Shown here: positions 1-64,000 of the stretch, in pieces
Layout of the letters: every line of letters starts with the position of its first letter
Position numbering within the stretch: the stretch's first letter is position 1
DNA from: a virus
Lineage: Duplodnaviria > Heunggongvirae > Uroviricota > Caudoviricetes
IMG/VR virus record: IMGVR_UViG_3300037313_001751
Coordinates: 1 to 64,000 of that record
Direction: 5' to 3' (one strand)
DNA: 64,000 nt
Translations under genes and position numbers: made by a program
The notes under the pieces: generated by a model
The model's database searches: none
What the model was told of the DNA's origin: nothing
The model's input: the letters and a program-made list of their open reading frames with translations, nothing else

Positions 1-156
1 AATGTGAACGCTAATTTTTCGATGTATTATACAAATCGCGGAGAGCGCCATTCACTTTGGTGCTTTGAAAATAGGGCTGACGCCGACCTTTTCAAGCGCG
101 AGTTTGGAGGGATCTACTCGCAACATGTTAAGCAAGGCAAGCGTGAAGCTGCTTAG
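1..156 (+). CDS. 3' end of an unknown ORF truncated by the window edge (open frame from position 1 to TAG at 154-156)
   Basis: 51 sense codons with no stop from the first base, ending KREAA*; no recognisable motif. Confidence 0.25.
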   Translation, partial: NVNANFSMYYTNRGERHSLWCFENRADADLFKREFGGIYSQHVKQGKREAA

Positions 157-173
157 CAGTTAAAAGAGGCGCA

Positions 174-258
174 GGGAGGGGGCGAGGTTCGAACTCGCGC
201 TTGAGGACCCACTATCTCGTTAGCAACGAGACCCCCTTCACCGCTTGGGCACCTCTCC
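174..258 (-). tRNA. tRNA-Ser (anticodon GCU), type II with long variable arm
   Basis: Minus-strand cloverleaf: acceptor GGAGAGG/CCCCTCC (one mismatch), D-region TG-CCCAAGCGGTGAAGGG, anticodon stem TCTCG/CGAGA with loop TTGCTAA, T arm GCGAG-TTCGAAC-CTCGC; no encoded CCA. Confidence 0.65.
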
Positions 259-267
259 TTGGGCCTT

Positions 268-531
268 CTACCTTGTTGTTAATACAATTGCATAGCTGAA
301 AAATGCGAGAGAGAAGCATCCTAGAATAAGAAGCAGCAAAAAATTAATGATGAGGCTAGCAATCATAAACGAGCGCTGCCGCCTAAATTGATCCTTTTCC
401 GTTTCAACTATCTTATCGGCAACTAGATGATTTGATGACTCGACAACATTCGCAATTTTCTCACTTGAATCGTGGATCGCTGTTGTGATTTCTTTTACGC
501 CCTGCGGTTGAACCACTTCTGGATCCAGCAT
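268..531 (-). CDS. small hydrophobic protein, C-terminal transmembrane segment
   Basis: 87-aa ORF between two tRNAs; C-terminus MIASLIINFLLLLILGCFSLAFF is TM-like. Confidence 0.35.
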   Translation of the reverse strand: MLDPEVVQPQGVKEITTAIHDSSEKIANVVESSNHLVADKIVETEKDQFRRQRSFMIASLIINFLLLLILGCFSLAFFSYAIVLTTR

Positions 532-550
532 GTCCGGTCCTCAAATTAAA

Positions 551-625
551 TGGAGAAGGGGGTCGGACTTGCACCGACATAGAACAGCTTTGCAGGCTGG
601 CGCATATCTACTCTGCCACCCCTTC
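551..625 (-). tRNA. tRNA-Cys (anticodon GCA)
   Basis: Acceptor GAAGGGG/CCCCTTC perfect 7 bp, anticodon loop CTGCAAA, T arm GTCGG-TGCAAGT-CCGAC, 3' CCA encoded; ORF-track entries 530..808 and 541..798 overlap it and are spurious. Confidence 0.65.
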
Positions 626-653
626 GGATTTTTATTTAGTAGGAGCAATCTAG

Positions 654-724
654 TAGCCGGTACTGGAGTTGAACCAATATTAGCGAGGTCAAAGCTCGCC
701 GTCCTACCGTTGGACGAACCGGCC
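654..724 (-). tRNA. tRNA-Gln (anticodon UUG)
   Basis: Acceptor GGCCGGT/ACCGGCT, D arm GTCC-AACGGTA-GGAC, anticodon stem GCGAG/CTCGC with loop CTTTGAC, T loop TTCAACT; 71 nt, no CCA. Confidence 0.7.
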
Positions 725-879
725 TTAATTGTGTGGTTGTTCTTGCACCTCTGGCGCATCAGTCTTGTAAGATTACCATTTGTAAATTGCATCATCATGA
801 GCGACTAACCAATATCGGCCGCCTAGCAATAAACATAAGAGACATCCATACTGAAAAGAAGTTTACTTCTTACATGCAG

Positions 880-1155
880 TTAGTGCCCTTTTCTCTCCTT
901 GTTTAGCGCACCGATCAACTCCCACAAGCCATTAACTTCTTCTGTAAGTCTGGCTATTTGCTGCTCTAGTAGAGGTATTTTAGCAACTTCATCTCTGAGC
1001 TTTTGGTTGTCGCCAGCTAGCACCTGCGCATGCTTTTGCGCCTTTTTTGCACGTGCATAGGGGTTGGTTGCCCAATTAACCTTCGGTTTTCGGGGTTCAG
1101 GTCTTGGACCCTTAACAACGGGGGCCTTGGTAAAGATGTTGCTCGCCATCCTCAT
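880..1155 (-). CDS. hypothetical basic coiled-coil protein
   Basis: 91-aa ORF; N-terminus lysine/arginine-rich, C-terminus heptad-like (LEQQIARLTEEVNGLWELIGAL). Confidence 0.4.
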   Translation of the reverse strand: MRMASNIFTKAPVVKGPRPEPRKPKVNWATNPYARAKKAQKHAQVLAGDNQKLRDEVAKIPLLEQQIARLTEEVNGLWELIGALNKERKGH

Positions 1156-1333
1156 ATGTTAGCAGTTCCTGTAGTTTCAGCACAAACGTCAAATGCAGGC
1201 AGGCAACCCACTTATCCTGGTAATAACAAACCTAAATATCTTTCCTTTAAACTTTTCTTGTAGCAAACTCACGCGGCAGCCAAACGTTTAACCAGCGTGC
1301 GTGGTGCACACAAAGGTTATGTAGGAGTTTGCA

Positions 1334-1708
1334 ATGCCAGAGCGGAAGAATATTAACGACGCAACCAGAGAGGATATCGCCGAGTTGCCGTTTATGAGCG
1401 ACACGCGGGCTGAAATGATCGTCCACTACAGAGAGGTTAACGGGCCCTATAAGCAGCAAAGAGACTTAGAAAAAGTTACTGGCATAAACGAGAGACTTGC
1501 GGCACGGGTAGCCGAGTATTTCGACATTTCTGAACCATCCGCTGACGAAAGCGAAGATCGTCCCAACAACAGGAGAGCACGTAGCTCAGATGAGGAGATC
1601 GATAAGGCGATTAAAGAGGATGAGGACGGCGAGGATGATGGCGACGAAGACGATGGCGGCAATCGCAGCGGTCGGGGTGGCCGGAAACGTGCCGCCGCTT
1701 CCAGGTAG
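1334..1708 (+). CDS. ComEA-like helix-hairpin-helix DNA-binding protein with acidic, RG-rich tail
   Basis: NINDATREDIAELPFMSDTRAEMIVHYREVNGPY...LEKVTGINERL matches the competence ComEA HhH pattern (VNINTA..EL..LPGIG..KA..II.YREENGPF...L..V.GIG); followed by a poly-D/E and RSGRGGRKR tail; terminator directly downstream. Confidence 0.55.
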   Translation: MPERKNINDATREDIAELPFMSDTRAEMIVHYREVNGPYKQQRDLEKVTGINERLAARVAEYFDISEPSADESEDRPNNRRARSSDEEIDKAIKEDEDGEDDGDEDDGGNRSGRGGRKRAAASR

Positions 1709-1718
1709 CTGAGGCAAA

Positions 1719-1750
1719 AATGGGAGGAGAAATCCTCCCATTTTTATTTT
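1719..1750 (+). terminator. rho-independent terminator
   Basis: GGGAGGAGAAATCCTCCC hairpin followed by TTTTTATTTTT. Confidence 0.6.
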
Positions 1751-1844
1751 TGGATCATACGGCAAATGACATGGTTGTCGAGCCAGGCAGGACACTAGCC
1801 CTGACGGGGCTGTGCAGCATGCCATTACGGGCTGTGTGAACAGC

Positions 1845-2312
1845 TCAGTTGCCTTTTTGCCTCTGGTTAAGCTCTACCTTGTCTTCTATCTTTTTCACAT
1901 ATCTTAATGTTAAGAACGTCACGACTGTTAAAAATGCTGCGACTGCGTAGTTACCAAATCCTGAAGCAACGCCGATCGCGCATGTAATCCAGATGCTGGC
2001 TGCAGTGGCGGTTCCTTTAACTGTCATCTTGTCTTTAAGTATTGCACCACCACCAATGAATCCGATACCAGCAATGATGCCTTGAACAACTCCTTGCATC
2101 ACACGGCTATATTCGGCTGTGCCTTCGGCAAATTCGGCACGTATTGCTATAACAAAGCCGCAAGATGCTACTGCAACTAACGGAAAAGTTCGTAGACCAG
2201 CGCTACGTTCAGATATTGCGCGATTCAGTCCAATTGGTAGAGCAAGAAAATAGGCAACAGCTAATTTCAGTATTTCGATCTTTAGTGCATCAAAATCAAA
2301 ATGCATTTCCAA
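1845..2312 (-). CDS. mgtC: MgtC/SapB family membrane protein
   Basis: 155 aa, multi-TM; GLNRAISERSAGLRTFPLVAVASCGFV...IVQGIIAGIGFIGGGAIL is the conserved MgtC N-terminal core. Confidence 0.65.
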   Translation of the reverse strand: MEMHFDFDALKIEILKLAVAYFLALPIGLNRAISERSAGLRTFPLVAVASCGFVIAIRAEFAEGTAEYSRVMQGVVQGIIAGIGFIGGGAILKDKMTVKGTATAASIWITCAIGVASGFGNYAVAAFLTVVTFLTLRYVKKIEDKVELNQRQKGN

Positions 2313-2330
2313 AACCTTAACCTACTCCGA

Positions 2331-2930
2331 TCACTTCCCAAGACTGTTTAACAAATGGTCTCTATTGTGCTGCTCAACCATTGCCCCGATTGCACAACCA
2401 TGCGCAAACGCTTTGTGGAAGGATTGTAGATGACCTGCGACTGTCTGCACATCGAGCTCATTAATACTGGAAGCAAACGCAGGGTAGTCGTTTGCCAGGC
2501 TTTGGAGCATAATTCTGACGTTACGCACCTCAACACTACCAAACGGTTCATCGAACAGAATGCGATAATACAACGCTGTAGGCGCCGGTCGATTGTTTGG
2601 CTTTAGTGTGATTATAGCAATGTCACGCAAGTAAGTTGACACTTCCTTACGCCAATGACTTATGTCAGGATTTGACGGCATTGCAAGGATTTTCAATAAA
2701 TGTGTGTTAAGCGGACGTTCAATACTAGTTATAACGCTTTCGGCCTTCTTGCGCGAAAACAACATCTCCAGCAGTGCGCCTTGTGCAAATTCCTTCAGCC
2801 GCATGCCGCAGTTCCCTAGACCCAGAAGTATAACGGGCCCTTCGGTAGGATCAACGTTAGCTTGGTAGCGAGGTCCCGGATTGAACGGGAAACTCCAGGG
2901 TATGAACCTAGCGAGATACCATTTCTCCAC
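2331..2930 (-). CDS. hypothetical protein
   Basis: 199-aa ORF co-directional with neighbours; no recognised motif. Confidence 0.45.
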   Translation of the reverse strand: MEKWYLARFIPWSFPFNPGPRYQANVDPTEGPVILLGLGNCGMRLKEFAQGALLEMLFSRKKAESVITSIERPLNTHLLKILAMPSNPDISHWRKEVSTYLRDIAIITLKPNNRPAPTALYYRILFDEPFGSVEVRNVRIMLQSLANDYPAFASSINELDVQTVAGHLQSFHKAFAHGCAIGAMVEQHNRDHLLNSLGK

Positions 2931-3102
2931 CGCGCACTCTATTTAGTCTTATATAAGTTTCTCCCATTTCACCCCATCCATTTGCTTGCAGTGCATTGAA
3001 GCATATGTCATTGCCTTCAATCGATGCCGCCTCCATATCACGTGAGTTCATGCACCATGGCCACACACTTTTACCACAGTACCTACAAGATTGGTGTGTC
3101 AT
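2908..3102 (-). CDS. small Cys-rich hypothetical protein
   Basis: 64 aa, CRYCGKSVWPWC; tandem with next small ORF. Confidence 0.25.
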   Translation of the reverse strand: MTHQSCRYCGKSVWPWCMNSRDMEAASIEGNDICFNALQANGWGEMGETYIRLNRVRGGEMVSR

Positions 3103-3103
3103 T

Positions 3104-3286
3104 TCACTCCTTAATTGCTACCAAAGATATAAGATGTTCACGCATCAGTTCCGACAAACTCTCCCAAGTCGGGCAGTGGTGTCCATCCGATGAACGCACA
3201 ACAGATTCATACTTTTCACGGGCAGCTTGCTCTCTGAACTGACGGTTACCGGCGTTTGTTATTCGAGATTGAATATGTTTGCACAT
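3104..3286 (-). CDS. small hypothetical protein
   Basis: 60-aa ORF in the same orientation as its neighbours. Confidence 0.25.
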   Translation of the reverse strand: MCKHIQSRITNAGNRQFREQAAREKYESVVRSSDGHHCPTWESLSELMREHLISLVAIKE

Positions 3287-3339
3287 CGGACTATAGCCTT
3301 CCCTACTAACAGTTGGATGCTATCTCTATTGGACTGCGC

Positions 3340-3603
3340 TCAGTGAATGGTTGGCCTTTCGATAGTCTCAATGCGACTAAGAAAGGCAATGTTTTTTGAT
3401 GCCATATCGCGTGCATTTTTGATTTCATCCACCTTTTCTTGTAGCTCGGTCACGTGCCTACAGATCGCGAGGGAAGTAACGCACGCTCCAATACCAATAC
3501 CCGATAAAAGTGAAAAGATTGGCTCGTCGAAAAATATGCACAAGCCACCATTGACAACACTCAGTATTAAGACCGCTATCGAAGCTAGTTTTAACTTTCG
3601 CAT
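3340..3603 (-). CDS. small membrane protein (two TM segments plus coiled-coil tail)
   Basis: LASIAVLILSVVNGGLCIFF and GIGIGACVTSLAI hydrophobic stretches; chosen over the fully overlapping plus-strand ORF, which does not look like a protein. Confidence 0.35.
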   Translation of the reverse strand: MRKLKLASIAVLILSVVNGGLCIFFDEPIFSLLSGIGIGACVTSLAICRHVTELQEKVDEIKNARDMASKNIAFLSRIETIERPTIH

Positions 3604-3609
3604 TTGACC

Positions 3610-4161
3610 CTACAACAAAATGGATTGGCGAGCATTTATCGAGGATTCAACAGCGTCAAGTCCCATTCGGATACCGCTTTCGTTTTCGAGCAACCATTCT
3701 GCATCGCGATGTTTCTCAATTCCGTTAAGCAAATTCACTAACTGGCCAATCATCTGTTGATCCCAGCGTATAAGCTGCTGAAGCGTTGCGGCCTCTTGTC
3801 TATAACGCTGTGTCATCCGGTCGGTGCTAGGGACTGGAAGGGCGCGTATCTTGCCCTCTAGTTGTGAGATCTTCCGCGATATCCGCTCTAGCGTGCGCGC
3901 ATTTTCAAGGGCTCTTTGGTCATAGGGATTGTCTTTTGTAGGTGGTGGCAGGTTCATGCGACGATATTCAGAGCCGACAGTCTCGAAATATCCTTTTGCA
4001 AGGCCGAGAAGATAGCTAGCTCTTGCCCTCACCTTCAGGTCATCTTGTCGTAACTGGTTTTCGACCTTATAAAAGTTATACCCCCAACCGTAAAAAGCCG
4101 TGATAGCTAATTGCTCAATGTAACTCGCATCGTAGAATCTAGAATATGACTCCTCGATCAT
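3610..4161 (-). CDS. hypothetical protein
   Basis: 183-aa ORF; compact operon with the downstream SPFH-like gene (12-bp gap). Confidence 0.5.
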   Translation of the reverse strand: MIEESYSRFYDASYIEQLAITAFYGWGYNFYKVENQLRQDDLKVRARASYLLGLAKGYFETVGSEYRRMNLPPPTKDNPYDQRALENARTLERISRKISQLEGKIRALPVPSTDRMTQRYRQEAATLQQLIRWDQQMIGQLVNLLNGIEKHRDAEWLLENESGIRMGLDAVESSINARQSILL

Positions 4162-4172
4162 CGTTGTCTCCG

Positions 4173-4997
4173 TTATATGCCGGTCTTGCCGTCGACTGGC
4201 ATTAGTGTATTACCACCAATATTGAAGGGCAAACCAGCCGCAGCATTTGGCGCTGATATTAAGCCTTTGTCAGCCATCATAAACGCAAGGTAAAACTGCG
4301 CTGCCTCCTTTGGCGTCAAGCCAAGTGCCTGTAGTGAAATTAGGCCGCGCATCCTGTCATCTTTTGGTACGACAAGGATTTTCAAGTCGTGTAGATGGAT
4401 TCCGTATTCTCTGAGGAACTCAGCTAGGTGGTTCTGAACGCCTTCGCGCAAGTCTGATATTCTCGAATTAATCTCCTCTAGTTTTGTTGTTTGAATTACC
4501 TGATTGATCGACTGTTCAATCGCTGGTCCAGCATAAGCGGCTACTTCTGACGTGTTGATTACCAGGCCGTCAAACGGCATATGTTGGACAAGTTGATTGG
4601 CATCCTCAGCGGTGTTGATCTGGATGTAATAGTCTGCTGTGTATCTAACCTCAGCCATTTCTGCCGTCGTTGCTGTGCCGACGTTTTGACACATAAGCTT
4701 GGACCGATTTACGAATACCACCTCGTAGACCCAAGGAGAATCGCCACCCCATGCAAATGCCCGCACGAAATTACCAACAACGGGTTTATCTTCTGTGATC
4801 AGCGTATACTGCCCCATTTCGTACGTCTGTAGTAGCACGCCGCGTTCACGGAATATAGCGAATTGGTTCGGCTCTACGGTAAGCAACGATCCTGATACAA
4901 CCGCATTGTCGGAGCGCTTTAGCGCAAGATTGGCCTTCCCTAACAGATCCTGGCCATCCTTGCCTGTGCAGGTTATTATTTGCCGTGAACTGGCCAT
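4173..4997 (-). CDS. SPFH/band-7 (stomatin/prohibitin-like) domain protein, tentative
   Basis: 274 aa; beta-rich N-region followed by a long helical region typical of SPFH proteins; assignment by overall pattern only. Confidence 0.45.
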   Translation of the reverse strand: MASSRQIITCTGKDGQDLLGKANLALKRSDNAVVSGSLLTVEPNQFAIFRERGVLLQTYEMGQYTLITEDKPVVGNFVRAFAWGGDSPWVYEVVFVNRSKLMCQNVGTATTAEMAEVRYTADYYIQINTAEDANQLVQHMPFDGLVINTSEVAAYAGPAIEQSINQVIQTTKLEEINSRISDLREGVQNHLAEFLREYGIHLHDLKILVVPKDDRMRGLISLQALGLTPKEAAQFYLAFMMADKGLISAPNAAAGLPFNIGGNTLMPVDGKTGI

Positions 4998-5070
4998 TTT
5001 GGTTTCCTCCTCGTATTATGCCAATGTAAAGCATCTCGCATAGCTGTCACGCTAAAATTTTATATCTGTG

Positions 5071-5727
5071 CTAACAATCGTAGCCTTCGATATTGCGTAA
5101 GCCAATTTCAGGGGCAGAAAGATAGGTATCAATATTAAGGACCTGGTAAAACATAGCCTCGTTATTCAATAGGAAGATGCGTATTTTCTCGTAGTCACCA
5201 AGCCACAAACCTCCGTCCTTCGTTCTGGCAAACTTTTTGTTAGCGCTATATGCAAGAAGTAGAGGTATCAAATCATCCCTAATTTGATTTATATTCCGGA
5301 GATTGACGCCGGTGCGCTCAATCCACATCGCAAGCGCTTGTAGACTAACGGTGACTATTGGCTGTGACACGGTCCCAGATTTTGGCGCGATCCGCACTTG
5401 CCATACGCCGACCGCATAATCGATGTCTTGGTTATCACGCCCCTTGTTTGGCACTGGCGCAATAAAATATTCGAGAAACAGGTATTTTTTGCGCTTCATT
5501 TCAACAGTTTGCTCAATGCTACAGCCATCATTTCTATAAGAACGCCATTCTTTTGCCAACTCAGCAAAACGCTCAGGCCGTAATGCATTAGACTTAGGGC
5601 TTATGGCGCGCTGCGTTTTTTGAATGACTAACGTCAGGCGTGAAACAGTCTGCTGTGTATGTTCGGTAAGATCAAACCAGAATTGCCTTGCTTGACCTAA
5701 ATATTCTCTCGGTATACTATTTGACAT
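5071..5727 (-). CDS. hypothetical protein
   Basis: 218-aa ORF. Confidence 0.5.
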   Translation of the reverse strand: MSNSIPREYLGQARQFWFDLTEHTQQTVSRLTLVIQKTQRAISPKSNALRPERFAELAKEWRSYRNDGCSIEQTVEMKRKKYLFLEYFIAPVPNKGRDNQDIDYAVGVWQVRIAPKSGTVSQPIVTVSLQALAMWIERTGVNLRNINQIRDDLIPLLLAYSANKKFARTKDGGLWLGDYEKIRIFLLNNEAMFYQVLNIDTYLSAPEIGLRNIEGYDC

Positions 5728-5867
5728 GCCAGCAATTTAACGGCTGCCCATGTGGTAAACAAGACGCTCTTCACTATTGACATCTTGAAATGGTGTCGAT
5801 GCGTCGCTTTAATCTGATGCCAGATTGCAAATAGGCTGCAGCGGCTCGTTCGTTCAGCGGCAGTTTT

Positions 5868-6245
5868 TTAACTGTCCACTTTCTGAAAAAAGCTGACAGT
5901 GTCGAGGATCCGTCGGCTGTTTGCCAAGGCTGTATAACTGCGTTCTAGCCGCTCCTCCAGCGCACATACCGCCTCACAACGTGCACGGGCGCTCCGACGC
6001 GCAGCATTGATAAGTTCTTCGCGGTAACGGTTCGCGGCTATCTTTATCTTGCTTGCTGGTTGGCTTGAAGATGAATAGACCATGTTTACACCTCGCCATA
6101 CCTCAAAGCTATCGTAGTGCTCCTTACAGCAATAATACCACACAAACGCGCCAACTTCCTGGGCGTTTCCGTCGTCGTGCGCGGAAAACCATTCACCTGC
6201 CCTAATATTACGACCGATCTTCAAATAGAAGCGGTAATTCTCCAT
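5868..6245 (-). CDS. hypothetical protein
   Basis: 125-aa ORF. Confidence 0.45.
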   Translation of the reverse strand: MENYRFYLKIGRNIRAGEWFSAHDDGNAQEVGAFVWYYCCKEHYDSFEVWRGVNMVYSSSSQPASKIKIAANRYREELINAARRSARARCEAVCALEERLERSYTALANSRRILDTVSFFQKVDS

Positions 6246-6355
6246 TGCTGTCTCCTGACTTCTATTTGATTGAAAAGAACACCACTTTCACATCAATGCA
6301 AGGGAAATGTGCCAGGATGTAACTATCGGTTACAATAGTTAATCTAATGTAGATA

Positions 6356-6444
6356 TTCCTGGCCGAGGATTCGAACCTCGCCTCCATTCAAATGGAGCCT
6401 TCCGATTAACAATCGGAGACCTTCACCAAGCCGGCCGGCCAGGA
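6356..6444 (-). tRNA. atypical long (type II-like) tRNA, identity ambiguous
   Basis: Perfect acceptor TCCTGGC/GCCAGGA, T arm CGAGG-TTCGAAT-CCTCG, D-loop TGGTGAAGG (Ser/Leu-like), then two consecutive anticodon-like hairpins: TCCGA-TTGTTAA-TCGGA (anticodon would be GUU) and CTCCA-TTTGAAT-TGGAG (would be UGA) within a 20-nt extra arm. Confidence 0.5.
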
Positions 6445-7170
6445 TCAACGGTATGCATTAAGCCTATATTCCACTGGCCTAACCATGGTATATTCGACAG
6501 CCAACATCACAGCAGCAAAGCAAATGCCGTAACCTATAATGCCAACTAAGTCGAAGTTTTGAAAACGAAGGCTGAGTTCGTAACCAACACCGTCTGATCG
6601 GCCAAGCAATTCGGCAACAAGAACAATTTTCCAGGTCAGCGAAATTCCAGTTCTAAACGCACTCACTATATAAGGTAACAATTGTGGAAGAATGCACACC
6701 CGAAGCCGTTGAACGACCGTTAAGCGGAATAGCCGAGCAACGTCTTCAAGTTCTCTATCAAACGCCTTAACCCCTTCACGGAATGTAGTGTAGTACGCTG
6801 GCACCTTCGTTATTGTAACAGCGCAAATCAACGCTACATCGGTCAATCCCAACCACACATATGCGAAGATCATCACAATAACCATAGGAAGGTTCATGAA
6901 GATTATTATCCAAGGATCGATAAAGGCGTCGAACCTTTCTGATTTGCCGGCGATAATGCCAGAAAGGATGCCAAGTGCGAACGAGGCAATAAACGAACAG
7001 GCAACGCGTCTTCCAGTAATAAGGATGGCAGATATCATTCTGCCATCCACTACCTCTTTTGACACAAACGTTAGGACTTGTAGCGGTCCTGGTATGTAAT
7101 GCAGTTTAGCAAAGAGGATCCAGGCACCCAGCCACAAGCAAAATGAGGCTATCCGAAGTGCTTTTACCAA
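6445..7170 (-). CDS. ABC transporter permease, NitT/TauT (SsuC/TauC-like) family
   Basis: 241 aa, about 6 TM segments; EAA-type loop ELEDVARLFRLTVVQRLRVCILPQLLP; C-terminus LVAELLGRSDGVGYEL typical of this permease family. Confidence 0.75.
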   Translation of the reverse strand: MVKALRIASFCLWLGAWILFAKLHYIPGPLQVLTFVSKEVVDGRMISAILITGRRVACSFIASFALGILSGIIAGKSERFDAFIDPWIIIFMNLPMVIVMIFAYVWLGLTDVALICAVTITKVPAYYTTFREGVKAFDRELEDVARLFRLTVVQRLRVCILPQLLPYIVSAFRTGISLTWKIVLVAELLGRSDGVGYELSLRFQNFDLVGIIGYGICFAAVMLAVEYTMVRPVEYRLNAYR

Positions 7171-8114
7171 AACACCCCGTCTATAACGGGACCACTTGTG
7201 CCGTTCAACCTTTGAACTATTTCACTAAGTATTCTTGCATCATTCTCGTTTTCGTCTTTGCGGCTGGTTTTAATGCCGTCTAAAAACCGCCGTTTAAGGA
7301 GAGAGAATTCTGTTTGTGTGACTTTGCTGACCAACGGCTTCACCTCATTCCATACTTTATCTTCCTTCAATTTGGCGCAAGCTGCTGCAACACATTCAGA
7401 GAACGCGCTAACGGTTCCTTTATTCTGTTCAGCCCATGGTTCGTGAAAAACAAAGCCGGTGAGGGCAAAGCCGTTCGACAACCCGACATGACGAGCTGCC
7501 GTCCTAACGTCCAAGAGATTCCGATACCCTAGTGCTTCAAGCTCTGGACAAAAATTCCAATAGGTAAGGACGGCGTTGAGTTTTCCATTTTCGAGCAACG
7601 CGGACAATATTGGTGGTGACGCATACGAAACAGTGGCCTCTTTCGCTATGTCAAAACCTGATTTAAGTAATGAGGCCCGAACAATTAACCATGATTTGTC
7701 TATCTCATTTCCAGCCACACCTAGCGTCTTTCCTTTCAAGCCATACGCGTGATCGATCGGCGCACTGGCAAAGATGCTTCCAGATGCACTAGAAAATGGC
7801 AAGAATTTAAGCGGGACTCCATATGCTCTTTGAGTTGCGGCAAAAAACCAATCAGATAGTATTATGTCAACAGAATTGGCTAAAAGCGCAGTGCGGCACG
7901 CTTCAATACTGGCCAATTTCGTTATAGAAAATGTGATTCCGTGCTCCTTATCCAAATCATGTCGTTGCGCAACATCGAGGACCCATTGTAATGAGCCATA
8001 CTCCAGCATACCGATCCTCAATGGAGTTGTTTGTGCATGGACTGAACTGGCTGACATTGAAACCCCTGCTATCATCAGTGCCCGTCTAGATATCATCCTG
8101 TGCTCCCTAAGCAC
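7164..8114 (-). CDS. ABC transporter periplasmic substrate-binding protein (NMT1/SsuA/TauA-like) with signal peptide
   Basis: N-terminal MISRRALMIAGVSMSASSVHAQ signal; immediately upstream of, and overlapping, the permease; alternating alpha/beta SBP-like sequence. Confidence 0.7.
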   Translation of the reverse strand: MLREHRMISRRALMIAGVSMSASSVHAQTTPLRIGMLEYGSLQWVLDVAQRHDLDKEHGITFSITKLASIEACRTALLANSVDIILSDWFFAATQRAYGVPLKFLPFSSASGSIFASAPIDHAYGLKGKTLGVAGNEIDKSWLIVRASLLKSGFDIAKEATVSYASPPILSALLENGKLNAVLTYWNFCPELEALGYRNLLDVRTAARHVGLSNGFALTGFVFHEPWAEQNKGTVSAFSECVAAACAKLKEDKVWNEVKPLVSKVTQTEFSLLKRRFLDGIKTSRKDENENDARILSEIVQRLNGTSGPVIDGVFW

Positions 8115-8207
8115 GAGAATAGTATAGAACAGATCTCCGCAATTTAAAGCAGAAAGTGGAGGACCTGCTTGGGAGGAAATCTGGTTCCTTACTGATCCAG
8201 AAAGCCA

Positions 8208-9005
8208 ATGCGCTATAGTTGCCAGCTACACATTGACATCCAATTTGCACGGCAGTACATCAGCTGTTGTTACCCTGTCAAGGACAGCATGATGGCATCC
8301 AATTTCAAAACCCAGCGCGACGATGACACAGACAGCTTCACTTCCCGGCTTGGCACTGCTTATCACATTGTGAGGGGCAGCAGAACAGCCGACCCACTTT
8401 ATATTGAGCTGCACAACCAGCAGCATATACTAGGATCGATTGACGCTATCATTGCGCGCGTGCTTCCACAACACAAGGGCGACACACTTGTTGGCGTTCG
8501 CGAACTTGCTGCTGAGTTGAAGGACACACGTGCCTCGTTGGAGGCGCGCCGGATTGAGCTCAGCGACGCAAACAAGACTATTGTCGCGGCCCAAAAAGAA
8601 CTTAAGGAGTTAAGAAATAAATTGGTTTCGACAGCTGACCAATCACAAACGCTTTTAGAAAAAGACGAGATTATTGTGAAACGCGGAGAAGAAATAGCAG
8701 ATCTTAACCACCAAAATGCGCAACTAACAGAGGAGAAAAATGCCATAAAAGCGGATTGTGATAAGCAGCTCGCCGAAGTAAAAAAGGAGCTCGAACAACT
8801 AAAAAAGGAGAAAAGCGAGCAGGCAGCGCAGCACACGCAACAAATAACTGGCATTAGTCAGCAACTCACGCAAGCGCAACAAGCATATGACAAACTCGGT
8901 GGAGAGATAAGAGCGCTGGTAACCGAAATCAATGCGAAGATCGATACGAAGCCTGCCCCTGACAGTATCGCTGACACAGGGTTCGCTTCACAATCAGTAA
9001 AGTAG
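8208..9005 (+). CDS. coiled-coil protein (Q/K/E-rich)
   Basis: 265 aa; long heptad region ELKELRNKLVS...EQLKKEKSEQAAQ; terminator downstream. Confidence 0.5.
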   Translation: MRYSCQLHIDIQFARQYISCCYPVKDSMMASNFKTQRDDDTDSFTSRLGTAYHIVRGSRTADPLYIELHNQQHILGSIDAIIARVLPQHKGDTLVGVRELAAELKDTRASLEARRIELSDANKTIVAAQKELKELRNKLVSTADQSQTLLEKDEIIVKRGEEIADLNHQNAQLTEEKNAIKADCDKQLAEVKKELEQLKKEKSEQAAQHTQQITGISQQLTQAQQAYDKLGGEIRALVTEINAKIDTKPAPDSIADTGFASQSVK

Positions 9006-9035
9006 GCCACCGCTTATGTAGGTTTCGTCAACTGA

Positions 9036-9072
9036 GCAAGAAGAGCATTGGCTCCTTGAAAAAGGAGCTTCT
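9036..9072 (+). terminator. rho-independent terminator
   Basis: GCTCCTT-GAAAA-AGGAGC hairpin followed by TTCTTTTTT. Confidence 0.55.
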
Positions 9073-9175
9073 TTTTTGAAGAAACCGATTTAACCTAGCA
9101 GAGTCTACGCAGCGAGCACGCATACTTAATATTGGGAGGCAATACACGAAAAATTTATCGTGCTAATTAGACAGT

Positions 9176-9691
9176 ATGAATGACTTTTTTGGAACAGGAA
9201 CTCGCGTTGCAATAGCCGTAACGGGTGCTATATCGGTAATAGCAGCAGTGGCCGGAGGGGCGATTACATTTTTTGTAACAAATGCGTCGCTTGCAAGCCA
9301 AGTTGCAGCAAATACCGCACGAATCAACACGATGCAAACTACGCTTGACGCTGTAGCTCAGTCAGCCAGTGGGTTGACAGCGCGCGTTGCAACCCTTGAA
9401 GGGAAGGTGACAAATGGTGATAGCAGATCATCTATCAATACGGAACGTATTGCTGCATTAAGGGCCGATGTAGTTAGGTTGATGGCAGATCTAAGAGAGG
9501 TGGAAACCCAATTCTGTGCATCAGATACAATTCGAAATCTGATGCATGCCAACGATCTGCGAATTTATTCATTGTTGTGGCAGAAAGTCTACAAATTTCC
9601 TTACCCAACCGACAATGCTTATTATCCTATGGTATGCAATCGTAACACGCAATCCAGTCTTGTAAGTAGCGAAATGAATGGCGAAAAATAG
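9176..9691 (+). CDS. membrane-anchored coiled-coil protein
   Basis: N-terminal TM (VAIAVTGAISVIAAVAGGAITFFV), then a helical repeat region. Confidence 0.45.
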   Translation: MNDFFGTGTRVAIAVTGAISVIAAVAGGAITFFVTNASLASQVAANTARINTMQTTLDAVAQSASGLTARVATLEGKVTNGDSRSSINTERIAALRADVVRLMADLREVETQFCASDTIRNLMHANDLRIYSLLWQKVYKFPYPTDNAYYPMVCNRNTQSSLVSSEMNGEK

Positions 9692-9738
9692 GTCTGCTGG
9701 AATACCTTTGTGTTCCATCCGCAGTTTCGATTGCTAAG

Positions 9739-10140
9739 CTACTCTGGGTTATCTTGATCACGCGACATTACATACCGCCGCACCTTGCGCGGATTGCTAT
9801 CGGCCACCACTTGAGTCTTAAGCTGTTCGATTTCAGCATCGGTAAGCGTTTCAGCCGCTACGATATAATTCCTGGCGTCATTAGTGGCGCGTATCAACTC
9901 ATCCAGCTTGACGTGGATAGCTGCGGTGTCTCTCGCTTGGCTATTTTGGAGCAGAAAGACCATCAAAAACGTCACTACTGTAGTTGCCGAATTGCAAACG
10001 AGTTGATAGGTATCAGACCAACCATAGTGTGGTCCTAAAGCCAACCAAACCACCATAGAAAGAGTGGCAAGAACAAATGTATGCGCTTTGCCAGCTTGCT
10101 TTGCAGCCCATTGAGCGAATTTGGAGAACCATTTATTCAT
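9739..10140 (-). CDS. small integral membrane protein, possibly low-affinity iron permease-like family
   Basis: 133 aa; core YQLVCNSATTVVTFLMVFLLQNSQARDTAAIHVKLDELI recalls the PF04120-type small permease signature, recalled from memory only. Confidence 0.45.
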   Translation of the reverse strand: MNKWFSKFAQWAAKQAGKAHTFVLATLSMVVWLALGPHYGWSDTYQLVCNSATTVVTFLMVFLLQNSQARDTAAIHVKLDELIRATNDARNYIVAAETLTDAEIEQLKTQVVADSNPRKVRRYVMSRDQDNPE

Positions 10141-10571
10141 TATCTGGTCCTCACGATCTTTTTAAATTTGTCTACCTCATCGTTATGGATGAGAACTGGT
10201 GCATATCGGTGGCCCATCTGGAAGGCAACATATAGCCGATGTCGGCCATTGCCGATCGATACAGGATGGTTTACGCGAGTTGGACTATCGTTGATCGACA
10301 CTTCAGCAGGATCCATATATCCACCGGACTTCCAATGTTCGGCAGCTCGTGGTATGCGCTTTCCAATCGCATTTTCGCCGCCTGTTGGATCATTTAAATC
10401 TAGCCGTGAATACCGATCTGTCAGCCTGAACATATCCTCGATATTAGCGTTGAGGATGGTGTATTCCGGATTTTTCTGATACCATTTGTTAGAAACACTT
10501 TTGTCTAGGTGTTGTCCAACAGCCCATCGAACATGATCGTCATCACGTTCATATATTTCAGCAAACCGCAT
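10140..10571 (-). CDS. ParB/sulfiredoxin-like nuclease-domain protein, tentative
   Basis: 143 aa; SIGNGRHRLYVAFQMG resembles the ParB N-terminal GxxRxxA motif. Confidence 0.4.
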   Translation of the reverse strand: MRFAEIYERDDDHVRWAVGQHLDKSVSNKWYQKNPEYTILNANIEDMFRLTDRYSRLDLNDPTGGENAIGKRIPRAAEHWKSGGYMDPAEVSINDSPTRVNHPVSIGNGRHRLYVAFQMGHRYAPVLIHNDEVDKFKKIVRTR

Positions 10572-10650
10572 CGCGCCTCCCGCAATTTATTCTTATATTT
10601 ACTGCAGGCGTTGGACGGTGTGCGCCTCGACGCAAAACTTACTAAATGTA

Positions 10651-10723
10651 TGACCTTGGCGGGACTTGAACCCAGCATTTTCCGCTTGAAAGGCGGCTCT
10701 CCGGACCTTTAGAGGACAAGGTC
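10651..10723 (-). tRNA. tRNA-Glu (anticodon UUC), probable
   Basis: Acceptor GACCTTG/CAAGGTC perfect, D arm CTCT-...-AGAG, anticodon loop CTTTCAA, T loop TTCAAGT. Confidence 0.6.
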
Positions 10724-10908
10724 ACAAATGTTAATCAGTAATCCACATCAACAATTGCCATGCGACTTGAATTCCTTTTTCAATTAGATCTAGATCTACA
10801 TGACGAACAAAGATTGCAACAACAAGAACGCCGACCAGAATTTGGACAACGGGATCTTTTACCGCACGGATAACAATCTCGCTAAGCACTACTACTCTCC
10901 TCGTTTGC

Positions 10909-11133
10909 TTACACTTTACGTTTGTGTTGACGGGACACGGTCAATTTGACAAAAATTGCCGCGACACCTACTATTTCAACACAACTTGCAAGAAACTGCA
11001 CTAACCAAGGATTATAGCCAATACTCATTGCGACTAAGCCAGCGATAGTAGGTATACAAAGGATGAGAATTAGGAGCTGCATATTGCGATCTTTGAACGC
11101 TGCGCGCAGCCCTGCATTCATCGCTGCCTCCAA
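10909..11133 (-). CDS. small membrane protein
   Basis: 74 aa with two hydrophobic helices. Confidence 0.3.
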   Translation of the reverse strand: MEAAMNAGLRAAFKDRNMQLLILILCIPTIAGLVAMSIGYNPWLVQFLASCVEIVGVAAIFVKLTVSRQHKRKV

Positions 11134-11136
11134 GAA

Positions 11137-11346
11137 CTACAGACGAAATGGATTGGTTAGAATTGTTATTGAGTGGCCACGTCTGCCACATTCCTTGCAC
11201 CGCAAAGGCAAATGTATCAACGGCGTATCTCCATGACCAGACTTTACCAGTGCTTCTAGATCAAGCTTAACATTATGGTCACAATATCTACAAGTCGCTA
11301 TTACGACATGGAGGTTGAGATATTGCCGCGGCGTTGGTAATTCCAT
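11137..11346 (-). CDS. small zinc-ribbon protein (CxxC...CxxC)
   Basis: C-terminal 70 aa of the 150-aa track ORF starting at MELPTP: CRYCDHNV...CKECGRRGH; the upstream part of that ORF conflicts with a better signal-peptide ORF. Confidence 0.35.
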   Translation of the reverse strand: MELPTPRQYLNLHVVIATCRYCDHNVKLDLEALVKSGHGDTPLIHLPLRCKECGRRGHSITILTNPFRL

Positions 11347-11350
11347 CACA

Positions 11351-11614
11351 CTACCTGCAACACCATCCATGACCGCAATAAAACCGACTGCCATACTCAC
11401 AACGCCAACGGTGTGGATACTCGCTGTAGCGATGTGGCGGCGGACGATAATACCCCGGAGGGGGTGGCGGAGGGTAGCCGGGATAGTAGTGGGGCCCATA
11501 GTAGGGTTGAGGTGGGGCATTATAGTAATCAGCGCTCGCGCCGTTCCAGGTAATGCCCGAAGCAAGTGCAGCAATAGCCAATGAACCAAAAACTCGTAAT
11601 AGCATTTTTACCAA
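11351..11614 (-). CDS. secreted Pro/Tyr-rich small protein
   Basis: Signal peptide MVKMLLRVFGSLAIAALASG, then YYNAPPQPYYGPHYYPGYPPPPPPGYY and C-terminal Cys cluster. Confidence 0.4.
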   Translation of the reverse strand: MVKMLLRVFGSLAIAALASGITWNGASADYYNAPPQPYYGPHYYPGYPPPPPPGYYRPPPHRYSEYPHRWRCEYGSRFYCGHGWCCR

Positions 11615-11747
11615 TCTCCTGTTACTAAACGCGATAACGCCAGTGAGCCAGATAAGTTACAGAAATATTTTGGCGCTTAAGGGGGTAACCAGACACCAAA
11701 ATGATGTGACCCAACTAGGTTTTCCAATCACCGTAATTTAATAAATG

Positions 11748-12314
11748 TTATAGTTTCACAAATTCCTGCCTAACCAGTTCGAAGGTTTTATACGTTTTGC
11801 CATCTTGCGTCCGGATAAAGACATCGGGATTCTCCTCAAGAAACAGTTTTAAAATTGTCATAGCTCTTACCACAGGTATCTCACTAGTGGATTCAACTGG
11901 GCGTGCCGAAACATCTGCTTGTTCATGCTCGCTTTCACTCACGTTGGCTGCCGTCATCGGGAATATCAGCAGTTCGTTATGTTCGCCACCACGTGTTGGT
12001 TCGCTAGTGAATGGGCTAAATGGCGTTTGTGGTGCGCCCTCGATACGTGACGCAGCAACCTGCAAATAGACCATAGTACGCGAGCCTTTAGTTTGTGCCG
12101 TAAACGCCGGACCCTCTGATTCTGTTCCTATATTCGGATCCTCGTCCTTACGCCGGAAAACAAGCCCTTCATGCCAAGAGCCATACAACGTCACATGATT
12201 ACCGACGATGTCGATTGACTTGAATACCTCCTGTACTTCACGTTGATTAAACGAGAATTTAATGGTAAACCTGTTGTTCGACCGGTAGCTGCTAACGCGC
12301 ATAACATCCTCCAT
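11748..12314 (-). CDS. hypothetical protein
   Basis: 188-aa ORF. Confidence 0.5.
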   Translation of the reverse strand: MEDVMRVSSYRSNNRFTIKFSFNQREVQEVFKSIDIVGNHVTLYGSWHEGLVFRRKDEDPNIGTESEGPAFTAQTKGSRTMVYLQVAASRIEGAPQTPFSPFTSEPTRGGEHNELLIFPMTAANVSESEHEQADVSARPVESTSEIPVVRAMTILKLFLEENPDVFIRTQDGKTYKTFELVRQEFVKL

Positions 12315-12518
12315 GTAGTTGCAAACTACATGGCAATATAGTTACGTCAAGTGCTGTAGCTATGCTGCTTGGAAGTTTCCACACCTTCCTCCGAGCCTTA
12401 AAAGGGCCCTTGTGCCCCAGGGATACCGATTGTCATGAACACAGTCCCTAAGCGACATAGCTTTGCGCCTTTATTGAAGCGCCGATCCTGTGGTTCGCAC
12501 TGACCGCCATGAATAGGC

Positions 12519-12869
12519 TCATTGTGTTGCTGGCGGCGATAGTTCGACATACGGGTCACACCTTCCATCTGTCACTGTGCCCGAAAACAAATTGCCAAAC
12601 AATGGCCGTGAAATATGACCTTTGAACGTGACGGTAGGGTTGTCACCCACGCTAGCTCCCTGTAGGTAACCATCAGCATCAACTGTTCCATTAATGCGGT
12701 AGCTATAAACGTAAAGGTTGAACCGGCCGTTGTAGACAACAGCAGTTATTGCTGAAGTACGGTTGCACTTGTCCTCCTTTGCAATTCCTGAATACCTACC
12801 ATCATAGTGCTCAGGCGGCAGCGTACCGCACGCTCCTAACGCAAGCACCAGCAACAAAGTATATCGCAT
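12519..12869 (-). CDS. lipoprotein
   Basis: MRYTLLLVLALGAC: signal peptide with lipobox (LGAC). Confidence 0.55.
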   Translation of the reverse strand: MRYTLLLVLALGACGTLPPEHYDGRYSGIAKEDKCNRTSAITAVVYNGRFNLYVYSYRINGTVDADGYLQGASVGDNPTVTFKGHISRPLFGNLFSGTVTDGRCDPYVELSPPATQ

Positions 12870-12950
12870 GTTTCATCCTAACGTGTGCATTAGTGCCCCT
12901 ATAACAGGTCTACAGCTTTAAAAACAACTTTTGCACTGCTATGATTAGCA

Positions 12951-13160
12951 ATGGACACAGATAGCGATAACGATGATTTACGAGCCAAACTGCATCCCTC
13001 GTTTGAACGGGTTGGACGACGGCGTCTAACTGAGGAGGAGTTGATTGATGTATACCAAAAGGCATACAATGATGCGTCCGACATTATCCATAAGGATGCT
13101 GCTGGCGCTAGGTTGGCCCAGTTGAAAAGCCTGTTTGCACGGCGTCCCAAACCTTTCTAG
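12951..13160 (+). CDS. small hypothetical protein
   Basis: 69-aa ORF, acidic N-terminus. Confidence 0.3.
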   Translation: MDTDSDNDDLRAKLHPSFERVGRRRLTEEELIDVYQKAYNDASDIIHKDAAGARLAQLKSLFARRPKPF

Positions 13161-13243
13161 GGATGAACTTCGGTGGAACGCCATATCCCTGTTTAAATAA
13201 CACAGATTTTCAAAATCACCAGATTGTCGTTCCTCCACATATG

Positions 13244-13319
13244 TGGTGCCCCCGACGAGATTCGAACTCCCAGCCTTAGGTTTAGAACACTTGCGCTCTA
13301 CCAATTGAGCTACGGAGGC
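13244..13319 (-). tRNA. tRNA, probably Arg (anticodon UCU); weak anticodon stem
   Basis: Acceptor GCCTCCG/CGGGGGC, D arm GCTC-AATTGGTA-GAGC, T loop TTCGAAT, encoded CCA; anticodon loop GTTCTAA but stem CAAGT/ACCTA pairs poorly. Confidence 0.55.
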
Positions 13320-13382
13320 TTATCATTGTCTTGACTACAGCTATGCCATACATATACTTAGTTGGTGACTAAGGAGGGTAAA

Positions 13383-13712
13383 GTGATCGATTTTAAACAA
13401 CCTGGGCGCACGCTTAGCACATCGAAAGCGATGTATCGCCGGACACATCCAGATCACAACATCGTATTTGGTGCTGTCTTGGCAAGTAAACAAGCAGGAC
13501 AAATCTGGCATGGCGATATAGACCTTGACGAGTCGTCCGACGCAGAAAGCCTGAAGTCTCTTGCAAGACGTCTTAACCAAGAGATTTATGTATTCAGAGC
13601 AATGGATGCGCGCTCAAGGCGCACTGATGAGATTAGCTGGGACCGTTTTGTCGTCGTTGTTCGGCCACGTGGTGACATTATTCCAAATGTCAGTGAGAAT
13701 TATTGTCAATAA
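13383..13712 (+). CDS. hypothetical protein
   Basis: ORF-track start is TTG at 13362; GTG at 13383 preceded by AAGGAGG at 13372-13378 is the likelier start. Confidence 0.45.
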   Translation: MIDFKQPGRTLSTSKAMYRRTHPDHNIVFGAVLASKQAGQIWHGDIDLDESSDAESLKSLARRLNQEIYVFRAMDARSRRTDEISWDRFVVVVRPRGDIIPNVSENYCQ

Positions 13713-14319
13713 TAAACGCGAGAATGCTTGCTGCCTTTTGCATATCCGCAAAGTAGTTTAAAGGATCACGGGCGTCGGTGCCTTCTGGCCAAAACACAAA
13801 AAGCGCCCCCAGGAAATTGTCGTCTCGCATGATTGGGCAGACGTCGAAGGCGCCAACACCCATACTATGCAAACGCTCGCGGCTAGAAGATTCTTGCTGA
13901 TCATCAACTAGCTGATAGCTACACTTGCCTTCCAACAACTGCGGCAAATAGGTTGACCAGTTGGTTATCGGAAGATTCTTCACGAGTGGTCCTGGACCAT
14001 TCTTAAAGGATCGGACGGACCGTGCCGCGATCACTGTCCAGGTAAAGTGCGGCAAAGTGTTTGCCACAGTTTCGTGTGAGGAGATGTTTGAGACACGAGC
14101 TACAACTGCGCCGTCAATATTTTTTAATGTGTTATCCAGTATCGATTCGATCAAATGCGATTTTTCTGCGTCGTCCCGGGAGAACAAATTGCCGTATAAA
14201 GAATAGGCTGGCTTATGTAATAAGCCGTGAATCGTGACGCTAATTGAAAACACAACAACCACTACGGGCAAGATTGTCCATGCAAGGACACGCTTGAGGA
14301 ATCTTGTCCTAAAGTCCAT
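13690..14319 (-). CDS. membrane-anchored hypothetical protein
   Basis: 209 aa; N-terminal TM WTILPVVVVVFSISVTI. Confidence 0.5.
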   Translation of the reverse strand: MDFRTRFLKRVLAWTILPVVVVVFSISVTIHGLLHKPAYSLYGNLFSRDDAEKSHLIESILDNTLKNIDGAVVARVSNISSHETVANTLPHFTWTVIAARSVRSFKNGPGPLVKNLPITNWSTYLPQLLEGKCSYQLVDDQQESSSRERLHSMGVGAFDVCPIMRDDNFLGALFVFWPEGTDARDPLNYFADMQKAASILAFIIDNNSH

Positions 14320-14584
14320 CTCATATCCAACTGACTGAAATAATAGTAGTAATTATCCATGCTTATTTCAATTTGGGGTGACTGGAGGTAATCGAAACCT
14401 CGCTAACACGGCCACATCGTGTCGTGCAAATCCACTACACTACAGTCACCATAACTTGGCTAAAGCAAATCCATGGTATGTTTTTGACAGGCAACCGCAC
14501 GGACTGCTGTTGGGGCTGCTGCATACATGCAAGCATCGCAAACGTTGTAGTTTTTCTACGCCGCATTGAGCGACTGGACCGCCT

Positions 14585-14953
14585 TCAGGCCAGCCCATCG
14601 TCGATCCGCTTAAGGGCTGCGTCTGTCAGCTCTTGTTTGATGTCGATTTGGTCGCCCGTATCTCGTATTTTGCGCAGGGTGTCGTCGATCTCCCCTAATA
14701 CACGGCCGAGTGTCTTCCCGGTCTGATCTGGTGCCGGGATGCGCATAGCAATGAGTTCCCACCGTTGCACGAACATTGGGACAAAATGGCCGCGAGGTTG
14801 CTGTTCAGTGCCCATGATGTGATCACCAACATCATATGCAGTATGGCCAAATCGTTGAGTTTGAAACGTGTAACGCTCCTGGTGGCTCACCGGCACATTA
14901 GCAAGCCATACTTCCCCCTCTTGTGCTTCGGGGTGCGGTAATCCATAAGGCAT
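14585..14953 (-). CDS. hypothetical protein
   Basis: 122-aa ORF. Confidence 0.45.
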   Translation of the reverse strand: MPYGLPHPEAQEGEVWLANVPVSHQERYTFQTQRFGHTAYDVGDHIMGTEQQPRGHFVPMFVQRWELIAMRIPAPDQTGKTLGRVLGEIDDTLRKIRDTGDQIDIKQELTDAALKRIDDGLA

Positions 14954-15229
14954 TGGACTGTCCTTTTATCATGCATCGCGAGCGTAGCATTGCGCTGTGG
15001 AAGGTCAACCTGACTAACCGTCAACATAGCCATAGGGAAAGTGCAACGTGTTGCTAGCCGTTGCTATCCAGCATACACCGTGCTATCGGCACGGTCCGAG
15101 CGGGAGCAGTTGGTCAAGTACGTTAATTTATCGATTACGTAAAAAGGACGCACCTGCGTTAAACAAAGTGTTGTCAGAACCATTTGCTAGCATCTAGGCC
15201 CGGTACCCATCCGCACATTTATTGCGTAA

Positions 15230-15595
15230 TTAGGAATACCAAGCGAAACGGCAACCAGGTGGACAAATAGACTCTGCCTGCGCACACGATTGGACGAATT
15301 GCTCAACTATTCGCCGCCTTTGTTCAATTTCAAGATCAGCAACGTTGTCGGGATAGATCCAACTGTATAATTCAGGCAGGGCGACAGCCTCGTCGTTTAT
15401 CAGAACAGTGTTCTGGTCCACGATGATATGCACACCGGTTATACCTGTGTCCTTTTCAAATTGGGCGTGCGATTCCCAGCCAGCCTCTGGTAACACTGCG
15501 TAGCTGTTGTCTTGCGTGAGCACAACGCGTTTCCTCATATCAAATCTCCTATTTCCTATGCAACAAAGCATAGCAAGACTTAACAGGCAAAACAA
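15230..15595 (-). CDS. hypothetical protein
   Basis: 121-aa ORF. Confidence 0.45.
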   Translation of the reverse strand: MFCLLSLAMLCCIGNRRFDMRKRVVLTQDNSYAVLPEAGWESHAQFEKDTGITGVHIIVDQNTVLINDEAVALPELYSWIYPDNVADLEIEQRRRIVEQFVQSCAQAESICPPGCRFAWYS

Positions 15596-15736
15596 GGATC
15601 GACTGGTGGACAGTTATCGGATGCTGGACTGCGCCGTTGCCAGCACAACGAACTGGATTGATTTTGCGAAGTCTTGGCGCCAGGCCATATCCGAATGTCG
15701 GAGTTTAAGCTATCATCTGAGGATGACAATGTAAAA

Positions 15737-15808
15737 TGGGCGGCGAAAGAATCGAACTTTCACCCCGGGTTTATGAGACCCACGCACTTACCAATGTGCT
15801 AGCCGCCC
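15737..15808 (-). tRNA. tRNA-Met/Ile2 (anticodon CAU)
   Basis: Acceptor GGGCGGC/GCCGCCC perfect, D arm GCAC-ATTGGTAA-GTGC, anticodon stem TGGGT/ACCCG with loop CTCATAA, T arm GAAAG-TTCGATT-CTTTC. Confidence 0.7.
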
Positions 15809-15832
15809 GCCTAACCTTGTATCCTTTTCCTC

Positions 15833-16027
15833 CTAGAATGCTATCATCGACCTTATAGTGTAGCTATATAAAACGGTCAACAAAAGCGCTATTATCAATC
15901 CTGCCATTATGCCAAACAGAAATTCGACACCTGACAGAAGCCTTTTATATCGCCTATATGCGAACCACCCAATAACGCAAGCTACGACAGCAAACAGTAC
16001 CTCAATGAGGAAGAAAGGGCCTAACAT
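15833..16027 (-). CDS. small membrane protein
   Basis: 64 aa, two hydrophobic helices. Confidence 0.3.
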   Translation of the reverse strand: MLGPFFLIEVLFAVVACVIGWFAYRRYKRLLSGVEFLFGIMAGLIIALLLTVLYSYTIRSMIAF

Positions 16028-16084
16028 CCGAACACCTTATGTTGCTTACGCATTATACGATGTTCAAATAGCTAAGCAAACGTC

Positions 16085-16327
16085 TTACCTAACAAATGGG
16101 CCTTTCTGTTGCTCCTTGGTGGCTTTTGCATCACCAGCTTGCGTACTAGTGTTACCTGGCAATACTGTAGTTCCGGTATCGCCAGGGACATGGCTTAGGC
16201 CTTTGTGCATGCCATCAGCTGACTCAAATTGTTCAGGTGGTACATTGCGGGGGTCTGTAGTGCTGACCTGAGCAAAGCCAACCAAAGGCACAAAATAAAG
16301 AGATATAACCAATAACCGGCCAAACAT
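16085..16327 (-). CDS. small secreted protein
   Basis: Signal peptide MFGRLLVISLYFVPLVGFAQ. Confidence 0.4.
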   Translation of the reverse strand: MFGRLLVISLYFVPLVGFAQVSTTDPRNVPPEQFESADGMHKGLSHVPGDTGTTVLPGNTSTQAGDAKATKEQQKGPFVR

Positions 16328-16372
16328 TAAAATACCTTTCTAAAATGGAGCGGCTCGAGGGATGCGAACTGC

Positions 16373-16600
16373 TTAAGCCCACCTGCGTCGCAACTCGTCC
16401 AGTTCAACACGATAGGACAAAGTCACCAAAGTGGCTGCTTCGTCTGCCGTATCAACTACGGTCTCGCTTACCGATAAAATGGCTCCTTGGCGTGCTTCAA
16501 TACTTTCCATTAATTTATTAATCTGCTCTTCCTTCATAGCACGCAGATCGCCAATTGATCCAATGTGTGGAAATGCTATTACTTTAACTCTAATTGCCAT
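16373..16600 (-). CDS. hypothetical protein
   Basis: 75-aa ORF. Confidence 0.4.
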   Translation of the reverse strand: MAIRVKVIAFPHIGSIGDLRAMKEEQINKLMESIEARQGAILSVSETVVDTADEAATLVTLSYRVELDELRRRWA

Positions 16601-16653
16601 TTAAAGTCCTTAAAAACATGGTCCATAACCGACGGCTTGGCTCCAGGAAACGA

Positions 16654-16729
16654 TGGCACCGGTGGGGAGCATCGACCTCCCAACCTGCGGGTTTGGAATC
16701 CGCTGCTCTACCAATTGAGCTACACCGGC
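16654..16729 (-). tRNA. tRNA-Trp (anticodon CCA)
   Basis: Acceptor GCCGGTG/CACCGGT, D arm GCTC-AATTGGTA-GAGC, anticodon loop TTCCAAA, encoded CCA; ORF-track entry 16610..16804 overlaps it and is spurious. Confidence 0.65.
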
Positions 16730-16809
16730 ATAATGTTTGGTTCTGGAGGTTAGCCGCGCGCTAACTCTTCGCTTAATGCCACCCATCGGTCGTAGGGTGT
16801 CCATTTGTT

Positions 16810-16887
16810 TGGTGCCCCCAGTGGGAGTTCAACCCACCTTTCTGCCTTGAGGGGGCAGCGTTCTCAGCGACCATAAACTATGGGGGC
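16810..16887 (-). tRNA. tRNA-like element with non-canonical loops (anticodon loop CCCUCAA: C33, nominal anticodon CUC)
   Basis: Perfect acceptor GCCCCCA/TGGGGGC with discriminator A and encoded CCA; D arm GTTT-(11 nt)-GAAC; anticodon stem CTGCC/GGCAG; T arm GTGGG-TTGAACT-CCCAC lacking the canonical C56. Confidence 0.4.
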
Positions 16888-16896
16888 AATTGCAGT

Positions 16897-17226
16897 TCAG
16901 TCTGGCCACCGTGTTTGGTTTATTGTTGCTATTCTAGATCGGGTTGCATCACGCCGGAGGCAGCCGCAGGACCGCGTATAACCCTGCCGCAAGTGATGTG
17001 AGCTAACCACCGTCGTCTGCCCGCAAGCGCATTCACAAGTCCAAGTCGTATAGCCACGCTTTGAACCTGCTCGCTCAGTTACCGATAAACGTCCAAATTG
17101 AATGCCACATAGGTTCAGCGGTCGCACAACTGAGGCCAGCCCTAATACCACCCCCAGTAATGACGGTGGTATGGAGGAGGAGCATATGGAGGTGGCACTA
17201 CAATGCATCCTGTGAGCAAGCCACAT
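16897..17226 (-). CDS. Cys-rich hypothetical protein (possible zinc binding)
   Basis: TCECACGQ...CGCLRR cysteine cluster. Confidence 0.4.
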   Translation of the reverse strand: MWLAHRMHCSATSICSSSIPPSLLGVVLGLASVVRPLNLCGIQFGRLSVTERAGSKRGYTTWTCECACGQTTVVSSHHLRQGYTRSCGCLRRDATRSRIATINQTRWPD

Positions 17227-17452
17227 ATGAGTGCCATCACCATAGCTTTAAACATTGACTGTTCCTTGTTGCCACGTTGATTCTTTAACTATCCTCGCTG
17301 CGGTATATAACAGTGCAGGCCGCATGTCACCTATCAGCATATCGCCTTCTGGTGGGTTCAAAATTTCATCGGCCAGCTGTATAAGGCAGTTTTCTATTTC
17401 TTCTTTTGTGATTGGATGTGTAGCGATATTACGCATAAAAACTCCGGTGAAC

Positions 17453-17965
17453 TTATAACTTTAATAACCTTTTTGCCAATAGGCTCCTTTCACGTGCTAA
17501 TTGCTTCCACGATGCAGGATGCTTGCCGTCGTCAATTCCATTTATCTGGTTGATGGCCTTTTCGAAAACATAAAGCGCTAGGTCACGCCACGTTTTGCTC
17601 CTACGCAATAGCGGACGCAACGCATCAAGCTTAAGGTTTTCGCGTTCTTGCTGGCTAAGACCAAGTGGCAACCATTTTGCTGGAATTGAACGGTCGCCAG
17701 CTTCAAATAAATGCACTGCCTTCTTGCTGAGAATCATCTCACCGAAACGGTACTGGTAGTCGGCCTTTTTGGCATTTTGCTGCCGCTTCTTTTCAGCATC
17801 CAGGGCCTTCTTTGTTTCCTCATCGCGTTTTAGGTTCTTGTCCAGAACAGCAATATTCAACAAGGTGTCTGCGTGTGGTAGGATGCCGCCATATGTTTTA
17901 GTGGGGTTTTGATATGAAAGCTTTCTAAATTTCGGCATAACCGTCCTCGTGTTAGAAGAGCACAT
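17453..17965 (-). CDS. hypothetical protein
   Basis: 170-aa ORF, basic. Confidence 0.45.
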   Translation of the reverse strand: MCSSNTRTVMPKFRKLSYQNPTKTYGGILPHADTLLNIAVLDKNLKRDEETKKALDAEKKRQQNAKKADYQYRFGEMILSKKAVHLFEAGDRSIPAKWLPLGLSQQERENLKLDALRPLLRRSKTWRDLALYVFEKAINQINGIDDGKHPASWKQLARERSLLAKRLLKL

Positions 17966-17976
17966 CGGAGATTTTT

Positions 17977-18435
17977 CTATACTGGATCCTCATTGTAATA
18001 TGCATCTATGCACGATTTGTCACTTAATCTGACATATTCGCCCGCTAATTTTAAGCACATACATTGACTTGGTTGCATTATTGCTTGAAGGTGCCTAACC
18101 TTGCGGTTTGTCAATGCGTGTGTCACGTCTACAGGGGCCACGGGGATATTTTGTTCATAGCAAAACTGACGCAATGCCATTGCAACAGCAGTTTCTACAG
18201 ATCGATTAGTAGAATGATGTCGGGCAGTATGGGTTTGGCTGGTGTAAACGTATTGACGCACACCAACCAAGTATAGGCCATTATCTTCTACAAAATAACC
18301 TCTCGGGTTTATTGGCTTTACAATCAACTCTAATCGAGACGTTGACTTAGACGCCATAGCGCAAACCATACCACCATCATATCGTTGAGTCACCTGAACC
18401 TCCGTTAAATATGCGCGGTTATTTAGGATCTGCAA
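17977..18435 (-). CDS. hypothetical protein
   Basis: 152-aa ORF. Confidence 0.45.
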   Translation of the reverse strand: MQILNNRAYLTEVQVTQRYDGGMVCAMASKSTSRLELIVKPINPRGYFVEDNGLYLVGVRQYVYTSQTHTARHHSTNRSVETAVAMALRQFCYEQNIPVAPVDVTHALTNRKVRHLQAIMQPSQCMCLKLAGEYVRLSDKSCIDAYYNEDPV

Positions 18436-18493
18436 ATCCTAAAAACTCAGCTTGGATCATTTTTCTGAGCTGTCCCGCAAAGTTATTTAAAGG

Positions 18494-19432
18494 TTGGATC
18501 ATTTTATCATGGCCTATATTGGAACCGAATATAACCGAGAGAATGCTCTCTCCGCGTTGAAAAAAGCGTCTGAATGGCATAGGCAGCAAAAACAAAAGAG
18601 GATAGATGCGTACAATAAGAAGCCGAACAGGTGCGCGCGTCAAGCATGCAGTGCAAGCCTGCCTTATGAAGGTAGGCACAAACAGTATTGCTCGCGACAG
18701 TGCAGTTGTTCAACTTTAAGCGGGCGGATCGCCAGGACCGACTCGCAGAAGGCTAAAGCTTTGTTAACCCGCAAAAGGCAACAGCTCGCTCGCCATGAAT
18801 ATATTGCAAGGAGTAACTGCCTTAGGCACTGCGCAGACAAAAGCTATTCGTTCACCATGGTTAAAGCGTGCGAATGCATTAAATGCGACAATGTCTTTTT
18901 TGTTAGGAACTGGCAAGAACGCCGAAAGCTGTTGTGTAATCAATGTTTTTCAAAGCTTGATAGAATTCCGTACAGTGGTATTAAGGTACCATTCGTAAAC
19001 CCTTATGATGGCGAATTGGTTACTTTCGATAGCTCATGGGAGCTAGCTGTTGCCAAAGCACTAATCGAGCGAAATATTAGGTGGACTAAACCGGAGCCGA
19101 TCAGTTGGGTCGATTCACTAGGCAAAGTGCGACGTTACGTAGCTGATTTCTATCTTCCTAATTATGACGTATTCTTGGATCCAAAGAATGATTGGGTAAT
19201 CAACCATCAAAAAGAGAAACTTGATACAGTCTCGCGACAAGTTACGCTAGTCTATGGCAGTGTCAAAAAAATACTGCAACATGTCGACAATATGGTCCGG
19301 GTGAGGAATTCTGCCGTCCTGACTTCAAGGTCCCAAACCTTGCACTCTACTTCTGAGTTACAACCGGGAAATTTGTGCGAAAATGGTCGGAGTGGGCAAG
19401 AATTGCACTTACCATCCCTCCCGGCTCGATAG
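18494..19432 (+). CDS. zinc-ribbon N-terminus plus restriction-endonuclease-like (PD-(D/E)xK, DUF559/Vsr-like) C-terminal domain protein
   Basis: N-terminal CARQACSAS...CSRQCSCS; C-terminal RYVADFYLPNYDVFLDPKND fits the D...(D/E)xK core of Vsr-like nucleases. Confidence 0.45.
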   Translation: MDHFIMAYIGTEYNRENALSALKKASEWHRQQKQKRIDAYNKKPNRCARQACSASLPYEGRHKQYCSRQCSCSTLSGRIARTDSQKAKALLTRKRQQLARHEYIARSNCLRHCADKSYSFTMVKACECIKCDNVFFVRNWQERRKLLCNQCFSKLDRIPYSGIKVPFVNPYDGELVTFDSSWELAVAKALIERNIRWTKPEPISWVDSLGKVRRYVADFYLPNYDVFLDPKNDWVINHQKEKLDTVSRQVTLVYGSVKKILQHVDNMVRVRNSAVLTSRSQTLHSTSELQPGNLCENGRSGQELHLPSLPAR

Positions 19433-20403
19433 CTGGGCGCTCGGCTTTTGAGCTACACTCCGACAGTTACCGAAAAGTATTCCCTTCCGACTCCAACACA
19501 GTAGCAGCTAACATGCAGAACATCAAATAGAATCATTAATTTAAGGATTAAACAAAGCTGCGTCCTAGGACCTCAGTGATCCTAGGACGCATATGCTTCA
19601 TCCATCATGGATGAGGCTTTGGCAACAAAGCAATTCAAGGTCCGTAGACGCAGGACTGCATGCTGCCTAGTTAAAGCAATTACTGAATCCACATGGATCC
19701 AGTAACTCACTTCCATATTCAATTATCAAAGACCAAATCTTCCTCTTTCTACAAAGTGTATCCTGTCTCTTCATCACATCCATATATTTTCGTCGATTTA
19801 CGTGTCAATAATTTTTTTGGTTTTATTTTGTGTGGCCTGCACTGCTTTAACAAATAGTTCAAACAAATCTACGTCGCCGAGTATAACAATAGCAGCGGCG
19901 CGCTTGCTACGGTTATTACTAGAGCAATGCGCAAGCAGAACCTCTTTTGCTCTGTCCCTTGCGGTATCCGGCATGCCCTATCTCCTGGATCGACACGTTA
20001 TCTACTTCCTGCTTTACCTGTTTCCAACCATCCTTTCATCAAAGCAACAAAAAACCTGGGTCCTTGCGGGCCCAGGTTGCTTCTCTGTTACATATGGAGA
20101 CTGATTACAACATCAGTTTCCTAGAAGCAACCCAAGCCGCTTTATTGGCTGGATGGTATGATTCGGTATGCCAGCAACCAACTGGCCCTGTCCCAGTTTG
20201 GCGCAGTCTCCGCTCGCCCTCATAGGACGAGAAAGCCTTAGCGGCTATAAACCGCCAGCCTCCGTGACCTATAGGTTGCAACCGGGACAACATTATTAAC
20301 ACTCCTGAAGTTCTATGGGCTGTAGCGTTGCGCGGCTATTTATAAGCGAGCGGATTCGCTGTCAACAGTTTTAATGTGAAATATTTGCGCACGAAAGCGT
20401 ATA

Positions 20404-21951
20404 TCAAACTTTATCCTTTGGCCGTCCGAGGAACTTGTACATATAAGACTTACCATTTGGTTTCAATGCGAAAGGAAAGCCCTCAACGCTATGGATAAGC
20501 CGACGCATTTCTTTGCCCCACTCGTCATGGTCAAAACGCCGTTTTCCGTAGTGATCGTTTTCCCATTCCCTATACTGAATATATAGCGCCGAACTATGGA
20601 TGAAGTTATCGTTGCCAAATCCGTTTGGCAGTAGATAAGCCCATTCTTCACAAGGGTTCATCACGCGAATGTCTTCTTGCGCTAATTTCATCTGGCTCTC
20701 GAAGCGAACCAATGGATCTTCACCCCGTTCATCCACACTCTGCCACAGTGCGTGAAAATCTACTGAGTTGGTAAACGCAAAGTTGGTTTGCTTTTTGAAC
20801 CGGATTCCTATGAAACGCCTTGCTCCAGTCTCGTCACGAATCAACTGGTCGACTTCTCTGTTACTAGCACCGATAAAAACCGCATTTTGTTTCACCAATA
20901 TGACGTTATTGGTGCGCATCACGCGTCGAACCAACGTATCGGATGTAATCAGGTTTTTGACGTAGTCAACATCGGCCCTTGAGGCGAACCCCATCTCGTC
21001 CAAAATCAATACACAATTGTCCCAAATATCAATGTTCCTGTCATCTGTTATCTGGTTAAAATCTGTGCTAGCGGTCAACTCGCAAAGCGGCGATACCAGC
21101 CTCTTCATCCATTCAGATTTCCCAGTACCTTGGACTCCGAGGATGATCGGCATAAGGTGGTTGGTAACAGGTAAATTTTGGATCTTTCGCTTAACCTGCC
21201 AGATGAATTTCTTTATGATGCCGACAATAAAATCAACATCCATCAACGTTGTATCAAATGTATTGTTGACCATATCCTGCCACAACTGATCGACTTCTTC
21301 GATAGGAATTCGTGAATGGCCATACAAAATACCAGCGAATATTTCGGCTCGCCTGTTTAGTTGCTCAGTCTTAAGCCAGTCTTGAATAACGTCATCAATC
21401 TCACCTGCAGTAAAACGCAGGTCCAACTCCCTTGCCTTTATCCGCAGCGTCCGTGCTAAGTCTTCTGTAGTAATATGGCGCTCCTTGCACGCCAAGATAT
21501 CCTGATATAGGCGTTGCTCCTGCTTTATCGCCGCTATGTCTTCGCTTGTAGCGTTTGCGAGGCGGGCGTTGACTTTTGCTAACTCAGCTTCGACATCATA
21601 CCCTTCGTGGTAGACCTTTGTGTGCTGAGTGATGCTTTTCTTATAATTAACTTTGATGTTGAACTTGTCGCAATAAAGCCGCAAAAATATTGCTGGTGTT
21701 TTTGGATCTCCTCCTAATTCATCTCTCACCTTTCTTATTTCGATTGCCCTATTCCACTCGCGTTTGGTTATGAGTCGCTCTCTCAGGAAAAAATCACGGA
21801 TGCGTGTGTGGTTACCTTCGAGGTTTAACAAATCGATATAGTCATACGGATCAATATCAAGATTGCGCGCTTTCCTTGAACCAAGATCCGCTAGTATCTC
21901 CTCATGCAAATCGTCTGTATGTGGTGCTGGTAGGGGTATTACATTGTTCAT
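20404..21951 (-). CDS. phage/plasmid primase-associated P-loop ATPase (D5 / VirE / P4 primase C-terminal type)
   Basis: Walker A ILGVQGTGKS; Walker B VLILDEMGF; then RRVMRTNNVILVKQNAVFIGASN...ETGARRFIGIRF typical of VirE/P4-primase helicase modules. Confidence 0.7.
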   Translation of the reverse strand: MNNVIPLPAPHTDDLHEEILADLGSRKARNLDIDPYDYIDLLNLEGNHTRIRDFFLRERLITKREWNRAIEIRKVRDELGGDPKTPAIFLRLYCDKFNIKVNYKKSITQHTKVYHEGYDVEAELAKVNARLANATSEDIAAIKQEQRLYQDILACKERHITTEDLARTLRIKARELDLRFTAGEIDDVIQDWLKTEQLNRRAEIFAGILYGHSRIPIEEVDQLWQDMVNNTFDTTLMDVDFIVGIIKKFIWQVKRKIQNLPVTNHLMPIILGVQGTGKSEWMKRLVSPLCELTASTDFNQITDDRNIDIWDNCVLILDEMGFASRADVDYVKNLITSDTLVRRVMRTNNVILVKQNAVFIGASNREVDQLIRDETGARRFIGIRFKKQTNFAFTNSVDFHALWQSVDERGEDPLVRFESQMKLAQEDIRVMNPCEEWAYLLPNGFGNDNFIHSSALYIQYREWENDHYGKRRFDHDEWGKEMRRLIHSVEGFPFALKPNGKSYMYKFLGRPKDKV

Positions 21952-22020
21952 ATTTTTACCCTTATGCTTATATCACAGTCTATAAAACTGGGCGCTATCC
22001 CGCCAATATTAACGACCAGG

Positions 22021-22290
22021 TTATTTTGTGGTTGTCAGTGCGTTTCGTAACGCGTGGGCTAACGCGTAGGATTTAGGATCCTGCGCACCTTTCCCAGACA
22101 ATACCTCGAATATTTTCATCGCTCGTTGTCGATCAAAAGGTGTGTTCTGTGGAATCGATTCTAAATAATAACCCCTAATTAAGAAGCACTGGCTGCATAT
22201 AGCATCTAACCGTGCTTGGGGATCGACTTCGACCGGAACAAGGGTTGGACGTTGTTTCGCGTTATCAACTATTAGCTTTATCATACGCAC
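22021..22290 (-). CDS. hypothetical protein
   Basis: 89-aa ORF. Confidence 0.4.
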   Translation of the reverse strand: MRMIKLIVDNAKQRPTLVPVEVDPQARLDAICSQCFLIRGYYLESIPQNTPFDRQRAMKIFEVLSGKGAQDPKSYALAHALRNALTTTK

Positions 22291-22302
22291 CCCTATAGAC
22301 AG

Positions 22303-22716
22303 CTAATGATCTGGCTCGGCGTGGTCGAGCAAATCACCGGTATCTGAGTTGTCTTGTTTCCTACGCCTGCTTAGTTTTGTGATGCCGTGTTTCTCCATTG
22401 CATCTTCTTGGATCTGCTTCCAATACTTGCAGATGCGCGGGATGCCCTGTGAATTGCAGCGTCGCCAAACGGCCACTTGTTTCGGTGTGAGGAAGTTTGC
22501 CCTTAGGTAAAAGTTCGCCATGTCGGTGCCCATCTCAGCATCGATAGGTGTGAATCCCCGACCATTGATCCGTTGAACCTCCTTTGCTCTGCGCTCGGAG
22601 TAGGTTTGCCGTTTGTTCAATAGCACGAGTGCACGGCCAATAGCGTGCATACCCACATCGTCCTCACGCATGAGAAGAGCCTGGATATACTCCTTGGTGA
22701 ACTTGCTCTCGTCCAT
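22303..22716 (-). CDS. hypothetical protein
   Basis: 137-aa ORF. Confidence 0.45.
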   Translation of the reverse strand: MDESKFTKEYIQALLMREDDVGMHAIGRALVLLNKRQTYSERRAKEVQRINGRGFTPIDAEMGTDMANFYLRANFLTPKQVAVWRRCNSQGIPRICKYWKQIQEDAMEKHGITKLSRRRKQDNSDTGDLLDHAEPDH

Positions 22717-22825
22717 AGCACAAAACTAAAACATCTAGCAGCAACTCGTCAACCATTAGCAACAACAAGCTAGGCACGAGAAATGTCCACCTGTAAATAA
22801 ATAGCCAAAACTCTGGAGGACGACC

Positions 22826-23644
22826 ATGCCTTATTCTGCTGACATCCGTGCTTATATAAAGTTGCTTGAGGCTGATTATGATCGACCTTACACAGGTAGT
22901 CCAAATGTTGATTACACTGAAGTTGGGAATGAAAAAGGTGAGGTTACCAAAGTAGTCGCCAACCTTACAGCTTTTATGTCCGGCAAATACACACGGCTTG
23001 CGAAAAACATTCAGCGGATGCAGGAGATTGCACAGGAAACATTAGCATTAGAAGCGGAAATTAAGCAAGACGGACGCGAAGCAATCGCTGACTTATTCGC
23101 TGCCGAGGACGCTGCTTATACCCGCGTTGTCGAAACAGTAAGCTTCACCCTTCAGATAACAAAGGACCCGAAAGCAGCAACCACTGTCCAATACCAAAAA
23201 GTGCTGAATGAGCTTGAATCGCATCTAACCCCGGAGTTGTTGCAAGTCCTTGAGGCGATTAAAGCAAAATTTTCAAAGGTCAATCCTCCCAAGCCGCCCG
23301 CACTTACGCACGCACCACGGGAAGAAAGTATATCTTCAGTCAGCGAGGCGCCATTATCTGCTCCATTGACAGCGTTCTTCCAGAAATTCTTTAGGCGTAT
23401 ACAATTATGGGGGCAAAATTACGACGCGAAGCTCGGAAAGCTTAAGGCAAGCTTGGGTGTTCATGAAGCCAGGTCCAACGTTATGGAGTCAATTTCGCCG
23501 GATGCAGTCGCGCTTAAGGTTTGGAAGGCGTTATCACAAGCGAACAGTGACATTGTGCTTGCAGAGAAAGGGCCAGTTGGCGCCAGCTTTACAGTGCACG
23601 CGGATGGCACCTCATTTGAGGTAGCCATCCGACATGTTGCTTAA
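22826..23644 (+). CDS. hypothetical protein
   Basis: 272-aa ORF. Confidence 0.5.
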   Translation: MPYSADIRAYIKLLEADYDRPYTGSPNVDYTEVGNEKGEVTKVVANLTAFMSGKYTRLAKNIQRMQEIAQETLALEAEIKQDGREAIADLFAAEDAAYTRVVETVSFTLQITKDPKAATTVQYQKVLNELESHLTPELLQVLEAIKAKFSKVNPPKPPALTHAPREESISSVSEAPLSAPLTAFFQKFFRRIQLWGQNYDAKLGKLKASLGVHEARSNVMESISPDAVALKVWKALSQANSDIVLAEKGPVGASFTVHADGTSFEVAIRHVA

Positions 23645-24975
23645 CGGATTTTTATAACCGCTACGTCAAACTTGTCCTCGCCGTCCTCTGCGTCTTTGGC
23701 TTTTCTCTGTGCATATATGGCCCAGGCCGGCTTGTTAGCGTCGGATTTTGAAGCTACCATAACCCGAGGATTGCCTATTTGCATAATACCATGCACAGTA
23801 AGATTATCGGTAGCTGCGACATAGAGTGGTCGCTCTTCACTCAACGAATCACCGGGTAAAAGGACCTTATCCTCTAGTTGGCTGCTGAACGGATAAACTT
23901 TTAACGGTAGCTGGTCGTCCGTGATAGCGGCATCGTCAAGCAATTTCCGAATGGTATCGGGAAGATCTGATCGCGCAATGCTCTGATCTGGCCATAAATC
24001 ACAACCCCGGAAAATCCCGTTATCGTGGTCGAGCTTGTCAGTTTGCTCCTCCTCCAACCTTCGCTGTGCATCCTTCTCGTCGTTTAACCTCTTTTGCTCG
24101 GCTTGGTATTCCCTCCGAGCCTTTTCTGCCTCTGGGGAGAGGTTTAGTTCTTTACTACCGGGCTCCCGCCGTCTCTTGTCTGAATCTCTGGCAGCTGGGA
24201 TATTAAGATGGTCGGCGGAACCATCGCCTGCCAACACGGCAGCAAAATCCTCTGGCGTAAAGTTATAGCGTTTCTTTGGCTTAGCCGTTTGAGGGTTCGA
24301 CTCAATATCTCCAGCTCCTGACTTGTGCGCGATGACACTGTCAATCTCGACTTTACCATCTGCTCTTTGTTTGCCTCGCACGTCGGTAACCACTACGTCA
24401 TCAGATTTGGGCTTTTTGCCGCGCCGGGCGTTAGCATCGCCGAATGAGTCGTCGCCGGAAACACTGCCTTTCTTCTGCATATCCTTCATTTGGTCACGAA
24501 GGGCCTTATCTTGTTCCTTCATTTCTGGAGAACGTTTATCCCACGGATCATTTTCGGTTAAGCCGTGTATTTCCTCTAGCGTGGCACCAGTTACCTCGCG
24601 GCCAGCGGCTTCTGCAGCGGCTGCTGCTTGGTCCCACTCAGCAGCCTGCTTGGCTTGTTGGTCTTTCCAAAGCATATCCATTTGGCGGTCGCGGCCGTTT
24701 ATCGGCTTTACAACGACAATATGCCACTTTTCAACGAACTCGTCGCCTTGCCCGCTGTCGTCGTGATAAACCAGCATTACGGGGCGTTTATAGCCCTTAA
24801 GCTCTGGTCGAAAGAAATGATCGGTTATAGCAGAGAAGGTAACTTCGTTGGCATACTGCGTGGGTTGTTCATTTAGCAGTGTATCGACCCATCCGTCGAA
24901 CTCGACTACACTATCTGCAGCGGCGACAATAGTGGCCACTCTGTTGTCCAAAGTCTCGCGATATCCGTAAAGCAT
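23641..24975 (-). CDS. hypothetical protein with long charged, disordered central region
   Basis: 444 aa; K/D/E-rich middle; 4-bp ATGA-type overlap with the upstream convergent ORF end. Confidence 0.5.
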   Translation of the reverse strand: MLYGYRETLDNRVATIVAAADSVVEFDGWVDTLLNEQPTQYANEVTFSAITDHFFRPELKGYKRPVMLVYHDDSGQGDEFVEKWHIVVVKPINGRDRQMDMLWKDQQAKQAAEWDQAAAAAEAAGREVTGATLEEIHGLTENDPWDKRSPEMKEQDKALRDQMKDMQKKGSVSGDDSFGDANARRGKKPKSDDVVVTDVRGKQRADGKVEIDSVIAHKSGAGDIESNPQTAKPKKRYNFTPEDFAAVLAGDGSADHLNIPAARDSDKRRREPGSKELNLSPEAEKARREYQAEQKRLNDEKDAQRRLEEEQTDKLDHDNGIFRGCDLWPDQSIARSDLPDTIRKLLDDAAITDDQLPLKVYPFSSQLEDKVLLPGDSLSEERPLYVAATDNLTVHGIMQIGNPRVMVASKSDANKPAWAIYAQRKAKDAEDGEDKFDVAVIKIR

Positions 24976-25030
24976 TCAAACTCTCCTATGTTTGCCCATT
25001 GTAACATCAGCATAGACAACGTCAACCACA

Positions 25031-25432
25031 TTAACGCGGAAGGAGGAGCTTATAGGCGTTTTGCCCGGACTGCATATTGCGCACGTTGACATAATACGTA
25101 AGCATTGGGTCCAGCGTCAACGCACCTGGATCTAAATCAGTCATCTGGACATCCCAAATTATGATCGACTTCGGCACGAGTGTAAGCTTAATCGGATTCA
25201 TAGCCGGATTGTTTTCGAACAGAATTTTATCCAATGGGCGTCGACTCAACCAGGCGTGCACCGAGAACTGTTGTGTTGGTGGCTCAAGTTGAGTTAACGC
25301 GAGCGTAATATTGGAGTGCTTGCGCGGCAAAATCTGAAAGCTAAAAACATGGTTCACTCCACCAGGAATCGCATAGCGATCATCTTTCGACCGATCGGGC
25401 CGATTAAATAAGACAAAATTGTCGGAATGCAC
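25031..25432 (-). CDS. hypothetical protein
   Basis: 133-aa ORF. Confidence 0.45.
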   Translation of the reverse strand: MHSDNFVLFNRPDRSKDDRYAIPGGVNHVFSFQILPRKHSNITLALTQLEPPTQQFSVHAWLSRRPLDKILFENNPAMNPIKLTLVPKSIIIWDVQMTDLDPGALTLDPMLTYYVNVRNMQSGQNAYKLLLPR

Positions 25433-25558
25433 TAACTACACCTCAGCATCTGCTTGCACTGTAATCCAGTTAAGCATCGCTAGCGGAGTCCCAAAAGACT
25501 AAGAATAATCAAAACTATAACAATCAACCCTACGATATAAATGATACTATTCATATGA

Positions 25559-26056
25559 TTATCCTATATGATCTGTGTTCAACCACTCCTGCCTGATATT
25601 TTTCCATTCTCCATTTTCTGACGCATGAGTGATCTTTGACAGATCATGTGTCGTCTTTATTCCAGAACGGTGGTATGAGTCAAGGAATGGCGACCATTTT
25701 GCCCAGTTTAGCGATGATCGGAACACTAATTGGTGACAAAAGACCTTAGTTCCCTCTACACGGATTATTTCACGTATACCACTGTCCCGCGTACCCTTCA
25801 GTTTGATGAGACTTCCAGGACCAAGGGACAGTTTTGTTATCAATTGCAGTTGTTGTTTGATCGCTTCCTCAGCAGCCTTGCGCTGTTTATATGCCTTGTG
25901 TCGCTTCAACGCAATTTCGTCCCTAAGCGACAAGTACGCCCAGTTAAGAACCTCTGTAGCGACCTTTATTCGCCTTTTTGGATCGCTAACAGTGGCAAGA
26001 TATTCTTCAAAATGACGAATAAGAACTTCTTCGTTGTGTGCGAACGTAGACGTCAT
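25559..26056 (-). CDS. hypothetical protein
   Basis: 165-aa ORF. Confidence 0.45.
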   Translation of the reverse strand: MTSTFAHNEEVLIRHFEEYLATVSDPKRRIKVATEVLNWAYLSLRDEIALKRHKAYKQRKAAEEAIKQQLQLITKLSLGPGSLIKLKGTRDSGIREIIRVEGTKVFCHQLVFRSSLNWAKWSPFLDSYHRSGIKTTHDLSKITHASENGEWKNIRQEWLNTDHIG

Positions 26057-26112
26057 GTAAGGCCTTTGGTCAAATAAAAGGAACTGCGATCATCCCTTGT
26101 ATTTACCAATTG

Positions 26113-26862
26113 TTAATCATGCCAGCCTGGTGGTGGCGTACACCCAGCGCCAAACGCTTGTGGCAATTCGGAAACAGTCGGATGTTGCCCTCCAATTTTT
26201 ATACCCCGTGCTGTGAGCCCTTTCCTGTCGTCGTAATAGACCAACAGTTCAGCAAGCTTATTGCCCCGCTTAAAGGCTACGTCATGTGTTGCAAATGCAG
26301 TTTTTTCTCCAAAACCAGTCCCCAGCGTGTTGACGCTTTGCGTCAGTGTAGTCGCGCTAGCAGTGGCAGATCTCGTTATAGAGTTCGTTGACCATAGAGG
26401 CGAATCGCAAATAGTCTGGGCCTGACCCATCATCGGATATAATTGTGTCGACGGTTGCAGGGATTGGTATGACATGATGGTTGTCTCAGCAAACACCATC
26501 AAGCCGAGCACGCCGGTGTTTTTTACACCGGCCGGTGATGCAAAGCTTGCATAGCTATGCTTTTTGTCTTGGAATGTGAATTTTGCCACTGCGGTGTTGT
26601 CCAGGGTCCAGCCAGGAATCCTAAGAGACCCCATGCTGCCAACAATATAGCCCTTACTTTCCCTTGTTGCTGGGGTGCCATCTAATGGACTTAGTCCATC
26701 AACACTTGGCACCACCAATACGCGGAAATAAGCGCTATTTGTAAATGTTAGTTCAAAGTTAGACTTGCGCCGACCTTCAACAAACGTGTTACCGTGGTGT
26801 TGGTATTCTTGGATCTTCCTGCCATTAACAAGAACATTGAACTCGAAATAGAGATGCTTCAT
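26113..26862 (-). CDS. hypothetical protein
   Basis: 249-aa ORF. Confidence 0.5.
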   Translation of the reverse strand: MKHLYFEFNVLVNGRKIQEYQHHGNTFVEGRRKSNFELTFTNSAYFRVLVVPSVDGLSPLDGTPATRESKGYIVGSMGSLRIPGWTLDNTAVAKFTFQDKKHSYASFASPAGVKNTGVLGLMVFAETTIMSYQSLQPSTQLYPMMGQAQTICDSPLWSTNSITRSATASATTLTQSVNTLGTGFGEKTAFATHDVAFKRGNKLAELLVYYDDRKGLTARGIKIGGQHPTVSELPQAFGAGCTPPPGWHD

Positions 26863-26922
26863 CTTTTCTCCTTAAGGACTTCTGCTCATCAATCGGATGA
26901 GTCTTCTGCCTTACCAATACTA

Positions 26923-27216
26923 CTAAGATGGCTCAGAAATAGCCTTTAGCGGGTGTCCATAGTGACTAGCGACAGTTATCGTATCGTCAACCTTCTGTTC
27001 AGCTATTTCTTTCGTAAATACTCCTGCGATACCCCGTCCCTTTTCGTGCACCTCTAACGTCAACGCGCGCGCTTCTGATAGTGATTTATTGAATACATCA
27101 ACTAATACGTCAACTACAAAAGGCATTGGCGTAAAGTCATCATTAAGCAAGACAACCTTATACAGTTGTGGCCGCTTAAGAGTAACGTCTACTACGCTTT
27201 CAACATCGGTGCTCAT
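26923..27216 (-). CDS. clpS: ATP-dependent Clp protease adaptor ClpS
   Basis: 97 aa; YKVVLLNDDFTPMPFVVDVLVDVF...ARALTLEVHEKGRGIAGVFTKEIAEQK is the canonical ClpS core. Confidence 0.8.
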   Translation of the reverse strand: MSTDVESVVDVTLKRPQLYKVVLLNDDFTPMPFVVDVLVDVFNKSLSEARALTLEVHEKGRGIAGVFTKEIAEQKVDDTITVASHYGHPLKAISEPS

Positions 27217-27281
27217 TAGTTTGCCTATAATCCTAGGTGGTCAAACATGGAAAGGGTGGAGTTATACTCCACCCTTAATTA

Positions 27282-27719
27282 TCAATCGATGTTAACAGTG
27301 CGTGCTTTTAGCTCCTCAGGAATCTCATATTGAATGTAAACGCAGAGTAAGCCATCCTTATATTCTGCGTTCTTCACGTAAGTATTCTGCATAAGCCTAA
27401 ATTCTCGTCTGAAATCTCGTTCGGCTATTCCTTGGTGTAGGAAAACTCTATCATCATTCCTATTAAGTTTTGATCCGGAAACTGAAATTACTGGACCTTC
27501 AACTTGTATATTGAGTTCGTCTTTAGTGTAACCTGCTACTGCAAGCGTTAGCTTGTATGTGTCCTGTGACAGTTTTTCAATGTTGTATGGCGGAAACCCG
27601 GTAGTATCAAATGGTAGATTGAAAAAATTATCACTGCCAATAAAGTGCTTCTGAAGCCGAGACAGTGCTTCGGGCATTGTCAATGTCGCTAGTTGCATTA
27701 TCTTCCTCCATTTAAGCAA
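27282..27719 (-). CDS. small heat-shock protein (Hsp20 / IbpA-type alpha-crystallin domain)
   Basis: 145 aa; YNIEKLSQDTYKLTLAVAGYTKDELNIQVEGPVISVSG...GIAERDFRREFRL alpha-crystallin pattern. Confidence 0.8.
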   Translation of the reverse strand: MLKWRKIMQLATLTMPEALSRLQKHFIGSDNFFNLPFDTTGFPPYNIEKLSQDTYKLTLAVAGYTKDELNIQVEGPVISVSGSKLNRNDDRVFLHQGIAERDFRREFRLMQNTYVKNAEYKDGLLCVYIQYEIPEELKARTVNID

Positions 27720-27794
27720 GGATTAGGACCTTATATAAGCGTCCAGGTAGCCACCCTTGTGGCCGCGCATATTTATACCAGCGCAAGATTTGCA

Positions 27795-28535
27795 TTATGT
27801 GTTAGTATAATACAGGTAATCCGACATAGCCTGCTCATACTCAACGACACATGCCCGTGTATTACTGCTTATGTGCATGGCCTCAACCATTTCCTCAATG
27901 TTCAACCTGATTTCGGCAAATCTGTTTTCGTAGCCCGTATTGCCTATCATTCTAAATTCGAAATATGGATTTGCCGGAGCAGTATGGAAGCTTATCGCCC
28001 GGTACTTAGAATCAGGACTCATTTGCAGTCGCATTTGCAGGACCTTTGCCGCTTGTTTCCACGACGTTATGTGTTGTCGCTTAGTATGGCGTGTCCATTT
28101 TTTAAAATCACTATCATAGCTCTTGCAAAAGATATTTCTTTGGCGCTTGTATTGGGCGAGAAACTCGTTACACGGCGTGAAGACTATGAGCTTTACTGGA
28201 TCCACGTTTTTATTGCGCTGTATATCGATGAAGCTAAGGTTCACATGTAAGCCAGTTGTTCTGTTAGTGCGATGTCTCCTCTCTCCAATCCAACTTAGGA
28301 CTTCAGCTAGCCGCTGTAATCCATGCTTGTATGGAAGGCATGGTGTTACCAATTCGTGGCCAAAACAAAGGCGCGCCGGTTTGATCGAGCTATCAAACGC
28401 CATACGCCACCTTTCGTTCAACTTGCCGCCAAATGGCACGTTGAATGTTTTCTCTAGGTCTTCAATGATGTCTCTAGCTGTTGTGGCCGCAAAAAATTCA
28501 AACTCGAATCCAATCTGCGTTTTGTATGATTTCAT
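27795..28535 (-). CDS. hypothetical protein, possibly amidoligase (GS-like, PF12224-type) family
   Basis: 246 aa; N-terminal QIGFEFEFF resembles the amidoligase_2 opening motif; otherwise unassigned. Confidence 0.45.
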   Translation of the reverse strand: MKSYKTQIGFEFEFFAATTARDIIEDLEKTFNVPFGGKLNERWRMAFDSSIKPARLCFGHELVTPCLPYKHGLQRLAEVLSWIGERRHRTNRTTGLHVNLSFIDIQRNKNVDPVKLIVFTPCNEFLAQYKRQRNIFCKSYDSDFKKWTRHTKRQHITSWKQAAKVLQMRLQMSPDSKYRAISFHTAPANPYFEFRMIGNTGYENRFAEIRLNIEEMVEAMHISSNTRACVVEYEQAMSDYLYYTNT

Positions 28536-28595
28536 ATAACACTCCAGCTCAATGCAGGAGTAAAGTAACCACTAGGCGCTTGTCATTATTCACTC

Positions 28596-28622
28596 AAAAA
28601 AATGGGAGGTTTCCCTCCCATA
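28596..28622 (-). terminator. rho-independent terminator downstream of the S21-like gene
   Basis: Minus strand: GGGAGGGAAACCTCCC hairpin followed by TTTTTTT. Confidence 0.6.
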
Positions 28623-28859
28623 TTACCATTCCTCGGAAGCTGCAGCAGCTTTGCGCACGCGCCGTTCACCCTCCTTCTTACGCTTCCGTGCAATTTGACC
28701 TTTGCTTTCGTAATATTCTTTGCGGCGCATGTCCCTGATTATCCCTTCCTGGACCATACGTCTTTTTAAGGTTTTAATTGCCGCATCGAATGCTTTGTTC
28801 CGTGCATCGATTTTCTCGGACGGATCTACATGGTAGATCTGTTTGATATCGACTGTCAT
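28623..28859 (-). CDS. rpsU: ribosomal protein S21-like
   Basis: From internal Met MTVDIKQIY...FDAAIKTLKRRMVQEGIIRDMRRKEYYESKGQIARKRKKEGERR aligns with bacterial S21 (FD.A...FKR....G.L.E.RRRE.YEKP...RKR.K); ORF-track start 28907 is probably too far upstream. Confidence 0.7.
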   Translation of the reverse strand: MTVDIKQIYHVDPSEKIDARNKAFDAAIKTLKRRMVQEGIIRDMRRKEYYESKGQIARKRKKEGERRVRKAAAASEEW

Positions 28860-28924
28860 ACCTCTTTTATGCAGGTCGCGGCCGCAACCTGGGAAATGTT
28901 TGCGCATCCTAAAATAATCTTACC

Positions 28925-29440
28925 TTATACAGTGGTTGGTTTTAATGGTGCGACTATAGTTATCATATCGCGGCCATTCAATGTGATCGGTTTCTCTATT
29001 TTGTGTTCCCTAAGGTTTCCAAGAAAGTTTTCAAGCACAATACGTCCTCTATCGGCATAGTTCAGTTCACGACCTTTAAATTTTACAATGACTTTGACCT
29101 TATCACCATCAGTTAAGAAACCTTGTGCCTTTTTTGCTTTTAGTTCTACATCCCGTGTATCGGTAACCGGTCGCAGCTGGATTTCCTTGACATCCACCTG
29201 TGCTGCCCGTGACTTCTTTGCTATTTCCTTTTCACGTTTCTCTAGATCATAGCGAAACTTACCGTAGTTTAGTATTTTAGCAATTGGTGGAGACGCGTCT
29301 CTGATTATCACAAGGTCAAGATTTTGTTGTCTTGCTTGGTATAGTGCGTCACGCGTTGCGACAATCCTATTCTCGTCATCATCAACAAGTCTAACTTCCC
29401 GTGCTGTAATATATTCGTTAACCGAATGGTCTATTGTCAC
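28925..29440 (-). CDS. infC: translation initiation factor IF-3
   Basis: EVRLVDDDENRIVATRDALYQARQQNLDLVIIRDASPPIAKILNYGKFRY...VKEIQLRP...KVKVIVKFKGRE matches IF-3 N and C domains throughout. Confidence 0.9.
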   Translation of the reverse strand: MTIDHSVNEYITAREVRLVDDDENRIVATRDALYQARQQNLDLVIIRDASPPIAKILNYGKFRYDLEKREKEIAKKSRAAQVDVKEIQLRPVTDTRDVELKAKKAQGFLTDGDKVKVIVKFKGRELNYADRGRIVLENFLGNLREHKIEKPITLNGRDMITIVAPLKPTTV

Positions 29441-29455
29441 AAATCAACTCCAAAT

Positions 29456-30700
29456 TCAACCTGTCTTTAATAGTTCCTTATATTCCTTAATAAGGATGGG
29501 GTTCTCTAAGCCATTTATCACATCTTTGCTAATGCGAACTTTTACAACGCCTTCGTCGCGTAGTTCGGCTAAAGTGAATTGAATTGGTAATAAACGCTTC
29601 TCAAGCACACCGCGCAAACCCCGCGCACCGGTCTTACGCTCGATTGCTCGTTTGGCGACTTGGCGCAGCGCGTCGGCATCAAATTCGAGCTCGATTTTTT
29701 CTAATTGGAAAAGTTTTGCAAATTGCTTAATTAGTGCGTTCTTCGGCTCCTGGAGGACTTGGACTAGCTGGTCTTCGGTCAATTCATCAAGATGAACTAT
29801 AATCGGCAGGCGCCCAACTAATTCAGGAATAAGGCCGTATTTGACCAAATCTTCCGGTTCGACTTGAGGAAGATAATTGTTTTGCTTCTCCTCACTTACT
29901 GCCTCAAGCCGTGAGCCATATCCAATCTTATTTTTATTCTTATTGAGTCTCTCACCGATTATTTCATTTAAGCCAACAAATGCGCCTCCAACGATAAAAA
30001 GGATATTCTTCGTGTTAACAATGATGGTTTCAGCCTGTGGATGTTTGCGGTTGCCTTGCATTGGCACACGGACCTCAGTGCCTTCGATGATTTTGAGGAG
30101 CGCCTGCTGAACGCCTTCTCCAGACACGTCCCGAGTGATTGACACGTTATCGCCTCGTTTGGCTTTCTTCTCTATTTCATCGATAAAAATAATCCCTCGC
30201 TCAGCTTTCGACACATCGCCATCGGCAACTTGCACCAACCTGGTAATGATTGTTTCGACGTCATCGCCAACATAGCCGGCTTCGGTAAGAGAGGTTGCGT
30301 CAGCAATAGTGAATGGAACATCTAATAGTTTTGCTATACTTTGTGCAATCAGCGTTTTTCCAGATCCCGAAGGGCCGAGTAATACCAGATTAGACTTTTC
30401 TAGCTCCACATCGTCAATAATAGGAAATTCGAGCCGCTTGTAATGGTTGTTAATTGCAACACTCATCACCATCTTGGCTTCTTCCTGGCCAATAACATAG
30501 TCGTCCAGGAATTTCATAATTTGCTTGCAAGTTGGAACCTTGTTTTTCTTCTGTGTTACGGCACCTTCTTTAAGAATCTCTGAGCACACCTTAATGCAAT
30601 CGTCGCAAATATATACGTCAGGGCCAGCGATCAATTTTTTGACCTGCGTTTGCTGCTTAGCGCAGAACGAACAGCTCAGAGTCTTTTTTGATTCGGTCAT
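29456..30700 (-). CDS. clpX: ATP-dependent Clp protease ATPase subunit ClpX
   Basis: N-terminal zinc-binding CSFCAKQ...CDDC; Walker [11 protein letters not shown]; Walker [10 protein letters not shown]; GYVGDDVE pore loop; sensor and C-terminal ClpX regions. Confidence 0.9.
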
Positions 30701-30708
30701 TAGATATC

Positions 30709-31332
30709 CTATGACATTGGATAGTAAGTAGAACCACTAGCATCCGCCACAAAATTTACCGTGATTTTGGACTCAGCGGCTGCAATATCATCCGCAAGCG
30801 GTCCAGCATTTACTGCAATCAAACTCTCCCCATAATGATAATTCGGATCTGAGAAGGCGGTCGGGTCGATAACTGGATAATTGTCTACATTTACGTTTGC
30901 CACCAATGCGCGTGCGATCCACCGCTTTATGGCATCATCATTATAAAGCATTTCTCCTGGATTCAGTTCGTCATATGCATATAGATAGTCTGGGCGGTCA
31001 TATACAACTGTAAAATCCATTGTAGTTGCTTGCGCTGAGGCTGTCGCTCCTGTTGCAGAGACATTCTTTATTGCGAAAGGCGTCACCGTGCTTGCCAGTT
31101 GGCTAACAATTGAGTTCCACCGGATGTTGCCACGGGCTCTCGCTGCTGCGTTCGCTGCGTTGGTCGGCCATCCGCTTGACATATCATATGTGCCGCCTGA
31201 ACCTGGAGTTATATAGCTATTAGCCGGCAGATTGTCTATAAAGCCATCACCTGGTGCACTTGCTGTAACGCCAGCTATGCTGACAGTGTAAAACAAAAGA
31301 TCTTGCGACATACAGCCACCTTTCAAACACAA
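30709..31332 (-). CDS. hypothetical protein
   Basis: 207-aa ORF, Ala/Asn-rich. Confidence 0.5.
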   Translation of the reverse strand: MCLKGGCMSQDLLFYTVSIAGVTASAPGDGFIDNLPANSYITPGSGGTYDMSSGWPTNAANAAARARGNIRWNSIVSQLASTVTPFAIKNVSATGATASAQATTMDFTVVYDRPDYLYAYDELNPGEMLYNDDAIKRWIARALVANVNVDNYPVIDPTAFSDPNYHYGESLIAVNAGPLADDIAAAESKITVNFVADASGSTYYPMS

Positions 31333-31425
31333 ATATTATCAATATATTTAGTTAGCAAAGAGTTAGATTGCCAAATTTCTCCCAACGTCATAATTAACGA
31401 GTATCAGTTTTGAAATAGGAATAAG

Positions 31426-33345
31426 ATGACTACGCTCACAAAAGACGACCTTACAGACAATATTCATCAATTGGCCTATCGTGACCATGCACGGCTCAAG
31501 ACCGAAATGTACTTGGGATCACGCAGCCTGCATACCCAATCGATCCTTTGCTTGCCAGATTCTGACAGCTTGTTTATCAATATCAACGAGTCCTTTAACG
31601 CTACTGGAATGCAATTAGAGGAGATTAGTTGGGTTCAGGCCTTGGCTACTTACGTGCGTGAGATCATTGATAATGGTCTTGATGAATTTGCACACGGTTA
31701 TGGATCACGACTCGACGTTACCTACAACGCTGCAACTTGCGAAATTACCGTGAAGGATGACGGGCGAGGCATACCGATTGATCATGCAGTCGCAGCTTTA
31801 ACCCAACCTATGACTGGCCGTAATTTTGGAGAAAGAAAGGAGATTGTTGGCACAAATGGATATGGCGCATCAGCTGTTTCGAACACATCGGAATATTTCG
31901 ATTTCACAGTGTGTCAAACTGGCAAGAAACTAGAATGTTCGATTCGAGAAGGCGAGCCGAAAATAGGCGGCAAACTCGAGATCTCTGAACCTCAAGTGAC
32001 TAGCTATAGAGGCAGCCACACCGGCACGATGATTTCCTTCAAGCCCAGCAAACATGTATTTAGACATTTGACATTGCCGGACAGGTTTTTGAAAACCCGG
32101 ATGTTTGAGATTGCAGTGTGCAACCCACATTACAAAATTTATTACAATGGAGAATTGTTAAAAATTAAATCACGGATAGAAAGCTCTCTCTTTCCTAACC
32201 GAAAAACGATCCGCATAGAAGTAGTTAATTCGCCGATGAAATTTAAGAGCATCTTTTTCCTCGTGCCTAAATTTGTCGAATCAGGCGATCACTATCATAC
32301 GCTTGTTAACAACATATTCGCCCATAATGGCGGCATCCACATTGACACATTTAAGCGTGTTTTTCCAGGGTCTTTACTACGAGCATTAGAGAGGGAGTCC
32401 AAAAGGCGCAAACTGGTGCCAAACCGTTCTGATATCAGCGAAGGATTGCTTGTCTACAACATAACCACTATGCAACAGCCTGATTTTGATAGCCAGTCGA
32501 AATCACGGCTCATCAATGAGGACGCTGGCGACATCATACGTCGGTTTTTCGAAAATGACGATTTCATCAAATCCTTTATAAAGGAGAATGCCGAATGGAT
32601 TGACGAGATCTATCAACGCTGCGCAGACCGGACGCAAAGGCGTGATGCAAGTGAGCTATCGAAATTAAGCAAGAAGGTTCTTCGCAACAAAGTGCCTGGA
32701 TTGATGGATGCCACAGCTTCCCGCCGAAATGATTGCATCCTTTTCCTTGCAGAAGGTGATTCGGCCATTGGCGGCATGGCAAGTGTGCGGAATCCCGAAA
32801 TTCATGGCGGCCTTGCGTTGCGCGGCAAAATCATGAATGTAAATGGTGAAAACCCGAAGAAAGTTTTGGATAATAAATGCCTCACCGAGATTATGAATTC
32901 GATTGGCCTTGTGATTGGCCAGGAGGCTAAGCGTCATAATTTAAGATATGGCAAGGTGTACCTTGCAACCGATATGGACCATGACGGCTTCAATATTGCT
33001 GCGTTGTTGATAAACTTTTTCTACACATATTGGCCTGAATTGTTTAACCCTGAACAACCACCATTTGTCTACGTATTTCAAACGCCGTTCGTTATCGCAG
33101 AAAAAGGCCGGCACAGAAAATACTGGTACGCGCATGATTACAACGGTTTCGATCCTAAGGATTATGTTGGCTGGTCAATCACTCGGGCAAAAGGCTTGGG
33201 AACCCTCAGCGAATTAGATTGGGAACATTCGATGCATAATCCGATTTTGATGCCGATAGTTGAAGACGGTAATTTGCATGATTCTTTGGATCTGATCTTT
33301 TCGCCAAAGAAGGCCGATGCAAGGAAACAGTGGATTGGACTCTAA
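31426..33345 (+). CDS. type II DNA topoisomerase, ATPase + Toprim subunit (T4 gp39/gp60-like, GyrB/ParE-related)
   Basis: GHKL ATPase motifs (EIIDNGLDE, VKDDGRGIP, GTNGYGAS); Toprim ILFLAEGDSA...; DMDHDGFNI acidic motif. Confidence 0.85.
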   Translation: MTTLTKDDLTDNIHQLAYRDHARLKTEMYLGSRSLHTQSILCLPDSDSLFININESFNATGMQLEEISWVQALATYVREIIDNGLDEFAHGYGSRLDVTYNAATCEITVKDDGRGIPIDHAVAALTQPMTGRNFGERKEIVGTNGYGASAVSNTSEYFDFTVCQTGKKLECSIREGEPKIGGKLEISEPQVTSYRGSHTGTMISFKPSKHVFRHLTLPDRFLKTRMFEIAVCNPHYKIYYNGELLKIKSRIESSLFPNRKTIRIEVVNSPMKFKSIFFLVPKFVESGDHYHTLVNNIFAHNGGIHIDTFKRVFPGSLLRALERESKRRKLVPNRSDISEGLLVYNITTMQQPDFDSQSKSRLINEDAGDIIRRFFENDDFIKSFIKENAEWIDEIYQRCADRTQRRDASELSKLSKKVLRNKVPGLMDATASRRNDCILFLAEGDSAIGGMASVRNPEIHGGLALRGKIMNVNGENPKKVLDNKCLTEIMNSIGLVIGQEAKRHNLRYGKVYLATDMDHDGFNIAALLINFFYTYWPELFNPEQPPFVYVFQTPFVIAEKGRHRKYWYAHDYNGFDPKDYVGWSITRAKGLGTLSELDWEHSMHNPILMPIVEDGNLHDSLDLIFSPKKADARKQWIGL

Positions 33346-34711
33346 CACAATGACTTGGACAAGTATGCAACCGAGCGATTATATCCTAACAACCTCACAT
33401 GGATTTTCCGTCTACGCGTGTGAATCGCGTGCCATTCCGAAAGTAACTGATGGACTAAAAGATTCGCAGCGCAAAATGCTATGGATAATGAGGAACAAGT
33501 CCGACAAACTTAAAACAATATCTTTAGCAGGAGAGTGCATCAGTAGTAACCTATACCTTCATGGCGACCAGTCGGCATCTGACACAATTTCGATGATGGC
33601 AGCACCGTTTTGCAATAATGTTCCCTTGTTCGACGGTATCGGATCATTCGGGACGAGGACTGCGCCCACCGGCTGGGGCGCAGCACGTTATACATACGTT
33701 AAGCGCGGCAAAGCTGCTCAGCACCTCGTATACCCGGACCTTGACATTATTCCGTTAAAGGAAAATTATGATGGCTCAGCAATGGAGCCGATACATTTCT
33801 TGCCGATCATCCCGTTGGTGCTTCTAAACGGAATATCGGGGATAGCCGTTGGCTATTCAACGGACATCTTATCCCGGTCACTACAAGACCTAATTGATGC
33901 CTGCATAAGCGTCCTTGACAACAAAGTTCCAGCAAGCCTACGCCCTGCCTATACCTACCTCAATTGCTCTGTTGCTCCAATTGGCCTAAACGTATGGGAA
34001 TTTTCGGGCAAAGTAGCGATAATTGATACGTCAACAATCCGTGTTTATGAACTGCCTCCTGAACTAACACTTGAAAAATTCAAAGAGCGGCTGAATGAAT
34101 TCGAGGATAAAGGTCACATCAATAGCTATACCGACCGCTCAACTAAAGCAATCGATATAACAATCAAATTTCCTCGTGGTTCAATTAGGGATTGGACGGA
34201 TGAACAAGCTGTTGATTTCCTCAAACTAAAGCAGAAAAAAACTGAGCGAATAGTTGTTATTGATTGGAGTAATGATAGGATTCGACAATATCCATCAGCT
34301 GAACAACTTGTTGCTGATTTTGTCAACTGGCGGCTTAAATGGTACACGACACGATACGAAAGTAAGCTTAAAAGCGCTTCTTATGAACTCCAGTTTTGGC
34401 GGGGAATCAAGCTCTGCTTTGAGAAGGATATGCCGTCCCGTTTGCTGGCGCGCATTAACAAAAAAGAAGTTGAAGCTGACGTGTTCGACTTGACGAAATC
34501 ATTGGCCCTGGATGAAAAGCAGGTTGAACGGATTGCTGCGTTACCAACGTATCGCTGGTCACGAGAGGGTTTGGAGTTGGCCGAAGTAACTATTGATGAA
34601 CTCCAGCGCAACACTGCTGAATACAACTTGATTTTGTCTGACGAAAAGGCCATTAGGTCCATCTACAAGAAGGAACTAATGGCCCTTAAAAAGGTAAAGC
34701 TAGCTACCTAG
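33317..34711 (+). CDS. type II DNA topoisomerase, DNA breakage-reunion subunit (T4 gp52-like, GyrA-N-related)
   Basis: ESRAIPKVTDGLKDSQRKMLWIM (GyrA RALPDVRDGLKPVHRR pattern); active-site region GAARYTYVK; overlaps upstream subunit by 29 nt. Confidence 0.85.
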   Translation: MQGNSGLDSNTMTWTSMQPSDYILTTSHGFSVYACESRAIPKVTDGLKDSQRKMLWIMRNKSDKLKTISLAGECISSNLYLHGDQSASDTISMMAAPFCNNVPLFDGIGSFGTRTAPTGWGAARYTYVKRGKAAQHLVYPDLDIIPLKENYDGSAMEPIHFLPIIPLVLLNGISGIAVGYSTDILSRSLQDLIDACISVLDNKVPASLRPAYTYLNCSVAPIGLNVWEFSGKVAIIDTSTIRVYELPPELTLEKFKERLNEFEDKGHINSYTDRSTKAIDITIKFPRGSIRDWTDEQAVDFLKLKQKKTERIVVIDWSNDRIRQYPSAEQLVADFVNWRLKWYTTRYESKLKSASYELQFWRGIKLCFEKDMPSRLLARINKKEVEADVFDLTKSLALDEKQVERIAALPTYRWSREGLELAEVTIDELQRNTAEYNLILSDEKAIRSIYKKELMALKKVKLAT

Positions 34712-36410
34712 TTGCAAACACGCAGAATGATGCGCCATTCTGATGATGCGGTTCGTCCAAAAATACATCGGTACTGAACCCCTCATCAGATAGGATGTTG
34801 AGGATATCTTCCTTCCTCAACCATTTGCTGCCCTCTGCAGAGCCGCCGCAAAATCCAGCCCATTCCAGGGCATGCAGGTACTGTTGACCATACATGGCAA
34901 CTGTTCTACCATGTCTTGTAGTTACTTGTTCAGGCGAAAAATTAAACTTATTCCGTTGCTCGTGCTGCTCCATTACAGCGGGATCGAAATAGTGGGTCCA
35001 CAACCCTATAGCGCGCGCAACCCTACACATATTTTGCAGGACAGACACGGGATCCGTCATATGGTACAACACCCCAGACGCTAGCAGGAAATCATAATGG
35101 CTGGTGGGGTTTTCGAGATATTTGGTGAAGTCGCCGAGCAAAAATGTTGCCCCGTCGAGTTTTAGATGATTCTTTACGACCAAACAGCGTTGCCAGGCTC
35201 TCACATTTGACTCGATGCCAAGCACGCGTGCGCCACGTTGTGTCATCATATATGTGTGCCCAGCCTCAAGTGGGCCTAGTTCTAACACATGTTTGCCAAC
35301 AAAGCCACCAAGCCGCTTCTCGAAACCAATAATCCTTTGGTCATTGAAAAGTTCAGCATAGCCGGTATCAGCTAGTCCTGGAACCTTAGAACTCCACTCG
35401 CCTTCAAAGACACGAACTGCATTTTGTGGCGCTGGCTTCCAATCAACATATCTGGGAATTGCCGGTGCTTTTTCAATTTGTGGCTTCGGTAATGTCACTG
35501 GCTCGTCGAGAACATGTTGTTCAATATCGAGGAGAGTCGGCTCACCGGCGAGAAGCCAGTCTATTTGTGCCTTCTGCTCTAACAGCGTGCGTTTTAAAAG
35601 ACGCATTCGCCTTCTATTGAACTGGTCGTCCGAATAAGCTTGTGCAATGCGCTTTCCTCCTCGCCTAAGCCACACGTAGAATTCACAACCAGTTGCATCA
35701 GTGGACCGATCAACCCTCAGGTCGATTTTTCCGAGGCGCGATAGCTCTAACACTATAAGTTCGAACGATGCCGGTGTGAAATGCCATGCATGTAAGTCGT
35801 GATATTGATCGTCATTTGCATAAAGGGCGAGTTTTTCTGCTGCTTCGCCAAAAGTATGGATGAAATTAAGTGATTGTGTTGGCCATTGACCCCACGTAAT
35901 GCTGCCTCCGCTTGCTACAGCGTATCCATAATGCTGGAAAGCTGCACTTGGGTTGTGGCGCGACGACCCCTCAGCCCTAAGCACATCGCCAGTAGTGGTA
36001 ATAGGTTGGAATGCATCGAAGATATAGCGTTTATCGGGAACAGCAAGGATTACGGTGCCATCTTCTTTTAGCAACTGACCAGCACTGTTAAAAAACCCGA
36101 TCAAATCGGTTACATGTTCAATGACATGACTGGCGATAAAAGCATCAAACTGTCCATGCAGCTCTACCGGCACTACGTCGCATATCGCACCCTGTTGCCA
36201 AACGTAATCAACATCCTCGATGTTCGAAACATCAACATTCGCGTGGCCGGCATATTTTTCGATGAGTCCATTCCGATCTGTGTGATCAACAACCTTCGTA
36301 TTCCAGCCGTCGCGTTTTGGAGCGATCGGACTTGTGCTTGGGCCGATTTCGAGGAGCAGCGCCGCGTCGCGATGTAAACGTGACAGCAATGTATCTGCGC
36401 GTGATGACAT
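34704..36410 (-). CDS. tandem class I SAM-dependent methyltransferase-domain protein
   Basis: 568 aa; two Rossmann MTase-like regions (…AFIASHVIEHVTD…DGTVILAVPD and …VLELGPLEAGHTYMM…DFLLASGVLYHMTDPVS). Confidence 0.65.
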   Translation of the reverse strand: MSSRADTLLSRLHRDAALLLEIGPSTSPIAPKRDGWNTKVVDHTDRNGLIEKYAGHANVDVSNIEDVDYVWQQGAICDVVPVELHGQFDAFIASHVIEHVTDLIGFFNSAGQLLKEDGTVILAVPDKRYIFDAFQPITTTGDVLRAEGSSRHNPSAAFQHYGYAVASGGSITWGQWPTQSLNFIHTFGEAAEKLALYANDDQYHDLHAWHFTPASFELIVLELSRLGKIDLRVDRSTDATGCEFYVWLRRGGKRIAQAYSDDQFNRRRMRLLKRTLLEQKAQIDWLLAGEPTLLDIEQHVLDEPVTLPKPQIEKAPAIPRYVDWKPAPQNAVRVFEGEWSSKVPGLADTGYAELFNDQRIIGFEKRLGGFVGKHVLELGPLEAGHTYMMTQRGARVLGIESNVRAWQRCLVVKNHLKLDGATFLLGDFTKYLENPTSHYDFLLASGVLYHMTDPVSVLQNMCRVARAIGLWTHYFDPAVMEQHEQRNKFNFSPEQVTTRHGRTVAMYGQQYLHALEWAGFCGGSAEGSKWLRKEDILNILSDEGFSTDVFLDEPHHQNGASFCVFATR

Positions 36411-36413
36411 CCC

Positions 36414-39400
36414 TTACAATCCCTCCCAGGGCTTCGTGCGGCGTGTTGGCGTTGCTAGTTTGAACGTATGATCGACGTAGTCGAAATTTGGATTATAGAA
36501 TGGATCCATATCTAACTGGCGACCCCATTTTTGCCGCATATACGCCTGGGACCTACGATAGCGATGTATCTTATCGGGGTCTTCATCCGATCCTCGGCTC
36601 GCTGACTCGTAGTGGAACAATTCAGCAAAGGGCGTCCATACAACTTTTAGTCCGTGTTCTCGCACACGCAAACAAAAATCGACATCGTTATATGACACGG
36701 GTAAATTGTCAGCATCAAGCCCTCCCAGTTCAAGGTACAGTTCTTTTGTTACAGCAAGACATGCGCCGGTCACAGCACTAACCTCGCGTGTCAGTGCATA
36801 CTGCCCTACGTAACCACCGCTATTTTCATCATCATAGTGTCCAAAATGTCCTGCAACACCATCGGTGCCGACTCCAACAACAACGCCAGCATGTTGAATC
36901 CGACCATCGCCGTATAGCAGTTTTGCGCCGACAACACCCACATCTGGCCTAGATACGATCGACACCATCTCGCGCAACCAGTTTCGATCTTTGACCTTTG
37001 TGTCATTGTTAAGCAAGACTAAAATATCGCCACTGCTTTCCTTAGCTCCGAAATTGTTGATCGCCGAATAATTGAAAGGTCCGGGGTAAGAGACCACCCG
37101 GATATTGGACGTCTTAGAATATTGCTCAAGTAGGAATAGCGCACTCTCCTCCTTGCTGCCATTGTCGACAATAACCACCTCAAAATTATCATAATCAGTA
37201 TCTAGGACACCACCAATACACTGCGACAGCAAGCTAGCCCTGTCCCGTGTCGGTATAATAATTGAAACTTTTGGCGTTGGCACTGGCAGTGGCCAAATAA
37301 CACGGCTCCATTCAGCAGCCAACTTCGCCGGCGCAACTTTTGCACCTTTGATATGTTTACTGTGTAGGTAGTCGGCAATTGCTCGCCGCGCAGCGGCAAC
37401 ACACTGGTCCAGTTGCGACTGAGAAAACGAGCCCTTTTCGGGGTCGAGACGCCAGTGATACAGCACGGCTGGAATATGATAAATTTTGTCCGTTTTCGCG
37501 GCACACCTCAGCGTGAGATCATAATCCTGGCTGCCGTCAACAATGCCTTCCCTGAAGCCGCCGACTGATTCGACCAACGACCGCCTATAAACACCTAGGT
37601 GGCTGAACATATTGTGGCCGAACATAAGGTCAATGTTGAAATCTGGCTTGAAATACGGCTGGAGGCGTCTCTTGTCCGGCCCCATCCGATCTTCGTCGCT
37701 GTAGATCATATCGAGGCTTTTGTTATCATTAAGCGCCACTACAACTTCATACATTGCGGTCTCTGCTAAGAAATCATCATGGTCCATCAGCAGGATGAAC
37801 TCACCCTTTGCTAATTTTATCGCAGAGTTACTCGCAGCGGCTATATGGCCGTTTGTGGAACGCCATGTAACTTTGATCCGCTTATTTTTCGATGCCTCCC
37901 TCCGAATAGCTCTCCGTGTCTCTTTGTTGGTTGATGCGTCGTCAGCGATGCACAATTCCCAGTTGTCATATAGCTGTGCTTCGATACTTGCGATCGCGTC
38001 CCTGAGATAGCTTGGCTTTGTATTGTATGTTGGCATAACCACGGAAATTAGTGGCTTGTATTGCAGTTTGGCGATGTGGCTCCTTATTAGCTCGCGATCT
38101 CGTGAAGTCAGCGTATCGTTGTGCCGCACCCAATTATCGTAATCTGTCGGCTCAAAACCACCCCGTGCCGGCTCTTTCCTTCTGTCGCCTATTAGTGACG
38201 TCAGCCGGCGTCGCACATTCACTGGAACATATGATCCTAACACTCGCACCGGCGCAGTAGCCCGCCACATTGTTGAGTTCTTCAACATGTCGCGTTCAGC
38301 CTGCACACTGCTAAGCTGCGCCTGCATAGCGTGCAGGTGGTTCCGCAATGCGTTGATCTCTTCGACATCGGTCACAACTTGAACCGGTGACTGCGCCTGG
38401 GGCGCGGCAAGTCTCAGAGCCTCAGACAGCGCAGCAGACAGCCTCGCTTTCTCAGCGTTTGCGACGGATGCGATGGAGGTCAGACGACCAATTTCATTTC
38501 GCAAAGTGTCTGTCTCATCGACATGTTTGTTTGTAGCAGCCTCTAGTTGCTGAATACGGCCGACGCTTTTCTGAAAGCTTATTCGCTGTTCGTCTAGCTG
38601 GTTCGATAAGAGCGCAATCTGCGTTTCCATTTGTTCTGATTGTGCTTGCGCAGTCGTCATTTTTGCAGTAAGCGCGTCGATTTCTTGCAGTCGTGTAGCA
38701 TCGGCGACATTGTGATCAGCTACTACCTTAGCTAATTCTGCGTGTTTATCACTTAACTCTTGCTGCTTTTGATTGAGCTGCACTTGTAGGCCTGCTAACT
38801 GACTACGCAGGGACGAAAGGTTTAACCGCTGGCGAATTAATTCGACAAACCCATGCAGCAAATCGCGGGTTACCGGCCCCTTTTGCAACAGGAAAGCGTG
38901 TGGCGCTATAAACGATGCATCAAACGTTGTTACGGGTGCAAACCCAACGTCTGCAAATTTGTTAAGCCACCAAATTGTTGGCTTAACATTTATGTGGGTC
39001 GGTTCTATGATGTCGATTGGTGAAGATGAAAACAGCACGCGTGGTGCCGCATCGGCCATATTGTAAATTGCCTGTAGCGCCTCTTCTTCGCTCATATGTT
39101 CAAGCACCTCGATGCAGACGATCAAATCGAAGATGCCATTAAATCGATCTGTTAAACTCCCTTGTTCCACAAACGGCCGTACATCTGGCCTTACCTGGGA
39201 CACAGCAAAATTGGAAATATCCCTTCCATACGCTTCAATACCCCGATCCCATAATGCCTCCACCAAAAACCCATGTGCACAGCCAGCGTCAAATACTGTT
39301 TTCGGTGCGAGACTGCGCACAATCTCATCGGCTATGCCGCCAAAAAACAACCCCCATTCGGGCTCTTCGCGAGCATAGGGTTTTTGCCCGCAATGCGTCC

Positions 39401-39455
39401 GATAATAATCAGCGTTATAAGTCTCGTCCACGTCGTATCCAGTTTGTTCGTCCAT
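36414..39455 (-). CDS. multidomain glycosyltransferase: N-terminal SAM-MTase + coiled-coil + two family-2 glycosyltransferase (GT-A) domains
   Basis: 1013 aa; MTase motif I VFDAGCAHGFLVEAL; GT2 #1 ISVVMPTYNTKPSYLRDAIASIEAQLYDNWELCIADDAS; GT2 #2 VSIIIPTRDRASLLSQCIGGVLDTDYDNFEVVIVDNGS; DxD-type acidic motifs present. Confidence 0.8.
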   Translation of the reverse strand: MDEQTGYDVDETYNADYYRTHCGQKPYAREEPEWGLFFGGIADEIVRSLAPKTVFDAGCAHGFLVEALWDRGIEAYGRDISNFAVSQVRPDVRPFVEQGSLTDRFNGIFDLIVCIEVLEHMSEEEALQAIYNMADAAPRVLFSSSPIDIIEPTHINVKPTIWWLNKFADVGFAPVTTFDASFIAPHAFLLQKGPVTRDLLHGFVELIRQRLNLSSLRSQLAGLQVQLNQKQQELSDKHAELAKVVADHNVADATRLQEIDALTAKMTTAQAQSEQMETQIALLSNQLDEQRISFQKSVGRIQQLEAATNKHVDETDTLRNEIGRLTSIASVANAEKARLSAALSEALRLAAPQAQSPVQVVTDVEEINALRNHLHAMQAQLSSVQAERDMLKNSTMWRATAPVRVLGSYVPVNVRRRLTSLIGDRRKEPARGGFEPTDYDNWVRHNDTLTSRDRELIRSHIAKLQYKPLISVVMPTYNTKPSYLRDAIASIEAQLYDNWELCIADDASTNKETRRAIRREASKNKRIKVTWRSTNGHIAAASNSAIKLAKGEFILLMDHDDFLAETAMYEVVVALNDNKSLDMIYSDEDRMGPDKRRLQPYFKPDFNIDLMFGHNMFSHLGVYRRSLVESVGGFREGIVDGSQDYDLTLRCAAKTDKIYHIPAVLYHWRLDPEKGSFSQSQLDQCVAAARRAIADYLHSKHIKGAKVAPAKLAAEWSRVIWPLPVPTPKVSIIIPTRDRASLLSQCIGGVLDTDYDNFEVVIVDNGSKEESALFLLEQYSKTSNIRVVSYPGPFNYSAINNFGAKESSGDILVLLNNDTKVKDRNWLREMVSIVSRPDVGVVGAKLLYGDGRIQHAGVVVGVGTDGVAGHFGHYDDENSGGYVGQYALTREVSAVTGACLAVTKELYLELGGLDADNLPVSYNDVDFCLRVREHGLKVVWTPFAELFHYESASRGSDEDPDKIHRYRRSQAYMRQKWGRQLDMDPFYNPNFDYVDHTFKLATPTRRTKPWEGL

Positions 39456-39514
39456 GCGACAACTTTCAATTAATCTCCGCGCAATGTGTAGTTAAATTTC
39501 GTCGACGCGTCAAG

Positions 39515-39548
39515 GCAGGCCAATAAAAAAGGTCCTTGGCGGACCTTT
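39515..39548. terminator. bidirectional hairpin terminator
   Basis: AAAAAAGGTCC-TTGGC-GGACCTTTTT flanked by A-run and T-run between two minus-strand genes. Confidence 0.55.
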
Positions 39549-39562
39549 TTGCATCACCCCGT

Positions 39563-40690
39563 TCAATAAAATAAGTCTATTTCAAATCCCTCCAGTGTCG
39601 TAATGTGATTTGATATACGAAAACAATCCAAACAGCGCAAATCTGCCTTTAAAATTCGAAGCGCAGAATAGCTGTGACTTGGAGCCCTTGACTCAATTAT
39701 CGGCGCCTCTAAATAACTTCGTACCAGCACATCATTGGTGTAGGTAGTTTTTATTTGGAAGCTGTGGCACATACCAAAAGTGCCATCCTGCAGTTTGACA
39801 ACGATGATGCAGTCATCACGAAGCGCAGCTATATCATCATATTCGATAGGGTCCAGACATGGGACGCTTTGCGATTGCAAGTTGCCAGCGCCCGTAAATC
39901 CAACAACTGCCGGAAAGCACAGGCAGTCAAGCCCTTGTTTTGCGATATAGGAGTTGAGTTCTTCGAGCGCTCCTGCTTTAGTTTTTTCCTCACTTTTGGT
40001 TATTTCGCTGACCTTTAACGCTGCAATCAGCTGTAACGACTTAGGGATGTGACTTCCATCCTCAAAGACAGCAAGCACAGCTCGCTTCGTGCGGCATACC
40101 TCTGCCGTGTGTGTTTGTGATGCCTTTGTGATGGGGTAATATGTCCCTAGATAAACGCCAGACAAGCCATCAACTGTCACGACGTGGTTGCCGACTTTTA
40201 ATTTGCGCAAACTGACGCGTTTGTTCATCCTGCCTGTATTACGCACGGCATTTTGATACTGCACACCAGATGTTGGGATCAAAATGTTATGGCTAGCGAA
40301 TGCTGCCCAAACACATTCTTCTAAGATTTCTCCTTGCACAATTGAACAGCTTTGCGTCAGTTGGCTCGCATTCAATGTCGTTACAGCTACCGTAAACCCT
40401 CGTGGGTCTTCAACTATCCACTCAACTGACCCATTATTTGTGTGACTGCCTTCACCGGTCAGCCGGAAGCCGACAAGCGGCTCGTTCGTTATCGTCCTAG
40501 CCGGTAGTGGCTCTGAGCGACTAAGTGGCCATCTAGCCCAACTATCGATTGCAGCTTTATAGCGGCATGTTTTGCTATCATCACCATCAGGTGTCATCAT
40601 AGCCCTCATTCCAGAGCGGCTTATTGGCTTGAATCTAACGTAAAACGTCTGAGGTAAATTAAGATGAGTTTGCTCTAATTTTGGCAGCAT
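39563..40690 (-). CDS. hypothetical protein
   Basis: 375-aa ORF. Confidence 0.5.
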   Translation of the reverse strand: MLPKLEQTHLNLPQTFYVRFKPISRSGMRAMMTPDGDDSKTCRYKAAIDSWARWPLSRSEPLPARTITNEPLVGFRLTGEGSHTNNGSVEWIVEDPRGFTVAVTTLNASQLTQSCSIVQGEILEECVWAAFASHNILIPTSGVQYQNAVRNTGRMNKRVSLRKLKVGNHVVTVDGLSGVYLGTYYPITKASQTHTAEVCRTKRAVLAVFEDGSHIPKSLQLIAALKVSEITKSEEKTKAGALEELNSYIAKQGLDCLCFPAVVGFTGAGNLQSQSVPCLDPIEYDDIAALRDDCIIVVKLQDGTFGMCHSFQIKTTYTNDVLVRSYLEAPIIESRAPSHSYSALRILKADLRCLDCFRISNHITTLEGFEIDLFY

Positions 40691-40692
40691 GT

Positions 40693-40923
40693 TTATGCAC
40701 TCAACCGTAAGAGAATTGCATACCGCTTTTCGAGTTCTTGTAGCCGAAGCCTGTAGGGTTTTGCTGCAAGCGCTATTGCTTCTGTAATGGCAAGGTTCAT
40801 CTCAGCTTTGCACGTTTGCATTTCCCTCCACATCTCCACCAATGCTGGTTGGTTATCAGCTACCTGTAACTCATTTACGTTTAAATCGGAAAGTCGGCTC
40901 CTAACTTCGAACAAGACTGACAT
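40693..40923 (-). CDS. small hypothetical helical protein
   Basis: 76-aa ORF directly upstream of, and co-oriented with, the 375-aa ORF. Confidence 0.4.
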   Translation of the reverse strand: MSVLFEVRSRLSDLNVNELQVADNQPALVEMWREMQTCKAEMNLAITEAIALAAKPYRLRLQELEKRYAILLRLSA

Positions 40924-41040
40924 GCGTTGATTCCAAACCTATATAAATTTTTACCGCGTCGGCTCTAGTTGAACAAAGCGGATTTGATTTCCACACTACA
41001 GCACGCTAAGATTTGCTTGTAACAAAAGGGATTTACAGCG

Positions 41041-41655
41041 GTGAGGGCGATAACTGCTGCGCTTGTATTGTCAGTGCTGGCACCATCTGCGGTCGCTACC
41101 AATAGCAGTCACCAGCACCAGCACCGACACCACAATGGTATTGTTCACAAAGCACCGAAGACTCCTGGCACCAACATAAATGACTTGGTACGTGCCATAT
41201 CTAAGAGCCGCGAATTTCCACTAGATCCAACGCTGAGGAAACTGCCTATAAAGCAGCGGCGAAATGCAACATGTCTCGCCCTCGCTATATATCACGAGGC
41301 GAGGTCTTCGTCTGAGCCAGATAAAAAAGGCGTAGCACATGTAGTGGTAAATAGGCTCAAATCGGGTGGTTTCGGGCGCACAGTGTGTGACGTTGTCAAT
41401 GAGCGGTTGCCGCATGTCACTATCCCGCAATTCTCCTGGCTGTTAGAGCACCAGAAAGCGTTGCTTCCAACTGAGGATGACGCGTGGCTTGAAGCACAAC
41501 AGATCGCGCTATCAGTGCTAAACTCCCATTCGGAAGATCCGTCAAAGGGGTCAACATATTTTTGGGCCCTCAACATGACAAAACACCAATCGTGGATGCG
41601 CACGGGGAAAGCATACTACCACATAGGCAGCCACGTGTTTATGGTTGGGCGCTAA
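41041..41655 (+). CDS. secreted cell-wall hydrolase, SleB family (Hydrolase_2); candidate endolysin
   Basis: Signal peptide MRAITAALVLSVLAPSAVA; LALAIYHEARSSSEPDKKGVAHVVVNRLKSGGFGRTVCDVVNE...QFSW matches the SleB-domain core (IYAEARGE...G..AV..VV.NR........C.VV.Q..QFS). Confidence 0.7.
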   Translation: MRAITAALVLSVLAPSAVATNSSHQHQHRHHNGIVHKAPKTPGTNINDLVRAISKSREFPLDPTLRKLPIKQRRNATCLALAIYHEARSSSEPDKKGVAHVVVNRLKSGGFGRTVCDVVNERLPHVTIPQFSWLLEHQKALLPTEDDAWLEAQQIALSVLNSHSEDPSKGSTYFWALNMTKHQSWMRTGKAYYHIGSHVFMVGR

Positions 41656-42095
41656 ATCTCAACGACAGCGCTGTTTCCGCTGTGTTCTCGCACCTCTACT
41701 GACTGTACAAAACAACGTCCAGCTGACTGCTGCTGAATGAGCTGGTTGGTGTAGTTGTAGATCAGTTCTGCAAACTTCTCGCAACCGGTCCCTGCAACAA
41801 TCCGTAAATCAATTAAACCTCGTTCGCTCAGCTCCTTAAAAACCTCCAATTCTGGGTCGTCCTCTGCCACACAGCATGTGTGGTCAAACATATCTTTTAG
41901 CCATTCCTTAATCTCCTTAAGTCCACCAAAGTCGACGACCCAATTTCGCTCGTCAAGGTATGTCGCTCCAAAAACGAATTTTACACTCAAGGCATAGCCA
42001 TGGATTAGTCTACAATGGCTAGTGGCACGCCACTGCCGGAATGAGCATGACAGTCCTTCATTATGATCATATGTTTTCGTCGATAGATACTTCAT
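41652..42095 (-). CDS. queD: 6-pyruvoyl-tetrahydropterin synthase / QueD-like
   Basis: 147 aa; CRLIHGY...VVDFGGLKEIKEWLKDMFDH fits the PTPS/QueD zinc-site and DF..LK pattern. Confidence 0.6.
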   Translation of the reverse strand: MKYLSTKTYDHNEGLSCSFRQWRATSHCRLIHGYALSVKFVFGATYLDERNWVVDFGGLKEIKEWLKDMFDHTCCVAEDDPELEVFKELSERGLIDLRIVAGTGCEKFAELIYNYTNQLIQQQSAGRCFVQSVEVREHSGNSAVVEI

Positions 42096-42128
42096 TACTA
42101 CTCGCTAAAATAATTTAATGTCAGTTAA

Positions 42129-42833
42129 TTAGCCGGTAACGGCGTTTAAGAATTTGATTCCTAGTGCATCACAATATGGTTTACAGAACGTTTCCCGATC
42201 TTCGACCAAAAGAGTACATCGAAGTTTGACGCACTCAACAGCTTTCCATGCTCTAATTGCGCGATTAATCGAAATCACCAACCCGATATCGAGCATATCT
42301 CTTTTTACTAGCTTTTGAATGTCAGGTGTTATTTTTGATTCGTGGTCTAAATCCTGCAGCAACGTAGGCAGTTGAACCCATGCCTGCCATAAAACTGGCT
42401 CAACGATTTTTACACCATCAAACCAGTCGGGTGACAACGGGTCGCTGCATTCTGTTAGGTCATCCCATATTCTATTTGCATCGTTCGGCGCGCGAAATGT
42501 CACAATCCAAAATTTATGCGACTTATAGTTGTCTCTAATCCACCGTCTCCAAAACCAACTTTGTTCACCATTCAAAAGCGTGCCGTCGAGATCCCATGCT
42601 ATACTGAGGTGCCGGTCGAGTATTTGGTGTCGGACACGTTTGTTTGTAAGGAGCCGGTAAGGTTTGCCGAGAACCGTGTCTATTATATTTGATCCGGATA
42701 ACCGTGATTTGTTTGCAATGGTAGCGTCGTCAGCAAAACTCGCCTCAGTTACTATTGGTGGCGGGACCTTGAACTCATCTGTGCTTAGCAGGCGTTCTAT
42801 ATCGTTCCTTAGCGTGTCACGGTTCTTGGTCAA
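42129..42833 (-). CDS. HAD-superfamily hydrolase-like protein
   Basis: DLDGTL motif I (IAWDLDGTLLNGE); possible motif II T in VTFRAP. Confidence 0.45.
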   Translation of the reverse strand: MTKNRDTLRNDIERLLSTDEFKVPPPIVTEASFADDATIANKSRLSGSNIIDTVLGKPYRLLTNKRVRHQILDRHLSIAWDLDGTLLNGEQSWFWRRWIRDNYKSHKFWIVTFRAPNDANRIWDDLTECSDPLSPDWFDGVKIVEPVLWQAWVQLPTLLQDLDHESKITPDIQKLVKRDMLDIGLVISINRAIRAWKAVECVKLRCTLLVEDRETFCKPYCDALGIKFLNAVTG

Positions 42834-42918
42834 GGTATATCCAGACGTTTTTGTGAACCATTGCTACGTGCGATTTTAACACAAGCGCGTGCAGCATAGT
42901 TGCAACACGTAAGTTTTT

Positions 42919-43218
42919 TTAGCCCCACGTCAGCTTGAACAACAGCGCATCGCGCTTGTCGGCGAATTCGAAGGTAAGTGTCCATGTCCTGCTGACTTGG
43001 CGCTGGCTAACGCGAAAGCTACCACAGAGTGCAGCGTTGTCCAGCCAATCGAGATATTTTTCTCGCCAGACCAGCATTTCTTCGAATGAGCCAACGGTCG
43101 ATACGCTGACGGCGGAGCCGTTCGCTTGAAAGTTTGCTTCGACGCGCGGTAACAGTTCTACATCGACGGGATCAGTTAGTGAATATAAAGACTTGAGCGA
43201 TAGCGTCATGTTTGTCAC
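42919..43218 (-). CDS. hypothetical protein
   Basis: 99-aa ORF. Confidence 0.4.
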   Translation of the reverse strand: MTNMTLSLKSLYSLTDPVDVELLPRVEANFQANGSAVSVSTVGSFEEMLVWREKYLDWLDNAALCGSFRVSQRQVSRTWTLTFEFADKRDALLFKLTWG

Positions 43219-43370
43219 CTATTAAATTGCTCTATTCTACTCCTGTAGTAGCCTTTGTAGCTCGCGAACTACATATCTGTTGCTACAACAAGCTTAGTGT
43301 TGCTGCAACGCACTTTCAAGTTGAGTGCAAGCGGGCCCTACAAGCGTGCATGTAAGCCCTGAAAACTCAG

Positions 43371-44537
43371 CTACGAATCTATAGCTGCAACGCGCCGCAC
43401 CCTGTTAACCAAGGTTTGCTTTTTGCCACGATATTCACTGTGGTTCTTTACTGTACAACATATATCGAAAGATTCACCGGTCAAACCGTCTGCGGCAAAA
43501 TCTTCGTTGAATGCAAACCAAACCAGCACGTTTCCGTTCCGATCCTCAAATATGTGCCGCGTGCTACGTTCGCCTCTTATCGCCGCTTTGAGTGTGACAT
43601 TTATGGTAAGCTTGTCTCCGACAGCACTAACGTAATTGCTGACCGACGCTATCGCAGGCGGCTTAACGAACTTACTCCAAAATACACCAACGATGCTAGC
43701 AGCAATGGCTAGGTGGCGTGGTTCCAGGGCATCACTTTGTGCGATCGTGCGGCTGTTATGCTGCCAATCGTTTAACTGCGCGCCATCATCACCAAAAGCT
43801 TCTGCCCATTCGATGGCCTTATCAGCGATGCATATGCCGTCAGCTGACGGCGCAGTATGGTTCAGCATTAGCTTATCGGCACGCGCCACAGTTGACGTCC
43901 AACCATGCTGTTTGGCAGCTGACGCGCTTACCCAGCCATGTTTTGTTACGGCGTCGGCACATAGCGCCATGAACATGCGAGTGCTGATCCAGCGATAATC
44001 TGTATGTGCTCCGGAGCCACCAAATCCTATGCCTCTGGAATAATCACCGATAATGGCGAGCATTTCTGCTATCTTGGCCAATTTGACAGCGCCATCATGC
44101 CCAGTAAAATCCTTTAGGCAGGACGAACCAACCTGTTTATAACTTCCGGTCTCAGCGTTGGCTAAAACGAACGTGTCCCGGCGATAGCGCCGCTCATTAC
44201 AATGTTCGCACGTATGGCGAGTGCTGGTTCGGAACCTGTCAGGCAGTGTCATACCTGGAACAACACGGACAACATTGCCGGCTTCTTGGCTGTGGTCGAT
44301 GCGTGCTACAAACTGCCAGCCATTAAGTTTGACTTCAGGATGTGCCACAAACACCTCGTAAATCTTCATCTTTTGAAGATTACTGTGTCCTTCGCCATCC
44401 AAGAAATGGTAGCCAATTACTGTGCAGAACACCTTCTCGCCGACTAACTTAGCAGCTTTTTTACCGAGCTTTTCGATCTTCTCGCGGAACCATGGCAGCA
44501 TGGGTTCTGGTATATCGTATGTCTGACCCTCAGCCAT
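43371..44537 (-). CDS. hypothetical protein
   Basis: 388-aa ORF; CEHCNERRY possible zinc site. Confidence 0.5.
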   Translation of the reverse strand: MAEGQTYDIPEPMLPWFREKIEKLGKKAAKLVGEKVFCTVIGYHFLDGEGHSNLQKMKIYEVFVAHPEVKLNGWQFVARIDHSQEAGNVVRVVPGMTLPDRFRTSTRHTCEHCNERRYRRDTFVLANAETGSYKQVGSSCLKDFTGHDGAVKLAKIAEMLAIIGDYSRGIGFGGSGAHTDYRWISTRMFMALCADAVTKHGWVSASAAKQHGWTSTVARADKLMLNHTAPSADGICIADKAIEWAEAFGDDGAQLNDWQHNSRTIAQSDALEPRHLAIAASIVGVFWSKFVKPPAIASVSNYVSAVGDKLTINVTLKAAIRGERSTRHIFEDRNGNVLVWFAFNEDFAADGLTGESFDICCTVKNHSEYRGKKQTLVNRVRRVAAIDS

Positions 44538-44716
44538 TGCAACAACTCCTTCTGTGTTAAGACCAACCTAACACAGAAGGCGTAATAGTCAACCAATTCG
44601 TAGCTGCTTAGTTACCTATGGTTTAACACACCTTTTGGTTGCAACCTGTGCCTTCCTCTAGCACTAATACAACCGATAGGTTACGTGGTTGCAAACCATA
44701 GAGAGGCTGAAGTTGG

Positions 44717-45841
44717 TTAGTGTACATCGTCAGCGGCAATGGCTTCGTTAAAGCGCAGTCTCACCGTGGTGCCACGGCCTTCACGTGTTTCGAGATATAG
44801 CCATCCACCGCTCTGCACCATAAAACCATTCACCATTGGAAGACCTAGCCCGGTTCCCCTGCCGTCTTTCGTCGTAAAAAATGGATCCAATGCGTGATCT
44901 GCTGTAAACCGATCCATCCCGCGACCGTTATCGGTTACTGTCAACTCAACAAACATTGAGTCTTCGCGAATGCCGTCCACCAACTGTGTTCGAACGACTA
45001 TCACACCCTTCCCCTCAATTGCATCAGATGAATTTTTTACGAGGTTTAGCAACGCCAATTCTAACTGTGCAGTATCAACCTCGATCATTAATGGAGAGTT
45101 TGACAGCGCAAACCGAATGTTGACGCCCTTTTTTACTGTTTGGCTTATCATACGGTCGAATCCCTTAATAACTTGATTAAGATCCACGATTGCTGTTTTT
45201 GGCGCTTGTTTGCGGGCTAGTGATAGCATTTGGGTTGCAAGTACGCTCGCCTGTTCGAAACCCCAGACTACACGCTCAAGGTTCCTCCTTTGCTTTTGGC
45301 TTACTGCCTCTTTCTCTGCGGCGTAAGCGGCATGCGACACAACTTGAATAATATTGTTAAACTCGTGGCCGATGCTTGCCGCTAATGTTCCCAGAGCCTT
45401 AAGGCGCTCTGTGTGGATTCTATCTTGCTCAGTCATTTTTCGTTGACTCACATCGACAACGTTAGCGAAGAAGTAGGTAATTTGGCCTGCATCGTCACAC
45501 ACAGGCGCAACCGTTACAAGGCACCAAACAGGAGTCCCATTTGCGGTGTAGAGAAGCAGTTCTTCTGCACAACATGCTGAACGGCCAAGCGCGTCTTCCA
45601 AGCGATCAAGATTGCATCTGTTTGTCTCGACTCCTGCCAGGAGTGACAACGGCTTGCCATTGATATCGGCCTGAGCATAGTGGAATAGGTGGCAAAATTC
45701 ATCACTACTATGTACTATCGGCTTAGATGGGTGGTTTGGATCAATCAGCGCAAAATTGAGGCCATTCAGTTGCTTTATTATACGAGGGAAATCAACATTT
45801 GTGCTGCAAACTGACTGCCGCAGTATGCTGGTTGTATGCAT
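44717..45841 (-). CDS. cytoplasmic sensor histidine kinase (PAS + HisKA + HATPase_c)
   Basis: H-box LAASIGHEFNNIIQVV; N-box LLNLVKNSSDAI; G1 VTDNGRGMD; G2 GRGTGLGLPMV; N-terminal PAS-like region; no TM segment. Confidence 0.85.
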   Translation of the reverse strand: MHTTSILRQSVCSTNVDFPRIIKQLNGLNFALIDPNHPSKPIVHSSDEFCHLFHYAQADINGKPLSLLAGVETNRCNLDRLEDALGRSACCAEELLLYTANGTPVWCLVTVAPVCDDAGQITYFFANVVDVSQRKMTEQDRIHTERLKALGTLAASIGHEFNNIIQVVSHAAYAAEKEAVSQKQRRNLERVVWGFEQASVLATQMLSLARKQAPKTAIVDLNQVIKGFDRMISQTVKKGVNIRFALSNSPLMIEVDTAQLELALLNLVKNSSDAIEGKGVIVVRTQLVDGIREDSMFVELTVTDNGRGMDRFTADHALDPFFTTKDGRGTGLGLPMVNGFMVQSGGWLYLETREGRGTTVRLRFNEAIAADDVH

Positions 45842-45967
45842 AACACATTCCCGCCAATGAACTGACTTCGAGAGTGCTATGGCTCAGTGTTAAACACAAA
45901 ACTGTGTGGGCGCAAGTTATTTCTGCCATTCTTGTGCCAGCCATAGCCGCTTTTGCTGCTGTCCCAA

Positions 45968-46504
45968 TCAATTTGACAATTTCGACAGCACAAGGTCCGC
46001 CATAAGGCTCCGGTCAAGAATGAGATAACGGTTGGTTCTCACAACAAACCGTGCTTGTGGCACCCGACCACAGCTGGCACAAAGAGGCTGAACAATTATT
46101 GATCCGTTCACTTTTATCTCTTTCACAACAGCAACCACCAATTCCGCTACGGAATTGGTCCCTGGATTAAGGACCTTTGAAAACGTTATCACTGATCCAA
46201 CCTGGATATTCTTCCCAAGGATATCCTTCACAACTGGAGGCTTATCGGTTATTACGAGCCTTGTCTCACCTCTATAGTCGGGTAGATATTCGAGATATTT
46301 TCCTTTGAGCCAAAACTGACGGTAGCCGCATATTTTAAGCCTGAATACATGGTTGCTTAAGGTAACGTGTTTGACTTCCACAACCTGTGCTATCGAGCCC
46401 CGCTTCTTACCATTGCAAATGCGCACATATTGGTTGCCCTCTACGACACGCTTTTTGACTGCTTGCACATCCTGATAGAAACGTAGAATCATTTCCGGCC
46501 TCAA
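45968..46504 (-). CDS. hypothetical protein
   Basis: 178-aa ORF between the kinase and receiver genes. Confidence 0.45.
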   Translation of the reverse strand: MRPEMILRFYQDVQAVKKRVVEGNQYVRICNGKKRGSIAQVVEVKHVTLSNHVFRLKICGYRQFWLKGKYLEYLPDYRGETRLVITDKPPVVKDILGKNIQVGSVITFSKVLNPGTNSVAELVVAVVKEIKVNGSIIVQPLCASCGRVPQARFVVRTNRYLILDRSLMADLVLSKLSN

Positions 46505-46630
46505 CCTGTAATTCCTGTTGCTGCTCTAGCGAGCATAAAACATGTTAACTCAGCACACACGATGTTTTTACACTTGCCGACAATTATTTGTGTGTTGAGA
46601 ATTTGAATGCCTGAATACGATCAAAAAATG

Positions 46631-46668
46631 CCAATAAAAAACTGCCTTTAAATTCCTTTAAAGGCAGT
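46631..46668 (-). terminator. rho-independent terminator downstream of the receiver gene
   Basis: Minus strand: CTGCCTTTAAAGGAATTTAAAGGCAG hairpin followed by TTTTTTATT. Confidence 0.55.
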
Positions 46669-46689
46669 CAAATAGCGCTTGTGGAAAGC

Positions 46690-47076
46690 CTATCCTTTTC
46701 TGCTTTCGATTACCTCCCGGATTTTGGTATTAAGTTTTTTCGGCATATAGGGTTTGGTTATTATGTCTACCGCCACATAGTCGCTTTCGAGTTTTAGGAT
46801 CTCCTCGGAATATCCCGTCGTCAATAGGATTGGCACTGACGGCCGCACTTTGGCCAGGTGTTTCGCAACCTCAAAGCCTGATACGTTGTCGGGCATCTTT
46901 ACATCGGAGAAAACAATGTCCAGCCTCTGATCCAGATTATCAATGATCGTTACCGCTTCGACCCCGTTATTTGCAGAGACGACCTCATAGCCAAACTCCT
47001 CTAAAAGCTCCTTTGACATTTGATGTAATGGCTCATCGTCCTCAACAAGAAGCACAATATATGGTGGTTGGTCCAC
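46690..47076 (-). CDS. single-domain response regulator (CheY-like receiver)
   Basis: 128 aa; acidic pocket LLVEDDE; phospho-acceptor region DIVFSDVKMP; T at LLTTGYS; no output domain. Confidence 0.85.
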   Translation of the reverse strand: MDQPPYIVLLVEDDEPLHQMSKELLEEFGYEVVSANNGVEAVTIIDNLDQRLDIVFSDVKMPDNVSGFEVAKHLAKVRPSVPILLTTGYSEEILKLESDYVAVDIITKPYMPKKLNTKIREVIESRKG

Positions 47077-47158
47077 TGGCTATCTCCTAGTCTACCACAC
47101 ATAAAAGTTACAGCATTGAGTCATTTTTTCAAGAGCCTAATTACCTGCGGTGGTTTGT

Positions 47159-47470
47159 TTATGCTGAGACCAGCTCTGTGCAGGTTGAAATTTCTGGCCT
47201 GCCCTTTATAAGGAAGCCTCCATGTTCATAAACCCAGTTAAGTGCCCGCTCGTTGGCTATGTCCACTGACTCAGGCACATCGAATGCATTAACAACGGTA
47301 ACGTATGACTTTGGCCAGTCATAAACGTGGTAATACCTGAAACCAGGCAAAGATTCCACAATCGGCAAGAAGTTCTTCACCGAGTCAACTAATTGCTGTT
47401 GGCAGCCGTGCCTCACCTTGTATCGACGGATCCCAATAAACATACCTGCTTTCCTTGTTAGTCGCACCAA
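47159..47470 (-). CDS. hypothetical protein
   Basis: 103-aa ORF. Confidence 0.45.
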   Translation of the reverse strand: MVRLTRKAGMFIGIRRYKVRHGCQQQLVDSVKNFLPIVESLPGFRYYHVYDWPKSYVTVVNAFDVPESVDIANERALNWVYEHGGFLIKGRPEISTCTELVSA

Positions 47471-47543
47471 ACAGAGTTAGATGCGGACATCCTGTTTAAC
47501 GCGTGATGCTCGGCTAAGTTGTTCACACACAAATAAACAAAAT

Positions 47544-47568
47544 GGATCCTGTGTGCCCCACAGGATCC
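47544..47568 (-). terminator. stem-loop terminator
   Basis: GGATCCTGTG-TGCCCC-ACAGGATCC, 10-bp perfect stem; T-rich tract follows on the minus strand. Confidence 0.5.
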
Positions 47569-47756
47569 ATGTTTAGTAAAGCAACCTCAAGGCTGAACGC
47601 CTTTGTCGATGCAGCGCAAATCAGTTGACGCTGGTTTGCGCTCCCACGGACCTGACCCTTTGGCTGCCAGCACTCGACACGTTTGGCTACCGTAGGCTGC
47701 GTGCGAAGACTATAGGCTTGCCACGTAGTTAAGTCAATGCTTCTTTATTATAGCGG

Positions 47757-48677
47757 TTAAACACCAGTCTGGGTGTTTGTAATGGTAGCTACGTCCCTTG
47801 TTGCTGGAGCTCGAAGGTTTGACGCAAGTGCATCTTGGCGCTCGTTGACAAATCGGTTGGTAATTGAAGCTGCATAAGTATTGCCTTGAATGCTCGCAGT
47901 CCTCGCGTCATAAATTGTATTAACGAAGTCGCTTCCAGACATTGACGAGATATTTTTGCCTTGTAACGCTGCTGCCATTCCATTAGCGGCGCCGGCTGGC
48001 CCTGCGTGGACAGCCCAGCTATAAAATGCCTGCTGCACACCCAAAGGCTGTGCATTTATATCCACCCCTGTTGTTGCAAGAAGCTTTGCAACTGCTGGAT
48101 CATAATGGGTGGCTTGGATGAAATCGTCCTGATCTTGTGCAAACTGTGGATTGTTAGCAGCCTCATTTTTCCATGCAGCAACAAAGGTTGGATCACCTGT
48201 CGCAGCGGCTTGCGCGCCGCCTGCGTTGACTAAGTTTGCGTAAGCAGCTGGATCTGTTTTCTGCAATTGATTGAGGAAATTATTCATTGTGCCAGGTCCT
48301 GTGGCTATTTGGTACGCCCCGTATGATGGGCCGCCTTTATCACCAGGATTATTGCCAAACGCACCATAGTCACCAGTGCTTTCATATTTTTTTGAAAGTC
48401 CGCCAATTGACGGATCGACTGCTCGATTTGGCGCCGCTATGTTTGCACCAAGGCCAGTCGCATGCTGGCTTCCAGCCGCAGTATAACCACCACCAGGTCC
48501 AGCATTGCCAGCGCCACCGGGACTGCCATAAGCCGGCACTGTCCCGCCTCTACTCCGATCTTGGCCTATCGGCGTGCCATCAGGCGCTTTACCTTTCGAC
48601 GTGTCAGGTGCTGGAGACAGTTCTGCGGCAGAACCAGCAGCACCACCTGAGGATCCGCCACCACAATTGCACGCCAT
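47757..48677 (-). CDS. glycine-rich virion-associated protein with putative lytic transglycosylase (SLT-like) motifs
   Basis: 306 aa; N-terminal G/S/A-rich low-complexity region; KKYESTGDYGAF...GGPSYGAYQIATG (ES catalytic and G-x-x-Q motifs) and FYSWAVHAGPAG (AYN-G-like); directly upstream of the PAAR gene. Confidence 0.45.
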   Translation of the reverse strand: MACNCGGGSSGGAAGSAAELSPAPDTSKGKAPDGTPIGQDRSRGGTVPAYGSPGGAGNAGPGGGYTAAGSQHATGLGANIAAPNRAVDPSIGGLSKKYESTGDYGAFGNNPGDKGGPSYGAYQIATGPGTMNNFLNQLQKTDPAAYANLVNAGGAQAAATGDPTFVAAWKNEAANNPQFAQDQDDFIQATHYDPAVAKLLATTGVDINAQPLGVQQAFYSWAVHAGPAGAANGMAAALQGKNISSMSGSDFVNTIYDARTASIQGNTYAASITNRFVNERQDALASNLRAPATRDVATITNTQTGV

Positions 48678-48691
48678 ATGTCGTCTCCGAT

Positions 48692-48982
48692 CTACTCAAA
48701 AAATACATCTTGGCTTCCAGTTGCAACCCGACTTCCACAGGTTATCGGGTCATTCATTCGGCCCACCTGCTTGCCGTTTGCAAATACCGTTTGTGATCCC
48801 GAAGCGAGCATGCCGTCATGGCAGCCTTTTTTATTGCAACAATGCACGGCCCACTTATCCCCTTGTCGATGCGCTCCACGATTATTAAAGAACACGTCGG
48901 GGCTGCCTTGCACCGCTTGTCGGCTCGGAAAACAATCGTGCCCGCTGCAGGTGTCATTGATCCTTGCGACGCCTGGCATCAA
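48692..48982 (-). CDS. PAAR-repeat protein (spike tip; T4 gp5.4 / T6SS PAAR-like)
   Basis: 96 aa; ARINDTCSGHDCFP...GSPDVFFNNRGAHRQGDKWAVHCC...GCHDG...SGSQTVFANGKQVGRMNDPITCGS...GSQDVFF, three PAAR-type repeats. Confidence 0.8.
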   Translation of the reverse strand: MMPGVARINDTCSGHDCFPSRQAVQGSPDVFFNNRGAHRQGDKWAVHCCNKKGCHDGMLASGSQTVFANGKQVGRMNDPITCGSRVATGSQDVFFE

Positions 48983-49860
48983 CTAACCGCCGCCAACACG
49001 CCGACAGCAGCGCCGGTTCCCACTGCGCCCATTATTGCTTTGAAGCATGGATCTTTTGGCAATATGCTGAGGAGTTGTGCAAGACCAAGTCGCGCCGCAT
49101 CGATAAGACTTTTTATCAACTTCATAATTTCGGCCTCAATCATGGCTATTAATGATTGAATCAGTCCCATCACATAAGCTATCGCATTTTGTATTTCAGC
49201 CAGGGCGTCGTTAATGACGCTCATTACTTTTGCAATCGCCGCGTTGATTTTGGCCATAATAGCGCTGCCTTTGTCAAGTAAGCTTCCAAGGAAGTCCTTC
49301 AAGCCCAAACATGGATCAAGCAGACTGCCAATTGCAGTTGCAAGCCCAAGAGCAGTTTGCACCATTCCTACTATGGACGGCAGATTTGAAATTAATCTAT
49401 CTGAATGATCTTGAAAGTCATCCATTGTCGTAGCGGCTTGATCTAGGTTGGCGGTCATTTCAGGCATTGCGCTCTGCCATAGTGCAACATCGGCCTGCTG
49501 CTGCAATGTTGGCTGGTAGCCTGGCTGTCCTGGAATTGACGACGTTGATCCAGTGCCGGTTTGGGTCAACGATGGCACTGGCGTGCCGACAATAACAATT
49601 GTTGCATAGCGCTCACTTAAACGGGTGTTAACCTCAGCTAAGCCGGTCTGGGCTTGGCTGATATCACAGGACCGAGGATTGGCCAGCACAGCAGAATAGG
49701 GATTAGCAGTTGGCAATGTCATAATTGCTTCACGATACTGTGCTACAACGTCAGCTGGGTAGTCACCACCCATCATAGTCATTAACCTAATCGTAGATGG
49801 GTCAAAATTTGGATTGTAGGTTGGATTGGCAAGGGCTTCGGTGTTAGGCGTTGTCACCAT
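48979..49860 (-). CDS. hypothetical structural-module protein
   Basis: 293 aa; 4-bp overlap with the PAAR gene; A/L/I-rich helical C-terminus. Confidence 0.5.
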   Translation of the reverse strand: MVTTPNTEALANPTYNPNFDPSTIRLMTMMGGDYPADVVAQYREAIMTLPTANPYSAVLANPRSCDISQAQTGLAEVNTRLSERYATIVIVGTPVPSLTQTGTGSTSSIPGQPGYQPTLQQQADVALWQSAMPEMTANLDQAATTMDDFQDHSDRLISNLPSIVGMVQTALGLATAIGSLLDPCLGLKDFLGSLLDKGSAIMAKINAAIAKVMSVINDALAEIQNAIAYVMGLIQSLIAMIEAEIMKLIKSLIDAARLGLAQLLSILPKDPCFKAIMGAVGTGAAVGVLAAVS

Positions 49861-50152
49861 TGTCTTCTATCCTTGGTTGGCCCTTAAGCGGCCTATGCGC
49901 TTCGTCCTCAGCCGAATTTAACCAAATGCTATATTGATAGCCAGGTCGGTCGGGCTCATCACCCTGGCCGCTCTTAATGATTATGTGTTTGTCTGAGGTA
50001 AGTCGGAGGTTTCCAGTCGTATGCAGTGCGAAATCATCTGGCAAAATGATCCGCTTATTTTCAATGTCGATTACCACACCATTAGCGAAGGTAATAATTT
50101 CAGGCTGGTTTGCCTCCTTGGTAAAAAAGCGTTTAGTTAGAAACCTATACAT
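49844..50152 (-). CDS. hypothetical protein
   Basis: 102-aa ORF, overlapping start/stop with its neighbour. Confidence 0.45.
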   Translation of the reverse strand: MYRFLTKRFFTKEANQPEIITFANGVVIDIENKRIILPDDFALHTTGNLRLTSDKHIIIKSGQGDEPDRPGYQYSIWLNSAEDEAHRPLKGQPRIEDNGDNA

Positions 50153-50476
50153 TTATGTCCTTGCTAAGACAGCGTTTTCATATTGTTGGCGGGCGTTGTC
50201 GCTTGCCTCAGCAAGAGATAAAATATGCTCTGATTTAATCGTAATCATGGCGTCCGGACCTAAGCTAAGCATCCATGGTGTAAACATGACGCGTGTCATG
50301 CCTTGTTCATTTACCCGTGGATTGCCGACACTGAGGCAAAGCGGCTGTTTCACTCTCACGACCTTCGTCTTCTTGCTATGGTCGTCCTGAACACACCGTG
50401 CGAGGAGCTCCTCTCCACTAATAAGCTTTACCGCAACAACCTTGTCTTCATAGCTGATTTCTTTTTCTACAAGCAT
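50153..50476 (-). CDS. hypothetical protein
   Basis: 107-aa ORF, adjoining its neighbours. Confidence 0.45.
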   Translation of the reverse strand: MLVEKEISYEDKVVAVKLISGEELLARCVQDDHSKKTKVVRVKQPLCLSVGNPRVNEQGMTRVMFTPWMLSLGPDAMITIKSEHILSLAEASDNARQQYENAVLART

Positions 50477-50947
50477 TTATAATTGAACCCTCTTTCCTTC
50501 TCGTATTTGGTATTTAACCATCAGAACACAATCGTTTTTGATTTTCGTATAGTCATACACTTCGCCAATGGAATAGTTTAATAGCCATTTGTCATCGACC
50601 AAAACGACCATCATTTGATCGGCAATACTATTGTTGTGCAGATAGGCAAGCTTCATGCGACTTGGATCCCATCCGGCTAGAATAAGCGTTTGCTCCATCA
50701 GATATGCTATGACAATCGAATCGAAATTTCCTTCTGAAATTAGCTGCCATGCGGTTGGCCATGATTCTGGGGCGTCCCAGTCCAATGCATAGGTTGTGAG
50801 GGGTGCATTTGCCCAAAATTTACAGATTTCGGTAAGTTGTTCCGATTCAGACAGGTCACCAAGTGTCTGGCGAAATTTCCGCCATTCGAGAATTCTCTGT
50901 GTGGAGGGCAAAAAGAACATATTCATTCGGCGCCTCGACTTTTGCAT
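50477..50947 (-). CDS. hypothetical protein
   Basis: 156-aa ORF. Confidence 0.5.
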   Translation of the reverse strand: MQKSRRRMNMFFLPSTQRILEWRKFRQTLGDLSESEQLTEICKFWANAPLTTYALDWDAPESWPTAWQLISEGNFDSIVIAYLMEQTLILAGWDPSRMKLAYLHNNSIADQMMVVLVDDKWLLNYSIGEVYDYTKIKNDCVLMVKYQIREGKRVQL

Positions 50948-50959
50948 ATTCTGCGCGTT

Positions 50960-51454
50960 TTAGTTGAAGGTTACCACAGCACTGGATATCGATAACGCCG
51001 GTAAAGGCGTTCCGGTGGTGATAGGAGGCAGCGCTCCTGATATTGTTACTGTTTGAACGCTTGCCTGCGCAACGCCAATGTTTGCTGTAAGCCGCCGCAA
51101 CGAAATTGCGGCGTCGGCAGTTTGGCTCGATAGATTCTTAAGACCAATGTGCGCCGTTACACGCCGCAAACTTGCTGAAAATGTCACTGCTGAAGACGAA
51201 ATTGACTGCCATGTACGTTTTGAGAACGTTAGAAGCAGCTCGCTGCCTGACGTGTTCTGGGCAGTTAATTGTGGATTGGCGTCCGTGCCGATGCTGACAT
51301 CGAATGTAATACTACTGGCAGGAAATTGGTCGTTAATGACGGTGTTAGGCCCAAATGCTATGTACAACGTCGAAGCAGCAAGTGGATTGCCATCGGCATC
51401 AGAGACACCATAATCGACAATAGCAAGGTTGTCGCCATTGAAAAAATGAAACAC
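50960..51454 (-). CDS. hypothetical protein (beta-rich; possibly structural)
   Basis: 164-aa ORF. Confidence 0.5.
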   Translation of the reverse strand: MFHFFNGDNLAIVDYGVSDADGNPLAASTLYIAFGPNTVINDQFPASSITFDVSIGTDANPQLTAQNTSGSELLLTFSKRTWQSISSSAVTFSASLRRVTAHIGLKNLSSQTADAAISLRRLTANIGVAQASVQTVTISGALPPITTGTPLPALSISSAVVTFN

Positions 51455-51822
51455 CGGGATTAAATCTGAGTGAGCAGGCAGAGCAATATTCGCAAACGAA
51501 GCAGGTTTGGCAACGGAATCAAGTTCAGTAAGGATTCGAATATTTTTGTCGAAACGATTACGTGGTGGCGGTGTAGTATAGGGTGCAGTTGTTACCCTCG
51601 GCCCCCCAATAAAAACTTCACCTGTATCCGACGCAAACCCGATCTCGCCTTCAGCTAGTTGGTTCGGAAGGTCGCTACGTGCGCCACGTCGCGCGAACAG
51701 CCGTGATATTTGAGTAACAGACAGATCACACCTTCTTTCGGTAAATCAACAAGCAATGGATGTTTGTTATTTATGGGAAAACAGTGCCAGTTGGTTGACT
51801 TCTGCTATGGCGACTGTAAGAT

Positions 51823-52314
51823 GTGAGCAAGGAGCGTGATATGGCTATTAGCAAACCTACGGTTAACACCAAAGTAAGGGTTACGGTGAATAACACTCAC
51901 CAACGGTCTTATTCGGTTGTATGGTGTCCGGAAACTTTCGTTGTTGAGGGAACAGTGTATTATCCAAACCCGTGGGATAATAAAGAGTCGATCCGGCTTT
52001 TATGCGCAAACCATAGCATCAAGCATCCGGTTATTCCATTGTCGTTGATTGCACGGATTGAAGAACTTGGCAAAGACGACAAGCCAATACCGATTGAAGT
52101 AGTTAAAGAAGAAGCGCCGCCTCCAAAGCCGAAAGTTAGCGAGTTGGTCTTCTCAATTGAGAGCAGCAAAAAAGGCAGCTTCTATAAAGTTGTTAAGCGC
52201 GGCAGCTACTGGACTTGCTCATGCATTGCAGGATTGCATGGCAAGGAATGCAAACACGTCAAACAAGCGCAGGCTCAAGAAGCCGACGCTGAGAAAGGAA
52301 CTGTTCAAGCCTAG
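51823..52314 (+). CDS. SWIM zinc-finger protein
   Basis: C-terminal YWTCSCIAGLHGKECKHV (CxCx(n)CxH). Confidence 0.5.
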   Translation: MSKERDMAISKPTVNTKVRVTVNNTHQRSYSVVWCPETFVVEGTVYYPNPWDNKESIRLLCANHSIKHPVIPLSLIARIEELGKDDKPIPIEVVKEEAPPPKPKVSELVFSIESSKKGSFYKVVKRGSYWTCSCIAGLHGKECKHVKQAQAQEADAEKGTVQA

Positions 52315-52954
52315 CTATCCAGCGTTCCTTGCAGCCTTCTAATTCATCAGCTTCAAAAATGAATTCCTTGTATTCAAGTGTTCGGCTAACCATGAATATT
52401 ACGCCCGTTTGGATGGCGGTCTCGAACAGTTCGTTGTGCGCCATCGCGTAAGCTGCCAACTGTAAGGAATAATCCTCAATCATCTCACGCGTTTTCATCT
52501 TATTTGTCGTTTTATAATCCATAATTGCTGGCTTGCCCTTGTAGACCCCTATTAAATCAGCAGTGCCGGCATAGAGATTCGGGTAATAGAGTGGCGCCTC
52601 CATCCCCCATATTTCGTCAACATTCACGAGGCCTCTGTTTATGATTTGATCAGACATAGCGGTCGCTAATTGACGAATTAAATTTGTGCCAGGCGGCCTT
52701 GGAAGGTTTTGAATATGTGATTCGAGATGAGTGTGCATCAGCGTGCCAAGAGATGCTGCTTCGTTCCGGATACGAGTGGCCTCTGCTAAGCCGACACGCT
52801 TTTGCCATTCTAAGAGATTTGTTTTATCAGCGGTGGCTGACAGGATTGTTGTTACACTCGATACACGATTGCCATCCGGTTGGATGTATTCTCTTCCTGC
52901 TTCACTGGTTGCGCGAGTGAGTGGTACGTAACTATAGCAATTTGTTAATTTCAT
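52259..52954 (-). CDS. PD-(D/E)xK nuclease-family protein (Cas4/RecB/phage exonuclease-like)
   Basis: 231 aa; GTADLIGVY...AIMDYKTT gives the D...(D/E)xK triad; overlaps the 3' end of the SWIM gene convergently. Confidence 0.55.
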   Translation of the reverse strand: MKLTNCYSYVPLTRATSEAGREYIQPDGNRVSSVTTILSATADKTNLLEWQKRVGLAEATRIRNEAASLGTLMHTHLESHIQNLPRPPGTNLIRQLATAMSDQIINRGLVNVDEIWGMEAPLYYPNLYAGTADLIGVYKGKPAIMDYKTTNKMKTREMIEDYSLQLAAYAMAHNELFETAIQTGVIFMVSRTLEYKEFIFEADELEGCKERWIARLEQFLSQRRLLEPALV

Positions 52955-53207
52955 TATCTAAATCTTCAATCAATAAATCGGCTACACTACTAAGGTCAAG
53001 CTTAAATTGCAATTTGTTATTTTCTTGGTTATGTTCGTTCAATATTTCGGGTTGTTTTTCCACACCCATAAGTTTCCTCAGGCGTTCGTCAAAATCCATT
53101 CGACATGTCCAGATCTTTCGTTGCTTGCCTTGTTGCCGCCTGGTCAATTTTTTGCAAGCCACGCTCATCCTGTCCCTTAGCAACTGATGAATCAGTGGTG
53201 TTGTCAA
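52932..53207 (-). CDS. small hypothetical protein (start uncertain; likely internal Met near 53099)
   Basis: 91-aa track ORF overlaps the upstream gene by 118 nt in another frame; MDFDER start at 53099 would give an 11-nt overlap. Confidence 0.3.
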   Translation of the reverse strand: MTTPLIHQLLRDRMSVACKKLTRRQQGKQRKIWTCRMDFDERLRKLMGVEKQPEILNEHNQENNKLQFKLDLSSVADLLIEDLDNEINKLL

Positions 53208-53553
53208 TTGTGATCGTCATCTGGCCATTATTTGATGGATCAGGTTCGACAGTTAAGTTTGCTACGCCGTCCATAGCTTGTGTGATGAGGTCGTCAGTAA
53301 TATCAATGCTTTCGAAGTTGGGATCAGCTTGGACCTGCTGCCTAATTTGGTCGAATGTTATAGACGTAATGCCTTGGCTCGCAAGCGGCGTGACGATGTT
53401 GAGGATAGCCTCACGCATATTGGTGATGACATCGTCTCCGCCGCCATCACCGTCTGTCTCATCATCCATTAACGCTACCAGTTGATCAAACTCAATAACT
53501 TTATCCCTCGCCTTTGCCTTATGCTTCTTTGAGCCCGGCTGTGCCTGCGGCAA
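53089..53553 (-). CDS. hypothetical acidic protein
   Basis: 154-aa ORF. Confidence 0.5.
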   Translation of the reverse strand: MPQAQPGSKKHKAKARDKVIEFDQLVALMDDETDGDGGGDDVITNMREAILNIVTPLASQGITSITFDQIRQQVQADPNFESIDITDDLITQAMDGVANLTVEPDPSNNGQMTITIDNTTDSSVAKGQDERGLQKIDQAATRQATKDLDMSNGF

Positions 53554-53597
53554 AGACCCTGAAATCAGATGCTTAGGTTTGTGCTGTTCCGCGTTCC

Positions 53598-55439
53598 TTA
53601 TCCGCGCATTGTCGTCGTTAGGATCTTTTTTTTTGAGTCGGACACTGCTTTTGTTTGGCTTTCGCCGACCGGCGCCGCAGCTGGCGCATCGCCGCCACCA
53701 GCCCCACCTGGGTCGGTAGCTGCATCATGCGATGCTGCTGCATCAAAGCCATTGCATGCGTGGTGTGGATCACTGCCTGCGTAGCCTCCTGCGAGATAGG
53801 CACGGGGCAGACCAGCATAATATGCGCCAACGCCTAAGAGGTAGCTAGGGTGGTGGCTACGATGCTTATGATGCAGCTTCTTCTCGCCGAGGCGGATTAA
53901 TTCCTCCTTAGCGATTGTCTTCTTTGCATTGGTTCCACGCGCCTTCTTTGGCTTGCCCACATTTTTGATATCTTTGTCGACATGCTCGCCCTTATTGCCG
54001 CGACGAGCTTCATAGACTTCTGGCCCTTTAACGACGTTAGGAATGTCCTCACCAACATTCTCATCGGTCTTATCGGTCGCAGCCTTTACAAGTTGTGCAA
54101 CGGTCTGGATATTACCTTGTGACGTGTCTCCGGCGATCTTTTTGAGCGCAGTCTGATCTGTTGAATCCATGCCCGCTAGAACATTCTGCACTGGCTGGTT
54201 TGCTACGCTTGGATCTGTTGCCATTTTGCCAGCTATTTTACTAATGGCTGTGTTGGTTTCATTTTCATCATCAGGTGACGTAGGGGAAGTTGGTGCTACT
54301 GGTCCATCCTCGCGCATGCTCTTCGCTAGCTGAACCGAATATGTCCCCGGATCACAACCATATAGCTGCGCAAAAGATTCTAACACAGAAGGGCCGTCAT
54401 CTTCGAGAAGATCGCTGGTGAAATTCTCCACAACCTGAGCGGCTTTACCCTTGCCGAACAGTTGAATGTTTGTTTCAATCACTGACGCGATGCCACGAGC
54501 TAATTTTTCAGACCGGGGTACCACACGATCTGCTTCGATCATCTCGCGAAGTTTGTCAGCTCCAAGTTTCTTCTCGCCAATGTAACCAGCCATCCAAATT
54601 GGGTTTTGCACCGCTTTCGATGTGACATTTTGTGTGAAACGCAGGAATTTATCGCCTGTCATTGTTTTGGCAGCTTCGCTTAACAGCCAATCGGTCAGGT
54701 CTTCCAGCTTCACTGTTTTTAGAAGCTTTTCACCAGCTTCTGCTAGGTTGATTGCTTCGTCTACGTCTTTCTCTTTGCGCGCATCGCGCTTATATTGCGA
54801 CGCTTTGCGGCGTGTTTTCACGTCGTCGTCTGCGTCATCATCGTTTCGGTAGGATTTACCCTCTTTGCGTATTGAAGATCTGCTTTCTGACTTTACCGCG
54901 CGGCCGAGCGGTTCACCGGGAGTGCCAGCAGCCGCGTCCGCGCCAGCAAATTCATCAGCAGGCGACGCTTGCTCAGCACCAGTGTCCGCTACAGCCATAT
55001 CATTGCCCACGTTCGGACCAGCTGGAGCATTCATATCATTCTGCGGCGCAATTTTGCCCTCGACTTGCAAAATCGCTGTGTTAATTGAATCTTTGGCGGC
55101 ACGCACTGTCTCAAGCGCATTCTGAATGTTGGTATTCGCAGCATGCTCAAATGTTGCAGCAGCTTCTGGTCCGAATGCGCCCTTCATAGCGTCGGCCAAG
55201 GGCATGATTTCTTCAGCACCTAATTCTGCAAGATGCTCAGCGATTTTTTGCAGCCGGTCACAAACGTCTTTTGCTGCCAGAATTAGCTTGGCTTGCTCCA
55301 AATCGTTTTCAAGCAGTTTTGACAAACTGGTAGGGTCAAGTTGCTCTCGCAACGTCTTCGCTTTTGCGAGCAAAGCCTTCTTTTCGTGAAACTCTTTCTT
55401 AAGTGCGCGAAGCTTTTCGACTTTCTCTTTGATATTCAT
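53598..55439 (-). CDS. large hypothetical protein (Ala/Lys/Glu-rich; structural or scaffold-like)
   Basis: 613-aa ORF, N-terminal coiled-coil region. Confidence 0.55.
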   Translation of the reverse strand: MNIKEKVEKLRALKKEFHEKKALLAKAKTLREQLDPTSLSKLLENDLEQAKLILAAKDVCDRLQKIAEHLAELGAEEIMPLADAMKGAFGPEAAATFEHAANTNIQNALETVRAAKDSINTAILQVEGKIAPQNDMNAPAGPNVGNDMAVADTGAEQASPADEFAGADAAAGTPGEPLGRAVKSESRSSIRKEGKSYRNDDDADDDVKTRRKASQYKRDARKEKDVDEAINLAEAGEKLLKTVKLEDLTDWLLSEAAKTMTGDKFLRFTQNVTSKAVQNPIWMAGYIGEKKLGADKLREMIEADRVVPRSEKLARGIASVIETNIQLFGKGKAAQVVENFTSDLLEDDGPSVLESFAQLYGCDPGTYSVQLAKSMREDGPVAPTSPTSPDDENETNTAISKIAGKMATDPSVANQPVQNVLAGMDSTDQTALKKIAGDTSQGNIQTVAQLVKAATDKTDENVGEDIPNVVKGPEVYEARRGNKGEHVDKDIKNVGKPKKARGTNAKKTIAKEELIRLGEKKLHHKHRSHHPSYLLGVGAYYAGLPRAYLAGGYAGSDPHHACNGFDAAASHDAATDPGGAGGGDAPAAAPVGESQTKAVSDSKKKILTTTMRG

Positions 55440-55799
55440 TTAGGCTTGCTCCCTAACGCGTGAATCGGCACCGGCTTGTTGGCGCATATTTGGTTTTCGT
55501 TGAGTGTTTCGCGCTGCGCCTTTGCGTAAAGGAGCTATTTCACCAAGGAAAATAGTCACCGCTTCTTGAATCAAACAAGCTTTGGCATACTCGCGATCAT
55601 TATTGTAAGAATTGTGGTCCGCCTCTCGTATAATGGCTTGCTTAGCGATCCCATATGTTTCGTACAGACTTACTAGTTCGGCACGGCTTTTCGCATTTGC
55701 AAAATCGATAGTCATTCCATAAAGGTTTTCTAAGAGACGCAAGATGCGCGACAATTTATACTCCGCACTTATGTCTAGTTCATCAATAATCATAGTCAA
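55440..55799 (-). CDS. hypothetical protein
   Basis: 119-aa ORF immediately downstream of the 613-aa gene (stop adjoins its start). Confidence 0.5.
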   Translation of the reverse strand: MTMIIDELDISAEYKLSRILRLLENLYGMTIDFANAKSRAELVSLYETYGIAKQAIIREADHNSYNNDREYAKACLIQEAVTIFLGEIAPLRKGAARNTQRKPNMRQQAGADSRVREQA

Positions 55800-55867
55800 C
55801 CTTCCAAAATACGGAAAGAGGGTAAATTCAGCTTTTCATATTTATATTTTTCATACAGAAAAATGCA

Positions 55868-56410
55868 CTAGTGACTATTTGGCATATTCAACTCAAGTAC
55901 ACGCAATTCATCATCTTCGTATTTGTTGCCGAACTTAACCGCTTTTGGTTCAAGACCGTATAATTTGAACCCCAATTCCTCGTACCACCTGCTTGCCTGA
56001 GTGTTGCTAGCGGTAACCGACAGCAGTATGCGCTCCATACATGGTATCTGCGCAGCATAGCTGAGCAATGCTTGCATCATCTTATTGCCAATACCCATTC
56101 CGCGTGCGCTTGGCATCGTATACATACCCCACAGAGTTGCCTTATGCGAAAGCTTGACGGCAGCGGACACATCAAGTGCCACTACGCCAAAAAGGTTTTT
56201 AAAAATAAAAGCGCCAAAAATGGCGCTTAGATTTGGTGGTTCGAAAATACGAGCTGCAAAATCATCTAGTGGCAGCAAGCTTTCAATATCATAGCAGCCA
56301 TTGAAAGCAACTGGGTAGTTCTTTAAACCGTCAAGCCTCACCCGCCGATATTCCGCAGCATCGGACTTAGTTAATCGCCTTACTACCACATCGTGTCTAT
56401 CACCGCACAT
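55868..56410 (-). CDS. GNAT-family N-acetyltransferase
   Basis: Motif A ARGMGIGNKMMQALLSYAA; motif B NTQASRWYEELGF. Confidence 0.7.
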   Translation of the reverse strand: MCGDRHDVVVRRLTKSDAAEYRRVRLDGLKNYPVAFNGCYDIESLLPLDDFAARIFEPPNLSAIFGAFIFKNLFGVVALDVSAAVKLSHKATLWGMYTMPSARGMGIGNKMMQALLSYAAQIPCMERILLSVTASNTQASRWYEELGFKLYGLEPKAVKFGNKYEDDELRVLELNMPNSH

Positions 56411-56413
56411 TGA

Positions 56414-57085
56414 TCATCTTATACTATCCAATATGTTCCTAATCTGATCGAGGGCGACCAAGGCGTTTGCCTTTGCCACCTGGAATCGGTCAGCGAAGAC
56501 ATTTCCAGCCTGAGCTTCCTTCAAAGCGACACAGCGCTCATAGCGATACTTAAAGCGTGCAGCGTCCATACGGTTTCGGGTGAATGTCTCCTCAAGCTCC
56601 AAAATATGCCGGATTTTTGAGTCTCCAAAAGGTATGCCTTTGTTAAGATACCGCACAATTGCATGTGCAGCTTCGAGCATTGAAAGGTTATTGCACAGTT
56701 CCTCATTTGTTTGTGAATTCACTACGTCGTATACTTTTTGCGCCTTTCCATCTGTTGGCGAGTTGATTATCCGCACACGGACTTCACAAAGGCCAATCCG
56801 CATTCCATTGTCTAGTTCCTGTGTTGCTAAAGCTTCGCGTAAGCGTGAGTCGTTGTGTGACTCTTCAAACAATTTTGTAGCTGTGCCTGTAGATGCGTTA
56901 TTAAACCGTTGTAGGATTTCGGCCATCGCATCAACCTCAGTCTTGCCGGATTGGGCCGATTGCTTGGGTGATTGCCGGCCAATCAAGATTTCACGTTGCG
57001 AACTTCTTTGTGGTCTGGAATCGCCATCCTCCACAATTTGTCGGAGTTTTTTCATTGCCGCAATGTCTTGTGCAGACGGATTCAT
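56414..57085 (-). CDS. hypothetical protein
   Basis: 223-aa ORF. Confidence 0.5.
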   Translation of the reverse strand: MNPSAQDIAAMKKLRQIVEDGDSRPQRSSQREILIGRQSPKQSAQSGKTEVDAMAEILQRFNNASTGTATKLFEESHNDSRLREALATQELDNGMRIGLCEVRVRIINSPTDGKAQKVYDVVNSQTNEELCNNLSMLEAAHAIVRYLNKGIPFGDSKIRHILELEETFTRNRMDAARFKYRYERCVALKEAQAGNVFADRFQVAKANALVALDQIRNILDSIR

Positions 57086-57312
57086 TCATCACTCCAATTG
57101 TCATCATTGATCACATAGCGCGTTAATTCATCTACTTTTATTCGGTTCAACAAACCTCTGCTAACCATCTTCCGTGCTAATTCAACATCACTTTCGTCTA
57201 GATGGTCCATCGTGATACCCCTGCCACCTGAATTCTTGATATCGTCTATAATTTGCAACTCAGCGTTGCTAACTGGCATTTTTATGCCACCTTTAAATTC
57301 TTCAAATCGCAT
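57082..57312 (-). CDS. small hypothetical protein
   Basis: 76 aa; 4-bp overlap with the upstream gene. Confidence 0.4.
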   Translation of the reverse strand: MRFEEFKGGIKMPVSNAELQIIDDIKNSGGRGITMDHLDESDVELARKMVSRGLLNRIKVDELTRYVINDDNWSDE

Positions 57313-57314
57313 CT

Positions 57315-58586
57315 TTATGTCTTCAATGTACGCTTTTCGCCGAGGTAATCCCTGCCCATAGCTTGTAATTGCGTAGCAAGGTCCTGTAGCTTATGCACGA
57401 GAATCTTATACTCGCTCATTTTGATATCAGGCAACTGTAATTGCACGTTGTTCAGGTGGTCGTCAATCGATGCCATGGCCGGGCTTGGTGTAGCGCCACC
57501 AACAACATCCACATTTACTGGTGCATCTGCGTCCGGGGCGATCGGATCGACATCACCCGACAGGCTATCAACTGGCGCGCTATCCACGGGCACGGCAAGA
57601 TCAACACTTGGATCTGGCGCCGCTATATCAGGCGCTATGTCTACATCGGCGCCGTCTGCAGAAGGTGGCTCCACGCCTACAGGATCGACCGGCGGGTCCA
57701 TCGGTGTTGGCGGCAGCCCGGCCAACTCCCGCAGTCGAAACAACGGGATAACATCGGCAAAACCAACGACACCCTCATTGAGATTATGGTCTAATGTAGG
57801 AGCTTTATTTTCTGCCAATTTATCGATCGCCTCATCCCACTCACGCTTCTTGTGCTTAGCACCACGGCCACGCTCATCTTTCTGATCCATCTTACGCTTT
57901 GGATCAATAACACCTGCCTTTGACTGCATACGTTGCAAATCTTTATTATGGGGGTTACGCGGCGTCATCATGGCAAGCTTTTCCTTAGCCTGGTTAGCGC
58001 GTTTCTGCCAGTTCGTCGTCTCGGCCACTCTCGCTTCTCCTGGTACTTTTGAGTCACGAACGTATCGTTGCTTGCGCATCAATCCCGATATAGTTCTACC
58101 GACCTTATACGCGTGATCGCGATCTTCACATTTTATATGAAAATGACCACGACCGTTAGTTAAGAATTCAATTTTATTTTGATCTAGCCATTCGATCAAT
58201 TGGTCAGACAACGCTGGCTGTTCCATTATGGCAATATAGTTGAACCCTTCCATCGCCAACATGCGGTCTTCTGGATTGTCACTTTCGGCAATTGGCATTA
58301 AATTTTCAAGCGGCTGTTCAGCCTGTTCAGCAACTTCATTCTGTGAATCTAACCCTCTGTACATTCTGTGTAAACGATCGGTGTTCATTGCTGCCTCTTT
58401 TATGCTAACGCCATAGCCCCGTAGGATTTGATTTGCTTGTGCTACAGCAGATGTTGAATTAGATACTGTAAGGCAATTGATCAGATTGATTAAGTCAGAG
58501 CCAGATATGGTGTTTTGCAACTGAGTTGCTGTTTGATTATCAATCCCATGCTGCACAAGTAGTTGAGACAGACTTTGATCTACCAT
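57315..58586 (-). CDS. hypothetical protein with Pro/Asp/Val-rich C-terminal repeats
   Basis: 423-aa ORF; PVDPVGVEPPSADGADVDIAPDIAAPDPSVDLAVPVDSAPVDS repeat-like tract. Confidence 0.5.
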   Translation of the reverse strand: MVDQSLSQLLVQHGIDNQTATQLQNTISGSDLINLINCLTVSNSTSAVAQANQILRGYGVSIKEAAMNTDRLHRMYRGLDSQNEVAEQAEQPLENLMPIAESDNPEDRMLAMEGFNYIAIMEQPALSDQLIEWLDQNKIEFLTNGRGHFHIKCEDRDHAYKVGRTISGLMRKQRYVRDSKVPGEARVAETTNWQKRANQAKEKLAMMTPRNPHNKDLQRMQSKAGVIDPKRKMDQKDERGRGAKHKKREWDEAIDKLAENKAPTLDHNLNEGVVGFADVIPLFRLRELAGLPPTPMDPPVDPVGVEPPSADGADVDIAPDIAAPDPSVDLAVPVDSAPVDSLSGDVDPIAPDADAPVNVDVVGGATPSPAMASIDDHLNNVQLQLPDIKMSEYKILVHKLQDLATQLQAMGRDYLGEKRTLKT

Positions 58587-58783
58587 TTCAATTCTTTCTT
58601 AATTGAAAATGCCTTACTGTAGGATGGAAGATGATTTGTTGGTTTGTTTGATTTGCGCCTGATCATCCTCTCATTCGTTCGTTGAATGAGTGCCCGTGCA
58701 ATTGCGCCGGTCAGTTCTTGTTCTTCTAAATCAGTCTGATCTGAATCAAGAATCTCAATTAAAAACATATCATAATCCAACAC
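58580..58783 (-). CDS. small hypothetical protein
   Basis: 67-aa ORF overlapping the next gene start by 7 nt. Confidence 0.35.
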   Translation of the reverse strand: MLDYDMFLIEILDSDQTDLEEQELTGAIARALIQRTNERMIRRKSNKPTNHLPSYSKAFSIKKELKW

Positions 58784-58826
58784 AATACAGTGATATTTAT
58801 AGCATTGGTCATTCTGTCACAAAAAA

Positions 58827-58848
58827 GGCCCTGGGAACAGCCAGGGCC
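58827..58848. terminator. hairpin terminator (bidirectional context)
   Basis: GGCCCTGG-GAACAG-CCAGGGCC flanked by AAAAAA upstream and TTTCTGTTTGTT downstream. Confidence 0.55.
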
Positions 58849-58868
58849 TTTCTGTTTGTTCTAAAATA

Positions 58869-59810
58869 TTAGAACGGACCGCTCGACACAACAACAAACG
58901 TGTTGGTGGCTGCGTCGGAACTGCTGCCAGTGTTAACCCATGCCGGTGACATGTAGTTGAGGTTAGAGTTCAACGTGTCTGTCAGGTCGGGGTTAGTGTT
59001 ATATGGCGTCGGGCCGCCCATAATTGCCGGGCGAGGATTACCAAGGGGATTGTTGGAGTTGGTCCAGCCAACTTGCTTGGTATCCCACGCGCCGTTGTGC
59101 TCAATTGTAAATGACATCGCCCAGACAGTGCCAGATGCTGGCGCAAATGTAGGGGTAGGCGTGTTGTTATACGCGCTATATGCCATTGACGTGACCTGAC
59201 TCATAACAACCGGCTGTGCACGCAGGCTGATCGTTTCGACAAGCTTGTCCAGCATCAACTGACTGTTCGAAACGGTATCAGTGTAGACGCCAGGAGGATT
59301 GCCACGCGGGATAATCATCTGGCCAAGACCAGTGGGCGTAATGTCGATTGTGGTATACACTGTATAATAGTTCAGCCCAGCGCCAATATGATTCCCAGGC
59401 GCGGAGAAGCCGTGCTGCCGAAGTGCTGGGATCTGACCAGCATTCTGCCCAGAGTTTGCTGTGCCGGCGGTAAGCATCTGACCCATTGCCGGTCCAAAGC
59501 GACGGCGAGAACCGTCAGCGTCTTCGCCAGCATCTTCTTCTTCACGCTCAGCCTCTTCGACCGCCCAACCCATCGCACGCTTCTGGTCGTCGCTCGGATT
59601 GCCGAAACGATTCTCCTTGCCAACCATGCTCATATCCGGCTCAAACTCCGGATGATCGAGGACAACTGTGGGATAGTCGCCATAACCCATCTTAGAGACG
59701 TTGGTATTACCCCGATCCCAGTCGCGAAGGGCATCCATTTCTTCAGACGCAGATTCAGGCTTTTTTGTGCCGTCCTTGGTCTCGTCGTCGTTCTTATCTT
59801 CGTCACTCAT
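58869..59810 (-). CDS. hypothetical protein (acidic N-terminus, beta-rich C-terminus)
   Basis: 313-aa ORF. Confidence 0.5.
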   Translation of the reverse strand: MSDEDKNDDETKDGTKKPESASEEMDALRDWDRGNTNVSKMGYGDYPTVVLDHPEFEPDMSMVGKENRFGNPSDDQKRAMGWAVEEAEREEEDAGEDADGSRRRFGPAMGQMLTAGTANSGQNAGQIPALRQHGFSAPGNHIGAGLNYYTVYTTIDITPTGLGQMIIPRGNPPGVYTDTVSNSQLMLDKLVETISLRAQPVVMSQVTSMAYSAYNNTPTPTFAPASGTVWAMSFTIEHNGAWDTKQVGWTNSNNPLGNPRPAIMGGPTPYNTNPDLTDTLNSNLNYMSPAWVNTGSSSDAATNTFVVVSSGPF

Positions 59811-60033
59811 AATCTTTACTCCATAACGGAAGTTTTTGGTTAAACTTATTTATACAGGCTGCCAATTTTACGCCCATTGCCGATTGTTTGCTCTTTTTCG
59901 GCTGCAGTGTGACCTACTTCCTTTACGCGCCGGGCCAGCCTCTTCCTAAACAATGGCTGCGCGACTGACGCAACGCCGCCAGCACCTGTGCTACCACAAC
60001 TTGCGTTTTCAGCGACAACTTCGAAATAGCGCA

Positions 60034-61425
60034 TCACACTGACTTCAAAAATGCAAAGCCCACTTGTGCAAGCGGCTCTTTTAGATTAGCTGGAACCTTC
60101 GAATAGCTTCTCATCGACTGTAAATTTTGCCGTAGTTTTTGTATAGCCTCAGCTGACATGCCATTGCTGTCTAAATGAGAGACCATTTTATTCAAAAGAC
60201 TAGCATTTACGGCGCTGCCACTAGTGGTTCCAACTCCCCCTTTTGGCGTGCGCTGATTTTGATAGTATTGTGCAACATTGTCGTCGAAGCTACTTGCGCT
60301 ACCAGGGTTATAACCGCCTGAGGTATTTCCGCCACCAGGCGACGGCCCAACAGGTGGCACGCTAGCTGCTGCGGCAACACCAGTCTGCGTCTGGACCTTA
60401 CTTGAGACCATATCTTTGTCATGAGCATACGCAGCCGCCGACGAAAAGATGTTTGCAAGATCCTTTCCTCTAATCGCTGTATTTGCCGCACTAGGAATTT
60501 GGAGTTCGACCAATTTTTTCGATCGAGGCTTAGTAGATTCGGTCTGGTTGCCTGCAATCTTCGAATCATGAGCCCTAATATTGGCAGTATGTTGATCACG
60601 TTCTTTGGAAAACTCTTGTGACCGGGAGTGGTGATAATTGGCTCGCGCTTGCGGCTTCGCTTTAGCATCAGGATGAGTATAAGAATTTGCTTTTGCAATA
60701 TTCTGGTCGCGCAGCTTTGCGTGATGCGACGCCAAGTCTGCTGCCGTTTGGCGGGCACTGAGGGCGCCCCTTCGGTCCCAATTCGGCTCTCCTGGTTGCG
60801 GTGGTGCTGTATTGTTTGCGGCGGCAGCACGGTTATCAGCTGCGGCCTGGATGTGTGGAGGAACTGGCGGCATCACATTCTTGCCAAGGGGTGCGCCTGG
60901 CGCCCTATTGGCAGCGGGCGCCGCGCTAGCCTTAGCCGGTGCAGGATTTGTTGTTATTGTATGAGGCATACCGGAAGCATATTGCTGAGGATTAGCAACT
61001 GATGGAGGTACTACCGCAGGTGTAGGCGTGGGTGTAGGTGTAGGTGTAGGTGCGCCGGTCTTTGCAGGCATTGCAACGGTTGGCTCTTGCCGTTGGCCCG
61101 AAGTCTTCGCACCAGAAGCTGCATGCTGCCCTAAAATTTCTTGCGCCTGTTTAGGCTCAAAGCCGATCATCTGCAAATACTGCTGCACATCGTCAGCAGT
61201 GCCTTTTCGGTTTGTTTTTCCGACCCAAACGGAGAATCCGTCCTGCATCTGTTTCGCAAGGGTGTCACGTTGAACACGACCTTGGGCACGTTTGTTACCG
61301 ATCGCGCCTAGAGCCTTATTAGCAAGCCTATTAAGTATTGGGCCTTCGGTAACTGGCTCGCCTGAACTGCCAGCATCCTCAAGCAGAGTAATAAAACTTC
61401 TCATATCGTTACTGACTGCTGACAT
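60034..61425 (-). CDS. Pro/Ala-rich hypothetical protein with (TP)n linker
   Basis: 463-aa ORF; TPTPTPTPTP encoded by a GTAGGT tandem repeat at about 61017-61053. Confidence 0.5.
   Translation of the reverse strand: MSAVSNDMRSFITLLEDAGSSGEPVTEGPILNRLANKALGAIGNKRAQGRVQRDTLAKQMQDGFSVWVGKTNRKGTADDVQQYLQMIGFEPKQAQEILGQHAASGAKTSGQRQEPTVAMPAKTGAPTPTPTPTPTPAVVPPSVANPQQYASGMPHTITTNPAPAKASAAPAANRAPGAPLGKNVMPPVPPHIQAAADNRAAAANNTAPPQPGEPNWDRRGALSARQTAADLASHHAKLRDQNIAKANSYTHPDAKAKPQARANYHHSRSQEFSKERDQHTANIRAHDSKIAGNQTESTKPRSKKLVELQIPSAANTAIRGKDLANIFSSAAAYAHDKDMVSSKVQTQTGVAAAASVPPVGPSPGGGNTSGGYNPGSASSFDDNVAQYYQNQRTPKGGVGTTSGSAVNASLLNKMVSHLDSNGMSAEAIQKLRQNLQSMRSYSKVPANLKEPLAQVGFAFLKSV
61017..61053. repeat. 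hexanucleotide tandem repeat (GTAGGT/GTGGGT, about 6 units) encoding a (Thr-Pro)n linker
   Basis: gtgtaggcgtgggtgtaggtgtaggtgtaggtg visible in the sequence. Confidence 0.6.
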
Positions 61426-61690
61426 TTCGTTTCCTCTGTTCTTCTAATTTTCGATATTCACGAATCTTTCTGCTGAATTTTTGCGGATCCCTGTTTTTTA
61501 TAGCAGCTAAGAGGCGCTTCGTAAGCTCTTCGCTCTCTTCTAGGTCAAAACTTTCAGCAACCAATTGCAGGAAATTAATCGCACTAACAATTACATTATT
61601 GGCCCTTGCCTCAATGATTTGGTGCTTATCGCGCTGCGGAATAAACCGATCCAGTTCCTCGATAATGCTTTTCGAATTGCGATTAATCAA
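61409..61690 (-). CDS. hypothetical protein
   Basis: 93-aa ORF. Confidence 0.4.
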   Translation of the reverse strand: MINRNSKSIIEELDRFIPQRDKHQIIEARANNVIVSAINFLQLVAESFDLEESEELTKRLLAAIKNRDPQKFSRKIREYRKLEEQRKRNVSSQ

Positions 61691-62015
61691 CGTCGGCCTG
61701 CCTGTATTTTTCCGTTACGCGGGCCAGCATTTCGGCAGCTAAATTCAGCCCCTCTTCAATTCCTAACGCATAATTCTGATTCTCGTTCAGCTCACGATAG
61801 CTTTTAAGCCTGAATATCATGTTATCGAGATCCTCTAGGAGGTACATGATTTGGTCAGCTTGACTTTCAACCACTGGTGTGAGGTCACCGGACAAAACTT
61901 CATCCTCCGTTGAGGTTATATTTTCGGCTATTCTTATATAGCTTTGCATTTCGTCCAAATGCTTTGCCATAGAAAGATCTCCTTTAAGTATCAATTTATT
62001 TATTGCGTATAGCAA
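61683..62015 (-). CDS. hypothetical protein
   Basis: 110-aa ORF. Confidence 0.4.
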   Translation of the reverse strand: MLYAINKLILKGDLSMAKHLDEMQSYIRIAENITSTEDEVLSGDLTPVVESQADQIMYLLEDLDNMIFRLKSYRELNENQNYALGIEEGLNLAAEMLARVTEKYRQADVD

Positions 62016-62019
62016 TCTG

Positions 62020-62523
62020 CTACCGATTTGACATCTCGCCTGCCAATTGTAGCACAGAGGTCCTTACCTTAGCTGGTTCGCCTTCAGCCTGTGGCGACGC
62101 TTCCTGTCGTGTCGTCGGCTTTAGTTGTTGTAGCGGCCTGGCAAGCATAGCAGGTGGATGTTTGACGGCAGGACTACCATCCTTATTGCTTATGCGCATG
62201 TTTGTAGTGTCATAGGCGAGTGTAATTTTGTGACCGACACCAGCCGACGAACGTGTTTTTAGCAGTTGTAATTCGTATTCGCCAACTTCACGCAACGCTG
62301 GTGAAGAGAATATCGCCATAACATTGTCCGCGGTATTAAATTTTGAAATGCCACCAGCAATATGGCTTGCATCAAAATGACTTTCTTGTATAGCGGAATT
62401 ATGCGTCAAAATGCCATTGGCATAGAAGAGATTGTTGCCAGTGACCTCCAAGTCCAACGTCGACACTTCACCGACCTCTTCAATGCTAACAATTTCGTCC
62501 TCTAATTCAAAAAGCTGACGCAT
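62020..62523 (-). CDS. DnaB-family helicase C-terminal fragment preceded by a 42-aa split-intein C-segment (IntC)
   Basis: MRQLFELEDEIVSIEEVGEVSTLDLEVTGNNLFYANGILTHN|S: intein blocks F/G ending HN+Ser, of DnaE-IntC size; followed by extein AIQESHFDASHIAGGISKFNTADNVMAIF (helicase C-terminal region); GGGAG RBS 8 nt upstream. Confidence 0.7.
   Translation of the reverse strand: MRQLFELEDEIVSIEEVGEVSTLDLEVTGNNLFYANGILTHNSAIQESHFDASHIAGGISKFNTADNVMAIFSSPALREVGEYELQLLKTRSSAGVGHKITLAYDTTNMRISNKDGSPAVKHPPAMLARPLQQLKPTTRQEASPQAEGEPAKVRTSVLQLAGEMSNR
62398..62523 (-). other. split intein C-terminal segment (IntC, 42 aa)
   Basis: Compare Npu DnaE IntC MIKIATRKYLGKQNVYDIGVERDHNFALKNGFIASN|C with ...STLDLEVTGNNLFYANGILTHN|S. 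Confidence 0.65.
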
Positions 62524-62934
62524 TTTTCAATTACTCCCATGTTATTTGCTTTCCAGTCCTCTTTCCAAATTTCGAGGGCTGGTAATCCTTGTGTCTGATA
62601 CACTATATGCGTTTTGAATCGATTGCATTCAACTGGTGAATGGTTACAGTATTATCATAGGAATAAGGCCTATCGTCCGGTGCAACTAAGTTTGAATTAG
62701 CTTGAAATGCGTTGCCATAAAACTCAATGGGTGGCGTACTCTGCCTTCACAAACAATGGCGAGCTAACCGCGCCAAATTGAGGCCAACATACCGGCGACA
62801 TAGAAAGAGGAAACTTATGTTCGACATACTGGACTACTAGCTCCATAAACCGCGTGAATTATCAACTGTCACCAGCGGAAAGGCATGCTGAAGCCGTTCA
62901 AAATTTGTTTGCAGATCGCTAGTTGAGTGGCTGT

Positions 62935-64000
62935 CTACGATTTTGTATTTATTTGCGCAAACAGGACATCTCCGACCTTTAGACCTGAGTTGATCGACTT
63001 CACACCGTTAACTGTTGGAAAGAGATGATGCTTCGAGCATTCAATGGCTTTACCAGACTTAGTGACTATCCTATAGGTTTTTTGCACCGATGGACTGGTT
63101 TTAGCTACTACCTGAACTGGCCCCTCGTTAGAGTCCAGCCAATCGCCAATGTTGACGTCTTTGATCTTAATTGGATTGCCGTTGGCTGTGACAGAGGTGT
63201 TTTCTGAAAGACATCTATTAAGCTGGCTCGCAGTAGCACATAGGATATTCAGTTCTGCTGCTAGCGCCCGCAGTTCTTCAGATGTGAACTTGTCCTTGAC
63301 AAATAGATCGCTCAGTGATACCGAGGTATTGTTTGGATACACAAGGTCCAAATAATCGACAAGCAGACCATCGACTTTTACGCCTGACTGAATTTCGTAT
63401 TCCCTGATATAAGCGCGAATATCAGCGGCAGTTGTTCCGGCACCGCGCATCGCTTTGATCTGAAGCTTGCCCCAGCTTGCACTCCTGCGCACAATAACGT
63501 TCCATTTGAGCATCGAATCTTCTGTGTTTTTTACAATCTCCTCAGTACCTAATTTGGTAATCATCGCGTCATAGCGCAGCCCAATTAAGTCTTCAGATAA
63601 TTCCAGTGTAATGTAGACGATATTCAACCCTTGTTCGACCCAGTTCAACGCAAGGTTTTGCAGGAAAAGGCTTTTGCCGGTATTGTGGCTAGAAATACCA
63701 TTTGTATAATAACGTTGGTTTTCATGACCTATAGACAGATCATAACAATCTTCAAGGCGCCGTTGTTTTTTGATATCATCCACTACGTCAAGGCCCTTAG
63801 CAGTAATGAGGATGTCACCAACTAATAGTTCCCTGACATAGCGCCAACTGCCGTTCTTGACCTGGAAAAGATGATCGTAACTAGCTCGTATTTTAATCCC
63901 ACTCTTCATTCTGACATCATAGACAATTTTGTCTGCTTTCCGCACCCACCACGTTGCTGGCACCCATCCATCCGGGCTATCAACGTAGTACTTAACGCCC
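62935..64000 (-). CDS. DnaB-family (T4 gp41 / DnaB-like) replicative helicase, N-terminal part: truncated by the window edge, contains a cis mini-intein in the P-loop and ends in a 92-aa split-intein N-segment
   Basis: Frame stays open beyond position 64000; extein GISSHN|TGKSLFLQNLALNWV...ITLELS...LLVDYLDLV...ATASQLNR carries DnaB motifs H1 (interrupted), H1a, H2, H3; C-terminal CLSENTSV...HHLFPTVNG...GDVLF is an N-intein; the track start at 63963 is a GTG inside the open frame. Confidence 0.75.
   Translation of the reverse strand, partial: GVKYYVDSPDGWVPATWWVRKADKIVYDVRMKSGIKIRASYDHLFQVKNGSWRYVRELLVGDILITAKGLDVVDDIKKQRRLEDCYDLSIGHENQRYYTNGISSHNTGKSLFLQNLALNWVEQGLNIVYITLELSEDLIGLRYDAMITKLGTEEIVKNTEDSMLKWNVIVRRSASWGKLQIKAMRGAGTTAADIRAYIREYEIQSGVKVDGLLVDYLDLVYPNNTSVSLSDLFVKDKFTSEELRALAAELNILCATASQLNRCLSENTSVTANGNPIKIKDVNIGDWLDSNEGPVQVVAKTSPSVQKTYRIVTKSGKAIECSKHHLFPTVNGVKSINSGLKVGDVLFAQINTKS
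62938..63213 (-). other. split intein N-terminal segment (IntN, 92 aa) fused after helicase motif SQLNR
   Basis: CLSENTSVTANGNPIKIKDVNIGDWL (block A) ... ECSKHHLFPTVNGVKSINSGLKVGDVLF (block B, TxxH); in-frame TAG at 62935-62937 ends it. Confidence 0.65.
63682..64000 (-). other. contiguous mini-intein inserted in the helicase Walker A loop (N-terminal part lies beyond the window)
   Basis: IRASYDHLFQVKNGSWRYVRELLVGDIL (block B) ... CYDLSIGHENQRYYTNGISSHN|T (blocks F/G); extein resumes TGKS, the P-loop GKS/T. Confidence 0.6.

Follow-up and report, generated by a model that had tools for sequence, protein, structure and literature searches.

A stretch of viral DNA of 64,000 nt (the window, which is part of a phage genome) carries many tRNA genes within 19.4 kb, and raises the question of whose tRNAs these are, how many there are and whether the oddest among them still work. 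We consider it probable that the locus is the tRNA region of a jumbo phage, T5-like in build, with eleven solid tRNAs, a marginal Pro-like tRNA and a possible tRNA remnant, and that its two odd members are most likely functional variants.

tRNA genes in the window

tRNA genes were called by two independent methods, ARAGORN and the Rfam model RF00005. Combined, these give 11 solid tRNA genes between positions 174 and 16887, every one on the minus strand (Table 1). Because the Rfam E-values range from 1e-11 to 2e-4 and all genes lie on the same strand, the set is far beyond chance. Neither ARAGORN nor Rfam found a further tRNA in the other 44.6 kb of the window; the genome extends beyond the window, and the set is therefore incomplete. 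The initial annotation had counted eight or nine tRNAs and proposed running a tRNA predictor. The run recovered all nine listed loci on the minus strand, the probable tRNA-Arg(UCU) included, along with two clear tRNAs in the same range that had been overlooked, the initiator-like tRNA(CAU) and tRNA-His(GUG); the count was too low, the real number being 11 to 12. That some of the tRNAs encode CCA and others do not is borne out by sequence reading. It was also reasonable to dismiss the ORFs at 530-808 (+), 541-798 (-) and 16610-16804 (-) as artefacts, as they cross tRNA genes and have no credible family match.

Table 1. tRNA genes, tRNA-like elements and neighbouring ORFs in the tRNA region of the window.
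Feature	Position	Strand	Evidence	CCA encoded	Sequence details
tRNA-Ser(GCU)	174..258	-	ARAGORN; Rfam RF00005, 45.6 bits	no	class II, 85 nt; A5xC68 mismatch; discriminator C
tRNA-Cys(GCA)	551..625	-	ARAGORN; Rfam, 50.7 bits; sequence	yes	T loop UGCAAGU; D loop without GG
tRNA-Gln(UUG)	653..724	-	ARAGORN; Rfam, 58.4 bits	no	G1.U72; A73
Initiator-like tRNA(CAU)	2863..2936	-	ARAGORN; Rfam, 44.2 bits	yes	U1xU72; G30G31:C39C40; A73
Class II-shaped tRNA(GUU)	6356..6444	-	ARAGORN, Asn(GUU), 89 nt	no	
tRNA-Glu(UUC)	10651..10723	-	Rfam, 44.2 bits; ARAGORN at -ps95 only	no	
tRNA-Arg(UCU)	13244..13319	-	ARAGORN; Rfam, 53.0 bits	yes	
tRNA-His(GUG)	14374..14450 including G-1 (body 14374-14449)	-	ARAGORN; Rfam, 50.5 bits; flanking base from sequence	yes	
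Elongator tRNA(CAU), Met or Ile2 (lysidine)	15737..15808	-	ARAGORN; Rfam, 64.4 bits (best in window)	no	
tRNA-Trp(CCA)	16654..16729	-	ARAGORN; Rfam, 57.4 bits	yes	T loop GUCGAUG
tRNA-Glu(CUC) variant	16810..16887	-	ARAGORN, Glu(CUC); Rfam, 49.4 bits	yes	
HNH homing-endonuclease ORF	16897..17226	-	phrog_374, E = 3e-17		
Endonuclease-like ORF	18494..19432	+	phrog_22215, 2.6e-7; phrog_9019 (Holliday junction resolvase), 1.8e-4; aa 133-242		
Pro(UGG)-like tRNA (marginal)	19296-19367 (with CCA, 19293..19367)	-	Rfam, 38.2 bits (gathering score 29)	yes	
Possible tRNA remnant	19384..19462	-	ARAGORN at -ps85 only, a threshold also yielding obvious noise		

The loci are tRNA genes located in phage DNA. 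The set comprises an initiator-like tRNA and elongators for Ser, Cys, Gln, Glu (two), Arg, His, Met or Ile2 and Trp, together with an Asn-type tRNA(GUU) and possibly an elongator for Pro. Identity details agree with those of real tRNAs: G-1 of tRNA-His, encoded at 14450, would pair with C73, tRNA-Cys has U73, tRNA-Trp has G73, and the initiator-like tRNA(CAU) combines a 1x72 mismatch with an A11-U24 pair, both of which are features of initiator tRNAs. The latter aligns best to the T5 tRNA annotated as initiator and to tRNA-fMet of E. coli. For the elongator tRNA(CAU), alignments to the Met, fMet and Ile2 tRNAs of T5 and E. coli favour none clearly; ATA makes up 28% of the phage Ile codons. Several members have mismatched stems, or T or D loops of non-canonical sequence (G55 in Cys, G54 in Trp, a mismatched anticodon stem and T stem in Arg, a bulged nucleotide in the T stem of Glu(UUC), and the T loop of the Pro-like tRNA), so that some may be weak or dead. 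Promoter and terminator scans gave results no better than shuffled sequence.

Two further candidates lie opposite the tail of the endonuclease-like ORF. The Pro(UGG)-like tRNA, antisense to the 3' end of this ORF, is a weaker and marginal twelfth tRNA of the window. It received no ARAGORN call at any threshold tried. Position 37 is G, U5 and C68 are mismatched, the D loop lacks G18G19, and the T loop, GGCAGAA, is non-canonical. In the second candidate, a possible tRNA remnant, the acceptor stem (CGGAGUG/CACUCCG) pairs perfectly and ACCA comes after it. The D arm is tRNA-like, but the anticodon loop, of 6 or 8 nt, is irregular, and there is no Rfam match at E<=5.

Origin of the region

The window encodes topoisomerase II (phrog_543, E 1e-152; phrog_551, E 2e-127), a virion structural protein (phrog_14154), an HNH homing endonuclease, a ClpX-like protein and an IF3 homolog. 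These phage genes support the main reading of the initial annotation, namely phage-type tRNAs that are dispersed and run in the same direction as the neighbouring genes. At the DNA level the window matches no deposited phage, and the same region is present in a second metagenome sample. The source is a jumbo phage, and the locus is the tRNA region of its genome.

Genes for an ABC transporter, MgtC and SPFH are interspersed with the tRNAs, and bacterial assemblies also hold dense tRNA arrays, as would be expected if the locus were a piece of bacterial chromosome, or a host tRNA island carried by a prophage, and not the own set of a lytic phage. This origin is, however, very improbable and already largely refuted. 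Structural and replication genes of phages are spread over the whole window, the permease shares only 41-48% identity with its best bacterial homologs, and a Pfam and PHROGs scan of most ORFs of at least 150 aa, plus some smaller ones in the tRNA region, found no integrase. Moreover, like those of T5, the tRNAs are scattered between ORFans and homing endonucleases, and a check for host chromosome with host synteny found none.

A variant tRNA-Glu(CUC)

For the tRNA-Glu(CUC) element, a perfect 7-bp acceptor stem followed by ACCA, an anticodon loop CCCUCAA with C33 and a T loop UUGAACU with G56 had been described correctly, and a degenerate tRNA, a suppressor-like tRNA or a decoy had been suggested. 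Two near-universal positions are indeed altered (U33 to C and C56 to G), and an HNH homing endonuclease ORF lies directly upstream, in the kind of region that does gather damaged tRNA genes. The T5 annotation includes a tRNA pseudogene and 'tRNA-like stable RNAs', and wobble could already allow the more canonical tRNA-Glu(UUC) of the window to read GAG. The element might on these grounds be a decaying pseudogene, or a decoy that titrates a host enzyme, either a nuclease that targets tRNAs or a modification enzyme.

We nevertheless judge both possibilities unlikely, and a suppressor tRNA likewise, since C33 is recurrent, G56 is compensated by C19 and tRNA-Glu identity features are kept. Another 12 distinct tRNA-Glu(CUC) genes of viruses also have the CCCUCAA loop, as do 23 tRNA-Glu(CUC) genes of bacterial or archaeal genome assemblies, at least 12 of the latter lying in arrays of 13 to 52 tRNAs per 8 kb; altogether, at least 35 unrelated tRNA-Glu(CUC) genes share it. 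Across 506 phage tRNAs, position 56 covaries with its D-loop partner (19), with UGC present in all three G56 cases. The window element has GC at the equivalent place, where the D loop AUGGUCGCUGA supplies G18-C19, and G56 accordingly has a candidate partner in C19. GluRS-type features are kept: U11-A24, U13.G22 and a variable loop of 4 nt agree with the identity set of bacterial GluRS, of which tertiary elements and delta-47 are part (PMC9976931); the element also has G1-C72 and A73. None of the four stems has a mismatch, and CCA is retained. Together, these features form a pattern that random decay would not produce, and a decoy role is not needed. Judged by its sequence, a working tRNA-Glu(CUC) is the best reading of the element.

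A class II-shaped tRNA(GUU)

The tRNA first noted as an atypical type II tRNA was recovered with the anticodon GUU and a long arm; its kind recurs in phages as tRNA-Asn. It starts 1 nt past the stop codon of the ABC permease ORF and has a perfect acceptor stem UCCUGGC/GCCAGGA (U1-A72), A73, C8, G14, a 3-bp D stem and a variable arm whose 6-bp stem carries a loop of 4 nt. Its stems are perfect, and its T loop, UUCGAAU, is canonical. Its predicted fold has an energy of -43.8 kcal/mol (z = -3.8). RF00005 was not reported at E<=1; the best Rfam match is tRNA-Sec (RF01852), at 31.3 bits under the gathering score of 47. An identical copy is present in a second JGI sample, there were no sequence relatives for covariation, and the one diverged relative of the neighbouring gene is without the tRNA. 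C8 and G14 are exceedingly rare, at 2 of 413 cases, one of them this tRNA. Long-arm tRNA(GUU) genes number ten distinct in IMG/VR, and phiKZ and about 24 relatives have an annotated class II-shaped tRNA-Asn; by visual inspection of the sequences, 9 of 11 further long-arm tRNA(GUU) genes have G73.

Asn identity needs G73, and the A73 of this tRNA raises the alternative that it is no Asn acceptor. Charged by TyrRS, LeuRS or SerRS, it would miscode AAY; otherwise it could be a non-translational RNA with an 8/4 fold. A73, G34 and U35 are exactly the bacterial Tyr determinants listed (PMC9976931) and come with a long variable arm, and A73 is also the key Leu determinant. C8 can pair with G65, giving an 8-bp acceptor stem and a 4-bp T stem; if this fold forms, the pairing of C8 would explain the loss of U8 and A14. 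The top Rfam model, tRNA-Sec, has the 8/4 layout, and 8/4 tRNAs are known from alpha-proteobacterial phages (PMC5389517). Miscoding class II tRNAs with mismatched anticodons are likewise known, as nev-tRNAs (PMC3333845) and allo-tRNAs (PMC7609411).

We hold this alternative to be improbable. U1-A72 is the tRNA-Asn feature read by the amidotransferase (PMC9976931), and together with the UCCU start it is Asn-like and opposite to the G1-C72 pair that is required for bacterial Tyr and conserved in Ser. A15-U48 and A14, both needed for Leu identity, are absent, as are the allo-tRNA hallmarks (G73 or U73, and a long D stem with tetraloop). AAY makes up 4.9% of the phage codons, and efficient miscoding would therefore be costly. 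Finally, the close phiKZ-like analogues look like ordinary Asn acceptors. The tRNA(GUU) is most likely a functional Asn-type variant.

Codon usage and possible role

The phage has a GC3 of 0.46 and prefers CCA (RSCU 1.74), CAA, GAA and AGC among synonymous codons. Its codon usage was compared with that of a high-GC alpha-proteobacterial (Rhizobiales-type) surrogate, standing in for the host. Relative to this surrogate, which may not be the real host, CCA is enriched 11-fold, CAA 4.3-fold, AGU 4.0-fold, AUA 3.7-fold and AAU 2.8-fold. The G-1:C73 arrangement of tRNA-His argues against a Rhizobiales-type host.

One explanation is that the set serves purely for codon compensation, supplying codons of the AT-richer phage that a GC-rich host rarely uses. 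The tRNAs for CCA, CAA, GAA, AGA, AGY, AAY and possibly AUA fit, as their codons are 1.5- to 11-fold commoner in the phage than in the surrogate. The Trp, Met or fMet, His, Cys and Glu(CUC) tRNAs do not, their codons standing at only 0.6- to 1.1-fold (GAG, the codon of Glu(CUC), at 0.6-fold), and the codons most enriched in the phage (UUA, UCA, CUA, ACA and AAA) have no tRNA in the window. In addition, the host in this comparison is a guess, and mycobacteriophages show no codon-usage signal for the tRNAs they carry (PMC10264068). Codon compensation, which the initial annotation proposed to test, explains only about half of the set against the surrogate; it is at best partial, and as the sole purpose of the set it is doubtful.

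We propose that the tRNAs would be transcribed along with the surrounding minus-strand genes and processed by host RNase P and RNase Z, with a CCA-adding enzyme completing those without encoded CCA. Charging by host synthetases would then provide a decoding supply independent of the host pool. Part of this supply may serve codon compensation (CCA, CAA, AGU, AAU and AGA, plus AUA if the elongator tRNA(CAU) is Ile2), and the remainder would fit a newer idea in which phage tRNAs sustain translation when the host depletes or cleaves its own.

Comparison with known phages

The nearest relatives by protein, Sinorhizobium phage Phosso (57% amino-acid identity) and Agrobacterium phage Atu_ph07 (51%), are Rhizobiales-infecting jumbo phages, with which the window shares only this level of identity. 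In architecture the region is of an ordinary kind, about a dozen own tRNAs being normal for large phages, and it closely resembles that of T5, where 24 tRNAs lie on one strand, alone or in small groups, among small ORFs, with five HNH heg genes and annotated tRNA-like RNAs. Here too, single or paired tRNAs alternate with small ORFs and homing endonucleases on one strand, and the T5 initiator tRNA shares the UGCGGG start and the U1xU72 mismatch of its counterpart in the window.

Two members are noteworthy. Both the tRNA-Glu(CUC) with C33 and C19:G56 and the class II-shaped Asn-type tRNA(GUU) are most likely functional variants of kinds recurring in phages. Long-arm tRNA-Asn recurs in phages including phiKZ, the copy in the window being odder in its A73, C8, G14 and possible 8/4 fold. 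Both odd shapes are found in many other phages, where they have gone largely unremarked.

tRNA genes of the window

We searched the whole window for tRNA genes with ARAGORN, at its default setting and then at -ps95 and -ps85, and with the Rfam tRNA model RF00005 (gathering score 29 bits). ARAGORN recovers 10 tRNA genes by default, every one on the minus strand, as the initial annotation had stated, and all within the first 17 kb. RF00005 gives 10 matches at its gathering threshold and a permissive run adds tRNA-His; scores across these 11 loci range from 38.2 to 64.4 bits. Relative to the ARAGORN default set, Rfam contributes tRNA-Glu(UUC), whose T stem carries a bulged base and which ARAGORN recovers as an eleventh locus at -ps95, and a marginal Pro-like tRNA. 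ARAGORN and Rfam found no tRNA-like gene in the remaining 44 kb of the window.

Eight or nine tRNAs had initially been recognized between positions 174 and 16887. All nine loci named there are confirmed, but the set was incomplete: one of the two tRNA(CAU) genes (2863-2936) and tRNA-His, both called by ARAGORN, had been overlooked. The range therefore holds 11 solid tRNAs, and the marginal Pro-like tRNA lies just beyond it as a twelfth. Seven genes encode CCA and five lack it, in line with the earlier remark that only some encode it.

tRNA genes of the window, with the program or model that detected each; every gene except 'Asn(GUU)' matches RF00005.
Gene	Position	Strand	Detection
tRNA-Ser(GCU)	174-258	-	ARAGORN
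tRNA-Cys(GCA)	551-625	-	ARAGORN
tRNA-Gln(UUG)	653-724	-	ARAGORN
tRNA-Met(CAU), initiator-like	2863-2936	-	ARAGORN
'Asn(GUU)', 89 nt, class II-shaped	6356-6444	-	ARAGORN alone
tRNA-Glu(UUC)	10651-10723	-	Rfam; ARAGORN at -ps95
tRNA-Arg(UCU)	13244-13319	-	ARAGORN
tRNA-His(GUG)	14374-14449 (14374-14450 with G-1)	-	ARAGORN; Rfam, 50.5 bits
tRNA-Met(CAU), elongator	15737-15808	-	ARAGORN
tRNA-Trp(CCA)	16654-16729	-	ARAGORN
'Glu(CUC)'	16810-16887	-	ARAGORN
Pro(UGG)-like tRNA, marginal	19296-19367	-	Rfam alone

Six-frame ORFs that cross the tRNA genes had been regarded as artefacts, and we agree, as they lack a credible family match. The sole weak match aligns 14 residues of the spurious ORF 16610-16804 (minus strand) to the 38-residue family phrog_25131 and lies exactly inside tRNA-Trp; phrog_25131 may itself be built from ORFs mis-called over tRNA genes. 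The annotation thus gains by the removal of spurious ORFs and the addition of overlooked tRNAs. The further ARAGORN calls at -ps85 (5775-5866, 20162-20255, 22030-22102 as 'Pyl/CUA', 45043-45123 and 59417-59508) have poor stems and were rejected as noise, and a weak Rfam hit to YrlA at 16677-16793, with 23 bits where the gathering score is 69, was set aside because the tRNA-Trp that it overlaps accounts for it.

Several genes carry expected identity marks: U73 in tRNA-Cys, G73 in tRNA-Trp and, in tRNA-His, an encoded G-1 (the base 5' of G1) opposite C73 with anticodon GUG, which is the bacterial type. Deviations at conserved positions are also present, namely G55 in tRNA-Cys, G54 in tRNA-Trp and stem mismatches in tRNA-Arg. 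Bacterial initiator tRNAs are distinguished by an unpaired 1:72 position, A11-U24 and three G-C pairs at 29-31:39-41. The initiator-like tRNA(CAU) has an unpaired U1xU72, A11-U24 and two of the three G-C pairs, with A29-U41 in place of the third. It aligns best with the annotated T5 initiator, which likewise starts UGCGGG and has U1xU72, and with the E. coli initiator, and we read it as the phage's probable initiator tRNA. The second tRNA(CAU) is an elongator, for which alignment to T5 and E. coli references fails to separate Met from Ile2; because ATA makes up 28% of the phage's Ile codons, an Ile2 tRNA would be useful to the phage.

The Pro-like tRNA has the T loop GGCAGAA, lacks G18G19, and is overlapped by the tail of an endonuclease-like ORF on the opposite strand (18494-19432). 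Directly 5' of it lies a possible tRNA remnant (19384-19462, minus strand) with a perfect 7-bp acceptor stem followed by ACCA, a tRNA-like D arm and an irregular anticodon loop; it has no Rfam match and is called only by ARAGORN at the 85% threshold. About 190 nt upstream of the Pro-like tRNA, a strong 14-bp hairpin with eight G-C pairs and a T-rich tail (19559-19591, minus strand) ranks highest among the terminator-like sites of the first 20 kb. Promoter and terminator scans gave results no better than shuffled sequence.

Phage context of the tRNA genes

The initial annotation had considered that the region might instead be bacterial chromosome, with host synteny around the tRNA genes. The window carries phage hallmark genes: both subunits of topoisomerase II (phrog_543, 1e-152; phrog_551, 2e-127), a virion structural protein, a VapE-type primase/helicase, a ClpX-like ATPase, a large glycosyltransferase/methyltransferase, an IF3 homolog, an intein-bearing DnaB-like helicase, a PD-(D/E)XK nuclease and a lysozyme-like protein. 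These genes mark the DNA as that of a phage, a jumbo phage, and the reading as host chromosome with host synteny is not borne out; the tRNA genes are co-oriented with their neighbours. The description of a dispersed, phage-type set also stands, as the surroundings are phage genes, small ORFans and homing endonucleases, including an HNH enzyme at 16897-17226 (phrog_374, 3e-17). Only part of the genome is available, since the longest contig listed in the protein-cluster table is 77 kb. The segment around the long tRNA(GUU) is present as an identical copy (L082) in a second JGI sample.

Host-like genes are found among the tRNAs, all on the minus strand: MgtC (1845-2312), an SPFH/Band 7 protein (4173-4997), a NitT/TauT-type ABC permease (6445-7170) and an NMT1-like binding protein (7164-8114); no ATPase subunit was seen between 1845 and 8114. 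At 8208-9691, two plus-strand ORFs with weak coiled-coil-type Pfam matches form an opposite-strand island in the tRNA region, where AT and GC skew flip locally. Elsewhere, four further minus-strand loci stand out: the DnaB-like helicase with an intein splicing domain (62935-63963), a histidine-kinase-like PAS plus HATPase_c protein (44717-45841), a VgrG3-C/GH46 lysozyme-like protein (47757-48677), and a 1013-aa methyltransferase with double GT2 glycosyltransferase domains that adjoins a 568-aa double methyltransferase (34704-39455).

A probable, recurrent variant of tRNA-Glu(CUC)

A cluster of tRNAs in a jumbo phage is expected biology; the added value of this locus lies in two odd genes. For the Glu(CUC)-type element, the initial description is exact: C33 in the anticodon loop CCCUCAA and G56 in the T loop. 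Both depart from the canonical tRNA core, C33 by replacing U33 and G56 by precluding the G19:C56 elbow pair. Such departures could mark a degenerate tRNA, a suppressor-like tRNA or a decoy, as had been suggested. We weighed these readings against the recurrence of the same states in other tRNAs.

We searched IMG/VR and 185,579 species genomes for the loop pattern CCCUCAA within tRNA-like spacing. IMG/VR gives 14 matches, 12 of which are distinct ARAGORN tRNA-Glu(CUC) genes whose sequences are otherwise unrelated and which often lie within loci of 11-33 tRNAs. The species genomes give 98 matches, including 23 tRNA-Glu(CUC) genes in bacterial or archaeal assemblies; at least 12 of these 23 sit in arrays of 13-52 tRNAs per 8 kb, a density of the phage or mobile-element type rather than that of a housekeeping gene. 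Because the canonical U33 version of the pattern matches at least 120 viral loci, C33 accounts for about a tenth of cases at most; among phage and array tRNA-Glu(CUC) genes it is a minority state, but one that recurs. Among 490 fetched phage tRNAs not selected for C33, 34 have a base other than U33. In the 506 unique tRNAs of the fetched phage loci, C33 occurs in ~7%, and several contigs (L035, L117, L118 and L119) carry many C33 tRNAs of various isotypes.

In the T loop, C56 is absent from 14 of 506 unique phage tRNAs, and the D loop varies in step: G56 occurs with UGC (3/3), and the usual companion is GA for U56 and GU for A56. Covariation thus preserves the elbow pair 19:56. In the Glu(CUC) element the D loop is AUGGUCGCUGA, which makes G18-C19 available at the equivalent place, and a C19:G56 swap fits the pattern across the 506 tRNAs; this covariation is that of phage tRNAs generally, as the relatives recovered for the region, an identical copy and a contig with no tRNA after its permease, gave no variation for the two odd tRNAs themselves.

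Bacterial GluRS recognizes an identity set of G1-C72, U2-A71, an augmented D helix, delta-47, U35, C36 and A37 (PMC9976931, Table 1). The element has G1-C72, U35, C36 and A37, and its U11-A24, U13.G22 and 4-nt variable loop match the augmented D helix and delta-47 of that set. It departs from the set in C2-G71, in C34, which is common to all CUC isoacceptors, and in C33. The recurrence of C33, the 19:56 covariation and the retained GluRS features together favour a working tRNA over the degenerate, suppressor-like or decoy readings, and point to a functional tRNA-Glu(CUC) variant. We consider it unlikely that the element is non-functional or a decoy, despite its C33 and altered elbow. As for a suppressor role of any tRNA of the set, stop-codon use in the phage is ordinary (TAA 19, TGA 12, TAG 10) and gives no cause to expect one.

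A class II-shaped tRNA(GUU)

The second odd gene starts 1 nt past the permease stop codon. Its fold (z = -3.8) is a clean cloverleaf: the acceptor stem has 7 bp without a mismatch, the D arm 3 bp and an 11-nt loop, the anticodon arm 5 bp and the loop UUGUUAA, the variable arm 6 bp and a 4-nt loop, and the T arm 5 bp and the loop UUCGAAU. In a 22-kb search, RF00005 reported nothing for it at E<=1. Its core is unusual: C8 and G14 replace the nearly invariant U8 and A14, a combination present in two of 413 tRNAs, one of them this gene itself. C8 can pair with G65, giving the 8/4 layout (acceptor/T-stem bp) that appears in the minimum-energy fold and in the best Rfam alignment; the canonical 7/5 fold is equally possible. 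The best Rfam model is tRNA-Sec (RF01852, 31.3 bits), an identity rejected on a score below the gathering threshold of 47 and on the wrong anticodon.

Identity elements give a mixed picture. A long arm and a 3-bp D stem are shared with the class II tRNAs for Leu, Ser and Tyr, but the anticodon is GUU, position 1:72 is U-A rather than G-C, and A14 and A15-U48 are absent. Asn identity consists of the GUU anticodon and G73 for AsnRS or ND-AspRS, and of U1-A72 for the GatCAB amidotransferase (PMC9976931); GUU and U1-A72 are present here and G73 is replaced by the discriminator A73. Because U1-A72 and the UCCU start are Asn-like, yet A73, G34 and U35 coincide with listed bacterial Tyr determinants, we favour, from sequence features, a poorly matched Asn acceptor. 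Its A73 and its C8 and G14 would also suit a tRNA that is mischarged or has a non-translational role; we hold this to be improbable.

Long-arm class I tRNAs in other phages

Searching with a spacing pattern, we recovered 10 distinct tRNA(GUU) genes from viral contigs that are unrelated to each other; the genes measure 82-92 nt. One family comprises the annotated tRNA-Asn of phiKZ (PHIKZ_t02; 84 nt plus CCA) and ~24 relatives. A partial match led to a class II-shaped tRNA-Thr(UGU) of 87 nt, present at 94-100% identity in ~100 T5-like phage records, where it is usually annotated as plain tRNA-Thr or left unannotated; in the example from Salmonella phage SP01 (L086, 1473-1559), the D stem has 3 bp and the variable arm forms a stem-loop. 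T5 itself is an exception with a normal Thr(UGU) of 75 nt, for which reason a link to the PARIS experiments through the T5 gene was dropped. Phage arrays in IMG/VR (L004-L081) hold further long class I tRNAs: Lys(UUU) of 83-92 nt, Met(CAU) of 85-87 nt, His(GUG) of 86-87 nt, Thr(UGU) of 84 nt and Trp of 82 nt (for example in L021, L057, L007, L012 and L066), some on contigs of 300-480 kb. When the long tRNAs are aligned, 14 of the 27 pairs change in a compensatory way, the variable stem included. Pairwise similarities were all 0.6-0.75 and uninformative on a Tyr/Ser/Leu or Asn origin of the long-arm tRNA(GUU)s.

Class II-shaped class I tRNAs are thus widespread in phages and annotated without comment. 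The literature searched contained no discussion of them in phages, nor of C33 in phage or array tRNA-Glu(CUC); as far as we found, the recurrence of long-arm Asn and Thr tRNAs, of C33 in Glu(CUC) and of 19:56 covariation is undiscussed, and it is the most interesting by-product of this analysis. Both oddities flagged at the outset are real, and they are better explained as recurrent phage-type variants than by decay.

On a bolder reading, phages repeatedly reshape class I tRNAs, by adding a class II-type variable and D arm to Asn(GUU), Thr(UGU), Lys(UUU), Met and His, by replacing U33 with C and by swapping the elbow pair 19:56. Such reshaping could hide phage tRNAs from host enzymes that read tRNA shape or loops, such as AriB of PARIS. 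With A73, C8, G14 and possibly an 8/4 layout, reshaping of the tRNA(GUU) might instead change the amino acid inserted at AAY codons. That both odd tRNAs represent an undescribed class of counter-defence or recoding tRNAs, rather than curiosities, is a long shot in our judgement. If the changes are adaptive, they bear on why phages carry tRNAs, whether for codon supply or for escape from tRNA-targeting immunity, and the odd tRNAs would be concrete, testable variants.

Codon use, host and purpose of the set

The phage has a GC3 of 0.46 and prefers the synonymous codons CCA, CAA, GAA and AGC. For comparison, Sinorhizobium meliloti pSymB (50 kb, GC3 ~0.8) served purely as a surrogate for a high-GC alpha-proteobacterial host. 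Relative to this surrogate, the phage is enriched 2- to 11-fold in the codons of Pro(UGG), Gln(UUG), Ser(GCU), Asn(GUU), Arg(UCU) and the putative Ile2, but not in those of Glu(CUC), Trp, His, Cys and Met. For the codons enriched most (UUA, UCA, CUA, ACA and AAA), this partial genome has no tRNA. Codon compensation, proposed earlier as a check, therefore fits about half of the set against a high-GC surrogate and fails for the remainder.

Rhizobiales belong to the alpha-proteobacterial group whose tRNA-His has A73 and lacks G-1. Such a tRNA-His is described for a group of alpha-proteobacteria (PMC5389517), and the phage's G-1:C73 tRNA-His is unlike it. Because of this difference, and because the best named permease homologs (Xanthobacter, Microvirga and Beijerinckiaceae) are only ~41% identical, a Rhizobiales-type surrogate host is doubtful.

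The tRNAs would be co-transcribed with flanking genes, processed and completed with CCA by host or phage enzymes, and charged by host synthetases. The purpose of the set is probably mixed. An alternative rationale to codon compensation is that phage tRNAs sustain translation as host tRNAs are depleted or cleaved (PMC10264068; PMC12409363), which would fit the initiator tRNA, the IF3 homolog and the structurally altered tRNAs. The IF3 homolog (28925-29440, minus strand) is full-length (Pfam IF3_N, 3e-21; IF3_C, 6e-25) and adjoins the ClpX-like gene. Its presence with an initiator-like tRNA that has two of the three G-C pairs inspected by IF3 suggests that initiation is adjusted besides elongation.

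Comparison with known systems

By topoisomerase II protein, the nearest deposited phages are Sinorhizobium phage Phosso (57% amino acid identity) and Agrobacterium phage Atu_ph07 (51%), both jumbo phages of Rhizobiales, which likewise have very large genomes (469-490 kb) and show no DNA-level similarity to the window. Megablast of positions 1-20000 against deposited phages matched only 41 nt of a tRNA-Trp. With blastn, the two odd tRNAs gave nothing useful and were unmatched in Phosso and Atu_ph07, which tblastn of the primase/helicase beside the tRNA region also left unmatched. An IMG/VR search for related loci with permease and topoisomerase returned nothing, and an exact 22-mer of the tRNA(GUU) was absent from the metagenome collection. 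Relatives in protein databases were the identical copy and one permease, 61% identical, on a 1.6-kb contig (L084) with no tRNA after it. The next gene there (1349-1573) encodes an Acb2/Tad1-hairpin protein, the fold of anti-CBASS/Thoeris sponges.

Changes in phage tRNA anticodon loops have been proposed as an escape from host anticodon nucleases (van den Berg et al., 2023, PMC10264068; PARIS/AriB, PMC12409363). As in those phage tRNAs, conserved anticodon-loop positions in the window differ from cellular tRNAs. Neither paper discusses C33 or long variable arms, and no nuclease targeting tRNA-Glu(CUC) was found in the tRNA-nuclease literature searched. Asn(GUU) is a documented AriB target (PMC12409363), and the window's tRNA(GUU) keeps the U36-A-A-U-C motif associated with AriB cleavage. 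The AriB targets Lys(UUU), Thr(UGU) and Asn(GUU) coincide with long-arm isotypes, an overlap that may or may not be meaningful.

A long variable arm on a non-Leu/Ser/Tyr anticodon is also seen in allo-tRNAs (PMC5389517) and nev-tRNAs (PMC3333845), and alpha-proteobacterial phages are reported to contain 8/4 tRNAs (Mukai et al., 2017, PMC5389517). Allo-tRNAs are defined by an 8/4 or 9/3 branch, a long D stem with a tetraloop, a longer anticodon stem and G73 or U73 (PMC5389517). The tRNA(GUU) has a D arm of 3-4 bp with an 11-nt loop, a 5-bp anticodon stem in place of their 6-bp stem, and A73; we therefore rejected an allo-tRNA or Sec-like class. Closer in form is the phiKZ-type tRNA-Asn(GUU), also from a jumbo phage and adjoined by an HNH endonuclease; like the window's gene it has U1-A72, a D arm of 3 bp with an 11-nt loop, a variable arm that forms a stem-loop, and a canonical T loop. 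The two differ in the discriminator (G73 in phiKZ, A73 in the window), at positions 8 and 14 (U8 and A14 against C8 and G14), in CCA, which only the phiKZ gene encodes, and in the variable stem (3 bp against 6 bp), and no sequence homology between them is detectable.

As a whole, the locus most resembles the T5 tRNA region (NC_005859, ~28-37 kb), whose record lists 24 tRNAs, five heg HNH genes, a tRNA pseudogene and several 'tRNA-like stable RNAs'. In both, the tRNAs lie on one strand, singly or in groups of 2-4, between small hypothetical ORFs and HNH homing endonucleases, and include an initiator with U1xU72 and degenerate or tRNA-like RNAs. The two have no sequence relationship and belong to different lineages, the window being from a jumbo phage; its tRNAs are sparser (12 across 19 kb, where T5 has 24 in 9 kb) and, unlike those of T5, are interspersed with metabolic-type genes (ABC transporter, MgtC, SPFH). 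The locus is a new, divergent member of the phage tRNA clusters, an ordinary kind of locus.

What the first reader, a model, noticed from the sequence alone, without database searches (positions are those of the whole stretch)
6356..6444. 89-nt tRNA with two consecutive anticodon-like hairpins
The acceptor stem is perfect (TCCTGGC/GCCAGGA), the T arm is canonical (CGAGG-TTCGAAT-CCTCG) and the D loop is Ser/Leu-like (TGGTGAAGG). Between the D arm and the T arm there are two hairpins, each with a 5-bp stem and a 7-nt loop. The first is TCCGA-UUGUUAA-TCGGA, with GUU in the anticodon position. The second is CTCCA-UUUGAAU-TGGAG, with UGA in the anticodon position. One of them must be the extra arm of a type II tRNA. 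A type II scaffold with a GUU anticodon would be unprecedented, while the second loop reads like a perfect tRNA-Ser(UGA) anticodon loop. It could be a chimeric or recoding tRNA, a tRNA with an intron-like insertion, or a misfolded Ser tRNA.
Basis: seen in the sequence. Interest (0 to 1): 0.55.

Follow-up and report, generated by a model that had tools for sequence, protein, structure and literature searches.

The report
Phage asparagine tRNA with extra arm
This is a real phage tRNA gene that reads asparagine codons but carries the long extra arm normally seen only on serine, leucine and tyrosine tRNAs; the design turns out to be common in phages (phiKZ has one), so it is not a unique chimera, though it is barely described.

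Summary
The 89-nt element (window 6356-6444, minus strand) is a genuine tRNA gene with anticodon GUU and a class II body. It has a 3-bp D stem with an 11-nt D loop and a 20-nt variable region.

It is a 6-bp stem with a UUGA tetraloop (or 5 bp with a 6-nt loop), not a 7-nt loop. It is an ordinary variable arm.

I found 28 further distinct relatives with the same architecture. Covariation supports every helix that varies, including the variable-arm stem. Their variable-arm loops are mostly GAAA tetraloops.

Across phage contigs there are at least 99 distinct long-arm tRNA(GUU) genes, about 8% of a sample of phage GUU tRNAs. GenBank annotates such genes as tRNA-Asn in phiKZ (89 nt), Salmonella phage 7t3 (89 nt) and Sinorhizobium phage Phosso (86 nt). 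Phosso is the closest cultured relative of this window's phage.

Their acceptor ends (U1-A72, G73) match ordinary tRNA-Asn, so asparagine acceptance is the likeliest identity. The window copy is atypical in three ways: C8, A73, and an Rfam tRNA score below threshold.

Verdict: a new member of an existing but under-described kind. The dual-anticodon, chimeric and Ser(UGA) readings are rejected. The function of the arm is unknown.

The parts
6356..6444 (-). Whole tRNA(GUU) gene, 89 nt. No CCA is encoded. It starts directly after the stop codon (6445-6447) of the upstream ABC-permease ORF.
   Evidence: ARAGORN; sequence; family alignment and covariation.
6438..6444 (-). Acceptor stem, 5' strand UCCUGGC (nt 1-7). 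U1 pairs with A72.
   Evidence: Sequence. All 7 pairs covary in the family and 99.5% of cells are paired. U1-A72 occurs in 28 of 29 members.
6436..6437 (-). Positions 8-9, C8 G9. The family has G8 in 28 of 29. C8 can pair with the last T-stem G and so allows an alternative 8/4 arrangement.
6419..6435 (-). Class II-type D arm: 3-bp stem GCC/GGU around the 11-nt GGCUUGGUGAA (G18 G19 present, G14 instead of A14).
   Evidence: Sequence. D-stem pairs are 100% paired and two show changes on both sides. The loop is nearly invariant in the family.
6401..6417 (-). Anticodon arm UCCGA-UUGUUAA-UCGGA. The anticodon GUU lies at 6408-6410.
   Evidence: ARAGORN; sequence. All 5 stem pairs show compensatory changes.
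6381..6400 (-).
   Evidence: The same 3+stem+loop+1 layout occurs in 28 of 29 family members by the per-sequence fold. The outer 3 stem pairs are 100% paired, with CG, AU, GC, UA and UG types.
6364..6380 (-). T arm CGAGG-UUCGAAU-CCUCG.
   Evidence: Sequence. It is invariant in the family because it was part of the search pattern, so it gives no covariation information.
6357..6363 (-). Acceptor stem, 3' strand GCCAGGA.
6356..6356 (-). Discriminator A73, followed by UAUCU. The family has G73 in 27 of 29 members.

Best explanation
**Shown.**
- This is a structurally intact tRNA gene of a jumbo phage whose nearest cultured relatives infect Rhizobiales.
- Its anticodon is GUU, so it reads AAU and AAC.
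- It has a 7/5 cloverleaf of class II type. The second hairpin is the variable arm.
- It belongs to a conserved family (29 distinct sequences). That family lies within a much larger, polyphyletic set of phage-encoded long-arm tRNA(GUU) genes.
- That set includes the annotated tRNA-Asn of phiKZ, Salmonella phage 7t3 and Sinorhizobium phage Phosso.

**Inferred.**
- It is cut out of a polycistronic transcript by RNase P and 3' nucleases, and the host enzyme adds CCA.
- It is charged as an asparagine tRNA. This could be direct, by AsnRS, or by non-discriminating AspRS followed by GatCAB, for which U1-A72 is the determinant.
- It then supplies AAY decoding during infection.
- The extra arm is a phage-specific addition to a cognate tRNA, not a change of meaning.
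- Its most plausible role is to make the phage tRNA differ in shape from the host tRNA-Asn. That could protect it from tRNA-targeting nucleases of the host or of the phage itself. No step of this role has been shown.

**Caveat.** The window copy has A73 and C8, so its charging efficiency, and even its identity, are less certain than for its relatives.
For: **It is a tRNA with a variable arm.**
- ARAGORN calls it tRNA-Asn(gtt).
- All helices are perfect.
- In the family alignment 97.8% of cells are paired against 76% when shuffled. 17 of 23 pairs change on both sides, and 0 of 500 shuffles reach the observed values. The variable-arm stem is included.
- The variable-arm layout is uniform: 3 unpaired nt, a 4-6 bp stem, a tetraloop and one G.

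**Asn-type acceptor end.**
- U1-A72 occurs in 28 of 29 family members and G73 in 27 of 29.
- Most begin UCC..., which I recall is how E. coli tRNA-Asn begins (my own knowledge; no cellular tRNA-Asn was retrieved here).
- Across 99 long-arm GUU tRNAs, U1-A72 is 67% and G73 is 89%. In 50 ordinary short phage tRNA-Asn from the same loci the figures are 74% and 94%.
- Published identity rules: the anticodon plus G73 for aminoacylation, and U1-A72 for amidation (PMC9976931).

**The same pattern in other identities.** Long-arm versions of Gly, Cys, His, Lys, fMet, Gln and Thr tRNAs in the same arrays each keep their own discriminator and first pair, judged by eye from the sequence list.

**AAY means Asn in this phage.** AAY makes up 4.6% of codons in its conserved genes. 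The catalytic GHKL Asn of topoisomerase II (EIIDNGLD) is encoded by AAT.

**Restricted to phage-like contexts.** In 185,579 species genomes the pattern hit long-arm GUU tRNAs mostly inside phage-like arrays of 7-23 tRNAs per 8 kb. A few lay in short stretches with 1-3 tRNAs.

**Present in cultured phages.** phiKZ, 7t3 and Phosso carry such genes annotated as tRNA-Asn.
Against: - No aminoacylation or expression data exist for any member.
- The window copy has A73. G73 is a determinant for both AsnRS and AspRS.
- It also has C8 and U32 at sites that are 93-97% conserved in its family.
- It falls below the Rfam tRNA gathering score. L077 scores 34.3 bits and phiKZ 53.7.
- A long arm plus G73 is also the core of serine identity, so SerRS charging of the relatives cannot be excluded from sequence alone.
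[quoted passage not shown] This is general knowledge and was not tested here.
- 23-35% of loci carry a canonical tRNA-Asn as well, often in tandem. That argues the long form is not simply redundant.
Confidence: 0.6

Rival explanations
1. It is a missense tRNA. The class II body and long arm recruit SerRS (or, with A73, another synthetase such as LysRS or TyrRS). AAY codons are then read partly as a non-Asn residue, as allo-tRNAs do in bacteria.
For: - The D arm is Ser-like (3-bp stem, GGUGAA) and only one unpaired nt lies 3' of the arm.
- Most relatives have G73.
- Allo-tRNAs with non-Ser anticodons are serylated and toxic in E. coli (PMC5389517).
- In class II tRNAs the A73/G73 choice switches Leu and Ser identity (PMC9976931).
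- Long and short GUU tRNAs co-occur 2-3 times more often than other same-anticodon duplicates.
Against: - U1-A72 and C2-G71 are conserved, whereas as I recall tRNA-Ser has G1-C72 and G2-C71.
- The window copy has A73, which disfavours SerRS.
- Three unpaired nt lie 5' of the arm, unlike the E. coli tRNA-Ser sequences I recall, which have one on each side.
- C15:G48 and G20a do not fit the LeuRS determinants A15-U48 and A20a.
- The phage's own essential Asn codons are AAY.
- The same acceptor-end statistics hold for ordinary phage tRNA-Asn.
Confidence: 0.12
2. It is not used in translation. It is either a decaying pseudo-tRNA, or a tRNA-shaped decoy or regulator, for example a sponge for a tRNA-directed defence nuclease.
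For: - The window copy departs from its family at three near-invariant sites (C8, U32, A73), has no CCA, and scores below 29 bits with the Rfam tRNA model.
- Cellulophaga phage phi4:1's long-arm GUU tRNA is annotated as a pseudo-tRNA.
- Septu and retron-Eco7 cleave the variable arm of tRNA-Tyr, and over-expressed phage tRNA-Tyr blunts them (PMC13096335).
Against: - Every helix pair is intact, including a variable-arm stem extended to 6 bp. G18G19, U33, A37 and the T loop are all present.
- Five of the 12 tRNAs in this window lack an encoded CCA.
- The family is under clear purifying and compensatory selection, with an invariant GUU anticodon.
Confidence: 0.15
3. Structural variant, compatible with the best explanation. 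In this copy the C8 substitution shifts the acceptor/T branch from 7/5 to 8/4 (8-bp acceptor, 4-bp D stem, 4-bp T stem), like the (8/4) tRNA-Ser and tRNA-His reported from alphaproteobacterial phages.
For: - The minimum-free-energy fold is the 8/4 form.
- Evaluated energies are -38.3 kcal/mol for 8/4 and -34.1 for 7/5.
- Rfam's best sub-threshold match is tRNA-Sec.
- The phage's nearest relatives infect alphaproteobacteria.
- Mukai et al. report 8/4 tRNAs in such phages.
Against: - In 28 of 29 family members position 8 is G opposite an invariant G, so 8/4 cannot form there.
- Nearest-neighbour energies ignore tertiary interactions.
- The D arm is not the long stem plus tetraloop of allo-tRNAs.
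Confidence: 0.2
4. One reading: a chimeric, dual-anticodon or recoding tRNA, or a tRNA-Ser(UGA) with an inserted hairpin or intron.
For: Only the chance occurrence of UGA inside the variable-arm loop.
Against: - The loop is 6 nt, or 4 nt with the sixth pair.
- Using it as the anticodon arm leaves a 1-nt variable region.
- Relatives have GAAA, GUAA or GGGA loops and unrelated stems at this position, while GUU and its loop are invariant.
Confidence: 0.02

Closest known systems
Long-arm tRNA-Asn genes already annotated in cultured phages: phiKZ (AF399011, 269557-269645, 89 nt), Salmonella phage 7t3 (MK773491, 5713-5801, 89 nt), Sinorhizobium phage Phosso (PV764938, 424816-424901, 86 nt)
   Same: - GUU anticodon, a class II-type D arm (3-bp stem) and a stem-loop variable arm.
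- U1-A72 and G73 in phiKZ and Phosso.
- Located in jumbo-phage tRNA regions.
- Phosso's arm has the same layout as the window's: 3 unpaired nt, a 4-bp stem, a tetraloop and 1 unpaired nt. Phosso is also the closest phage by topoisomerase II, at 57% amino-acid identity.
   Different: - The phiKZ and 7t3 arms have a 1+stem+3 layout, which matches the E. coli tRNA-Tyr sequence as I recall it, and they have U8. Those two pass the Rfam tRNA threshold (48-54 bits); Phosso was not scored.
- The window copy has C8, G14 and A73, encodes no CCA, and fails the threshold.
- None of these genes has been studied structurally or biochemically in the papers I could search.
Bacterial class II tRNAs (tRNA-Ser, tRNA-Leu, tRNA-Tyr)
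   Same: - A long variable arm.
- A 3-bp D stem with an enlarged D loop (GGUGAA, as in tRNA-Ser).
- The 7/5 acceptor/T branch.
   Different: - The anticodon is GUU.
- U1-A72 and C2-G71 replace G1-C72 and G2-C71.
- The arm is flanked by 3 and 1 unpaired nt. In the E. coli sequences I recall, Ser has 1 and 1, while Leu and Tyr have 1 and 3.
- The family has G8 (the window copy C8), G14 and C15:G48 instead of U8, A14 and G15:C48 or A15:U48.
Canonical bacterial and phage tRNA-Asn (class I, 72-77 nt)
   Same: - The anticodon loop YUGUUAA.
- A UCC... start with U1-A72, as I recall for E. coli tRNA-Asn.
- G73 in relatives.
- The anticodon stem CGGA/UCCG, identical in several relatives to the E. coli tRNA-Asn stem as I recall it.
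   Different: - A 20-nt variable arm instead of 4-5 nt.
- A class II D arm.
- A73 in the window copy.
allo-tRNAs and (8/4) tRNA-Ser/tRNA-His (Mukai et al. 2017, PMC5389517)
   Same: - A long arm on tRNAs with non-Ser anticodons, some of them phage-borne.
- They were picked up by the tRNA-Sec model, as here.
- The window copy can draw an 8/4 fold.
   Different: - Allo-tRNAs have an 8/4 or 9/3 branch, a long D stem with a tetraloop, and a longer anticodon stem.
- This family is 7/5 by covariation, with a 3-bp D stem, an 11-nt D loop and a 5-bp anticodon stem.
- GUU is not mentioned in that paper's text.
Phage T5 tRNA-Tyr, whose distinct variable loop escapes retron-Eco7/PtuAB (PMC11555353, PMC13096335)
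   Same: A phage tRNA whose variable arm differs from the host's, in a setting where defence nucleases cut tRNA variable arms.
   Different: - There the host tRNA already has the arm and the defence is identified.
- Here the arm is added to an identity that normally lacks one, and no matching nuclease is known.

Membership tests
tRNA (canonical cloverleaf, Rfam RF00005) | 7-bp acceptor stem; 5-bp T stem with a GTTCGAATC-type loop; 5-bp anticodon stem with a 7-nt loop, U33 and purine 37; G18G19 in the D loop. | tested here: met
   Sequence; ARAGORN; compensatory changes in the acceptor, D, anticodon and variable-arm helices.
tRNA (canonical cloverleaf, Rfam RF00005) | Score at or above the curated gathering threshold (29 bits). 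| tested here: not met
   No family reaches its gathering score at 6300-6500. Relatives pass: L077 34.3, 7t3 48.0, phiKZ 53.7 bits.
tRNA (canonical cloverleaf, Rfam RF00005) | The U8-A14 tertiary pair. | tested here: not met
   The window has C8 and G14. The family has G8 (28 of 29) and an invariant G14.
Class II (long variable arm) tRNA | A variable region longer than 10 nt that forms a stem-loop, together with a 3-bp D stem. | tested here: met
   The region is 20 nt: a 6-bp stem plus a UUGA loop. The arm stem covaries.
Bacterial tRNA-Asn identity | Anticodon G34 U35 U36. | tested here: met
   The anticodon is invariant in the family. Rule taken from PMC9976931.
Bacterial tRNA-Asn identity | Discriminator G73. 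| tested here: not met
   The window has A73. G73 occurs in 27 of 29 family members and 89% of 99 long-arm GUU tRNAs.
Bacterial tRNA-Asn identity | U1-A72, the determinant for GatCAB amidation. | tested here: met
   It occurs in 28 of 29 family members. Rule taken from PMC9976931.
Bacterial tRNA-Asn identity | Actual charging with Asn (or with Asp followed by amidation). | not testable with these tools
   This needs aminoacylation assays or tRNA mass spectrometry.
tRNA-Ser (SerRS substrate) | Long arm with Ser-type geometry, plus G73 and G1-C72/G2-C71. | tested here: not met
   The long arm is present, but the copy has A73, U1-A72 and C2-G71, and the arm has 3 unpaired nt on its 5' side.
allo-tRNA / (8/4) or (9/3) tRNAs | An 8/4 or 9/3 acceptor/T branch. 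| tested here: inconclusive
   In the window copy the 8/4 fold is energetically preferred. It is impossible in 28 of 29 relatives, where G8 faces G.
allo-tRNA / (8/4) or (9/3) tRNAs | A long D stem with a tetraloop and an extended anticodon stem. | tested here: not met
   The copy has a 3-bp D stem, an 11-nt D loop and a 5-bp anticodon stem. Definition taken from PMC5389517.
tRNA-Sec (RF01852) | The gathering score of 47 bits; also, from general knowledge, a UCA anticodon and a 13-bp acceptor/T branch. | tested here: not met
   31.3 bits, a GUU anticodon and a 12-bp branch.
Phage long-arm tRNA(GUU), family c (defined here) | UNN... acceptor stem with U1-A72; D arm NNN-GGCU(A/U/G)GG(U/C)GAA-NNN; YUGUUAA loop; variable arm of 3 unpaired nt + 4-6 bp stem + tetraloop + G; T arm CGAGGUUCGAAUCCUCG. 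| tested here: met
   The window copy differs only at C8, U32 and A73 and in lacking an encoded CCA.

The most novel reading that the evidence does not exclude
Adding a long variable arm to otherwise cognate tRNAs may be a systematic phage adaptation that has evolved several times.

- It affects about 8% of sampled phage tRNA-Asn genes.
- It is also seen on Thr, Lys, Gly, Cys, His, Met, Ile and Gln tRNAs.
- It often sits beside a normal copy of the same tRNA.

Under this reading the arm marks or shields phage tRNAs in conflicts over tRNA cleavage. Alternatively it gives them a second, non-canonical charging route. The window copy (A73, C8, an 8/4-capable fold) would then be a member that has shifted its identity or its fold. 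The idea is directly testable in phiKZ and Phosso.
Probability: 0.25. Interest if true: 0.7.

Novelty: new member of a known kind. Interest (0 to 1): 0.35.

Why it matters
**For this window.** The result removes a false lead. There is no dual-anticodon or recoding tRNA here, only the phage's AAY-reading tRNA.

**More broadly.** Textbooks restrict long variable arms in bacteria to Ser, Leu, Tyr and Sec tRNAs. The searches made here show that phages routinely carry long-arm tRNA-Asn and long-arm versions of other class I tRNAs. Several unrelated scaffolds are involved. None turned up as an evident native cellular tRNA-Asn in the one genome scan made. I found no paper that discusses this.

Variable arms are already known targets of anti-phage nucleases in the case of tRNA-Tyr. 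The class therefore offers a testable link between tRNA architecture, synthetase recognition and phage-host conflict, with cultured models available (phiKZ with Pseudomonas, Phosso with Sinorhizobium).

**For annotation.** Some of these genes are missed or called pseudo-tRNAs. The window copy fails the Rfam threshold, and the Cellulophaga phage copy is labelled tRNA-OTHER.

Tried and rejected
- **Megablast of window 4000-12000 against cultured phages:** no match.
- **blastn of the tRNA itself:** no match at E <= 0.01.
- **Pattern GGTGAAGG-N7-TTGTTAA in viral contigs:** 56 hits, all chance matches in coding sequence and none a tRNA. Relatives have CUGUUAA rather than UUGUUAA.
- **Relatives of the adjacent ABC-permease gene in viral contigs:** none confirmed, so no syntenic loci were obtained.
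- **Second hairpin as the anticodon arm (Ser-UGA):** rejected on geometry (6-nt loop, 1-nt variable region) and on the family comparison.
- **Allo-tRNA or tRNA-Sec membership:** rejected on D-arm and anticodon-stem architecture, score and covariation.
- **Native cellular class II tRNA-Asn that phages merely copy:**
  - The genome scan of 185,579 species returned mostly phage-like tRNA arrays, a few short stretches with 1-3 tRNAs, and archaeal hits that look intron-containing.
  - That pattern required an encoded G73-CCA end, so cellular genes without an encoded CCA were not sampled.
- **Long and short GUU tRNAs of one phage as recent duplicates:** rejected. With the arm removed, their identity averages about 0.68, against a background of 0.67.
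- **Acinetobacter and Aeromonas T4-like phage tRNA-Asn hits:** these are 77-79 nt, and the Acinetobacter one has a partly similar D loop; neither has a long arm.
- **Atu_ph07 region 440-490 kb:** only one tRNA (Cys). The rest of that genome was not scanned.
- **Eight literature searches for a description of class II tRNA-Asn in phages:** nothing found. The supplement of Mukai et al. is not held.
Full report
**1. What is in the sequence**

The finding lies on the minus strand. Read 5'->3' from 6444 to 6356, the 89 nt are:

UCCUGGC CG GCC GGCUUGGUGAA GGU C UCCGA UUGUUAA UCGGA AGG-CUCCAU-UUGA-AUGGAG-G CGAGG UUCGAAU CCUCG GCCAGGA A.

ARAGORN calls it tRNA-Asn(gtt), with the anticodon at position 35.

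The second hairpin is not. With the extra A-U/U-A pair it becomes a 6-bp stem closed by a UUGA tetraloop. If that hairpin were the anticodon arm, only one nucleotide would remain as the variable region. The only cloverleaf in register therefore has GUU as the anticodon and the second hairpin as a 20-nt variable arm.

The fold is far better than shuffled controls (z = -3.8).

No CCA is encoded and the discriminator is A. Five of the 12 tRNAs in this window also lack an encoded CCA.

The general Rfam tRNA model does not reach its threshold, and no other family does either. The best sub-threshold hit is tRNA-Sec at 31.3 bits, against a threshold of 47.

**2. Context**

The window is part of a jumbo phage. 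It encodes:
- T4-type topoisomerase II subunits;
- ClpX;
- a VapE-like primase/helicase;
- a DnaB with an intein;
- virion proteins and cell-wall hydrolases.

At least 12 tRNA genes lie scattered among small ORFs on the minus strand.

The closest cultured phages by topoisomerase II are Sinorhizobium phage Phosso (57% identity) and Agrobacterium phage Atu_ph07 (51%).

The tRNA begins right after the stop codon of an ABC-permease ORF. No promoter or terminator signal stands out above chance. This fits processing from a longer transcript, which is an inference.

**3. Relatives**

*Collecting them.*
- After ARAGORN filtering it gave more than 60 distinct tRNA(GUU) genes of 83-94 nt.
- A narrower pattern using this tRNA's T arm gave the true family in IMG/VR and in metagenomes.

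*The family.* It holds 29 distinct sequences including the window's. All share:
- a 3-bp D stem around GGCU(A/U/G)GG(U/C)GAA (a subgroup has AGCU...GAC);
- a YUGUUAA anticodon loop;
- a variable region that, in 28 of 29, is built as 3 unpaired nt + a 4-6 bp stem + a tetraloop (mostly GAAA) + one G.

*Covariation on the family alignment.*

| Measure | Observed | Shuffled control |
|---|---|---|
| Cells forming a standard pair | 97.8% | 76% |
| Pairs with changes on both sides | 17 of 23 | mean 10.0 |
| Shuffles reaching the observed values | 0 of 500 | - |

The three alignable variable-arm pairs are 100% paired, with five different pair types. The T stem was fixed by the search pattern and so gives no information.

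The variable arm is therefore a conserved structural element with free sequence. It does not resemble an anticodon loop in any relative.

**4. How common, and where**

Pooling all scans gives 99 distinct long-arm tRNA(GUU) sequences.

They fall into several unrelated scaffolds:
- family c, with a 3+stem+1 arm and a Ser-like D arm;
- a group with a 1+stem+3/4 arm and a CCC-GAG..GGC.A.A-GGG D arm, which resembles E. coli tRNA-Tyr as I recall that sequence;
- a group with an ordinary 4-bp class I D arm and a hairpin in the variable loop.

In one genome per species for 185,579 prokaryotic species, the pattern found about 20 long-arm GUU tRNAs. Most were inside phage-like arrays of 7-23 tRNAs per 8 kb. 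A few lay in short stretches with only 1-3 tRNAs. There were also archaeal hits that look intron-containing. I saw no evident native cellular class II tRNA-Asn. That scan required an encoded G73-CCA end.

Cultured phages carry the same kind of gene, annotated plainly as tRNA-Asn:

| Phage | Length |
|---|---|
| phiKZ | 89 nt |
| Salmonella phage 7t3 | 89 nt |
| Sinorhizobium phage Phosso | 86 nt |

Phosso also has a normal 75-nt tRNA-Asn, and its long copy has the same 3+stem+tetraloop+1 arm as the window's. Cellulophaga phage phi4:1 has a long-arm GUU tRNA labelled tRNA-OTHER/pseudo.

So a type II scaffold with GUU is not unprecedented. It has sat in GenBank since the phiKZ genome was deposited. 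Eight full-text searches found no paper that discusses it.

**5. Which amino acid?**

Nothing here measures charging. The argument is from identity elements.

*Published rules.* Asn identity rests on the anticodon plus G73. Amidation of Asp-tRNA(Asn) by GatCAB depends on U1-A72, with G1-C72 and U20a acting as antideterminants (PMC9976931).

*What the sequences show.*

| Set | U1-A72 | G73 |
|---|---|---|
| Family c (29) | 28 of 29 | 27 of 29 |
| All long-arm GUU tRNAs (99) | 67% | 89% |
| Ordinary short phage tRNA-Asn, same loci (50) | 74% | 94% |

Most family members begin UCC, as I recall for E. coli tRNA-Asn.

By eye, long-arm versions of Gly, Cys, His, Lys, initiator Met, Gln and Thr tRNAs in the same arrays likewise keep the discriminator and first pair typical of their own amino acid.

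The phage itself uses AAY for 4.6% of codons. That includes the catalytic GHKL asparagine of its topoisomerase. A serine-inserting AAY reader would damage the phage's own proteins.

These points favour a cognate Asn tRNA carrying an added arm.

*Against this.*
- A long arm plus G73 is also the core of Ser identity, and allo-tRNAs show that such bodies can be serylated.
- The family's C2-G71, U1-A72 and 3-nt 5' spacer do not fit tRNA-Ser as I recall it, but SerRS charging cannot be excluded without an assay.

**6. What is peculiar to the window copy**

It differs from its family at three nearly invariant sites:
- C8 (G in 28 of 29);
- U32 (C in 27 of 29);
- A73 (G in 27 of 29).

Every helix is nonetheless intact, and the variable-arm stem is among the longest.

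C8 can pair with the last G of the T stem, so the minimum-energy structure is an 8/4 arrangement. The evaluated energies are -38.3 kcal/mol for 8/4 and -34.1 for 7/5. In the relatives G8 faces G, so 8/4 is impossible there. Mukai et al. reported 8/4 tRNA-Ser and tRNA-His in alphaproteobacterial phages, which keeps the possibility open but unproven.

A73 weakens both the Asn and the Ser determinant sets. The only other A73 member (L193/L199) lies 96 nt from a canonical G73 tRNA-Asn. No canonical GUU tRNA lies within this 64-kb window.

**7. Why an extra arm?**

This is not shown. The facts that bear on it are:
- The long and short forms co-occur in 27 of 115 loci, and in 22 of 62 loci with at least 10 tRNAs. 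They are often in tandem. The baseline for duplicates of other anticodons is about 10%.
- The co-resident pairs are no more similar to each other than random pairs. They are distinct genes kept together.
- Several unrelated scaffolds carry the arm, which suggests repeated selection for it.
- Defence systems (retron-Eco7/PtuAB, Septu) cleave the variable arm of tRNA-Tyr. T5 tRNA-Tyr escapes through a different variable loop. So the arm is a known interface in phage-host conflict.

My working hypothesis is that the arm makes phage tRNA-Asn structurally distinct from the host's. That could let it escape a nuclease, or mark it as phage-derived. I hold this with low confidence.

**8. Verdict**

The tRNA is real, but the second hairpin was mis-described.

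It is a type II scaffold with a GUU anticodon. It is not unprecedented, chimeric or dual-anticodon.

It is a new and somewhat aberrant member of an existing, under-described kind.

Noticed in passing
Loci L058-L262 (for example L077 414-499, L179 4350-4436 and 7161-7247, L125 8996-9214, L257 1255-1345): Phage tRNA arrays contain long-variable-arm versions (82-98 nt) of many class I tRNAs: Thr, Lys, Gly, Cys, His, Met/fMet, Ile, Gln, Glu, Asp, Trp and Pro. By eye, each keeps the discriminator and first base pair typical of its own amino acid.
   Followed up: partly
L139, L202, L059, L146, L125, L259, L193/L199, L109, L136; also L380 44198-44272 with 47817-47902: A long-arm and a canonical tRNA(GUU) often lie in the same array, frequently less than 100 nt apart. 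This holds in 27 of 115 loci, against about 10% duplication for other anticodons. The paired genes are not recent duplicates of each other.
   Followed up: yes
L380 6345-6437 (Phosso), L262 3783-3873, L058 265-354, L087 2871-2960, L118 4202-4291: There is a recurrent tRNA(UAU) of 90-93 nt with a long arm that contains a CCAGAU(U/A/C) motif. It resembles the allo-tRNA(UAU) group that Mukai et al. suspected of non-translational roles.
   Followed up: no
window 10651-10723 (-) and 19296-19367 (-): Two further tRNAs are found by Rfam but not by ARAGORN: Glu(UUC) and Pro(UGG). The Pro tRNA has an unusual T loop, GGCAGAA.
   Followed up: partly
window 653-724 (-): The phage tRNA-Gln(UUG) has G1-U72 and discriminator A rather than the U1-A72/G73 I recall for bacterial tRNA-Gln.
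   Followed up: no
window 1845-2312, 4173-4997, 6445-7170, 7164-8114 (all -): Host-like membrane genes sit inside the phage tRNA region: MgtC, an SPFH/band-7 protein, an ABC-transporter permease and an NMT1-like substrate-binding protein. The last two lie directly upstream of the tRNA.
   Followed up: no
window 27795-28535, 29456-30700, 44717-45841, 47757-48677, 62935-63963: Other notable phage genes: an amidoligase, a full ClpX homologue, a PAS-domain histidine kinase, a VgrG3-C/chitosanase-like protein and a DnaB helicase with an intein fragment.
   Followed up: no
Family c alignment A2 (columns 8, 14, 15, 65): The family has G8 (28 of 29) and invariant G14 and C15:G48 in place of the standard U8-A14 and G15-C48 tertiary pairs. 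This implies an unusual tRNA core.
   Followed up: no
L267 598-679 and 1051-1124 (Cellulophaga phage phi4:1): A structurally intact long-arm tRNA(GUU) is annotated as tRNA-OTHER/tRNA-Pseudo, which suggests that annotation pipelines under-call this class.
   Followed up: partly
L379 and L380 (Atu_ph07, Phosso): The nearest cultured relatives encode translation factors and tRNA enzymes. These include threonyl-tRNA synthetase, a protein annotated as tRNA amidotransferase, peptidyl-tRNA hydrolase, IF-3, ribosome recycling factor and ribosomal protein S21. The 'tRNA amidotransferase' could be relevant to Asn-tRNA formation.
   Followed up: no

Follow-up and report, generated by a model that had tools for sequence, protein, structure and literature searches.

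Why translation and proteostasis genes of cellular type should lie side by side in a viral genome, and what their products would do there, is the question raised by a 3.8-kb block in the 64-kb stretch of viral DNA analysed here (the window). The initial annotation had described co-directional cell-like genes within 3.8 kb of the minus strand, counting five in its title while listing six in its text. An ORF check bore out the arrangement and the longer count, as clpS, hsp20, an amidoligase gene, rpsU, infC and clpX all have strong family matches (ClpS, Hsp20, Amidoligase_2, bS21, IF-3 and ClpX), above curated cut-offs at family level in every case, and the gene identities are thereby established. 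The assignment of the block to a huge phage is likewise supported, given that some 12 tRNAs are scattered over the window, that its topoisomerase II is split and of the phage type, and that the 26-64 kb portion of the window is collinear with the 490-kb genome of Atu_ph07, running there from 484.6 kb through the origin to 55 kb. The window is a fragment of a huge phage whose full genome is probably about 450-500 kb, and this 64-kb view corresponds to about one seventh of one genome of the Atu_ph07 clade. The clustering of these cell-like genes is genuine and belongs to a relative of Atu_ph07 among the huge phages, and we consider, with good confidence, that the block is a neighbourhood inherited vertically in a jumbo-phage clade, with the encoded proteins acting as working copies.

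Proposed transcriptional layout of the block

The block is flanked by the conserved split topoisomerase II (31426..34711, plus strand), which is divergent from it and consists of a large subunit (31426-33345; Pfam DNA_gyraseB/Toprim/HATPase_c) and a topoIV-A-like subunit (33317-34711; Pfam DNA_topoisoIV), both 51-57% identical to the proteins encoded at the same relative position in Atu_ph07 and Phosso. The intervening region (31312..31425) is the presumed promoter region of a hyp207-clpX-infC-rpsU unit, a role that stays presumptive because its sigma-70-like matches are weak only. The leading gene of this probable operon, hyp207 (30709..31311, minus strand; 8 nt 5' of clpX), has a likely ATG start at 31311 preceded by AAAGGTGG; its product has no Pfam or PHROG match, and a homologue with 40% identity sits between topoB and clpX in genome L005. 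Judging from spacing and signals in the DNA, these four genes would form one tight unit (gaps of 8, 15 and 17 nt) that diverges from the topoisomerase II pair and ends at a strong intrinsic terminator, with the amidoligase gene, hsp20 and clpS following as separate or partly read-through units. The terminator (28595..28621, minus strand) begins 2 nt past the rpsU stop and combines an 8-bp stem containing 5 G-C pairs with a U7 tract, folding at -14.5 kcal/mol (z = -3.3). The terminator previously attributed to rpsU is therefore real, but it ends the probable operon rather than rpsU alone. At the other extreme, 3' of clpS, the conserved neighbour hyp249 (26113..26862, minus strand) has no Pfam or PHROG match and is 34-35% identical to AUZ95445 of Atu_ph07, located one ORF away downstream of clpS in that phage, while the contig of a relative with 74-80% identity carries a 255-aa ORF at the same position.

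Between rpsU and hsp20 lies a stand-alone Amidoligase_2 gene (27795..28535, minus strand; PF12224, 8.6e-13), whose product is a glutamine-synthetase-fold carboxylate-amine ligase with an AF2 model of pLDDT 95.2, Foldseek matches to GS, YbdK and GCL, and invariant residues E11, E13, E61, R131, E193 and R195. This gene is present in the 74-80% relative and absent from the corresponding blocks of Atu_ph07, Phosso, L005 and L006, and it is an insertion specific to the sublineage of the window.

Probable inheritance within a clade of jumbo phages

Clade-wide synteny is established by seven genomes (Atu_ph07, Phosso, L005, L006, L089, the GCA_015689235.1 contig and L004) that share the order topoisomerase II, clpX-infC, rpsU and hsp20-clpS, with a recognisable hsp20 missing in two of the seven and with hsp20 and clpS of Phosso falling outside the stretch compared. 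The adjacency of clpX and infC is clade-specific, since it is found in seven of seven phage genomes, at distances of 15-65 nt, and in none of 80 bacterial genomes. Gene order is retained even in relatives whose IF-3 is only about 45-50% identical. The block would thus represent a vertically inherited neighbourhood of a clade of jumbo phages of roughly 430-640 kb that includes Agrobacterium phage Atu_ph07 (Polybotosvirus) and Sinorhizobium phages Phosso and AP-J-162.

On the other hand, the genes might be recent independent captures from the current host ("moron" genes), or the window a misassigned fragment of a bacterial chromosome, as the block proteins are each 38-59% identical to bacterial homologues and the best structural match of ClpS is alphaproteobacterial (Caulobacter). 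This alternative is highly improbable and already largely refuted. Neighbour-joining trees establish the split from bacterial homologues: 118 phage-type ClpX sequences are separated from 80 bacterial ones in 200/200 bootstraps (the bacterial sample being limited by the search pattern and including one alphaproteobacterial MAG only), and 123 phage-type IF-3 sequences are separated from an outgroup of just three bacterial ones in 199/200. No bacterial ClpX exceeds 59% identity, compared to 57-100% for clade members. Moreover, clpP lies next to clpX at 74 of 80 bacterial loci and at none of the phage loci tested, and the block displays neither clpP-clpX nor infC-rpmI-rplT synteny. Placement of the genes within a single bacterial lineage, with conserved synteny of the latter kind, had been named initially as an argument for a chromosomal source; ClpX and IF-3 showed no such placement and the block no such synteny, and phage origin stands. 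Because the trees divide the clade from bacteria and bacterial synteny is lacking, the block genes are regarded as old phage genes and not recent host captures.

IF-3 and bS21

The infC gene (28925..29440, minus strand; TIGR00168, 151 bits against a cut-off of 60) encodes a full-length two-domain IF-3 that aligns end to end with the Geobacillus, E. coli and Thermus proteins. It starts with GTG; GGAG stands 7 nt before this codon, and two codons before it there is an in-frame TGA. In bacteria, AUU is the autoregulatory start codon of infC. A non-AUG start, for which a check had been proposed, is present in all six genomes checked, but the codon is GUG in the window and in five of the six overall, and AUU in none. 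The product of rpsU (28623..28907, minus strand; PF01165, 5e-10; TIGR00030, 43.8 bits against a cut-off of 28.95) has its bS21 core from about residue 29, placed at 29-86 by PDB alignments, behind an N-terminal extension that is conserved in Phosso, Atu_ph07, L005, L006 and L089.

IF3 and S21 are recognised translation genes of huge phages, as the first reading of the locus had proposed, and a model in which they redirect translation by intercepting host initiation has been published together with the occurrence of S21 N-terminal extensions (Al-Shayeb et al. 2020, PMC7162821). It has been demonstrated that phage bS21 incorporates into E. coli 70S ribosomes (Mizuno et al. 2019, PMC6375957), although in this sole functional test such ribosomes were almost inactive in vitro, with about 5% of wild-type activity, and for this reason S21 as a working copy is not proven. 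We infer ribosome loading, as well as expression timing and the choice of Clp partners, from the features described: both IF-3 and bS21 with its N-terminal extension would load onto the 30S subunits of the host and sustain or bias initiation towards the strongly Shine-Dalgarno-led mRNAs of the phage.

Clp proteins and Hsp20

The AAA+ unfoldase ClpX (29456..30700, minus strand; NF003745, 578 bits against a cut-off of 359) retains all functional motifs in alignment with E. coli ClpX 8e91, namely the Cys4 zinc finger, Walker B, RKH, IGY (the IGF loop), GRLP and GARGLR, and each of the 118 phage-type ClpX proteins has [IMLVFY]-G-[FY] at the IGF-type loop. ClpS (26923..27216, minus strand; PF02617, 1.5e-28) has Caulobacter ClpS 3dnj as its best PDB match and conserves the N-degron pocket, including LNDDFTPM and the pocket His. 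As an N-degron adaptor, ClpS serves ClpA or ClpC, not ClpX. Since the five cell-like proteins retain the residues for their normal biochemistry, they are most likely working copies.

The small heat-shock protein gene hsp20 (27282..27698, in an ORF extending to 27719, minus strand; PF00011, 1.3e-14) likely starts at ATG 27698, with GGAGG 7 nt upstream, yielding an IbpA-like product of 138 aa, the same gene call as in L004. This product matches IbpA/IbpB models at 1e-27 to 1e-28, below the equivalog cut-off, and phrog_432 at 3.5e-32. The motif TATAAATA (27770..27777, minus strand), which resembles a T4 late promoter, lies 79 nt upstream of the gene and recurs 66 nt (L005) and 61 nt (L006) upstream of hsp20, thus in three genomes in all; its enrichment across the window is borderline (five found against 2.1 expected, with four of 100 shuffles reaching five). 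It would serve as a promoter, and Hsp20, placed behind this conserved late-like motif, would hold proteins prone to aggregation late in infection. Directly 3' of the hsp20 stop, a hairpin (27252..27276, minus strand; -18 kcal/mol, z = -4.7; none of 200 shuffles folds as well) is followed by a weak U tract falling short of the T-run rule of the terminator scan, and may be an attenuator or an RNA-stabilising element.

What would these proteins do in the infected cell? The initial annotation paired ClpX with ClpS and proposed that host ClpP is redirected to new substrates. In fact, clpP is not in view: tblastn of the window found no ClpP, IF-1, L7/L12, L35 or L20, Pfam scans of some 40 larger ORFs found no further translation or proteostasis genes, neither ClpP nor ClpA occurs in the window or in the approximately 5.7 kb past its right end, to which the search for clpP was extended, and no ClpP from the same sample was among the best 80 matches of a metagenome scan. 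The conserved docking loop, because of which docking of ClpX to some ClpP is expected, and a jumbo-phage overview in which ClpS-encoding phages are proposed to use the host ClpAP system (PMC7824862) also favour such hijacking. Nevertheless, the missing ClpP in a 64-kb view says little, because ClpP and ClpA are both encoded elsewhere in the genome of Atu_ph07, and ClpP in that of Phosso. The ClpP of these two closest complete relatives is genuine (64% identical to that of E. coli, with an intact Ser-His-Asp triad) and encoded far from clpX, and Atu_ph07 further encodes ClpA, ClpB and DnaJ (PMC6102473). ClpS was, in addition, mis-paired, and Attai 2018 likewise notes its ClpA/ClpC pairing for Atu_ph07 (PMC6102473). 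The hijacking of host ClpP with ClpS as a ClpX adaptor is thus quite unlikely, and of the earlier interpretation the huge-phage context and the status of S21 and IF-3 as huge-phage translation genes are supported, whereas the ClpX-ClpS pairing and host-ClpP redirection are not.

Host ClpXP acts on lambda O. A ClpX engaged mainly in control of DNA replication, remodelling or degrading replication proteins with IF-3 and S21 as unrelated neighbours, has been proposed by the authors of both Atu_ph07 and AP-J-162 from topoisomerase adjacency (PMC6102473, PMC11242549), and clpX is indeed the divergent neighbour of topoisomerase II in all clade members examined. Adjacency is nevertheless the sole argument, in L005, L006 and L089 clpX and topoB have several unrelated ORFs between them, and it is to infC that clpX is linked most closely and with the greatest conservation, so that this main role is rather unlikely; a replication-control role as such is compatible with the main explanation. 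It has also been suggested that jumbo-phage ClpA and ClpX have assembly or translocase roles (Iyer et al., PMC7824862), and the late-type motif at hsp20 in three genomes would suit Clp and Hsp20 proteins that serve morphogenesis of a very large capsid instead of host takeover. This is unlikely, as clpX, infC and rpsU belong to one unit, located beside replication genes rather than structural ones, and the ClpP-docking loop favours proteolysis over pure chaperoning. In the preferred reading of a vertically inherited block of working copies, ClpX, since it retains this loop, most likely acts as ClpXP, with a ClpP that the phage itself, like Atu_ph07 and Phosso, probably encodes elsewhere, or failing that with host ClpP, and ClpS would hand N-degron substrates to a ClpA-type unfoldase and not to ClpX.

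Comparison with known systems

In bacteria, the homologous genes belong to clpP-clpX(-lon), clpS-clpA and infC-rpmI-rplT operons. The window proteins share their conserved catalytic and binding motifs, whereas clpS is not followed by clpA nor infC by rpmI and rplT, clpX is uncoupled from clpP, and infC starts with GUG in place of AUU.

Atu_ph07, whose block spans the record origin (gp1-gp2 and about gp706-gp713; MF403008; PMC6102473), has the same order and orientation, from the hyp249 homologue through ClpS, Hsp20, S21, IF-3, ClpX and a hypothetical protein to the topoisomerase II large subunit and topoIV-A, with 38 kb around the block collinear, a GTG start of IF-3 and the same S21 extension, although its S21 is annotated as hypothetical. 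It differs in a thymidine kinase gene between hsp20 and clpS, extra ORFs between S21 and hsp20, and the lack of Amidoligase_2; protein identity is only 35-57% (57% for ClpX), with no match at the DNA level, and its block measures about 6 kb compared to 3.8 kb here, the most compact version among those seen. Phosso (PV764938), whose ClpX is the closest cultured match (60%), also has clpX directly followed by infC beside the topoisomerase genes and S21 downstream on the same strand, but separated from infC by about 7 kb and many inserted ORFs, among them an HNH endonuclease, a tRNA and a glutathionylspermidine-synthase-family ligase. In AP-J-162, the clpX-IF-3-topoisomerase adjacency, S21 and Hsp20 have been explicitly described (PMC11242549).

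Thus, because the same genes and order have already been described in cultured relatives, the block is a further example of a known feature, its components being in print for Atu_ph07 (PMC6102473), AP-J-162 (PMC11242549) and huge phages (PMC7162821). To this are added the non-AUG infC start in six genomes, the clade specificity of the clpX-infC adjacency, the late-type motif 5' of hsp20 and the GS-fold amidoligase inserted in a single sublineage. While previous surveys treat IF3 and S21 singly across many clades (PMC7162821, PMC6375957), here they form one conserved compact unit with clpX.

Gene content and architecture of the block

The initial annotation had described a block of cell-like translation and proteostasis genes on the minus strand at 26923-30700, and all six ORFs are indeed present, each assignment being backed by HMM searches. 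All on the minus strand, these encode ClpS (26923-27216; PF02617, 1.5e-28, 98.9 bits versus a cut-off of 23), an Hsp20/IbpA-like protein (27282-27719; PF00011, 1.3e-14, 54.6 bits versus 20.8; phrog_432, 3.5e-32), an Amidoligase_2 protein (27795-28535; PF12224, 8.6e-13, 49.2 bits versus 22), bS21 (rpsU, 28623-28907; PF01165, 39.3 bits versus 27; TIGR00030, 43.8 bits versus 28.95), IF-3 (infC, 28925-29440; PF05198 (IF3_N), 3e-21; PF00707 (IF3_C), 6e-25; TIGR00168, 151 bits versus 60) and ClpX (29456-30700; NF003745, 578 bits versus 359; TIGR00382, 545 bits versus 371). Each of the six proteins has a match among the PHROG families and is thus individually known from phages already.

The hypothetical ORF hyp207 (30709-31311, minus strand), whose start is most likely ATG 31311 from a reading of the sequence, heads a series in which clpX, infC and rpsU come next, at intervals of 8, 15 and 17 nt, and which a terminator closes; these four genes look like one putative transcription unit running divergently from the topoisomerase II genes (31426-34711). 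The terminator after rpsU, which had been noticed in the initial annotation, consists of an 8-bp G+C-rich stem followed by U7 and lies 2 nt past the stop codon (-14.5 kcal/mol, z = -3.3). A very stable hairpin with a weak U tract is also found 3' of the hsp20 stop codon (-18 kcal/mol, z = -4.7). Rfam identified no structured RNA within the block, and a sigma-70 promoter scan yielded 15 matches versus a shuffle expectation of 11.2 +- 3.1, which is not above the shuffles, so that no early promoter is claimed.

Clade membership and conserved gene order

The window contains about 12 tRNA genes, many small ORFs, a split phage-type topoisomerase II, a VapE-like protein and a DnaB-type helicase. No DNA-level match was obtained when the 8 kb around the block were compared by megablast with 50,697 phage records, relatives being detectable only by protein, and an IMG/VR locus search using ClpX alone and over-strict exact-word patterns confirmed no relative. 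The top two phage-collection matches for ClpX, IF-3 and both topoisomerase subunits are Sinorhizobium phage Phosso (469 kb; ClpX 60% and IF-3 48% identical to the window) and Agrobacterium phage Atu_ph07 (490 kb; ClpX 57% and IF-3 47-49%). A tblastn map revealed that the window is collinear from 26 to 64 kb with the part of Atu_ph07 that runs from 484.6 kb through the origin of the record to 55 kb, and that its tRNA-rich first 26 kb, with their host-like accessory genes, have no counterpart in the compared Atu_ph07 stretch (430-484 kb). These protein comparisons place the window in the Atu_ph07-like jumbo-phage clade, genus-level membership not being claimed because protein identities are 35-60%, and characterize its phage as an uncultured, fairly divergent member (ClpX 57-60% identical to that of cultured relatives).

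The order of genes across the Atu_ph07 origin is a homologue of hyp249 (the hypothetical ORF at 26113-26862, minus strand, that flanks the block), an ORF, ClpS, thymidine kinase, Hsp20, two ORFs, S21, one plus-strand ORF, IF-3, ClpX and a hypothetical gene, beyond which lie the topoisomerase II large subunit and topoisomerase IV-A. Phosso carries ClpX and IF-3 adjacent to each other and beside topoisomerase genes, with S21 7 kb downstream. Three metagenomic relatives share the order topoB, clpX-infC, rpsU, hsp20-clpS, with further genes interspersed, over approximately 11 kb (L005, IF-3 55% identical to the window; L006, IF-3 50%; L089, ClpX 67%), and no hsp20 is recognisable in the L089 locus. 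The closest longer relative, the contig encoding P0003 (IF-3 74% and ClpX 80% identical), holds ClpX, IF-3, an ORF, S21, the amidoligase, an ORF and ClpS within about 4.3 kb; among the versions seen, the block of the window is the most compact.

The lists of IF-3 and of ClpX homologues have at least 25 contig sizes of at least 10 kb in common, many of them 430-640 kb, which indicates that a sizeable clade of huge phages carries both genes. One relative (proteins P0047 and P0152) is represented by a contig of 958,096 bp; since the same ClpX protein sits on a contig of about half that size (L089, 480,938 bp), the larger one is probably a concatemer assembly and not a near-megabase phage.

Phage versus bacterial origin

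A chromosomal origin of the block would place its genes within a bacterial lineage and in bacterial synteny. Among GTDB species genomes, the bacterial ClpX most similar to that of the window comes from Halomonadaceae (58% identical), and bacterial homologues with 51-58% identity are distributed over Gammaproteobacteria, Bacillota, Actinomycetota, Planctomycetota and one alphaproteobacterial MAG. In a neighbour-joining (NJ) tree, the only tree type used, the ClpX proteins of the window, Phosso and Atu_ph07 and 115 metagenomic ones form one group that is split in 200/200 bootstraps from 80 bacterial sequences, a sample restricted by the search patterns, and the distance between the two groups (0.645) exceeds the spread among bacterial phyla (0.397). 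Similarly, 123 phage-type IF-3 sequences are split from the bacterial outgroup, which consists of three sequences (38-40% identical), in 199/200 bootstraps.

Gene order points in the same direction. The clpX and infC genes are adjacent, 15-65 nt apart, in all seven phage genomes, an arrangement found in none of 80 bacterial clpX loci, 74 of which have clpP directly upstream of clpX. The infC-rpmI-rplT linkage is absent, and neither L35 nor L20 is encoded in the window. Together, the NJ separation and the synteny data argue against a chromosomal source and for the block genes being long-resident phage genes, in agreement with the phage origin proposed in the initial annotation.

ClpX, ClpS and the question of ClpP

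ClpX aligns over its full length with E. coli ClpX (8e91), and the four zinc-finger cysteines of the N-terminal C4 domain, Walker A/B, the GYVG pore-1 loop, the RKH loop and the sensor-II/Arg finger are all conserved, the GYVG loop being kept in all 118 clade ClpX proteins. The ClpP-docking tripeptide of the window protein is IGY, a conservative F-to-Y variant of IGF, and across the 118 members it is IGF in 88, MGF in 21, LGF in three, IGY and VGF in two each, and FGF and YGF in one each. That it is always [IMLVFY]-G-[FY] argues for selection on the docking of the phage ClpX to a ClpP ring. The RKH loop, which helps ClpX to recognise its substrates, is invariant in all 80 bacterial sequences and replaced by RKN in 24 of the 118 phage-type proteins, so ClpX specificity may be altered in part of the clade.

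The N-degron pocket of ClpS is conserved, as LNDDFTPM and the His of a VH pair align with Caulobacter ClpS (3dnj), which is also its best structural match, and with E. coli ClpS. The putative ClpA-contact residues, E..E.K within 'eiaeqkv', align as well. Given scores below the NCBIfam equivalog cut-offs (at best 98 bits versus 149 and 95 bits versus 112), the protein is classified as a family member that is no close equivalog of any bacterial subgroup. Among the window ORFs, Pfam identified no ClpA-like gene adjoining clpS.

ClpS is an adaptor of ClpA/ClpC and not of ClpX. The pairing of ClpX with a ClpS adaptor, as initially proposed, is thus not borne out, and the ClpA/ClpC role has been stated for Atu_ph07 too (PMC6102473). 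This phage encodes ClpX, ClpA, ClpB, ClpP, ClpS and DnaJ (Attai et al. 2018, PMC6102473). The ClpP proteins of Atu_ph07 and Phosso are genuine, being approximately 64% identical to E. coli ClpP and 78% to each other with a Ser-His-Asp triad, and are encoded far from clpX.

It had further been suggested that, with no ClpP in view, host ClpP is redirected to new substrates. A search of the whole 64 kb did confirm that the window lacks clpP; likewise, no ClpP is encoded within +-10 kb of clpX in the loci of the relatives or in approximately 5.7 kb past the right end of the window (fragment L091), and a ClpP-profile scan of JGI metagenomes gave none from Ga0395901, the sample of the window, among the best 80 matches listed. 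Because the full genome is probably 450-500 kb and clpP lies far from clpX in Atu_ph07 and Phosso, its absence from a 64-kb window is uninformative, and the redirection of host ClpP does not follow from it.

Several short records named as Escherichia, Staphylococcus, Listeria or Enterococcus phages (for example OR845177.1, OR849975.1 and PQ520234.1) contain host-chromosomal-looking ClpX and ClpP, the ClpP of OR845177.1 being 100% identical to that of E. coli; such entries look like host contamination and are not countable as phage-encoded Clp.

Hsp20 and a late-type promoter motif

The most likely start of hsp20 is ATG 27698, with GGAGG 7 nt upstream, which gives a protein of 138 aa and agrees with an independent gene call in the relative L004. 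Its C-terminus (...TVNID) contains V-N-I, the C-terminal I/V-x-I/V motif, and its score falls short of the IbpA equivalog cut-off (99 bits versus 212). The motif TATAAATA, the T4 late-promoter consensus, is located 79 nt upstream of hsp20. It occurs five times in the window (20337, 27770, 55839, 58794 and 59847), in each case intergenic and on the coding (minus) strand, a count borderline above the 2.1 copies expected by chance, and it also precedes hsp20 in L005 and L006, rpsU in Atu_ph07 and clpX in Phosso. Such a distribution suggests that the clade uses T4-type late promoters.

IF-3 and bS21

IF-3 is a complete two-domain factor with its linker, and its alignment with three bacterial IF-3s of solved structure runs from one end to the other. 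An autoregulatory AUU start is typical of bacterial infC, and a non-AUG start of this kind had been raised as a check for the phage gene. The start is indeed non-AUG, being GTG in the window (with GGAG 7 nt upstream), Phosso, Atu_ph07, L005 and L006 and, by gene call, TTG in L089, each with a good Shine-Dalgarno sequence; the autoregulatory AUU, on the other hand, was not found. An upstream AUU start is impossible in the window since an in-frame TGA lies two codons 5' of the GTG. GUG is a canonical start codon that IF-3 does not discriminate against, so that, in view of established infC knowledge, the AUU-based autoregulation of bacteria has probably not been retained.

The next gene after infC, rpsU, encodes a protein that matches the bS21 chains of ribosome structures. 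Bacterial bS21 comprises about 55-71 aa without an N-terminal extension, whereas that of the window has 94 aa, with a core that begins around residue 29. Six clade genomes (window, Phosso, Atu_ph07, L005, L006 and L089) share the conserved extension (...GRD-x-[HN]-K-[KR]-G-[LM]-[TA]-V...), which identifies the first ATG as the true start. M17 was considered as a start and excluded, as the residues upstream of it are conserved in the relatives, where it aligns with Leu. N-terminal extensions of huge-phage S21 have been reported (Al-Shayeb et al. 2020, PMC7162821), and incorporation of a viral bS21 into the 30S subunit has been shown only for a pelagiphage protein expressed in E. coli (Mizuno et al. 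2019, PMC6375957). A 'hypothetical protein' of Atu_ph07 in GenBank (MF403008.1, 489096-489347; 11097-11348 of the Atu_ph07 stretch L003) is homologous to bS21 (37.5% identity with the S21 of the window), has the same N-terminal extension and is preceded by TATAAATA 40 nt upstream.

The amidoligase and a possible coupling of the block

Amidoligase_2 proteins are reportedly GS-like carboxylate-amine ligases (Iyer et al. 2009). The AF2 model of the window protein (pLDDT 95.2) has glutamine synthetase, YbdK and glutamate-cysteine ligase as its best PDB folds (probability up to 1.0, TMq 0.42-0.47), there being no match in the PDB by sequence, and E11, E13, E61, R131, E193 and R195 are invariant among 48 sequences. 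A word-based homologue search gave two matches, and the family as a whole is broad (1,139 representative clusters). The gene is carried by the window and its 66-80% relatives, and sensitive tblastn found no homologue in the blocks of Atu_ph07, Phosso, L005 and L006. It is best read as encoding a putative ATP-dependent carboxylate-amine ligase inserted in this sublineage. In Phosso, a ligase unrelated to this one, a member of the glutathionylspermidine-synthase family, lies between infC and rpsU, which may be a coincidence.

The clpX-infC(-rpsU) gene linkage (clpX beside infC in 7/7 clade genomes and in none of the 80 bacterial loci), along with the clade-wide non-AUG infC start, has led us to consider a functional coupling, in which ClpX(P) would remove host initiation components or ribosome-associated factors to bring phage IF-3 and the extended bS21 onto the 30S subunit, and the amidoligase of the sublineage might, like RimK or Pup ligase, tag or modify a ribosomal or degradation target. 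This scenario, which is drawn from gene linkage, is regarded as very improbable.

Other features of the window

On the minus strand of the first 17,000 nt, tRNA genes are mixed with host-like accessory genes. The latter encode an MgtC-family protein (1845-2312; 4e-30), an SPFH/Band-7 protein (4173-4997), an ABC-transporter permease (6445-7170; BPD_transp_1, 1.5e-22) and, adjoining it, a weakly matched NMT1-like substrate-binding protein (7164-8114), transporter components being unusual on phages. The tRNA genes, about 12 in all, lie at 174-19367, every one on the minus strand; ARAGORN and Rfam each list 10 and the lists differ, Rfam adding those at 10651-10723 and 19296-19367 and missing a long 'tRNA-Asn' (6356-6444, 89 nt) and a tRNA-His (14374-14449).

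Beyond the topoisomerase genes, two large minus-strand genes (34704-39455) encode two proteins, one of 568 aa with two methyltransferase domains and one of 1013 aa that combines a methyltransferase with two GT2 glycosyltransferase domains; the targets of modification may be surface polysaccharide or DNA/virion components. The window also encodes a PAS-domain histidine kinase (44717-45841), and Atu_ph07 likewise has an annotated 'multi-sensor signal transduction histidine' kinase nearby (36599-38209). The DnaB-type replicative helicase, which continues from 62935-64000 of the window into L091 (4956-6833), shows a faint Intein_splicing match beside DnaB_C and thus appears to carry an intein.

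Relation to known phages

Every component of the block and the clpX-IF-3-topoisomerase adjacency have already been published, leaving current understanding unchanged. The Clp genes of Atu_ph07 and the position of its clpX beside the topoisomerases have been listed (Attai et al. 2018, PMC6102473), and in Sinorhizobium phage AP-J-162 clpX adjoins IF-3 and a topoisomerase, S21, Hsp20 and L7/L12 being present too (PMC11242549). The ClpX, IF3, Hsp20 and ClpA of Atu_ph07 have also been cited, with jumbo-phage ClpS discussed as an adaptor of host ClpAP (Iyer et al. 2021, PMC7824862), while IF3 and S21 of huge phages and viral bS21 in ribosomes were covered by Al-Shayeb et al. 2020 (PMC7162821) and Mizuno et al. 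2019 (PMC6375957), respectively.

To this literature the present analysis makes modest additions: the clade-wide gene order, with clpX-infC as its tightest and clade-specific linkage; the architecture of the probable operon and its terminator; an infC start that is conserved as neither AUG nor AUU; a conserved late-type motif preceding hsp20; and the sublineage-specific amidoligase. In conclusion, the translation and proteostasis genes of this clade form a neighbourhood of long standing that has been inherited together, and not a set of scattered recent gains; the probable single terminated clpX-infC-rpsU unit, the clade-wide GUG/UUG start of infC and the conserved S21 extension offer experimental handles in the cultivable phages Atu_ph07 and Phosso.
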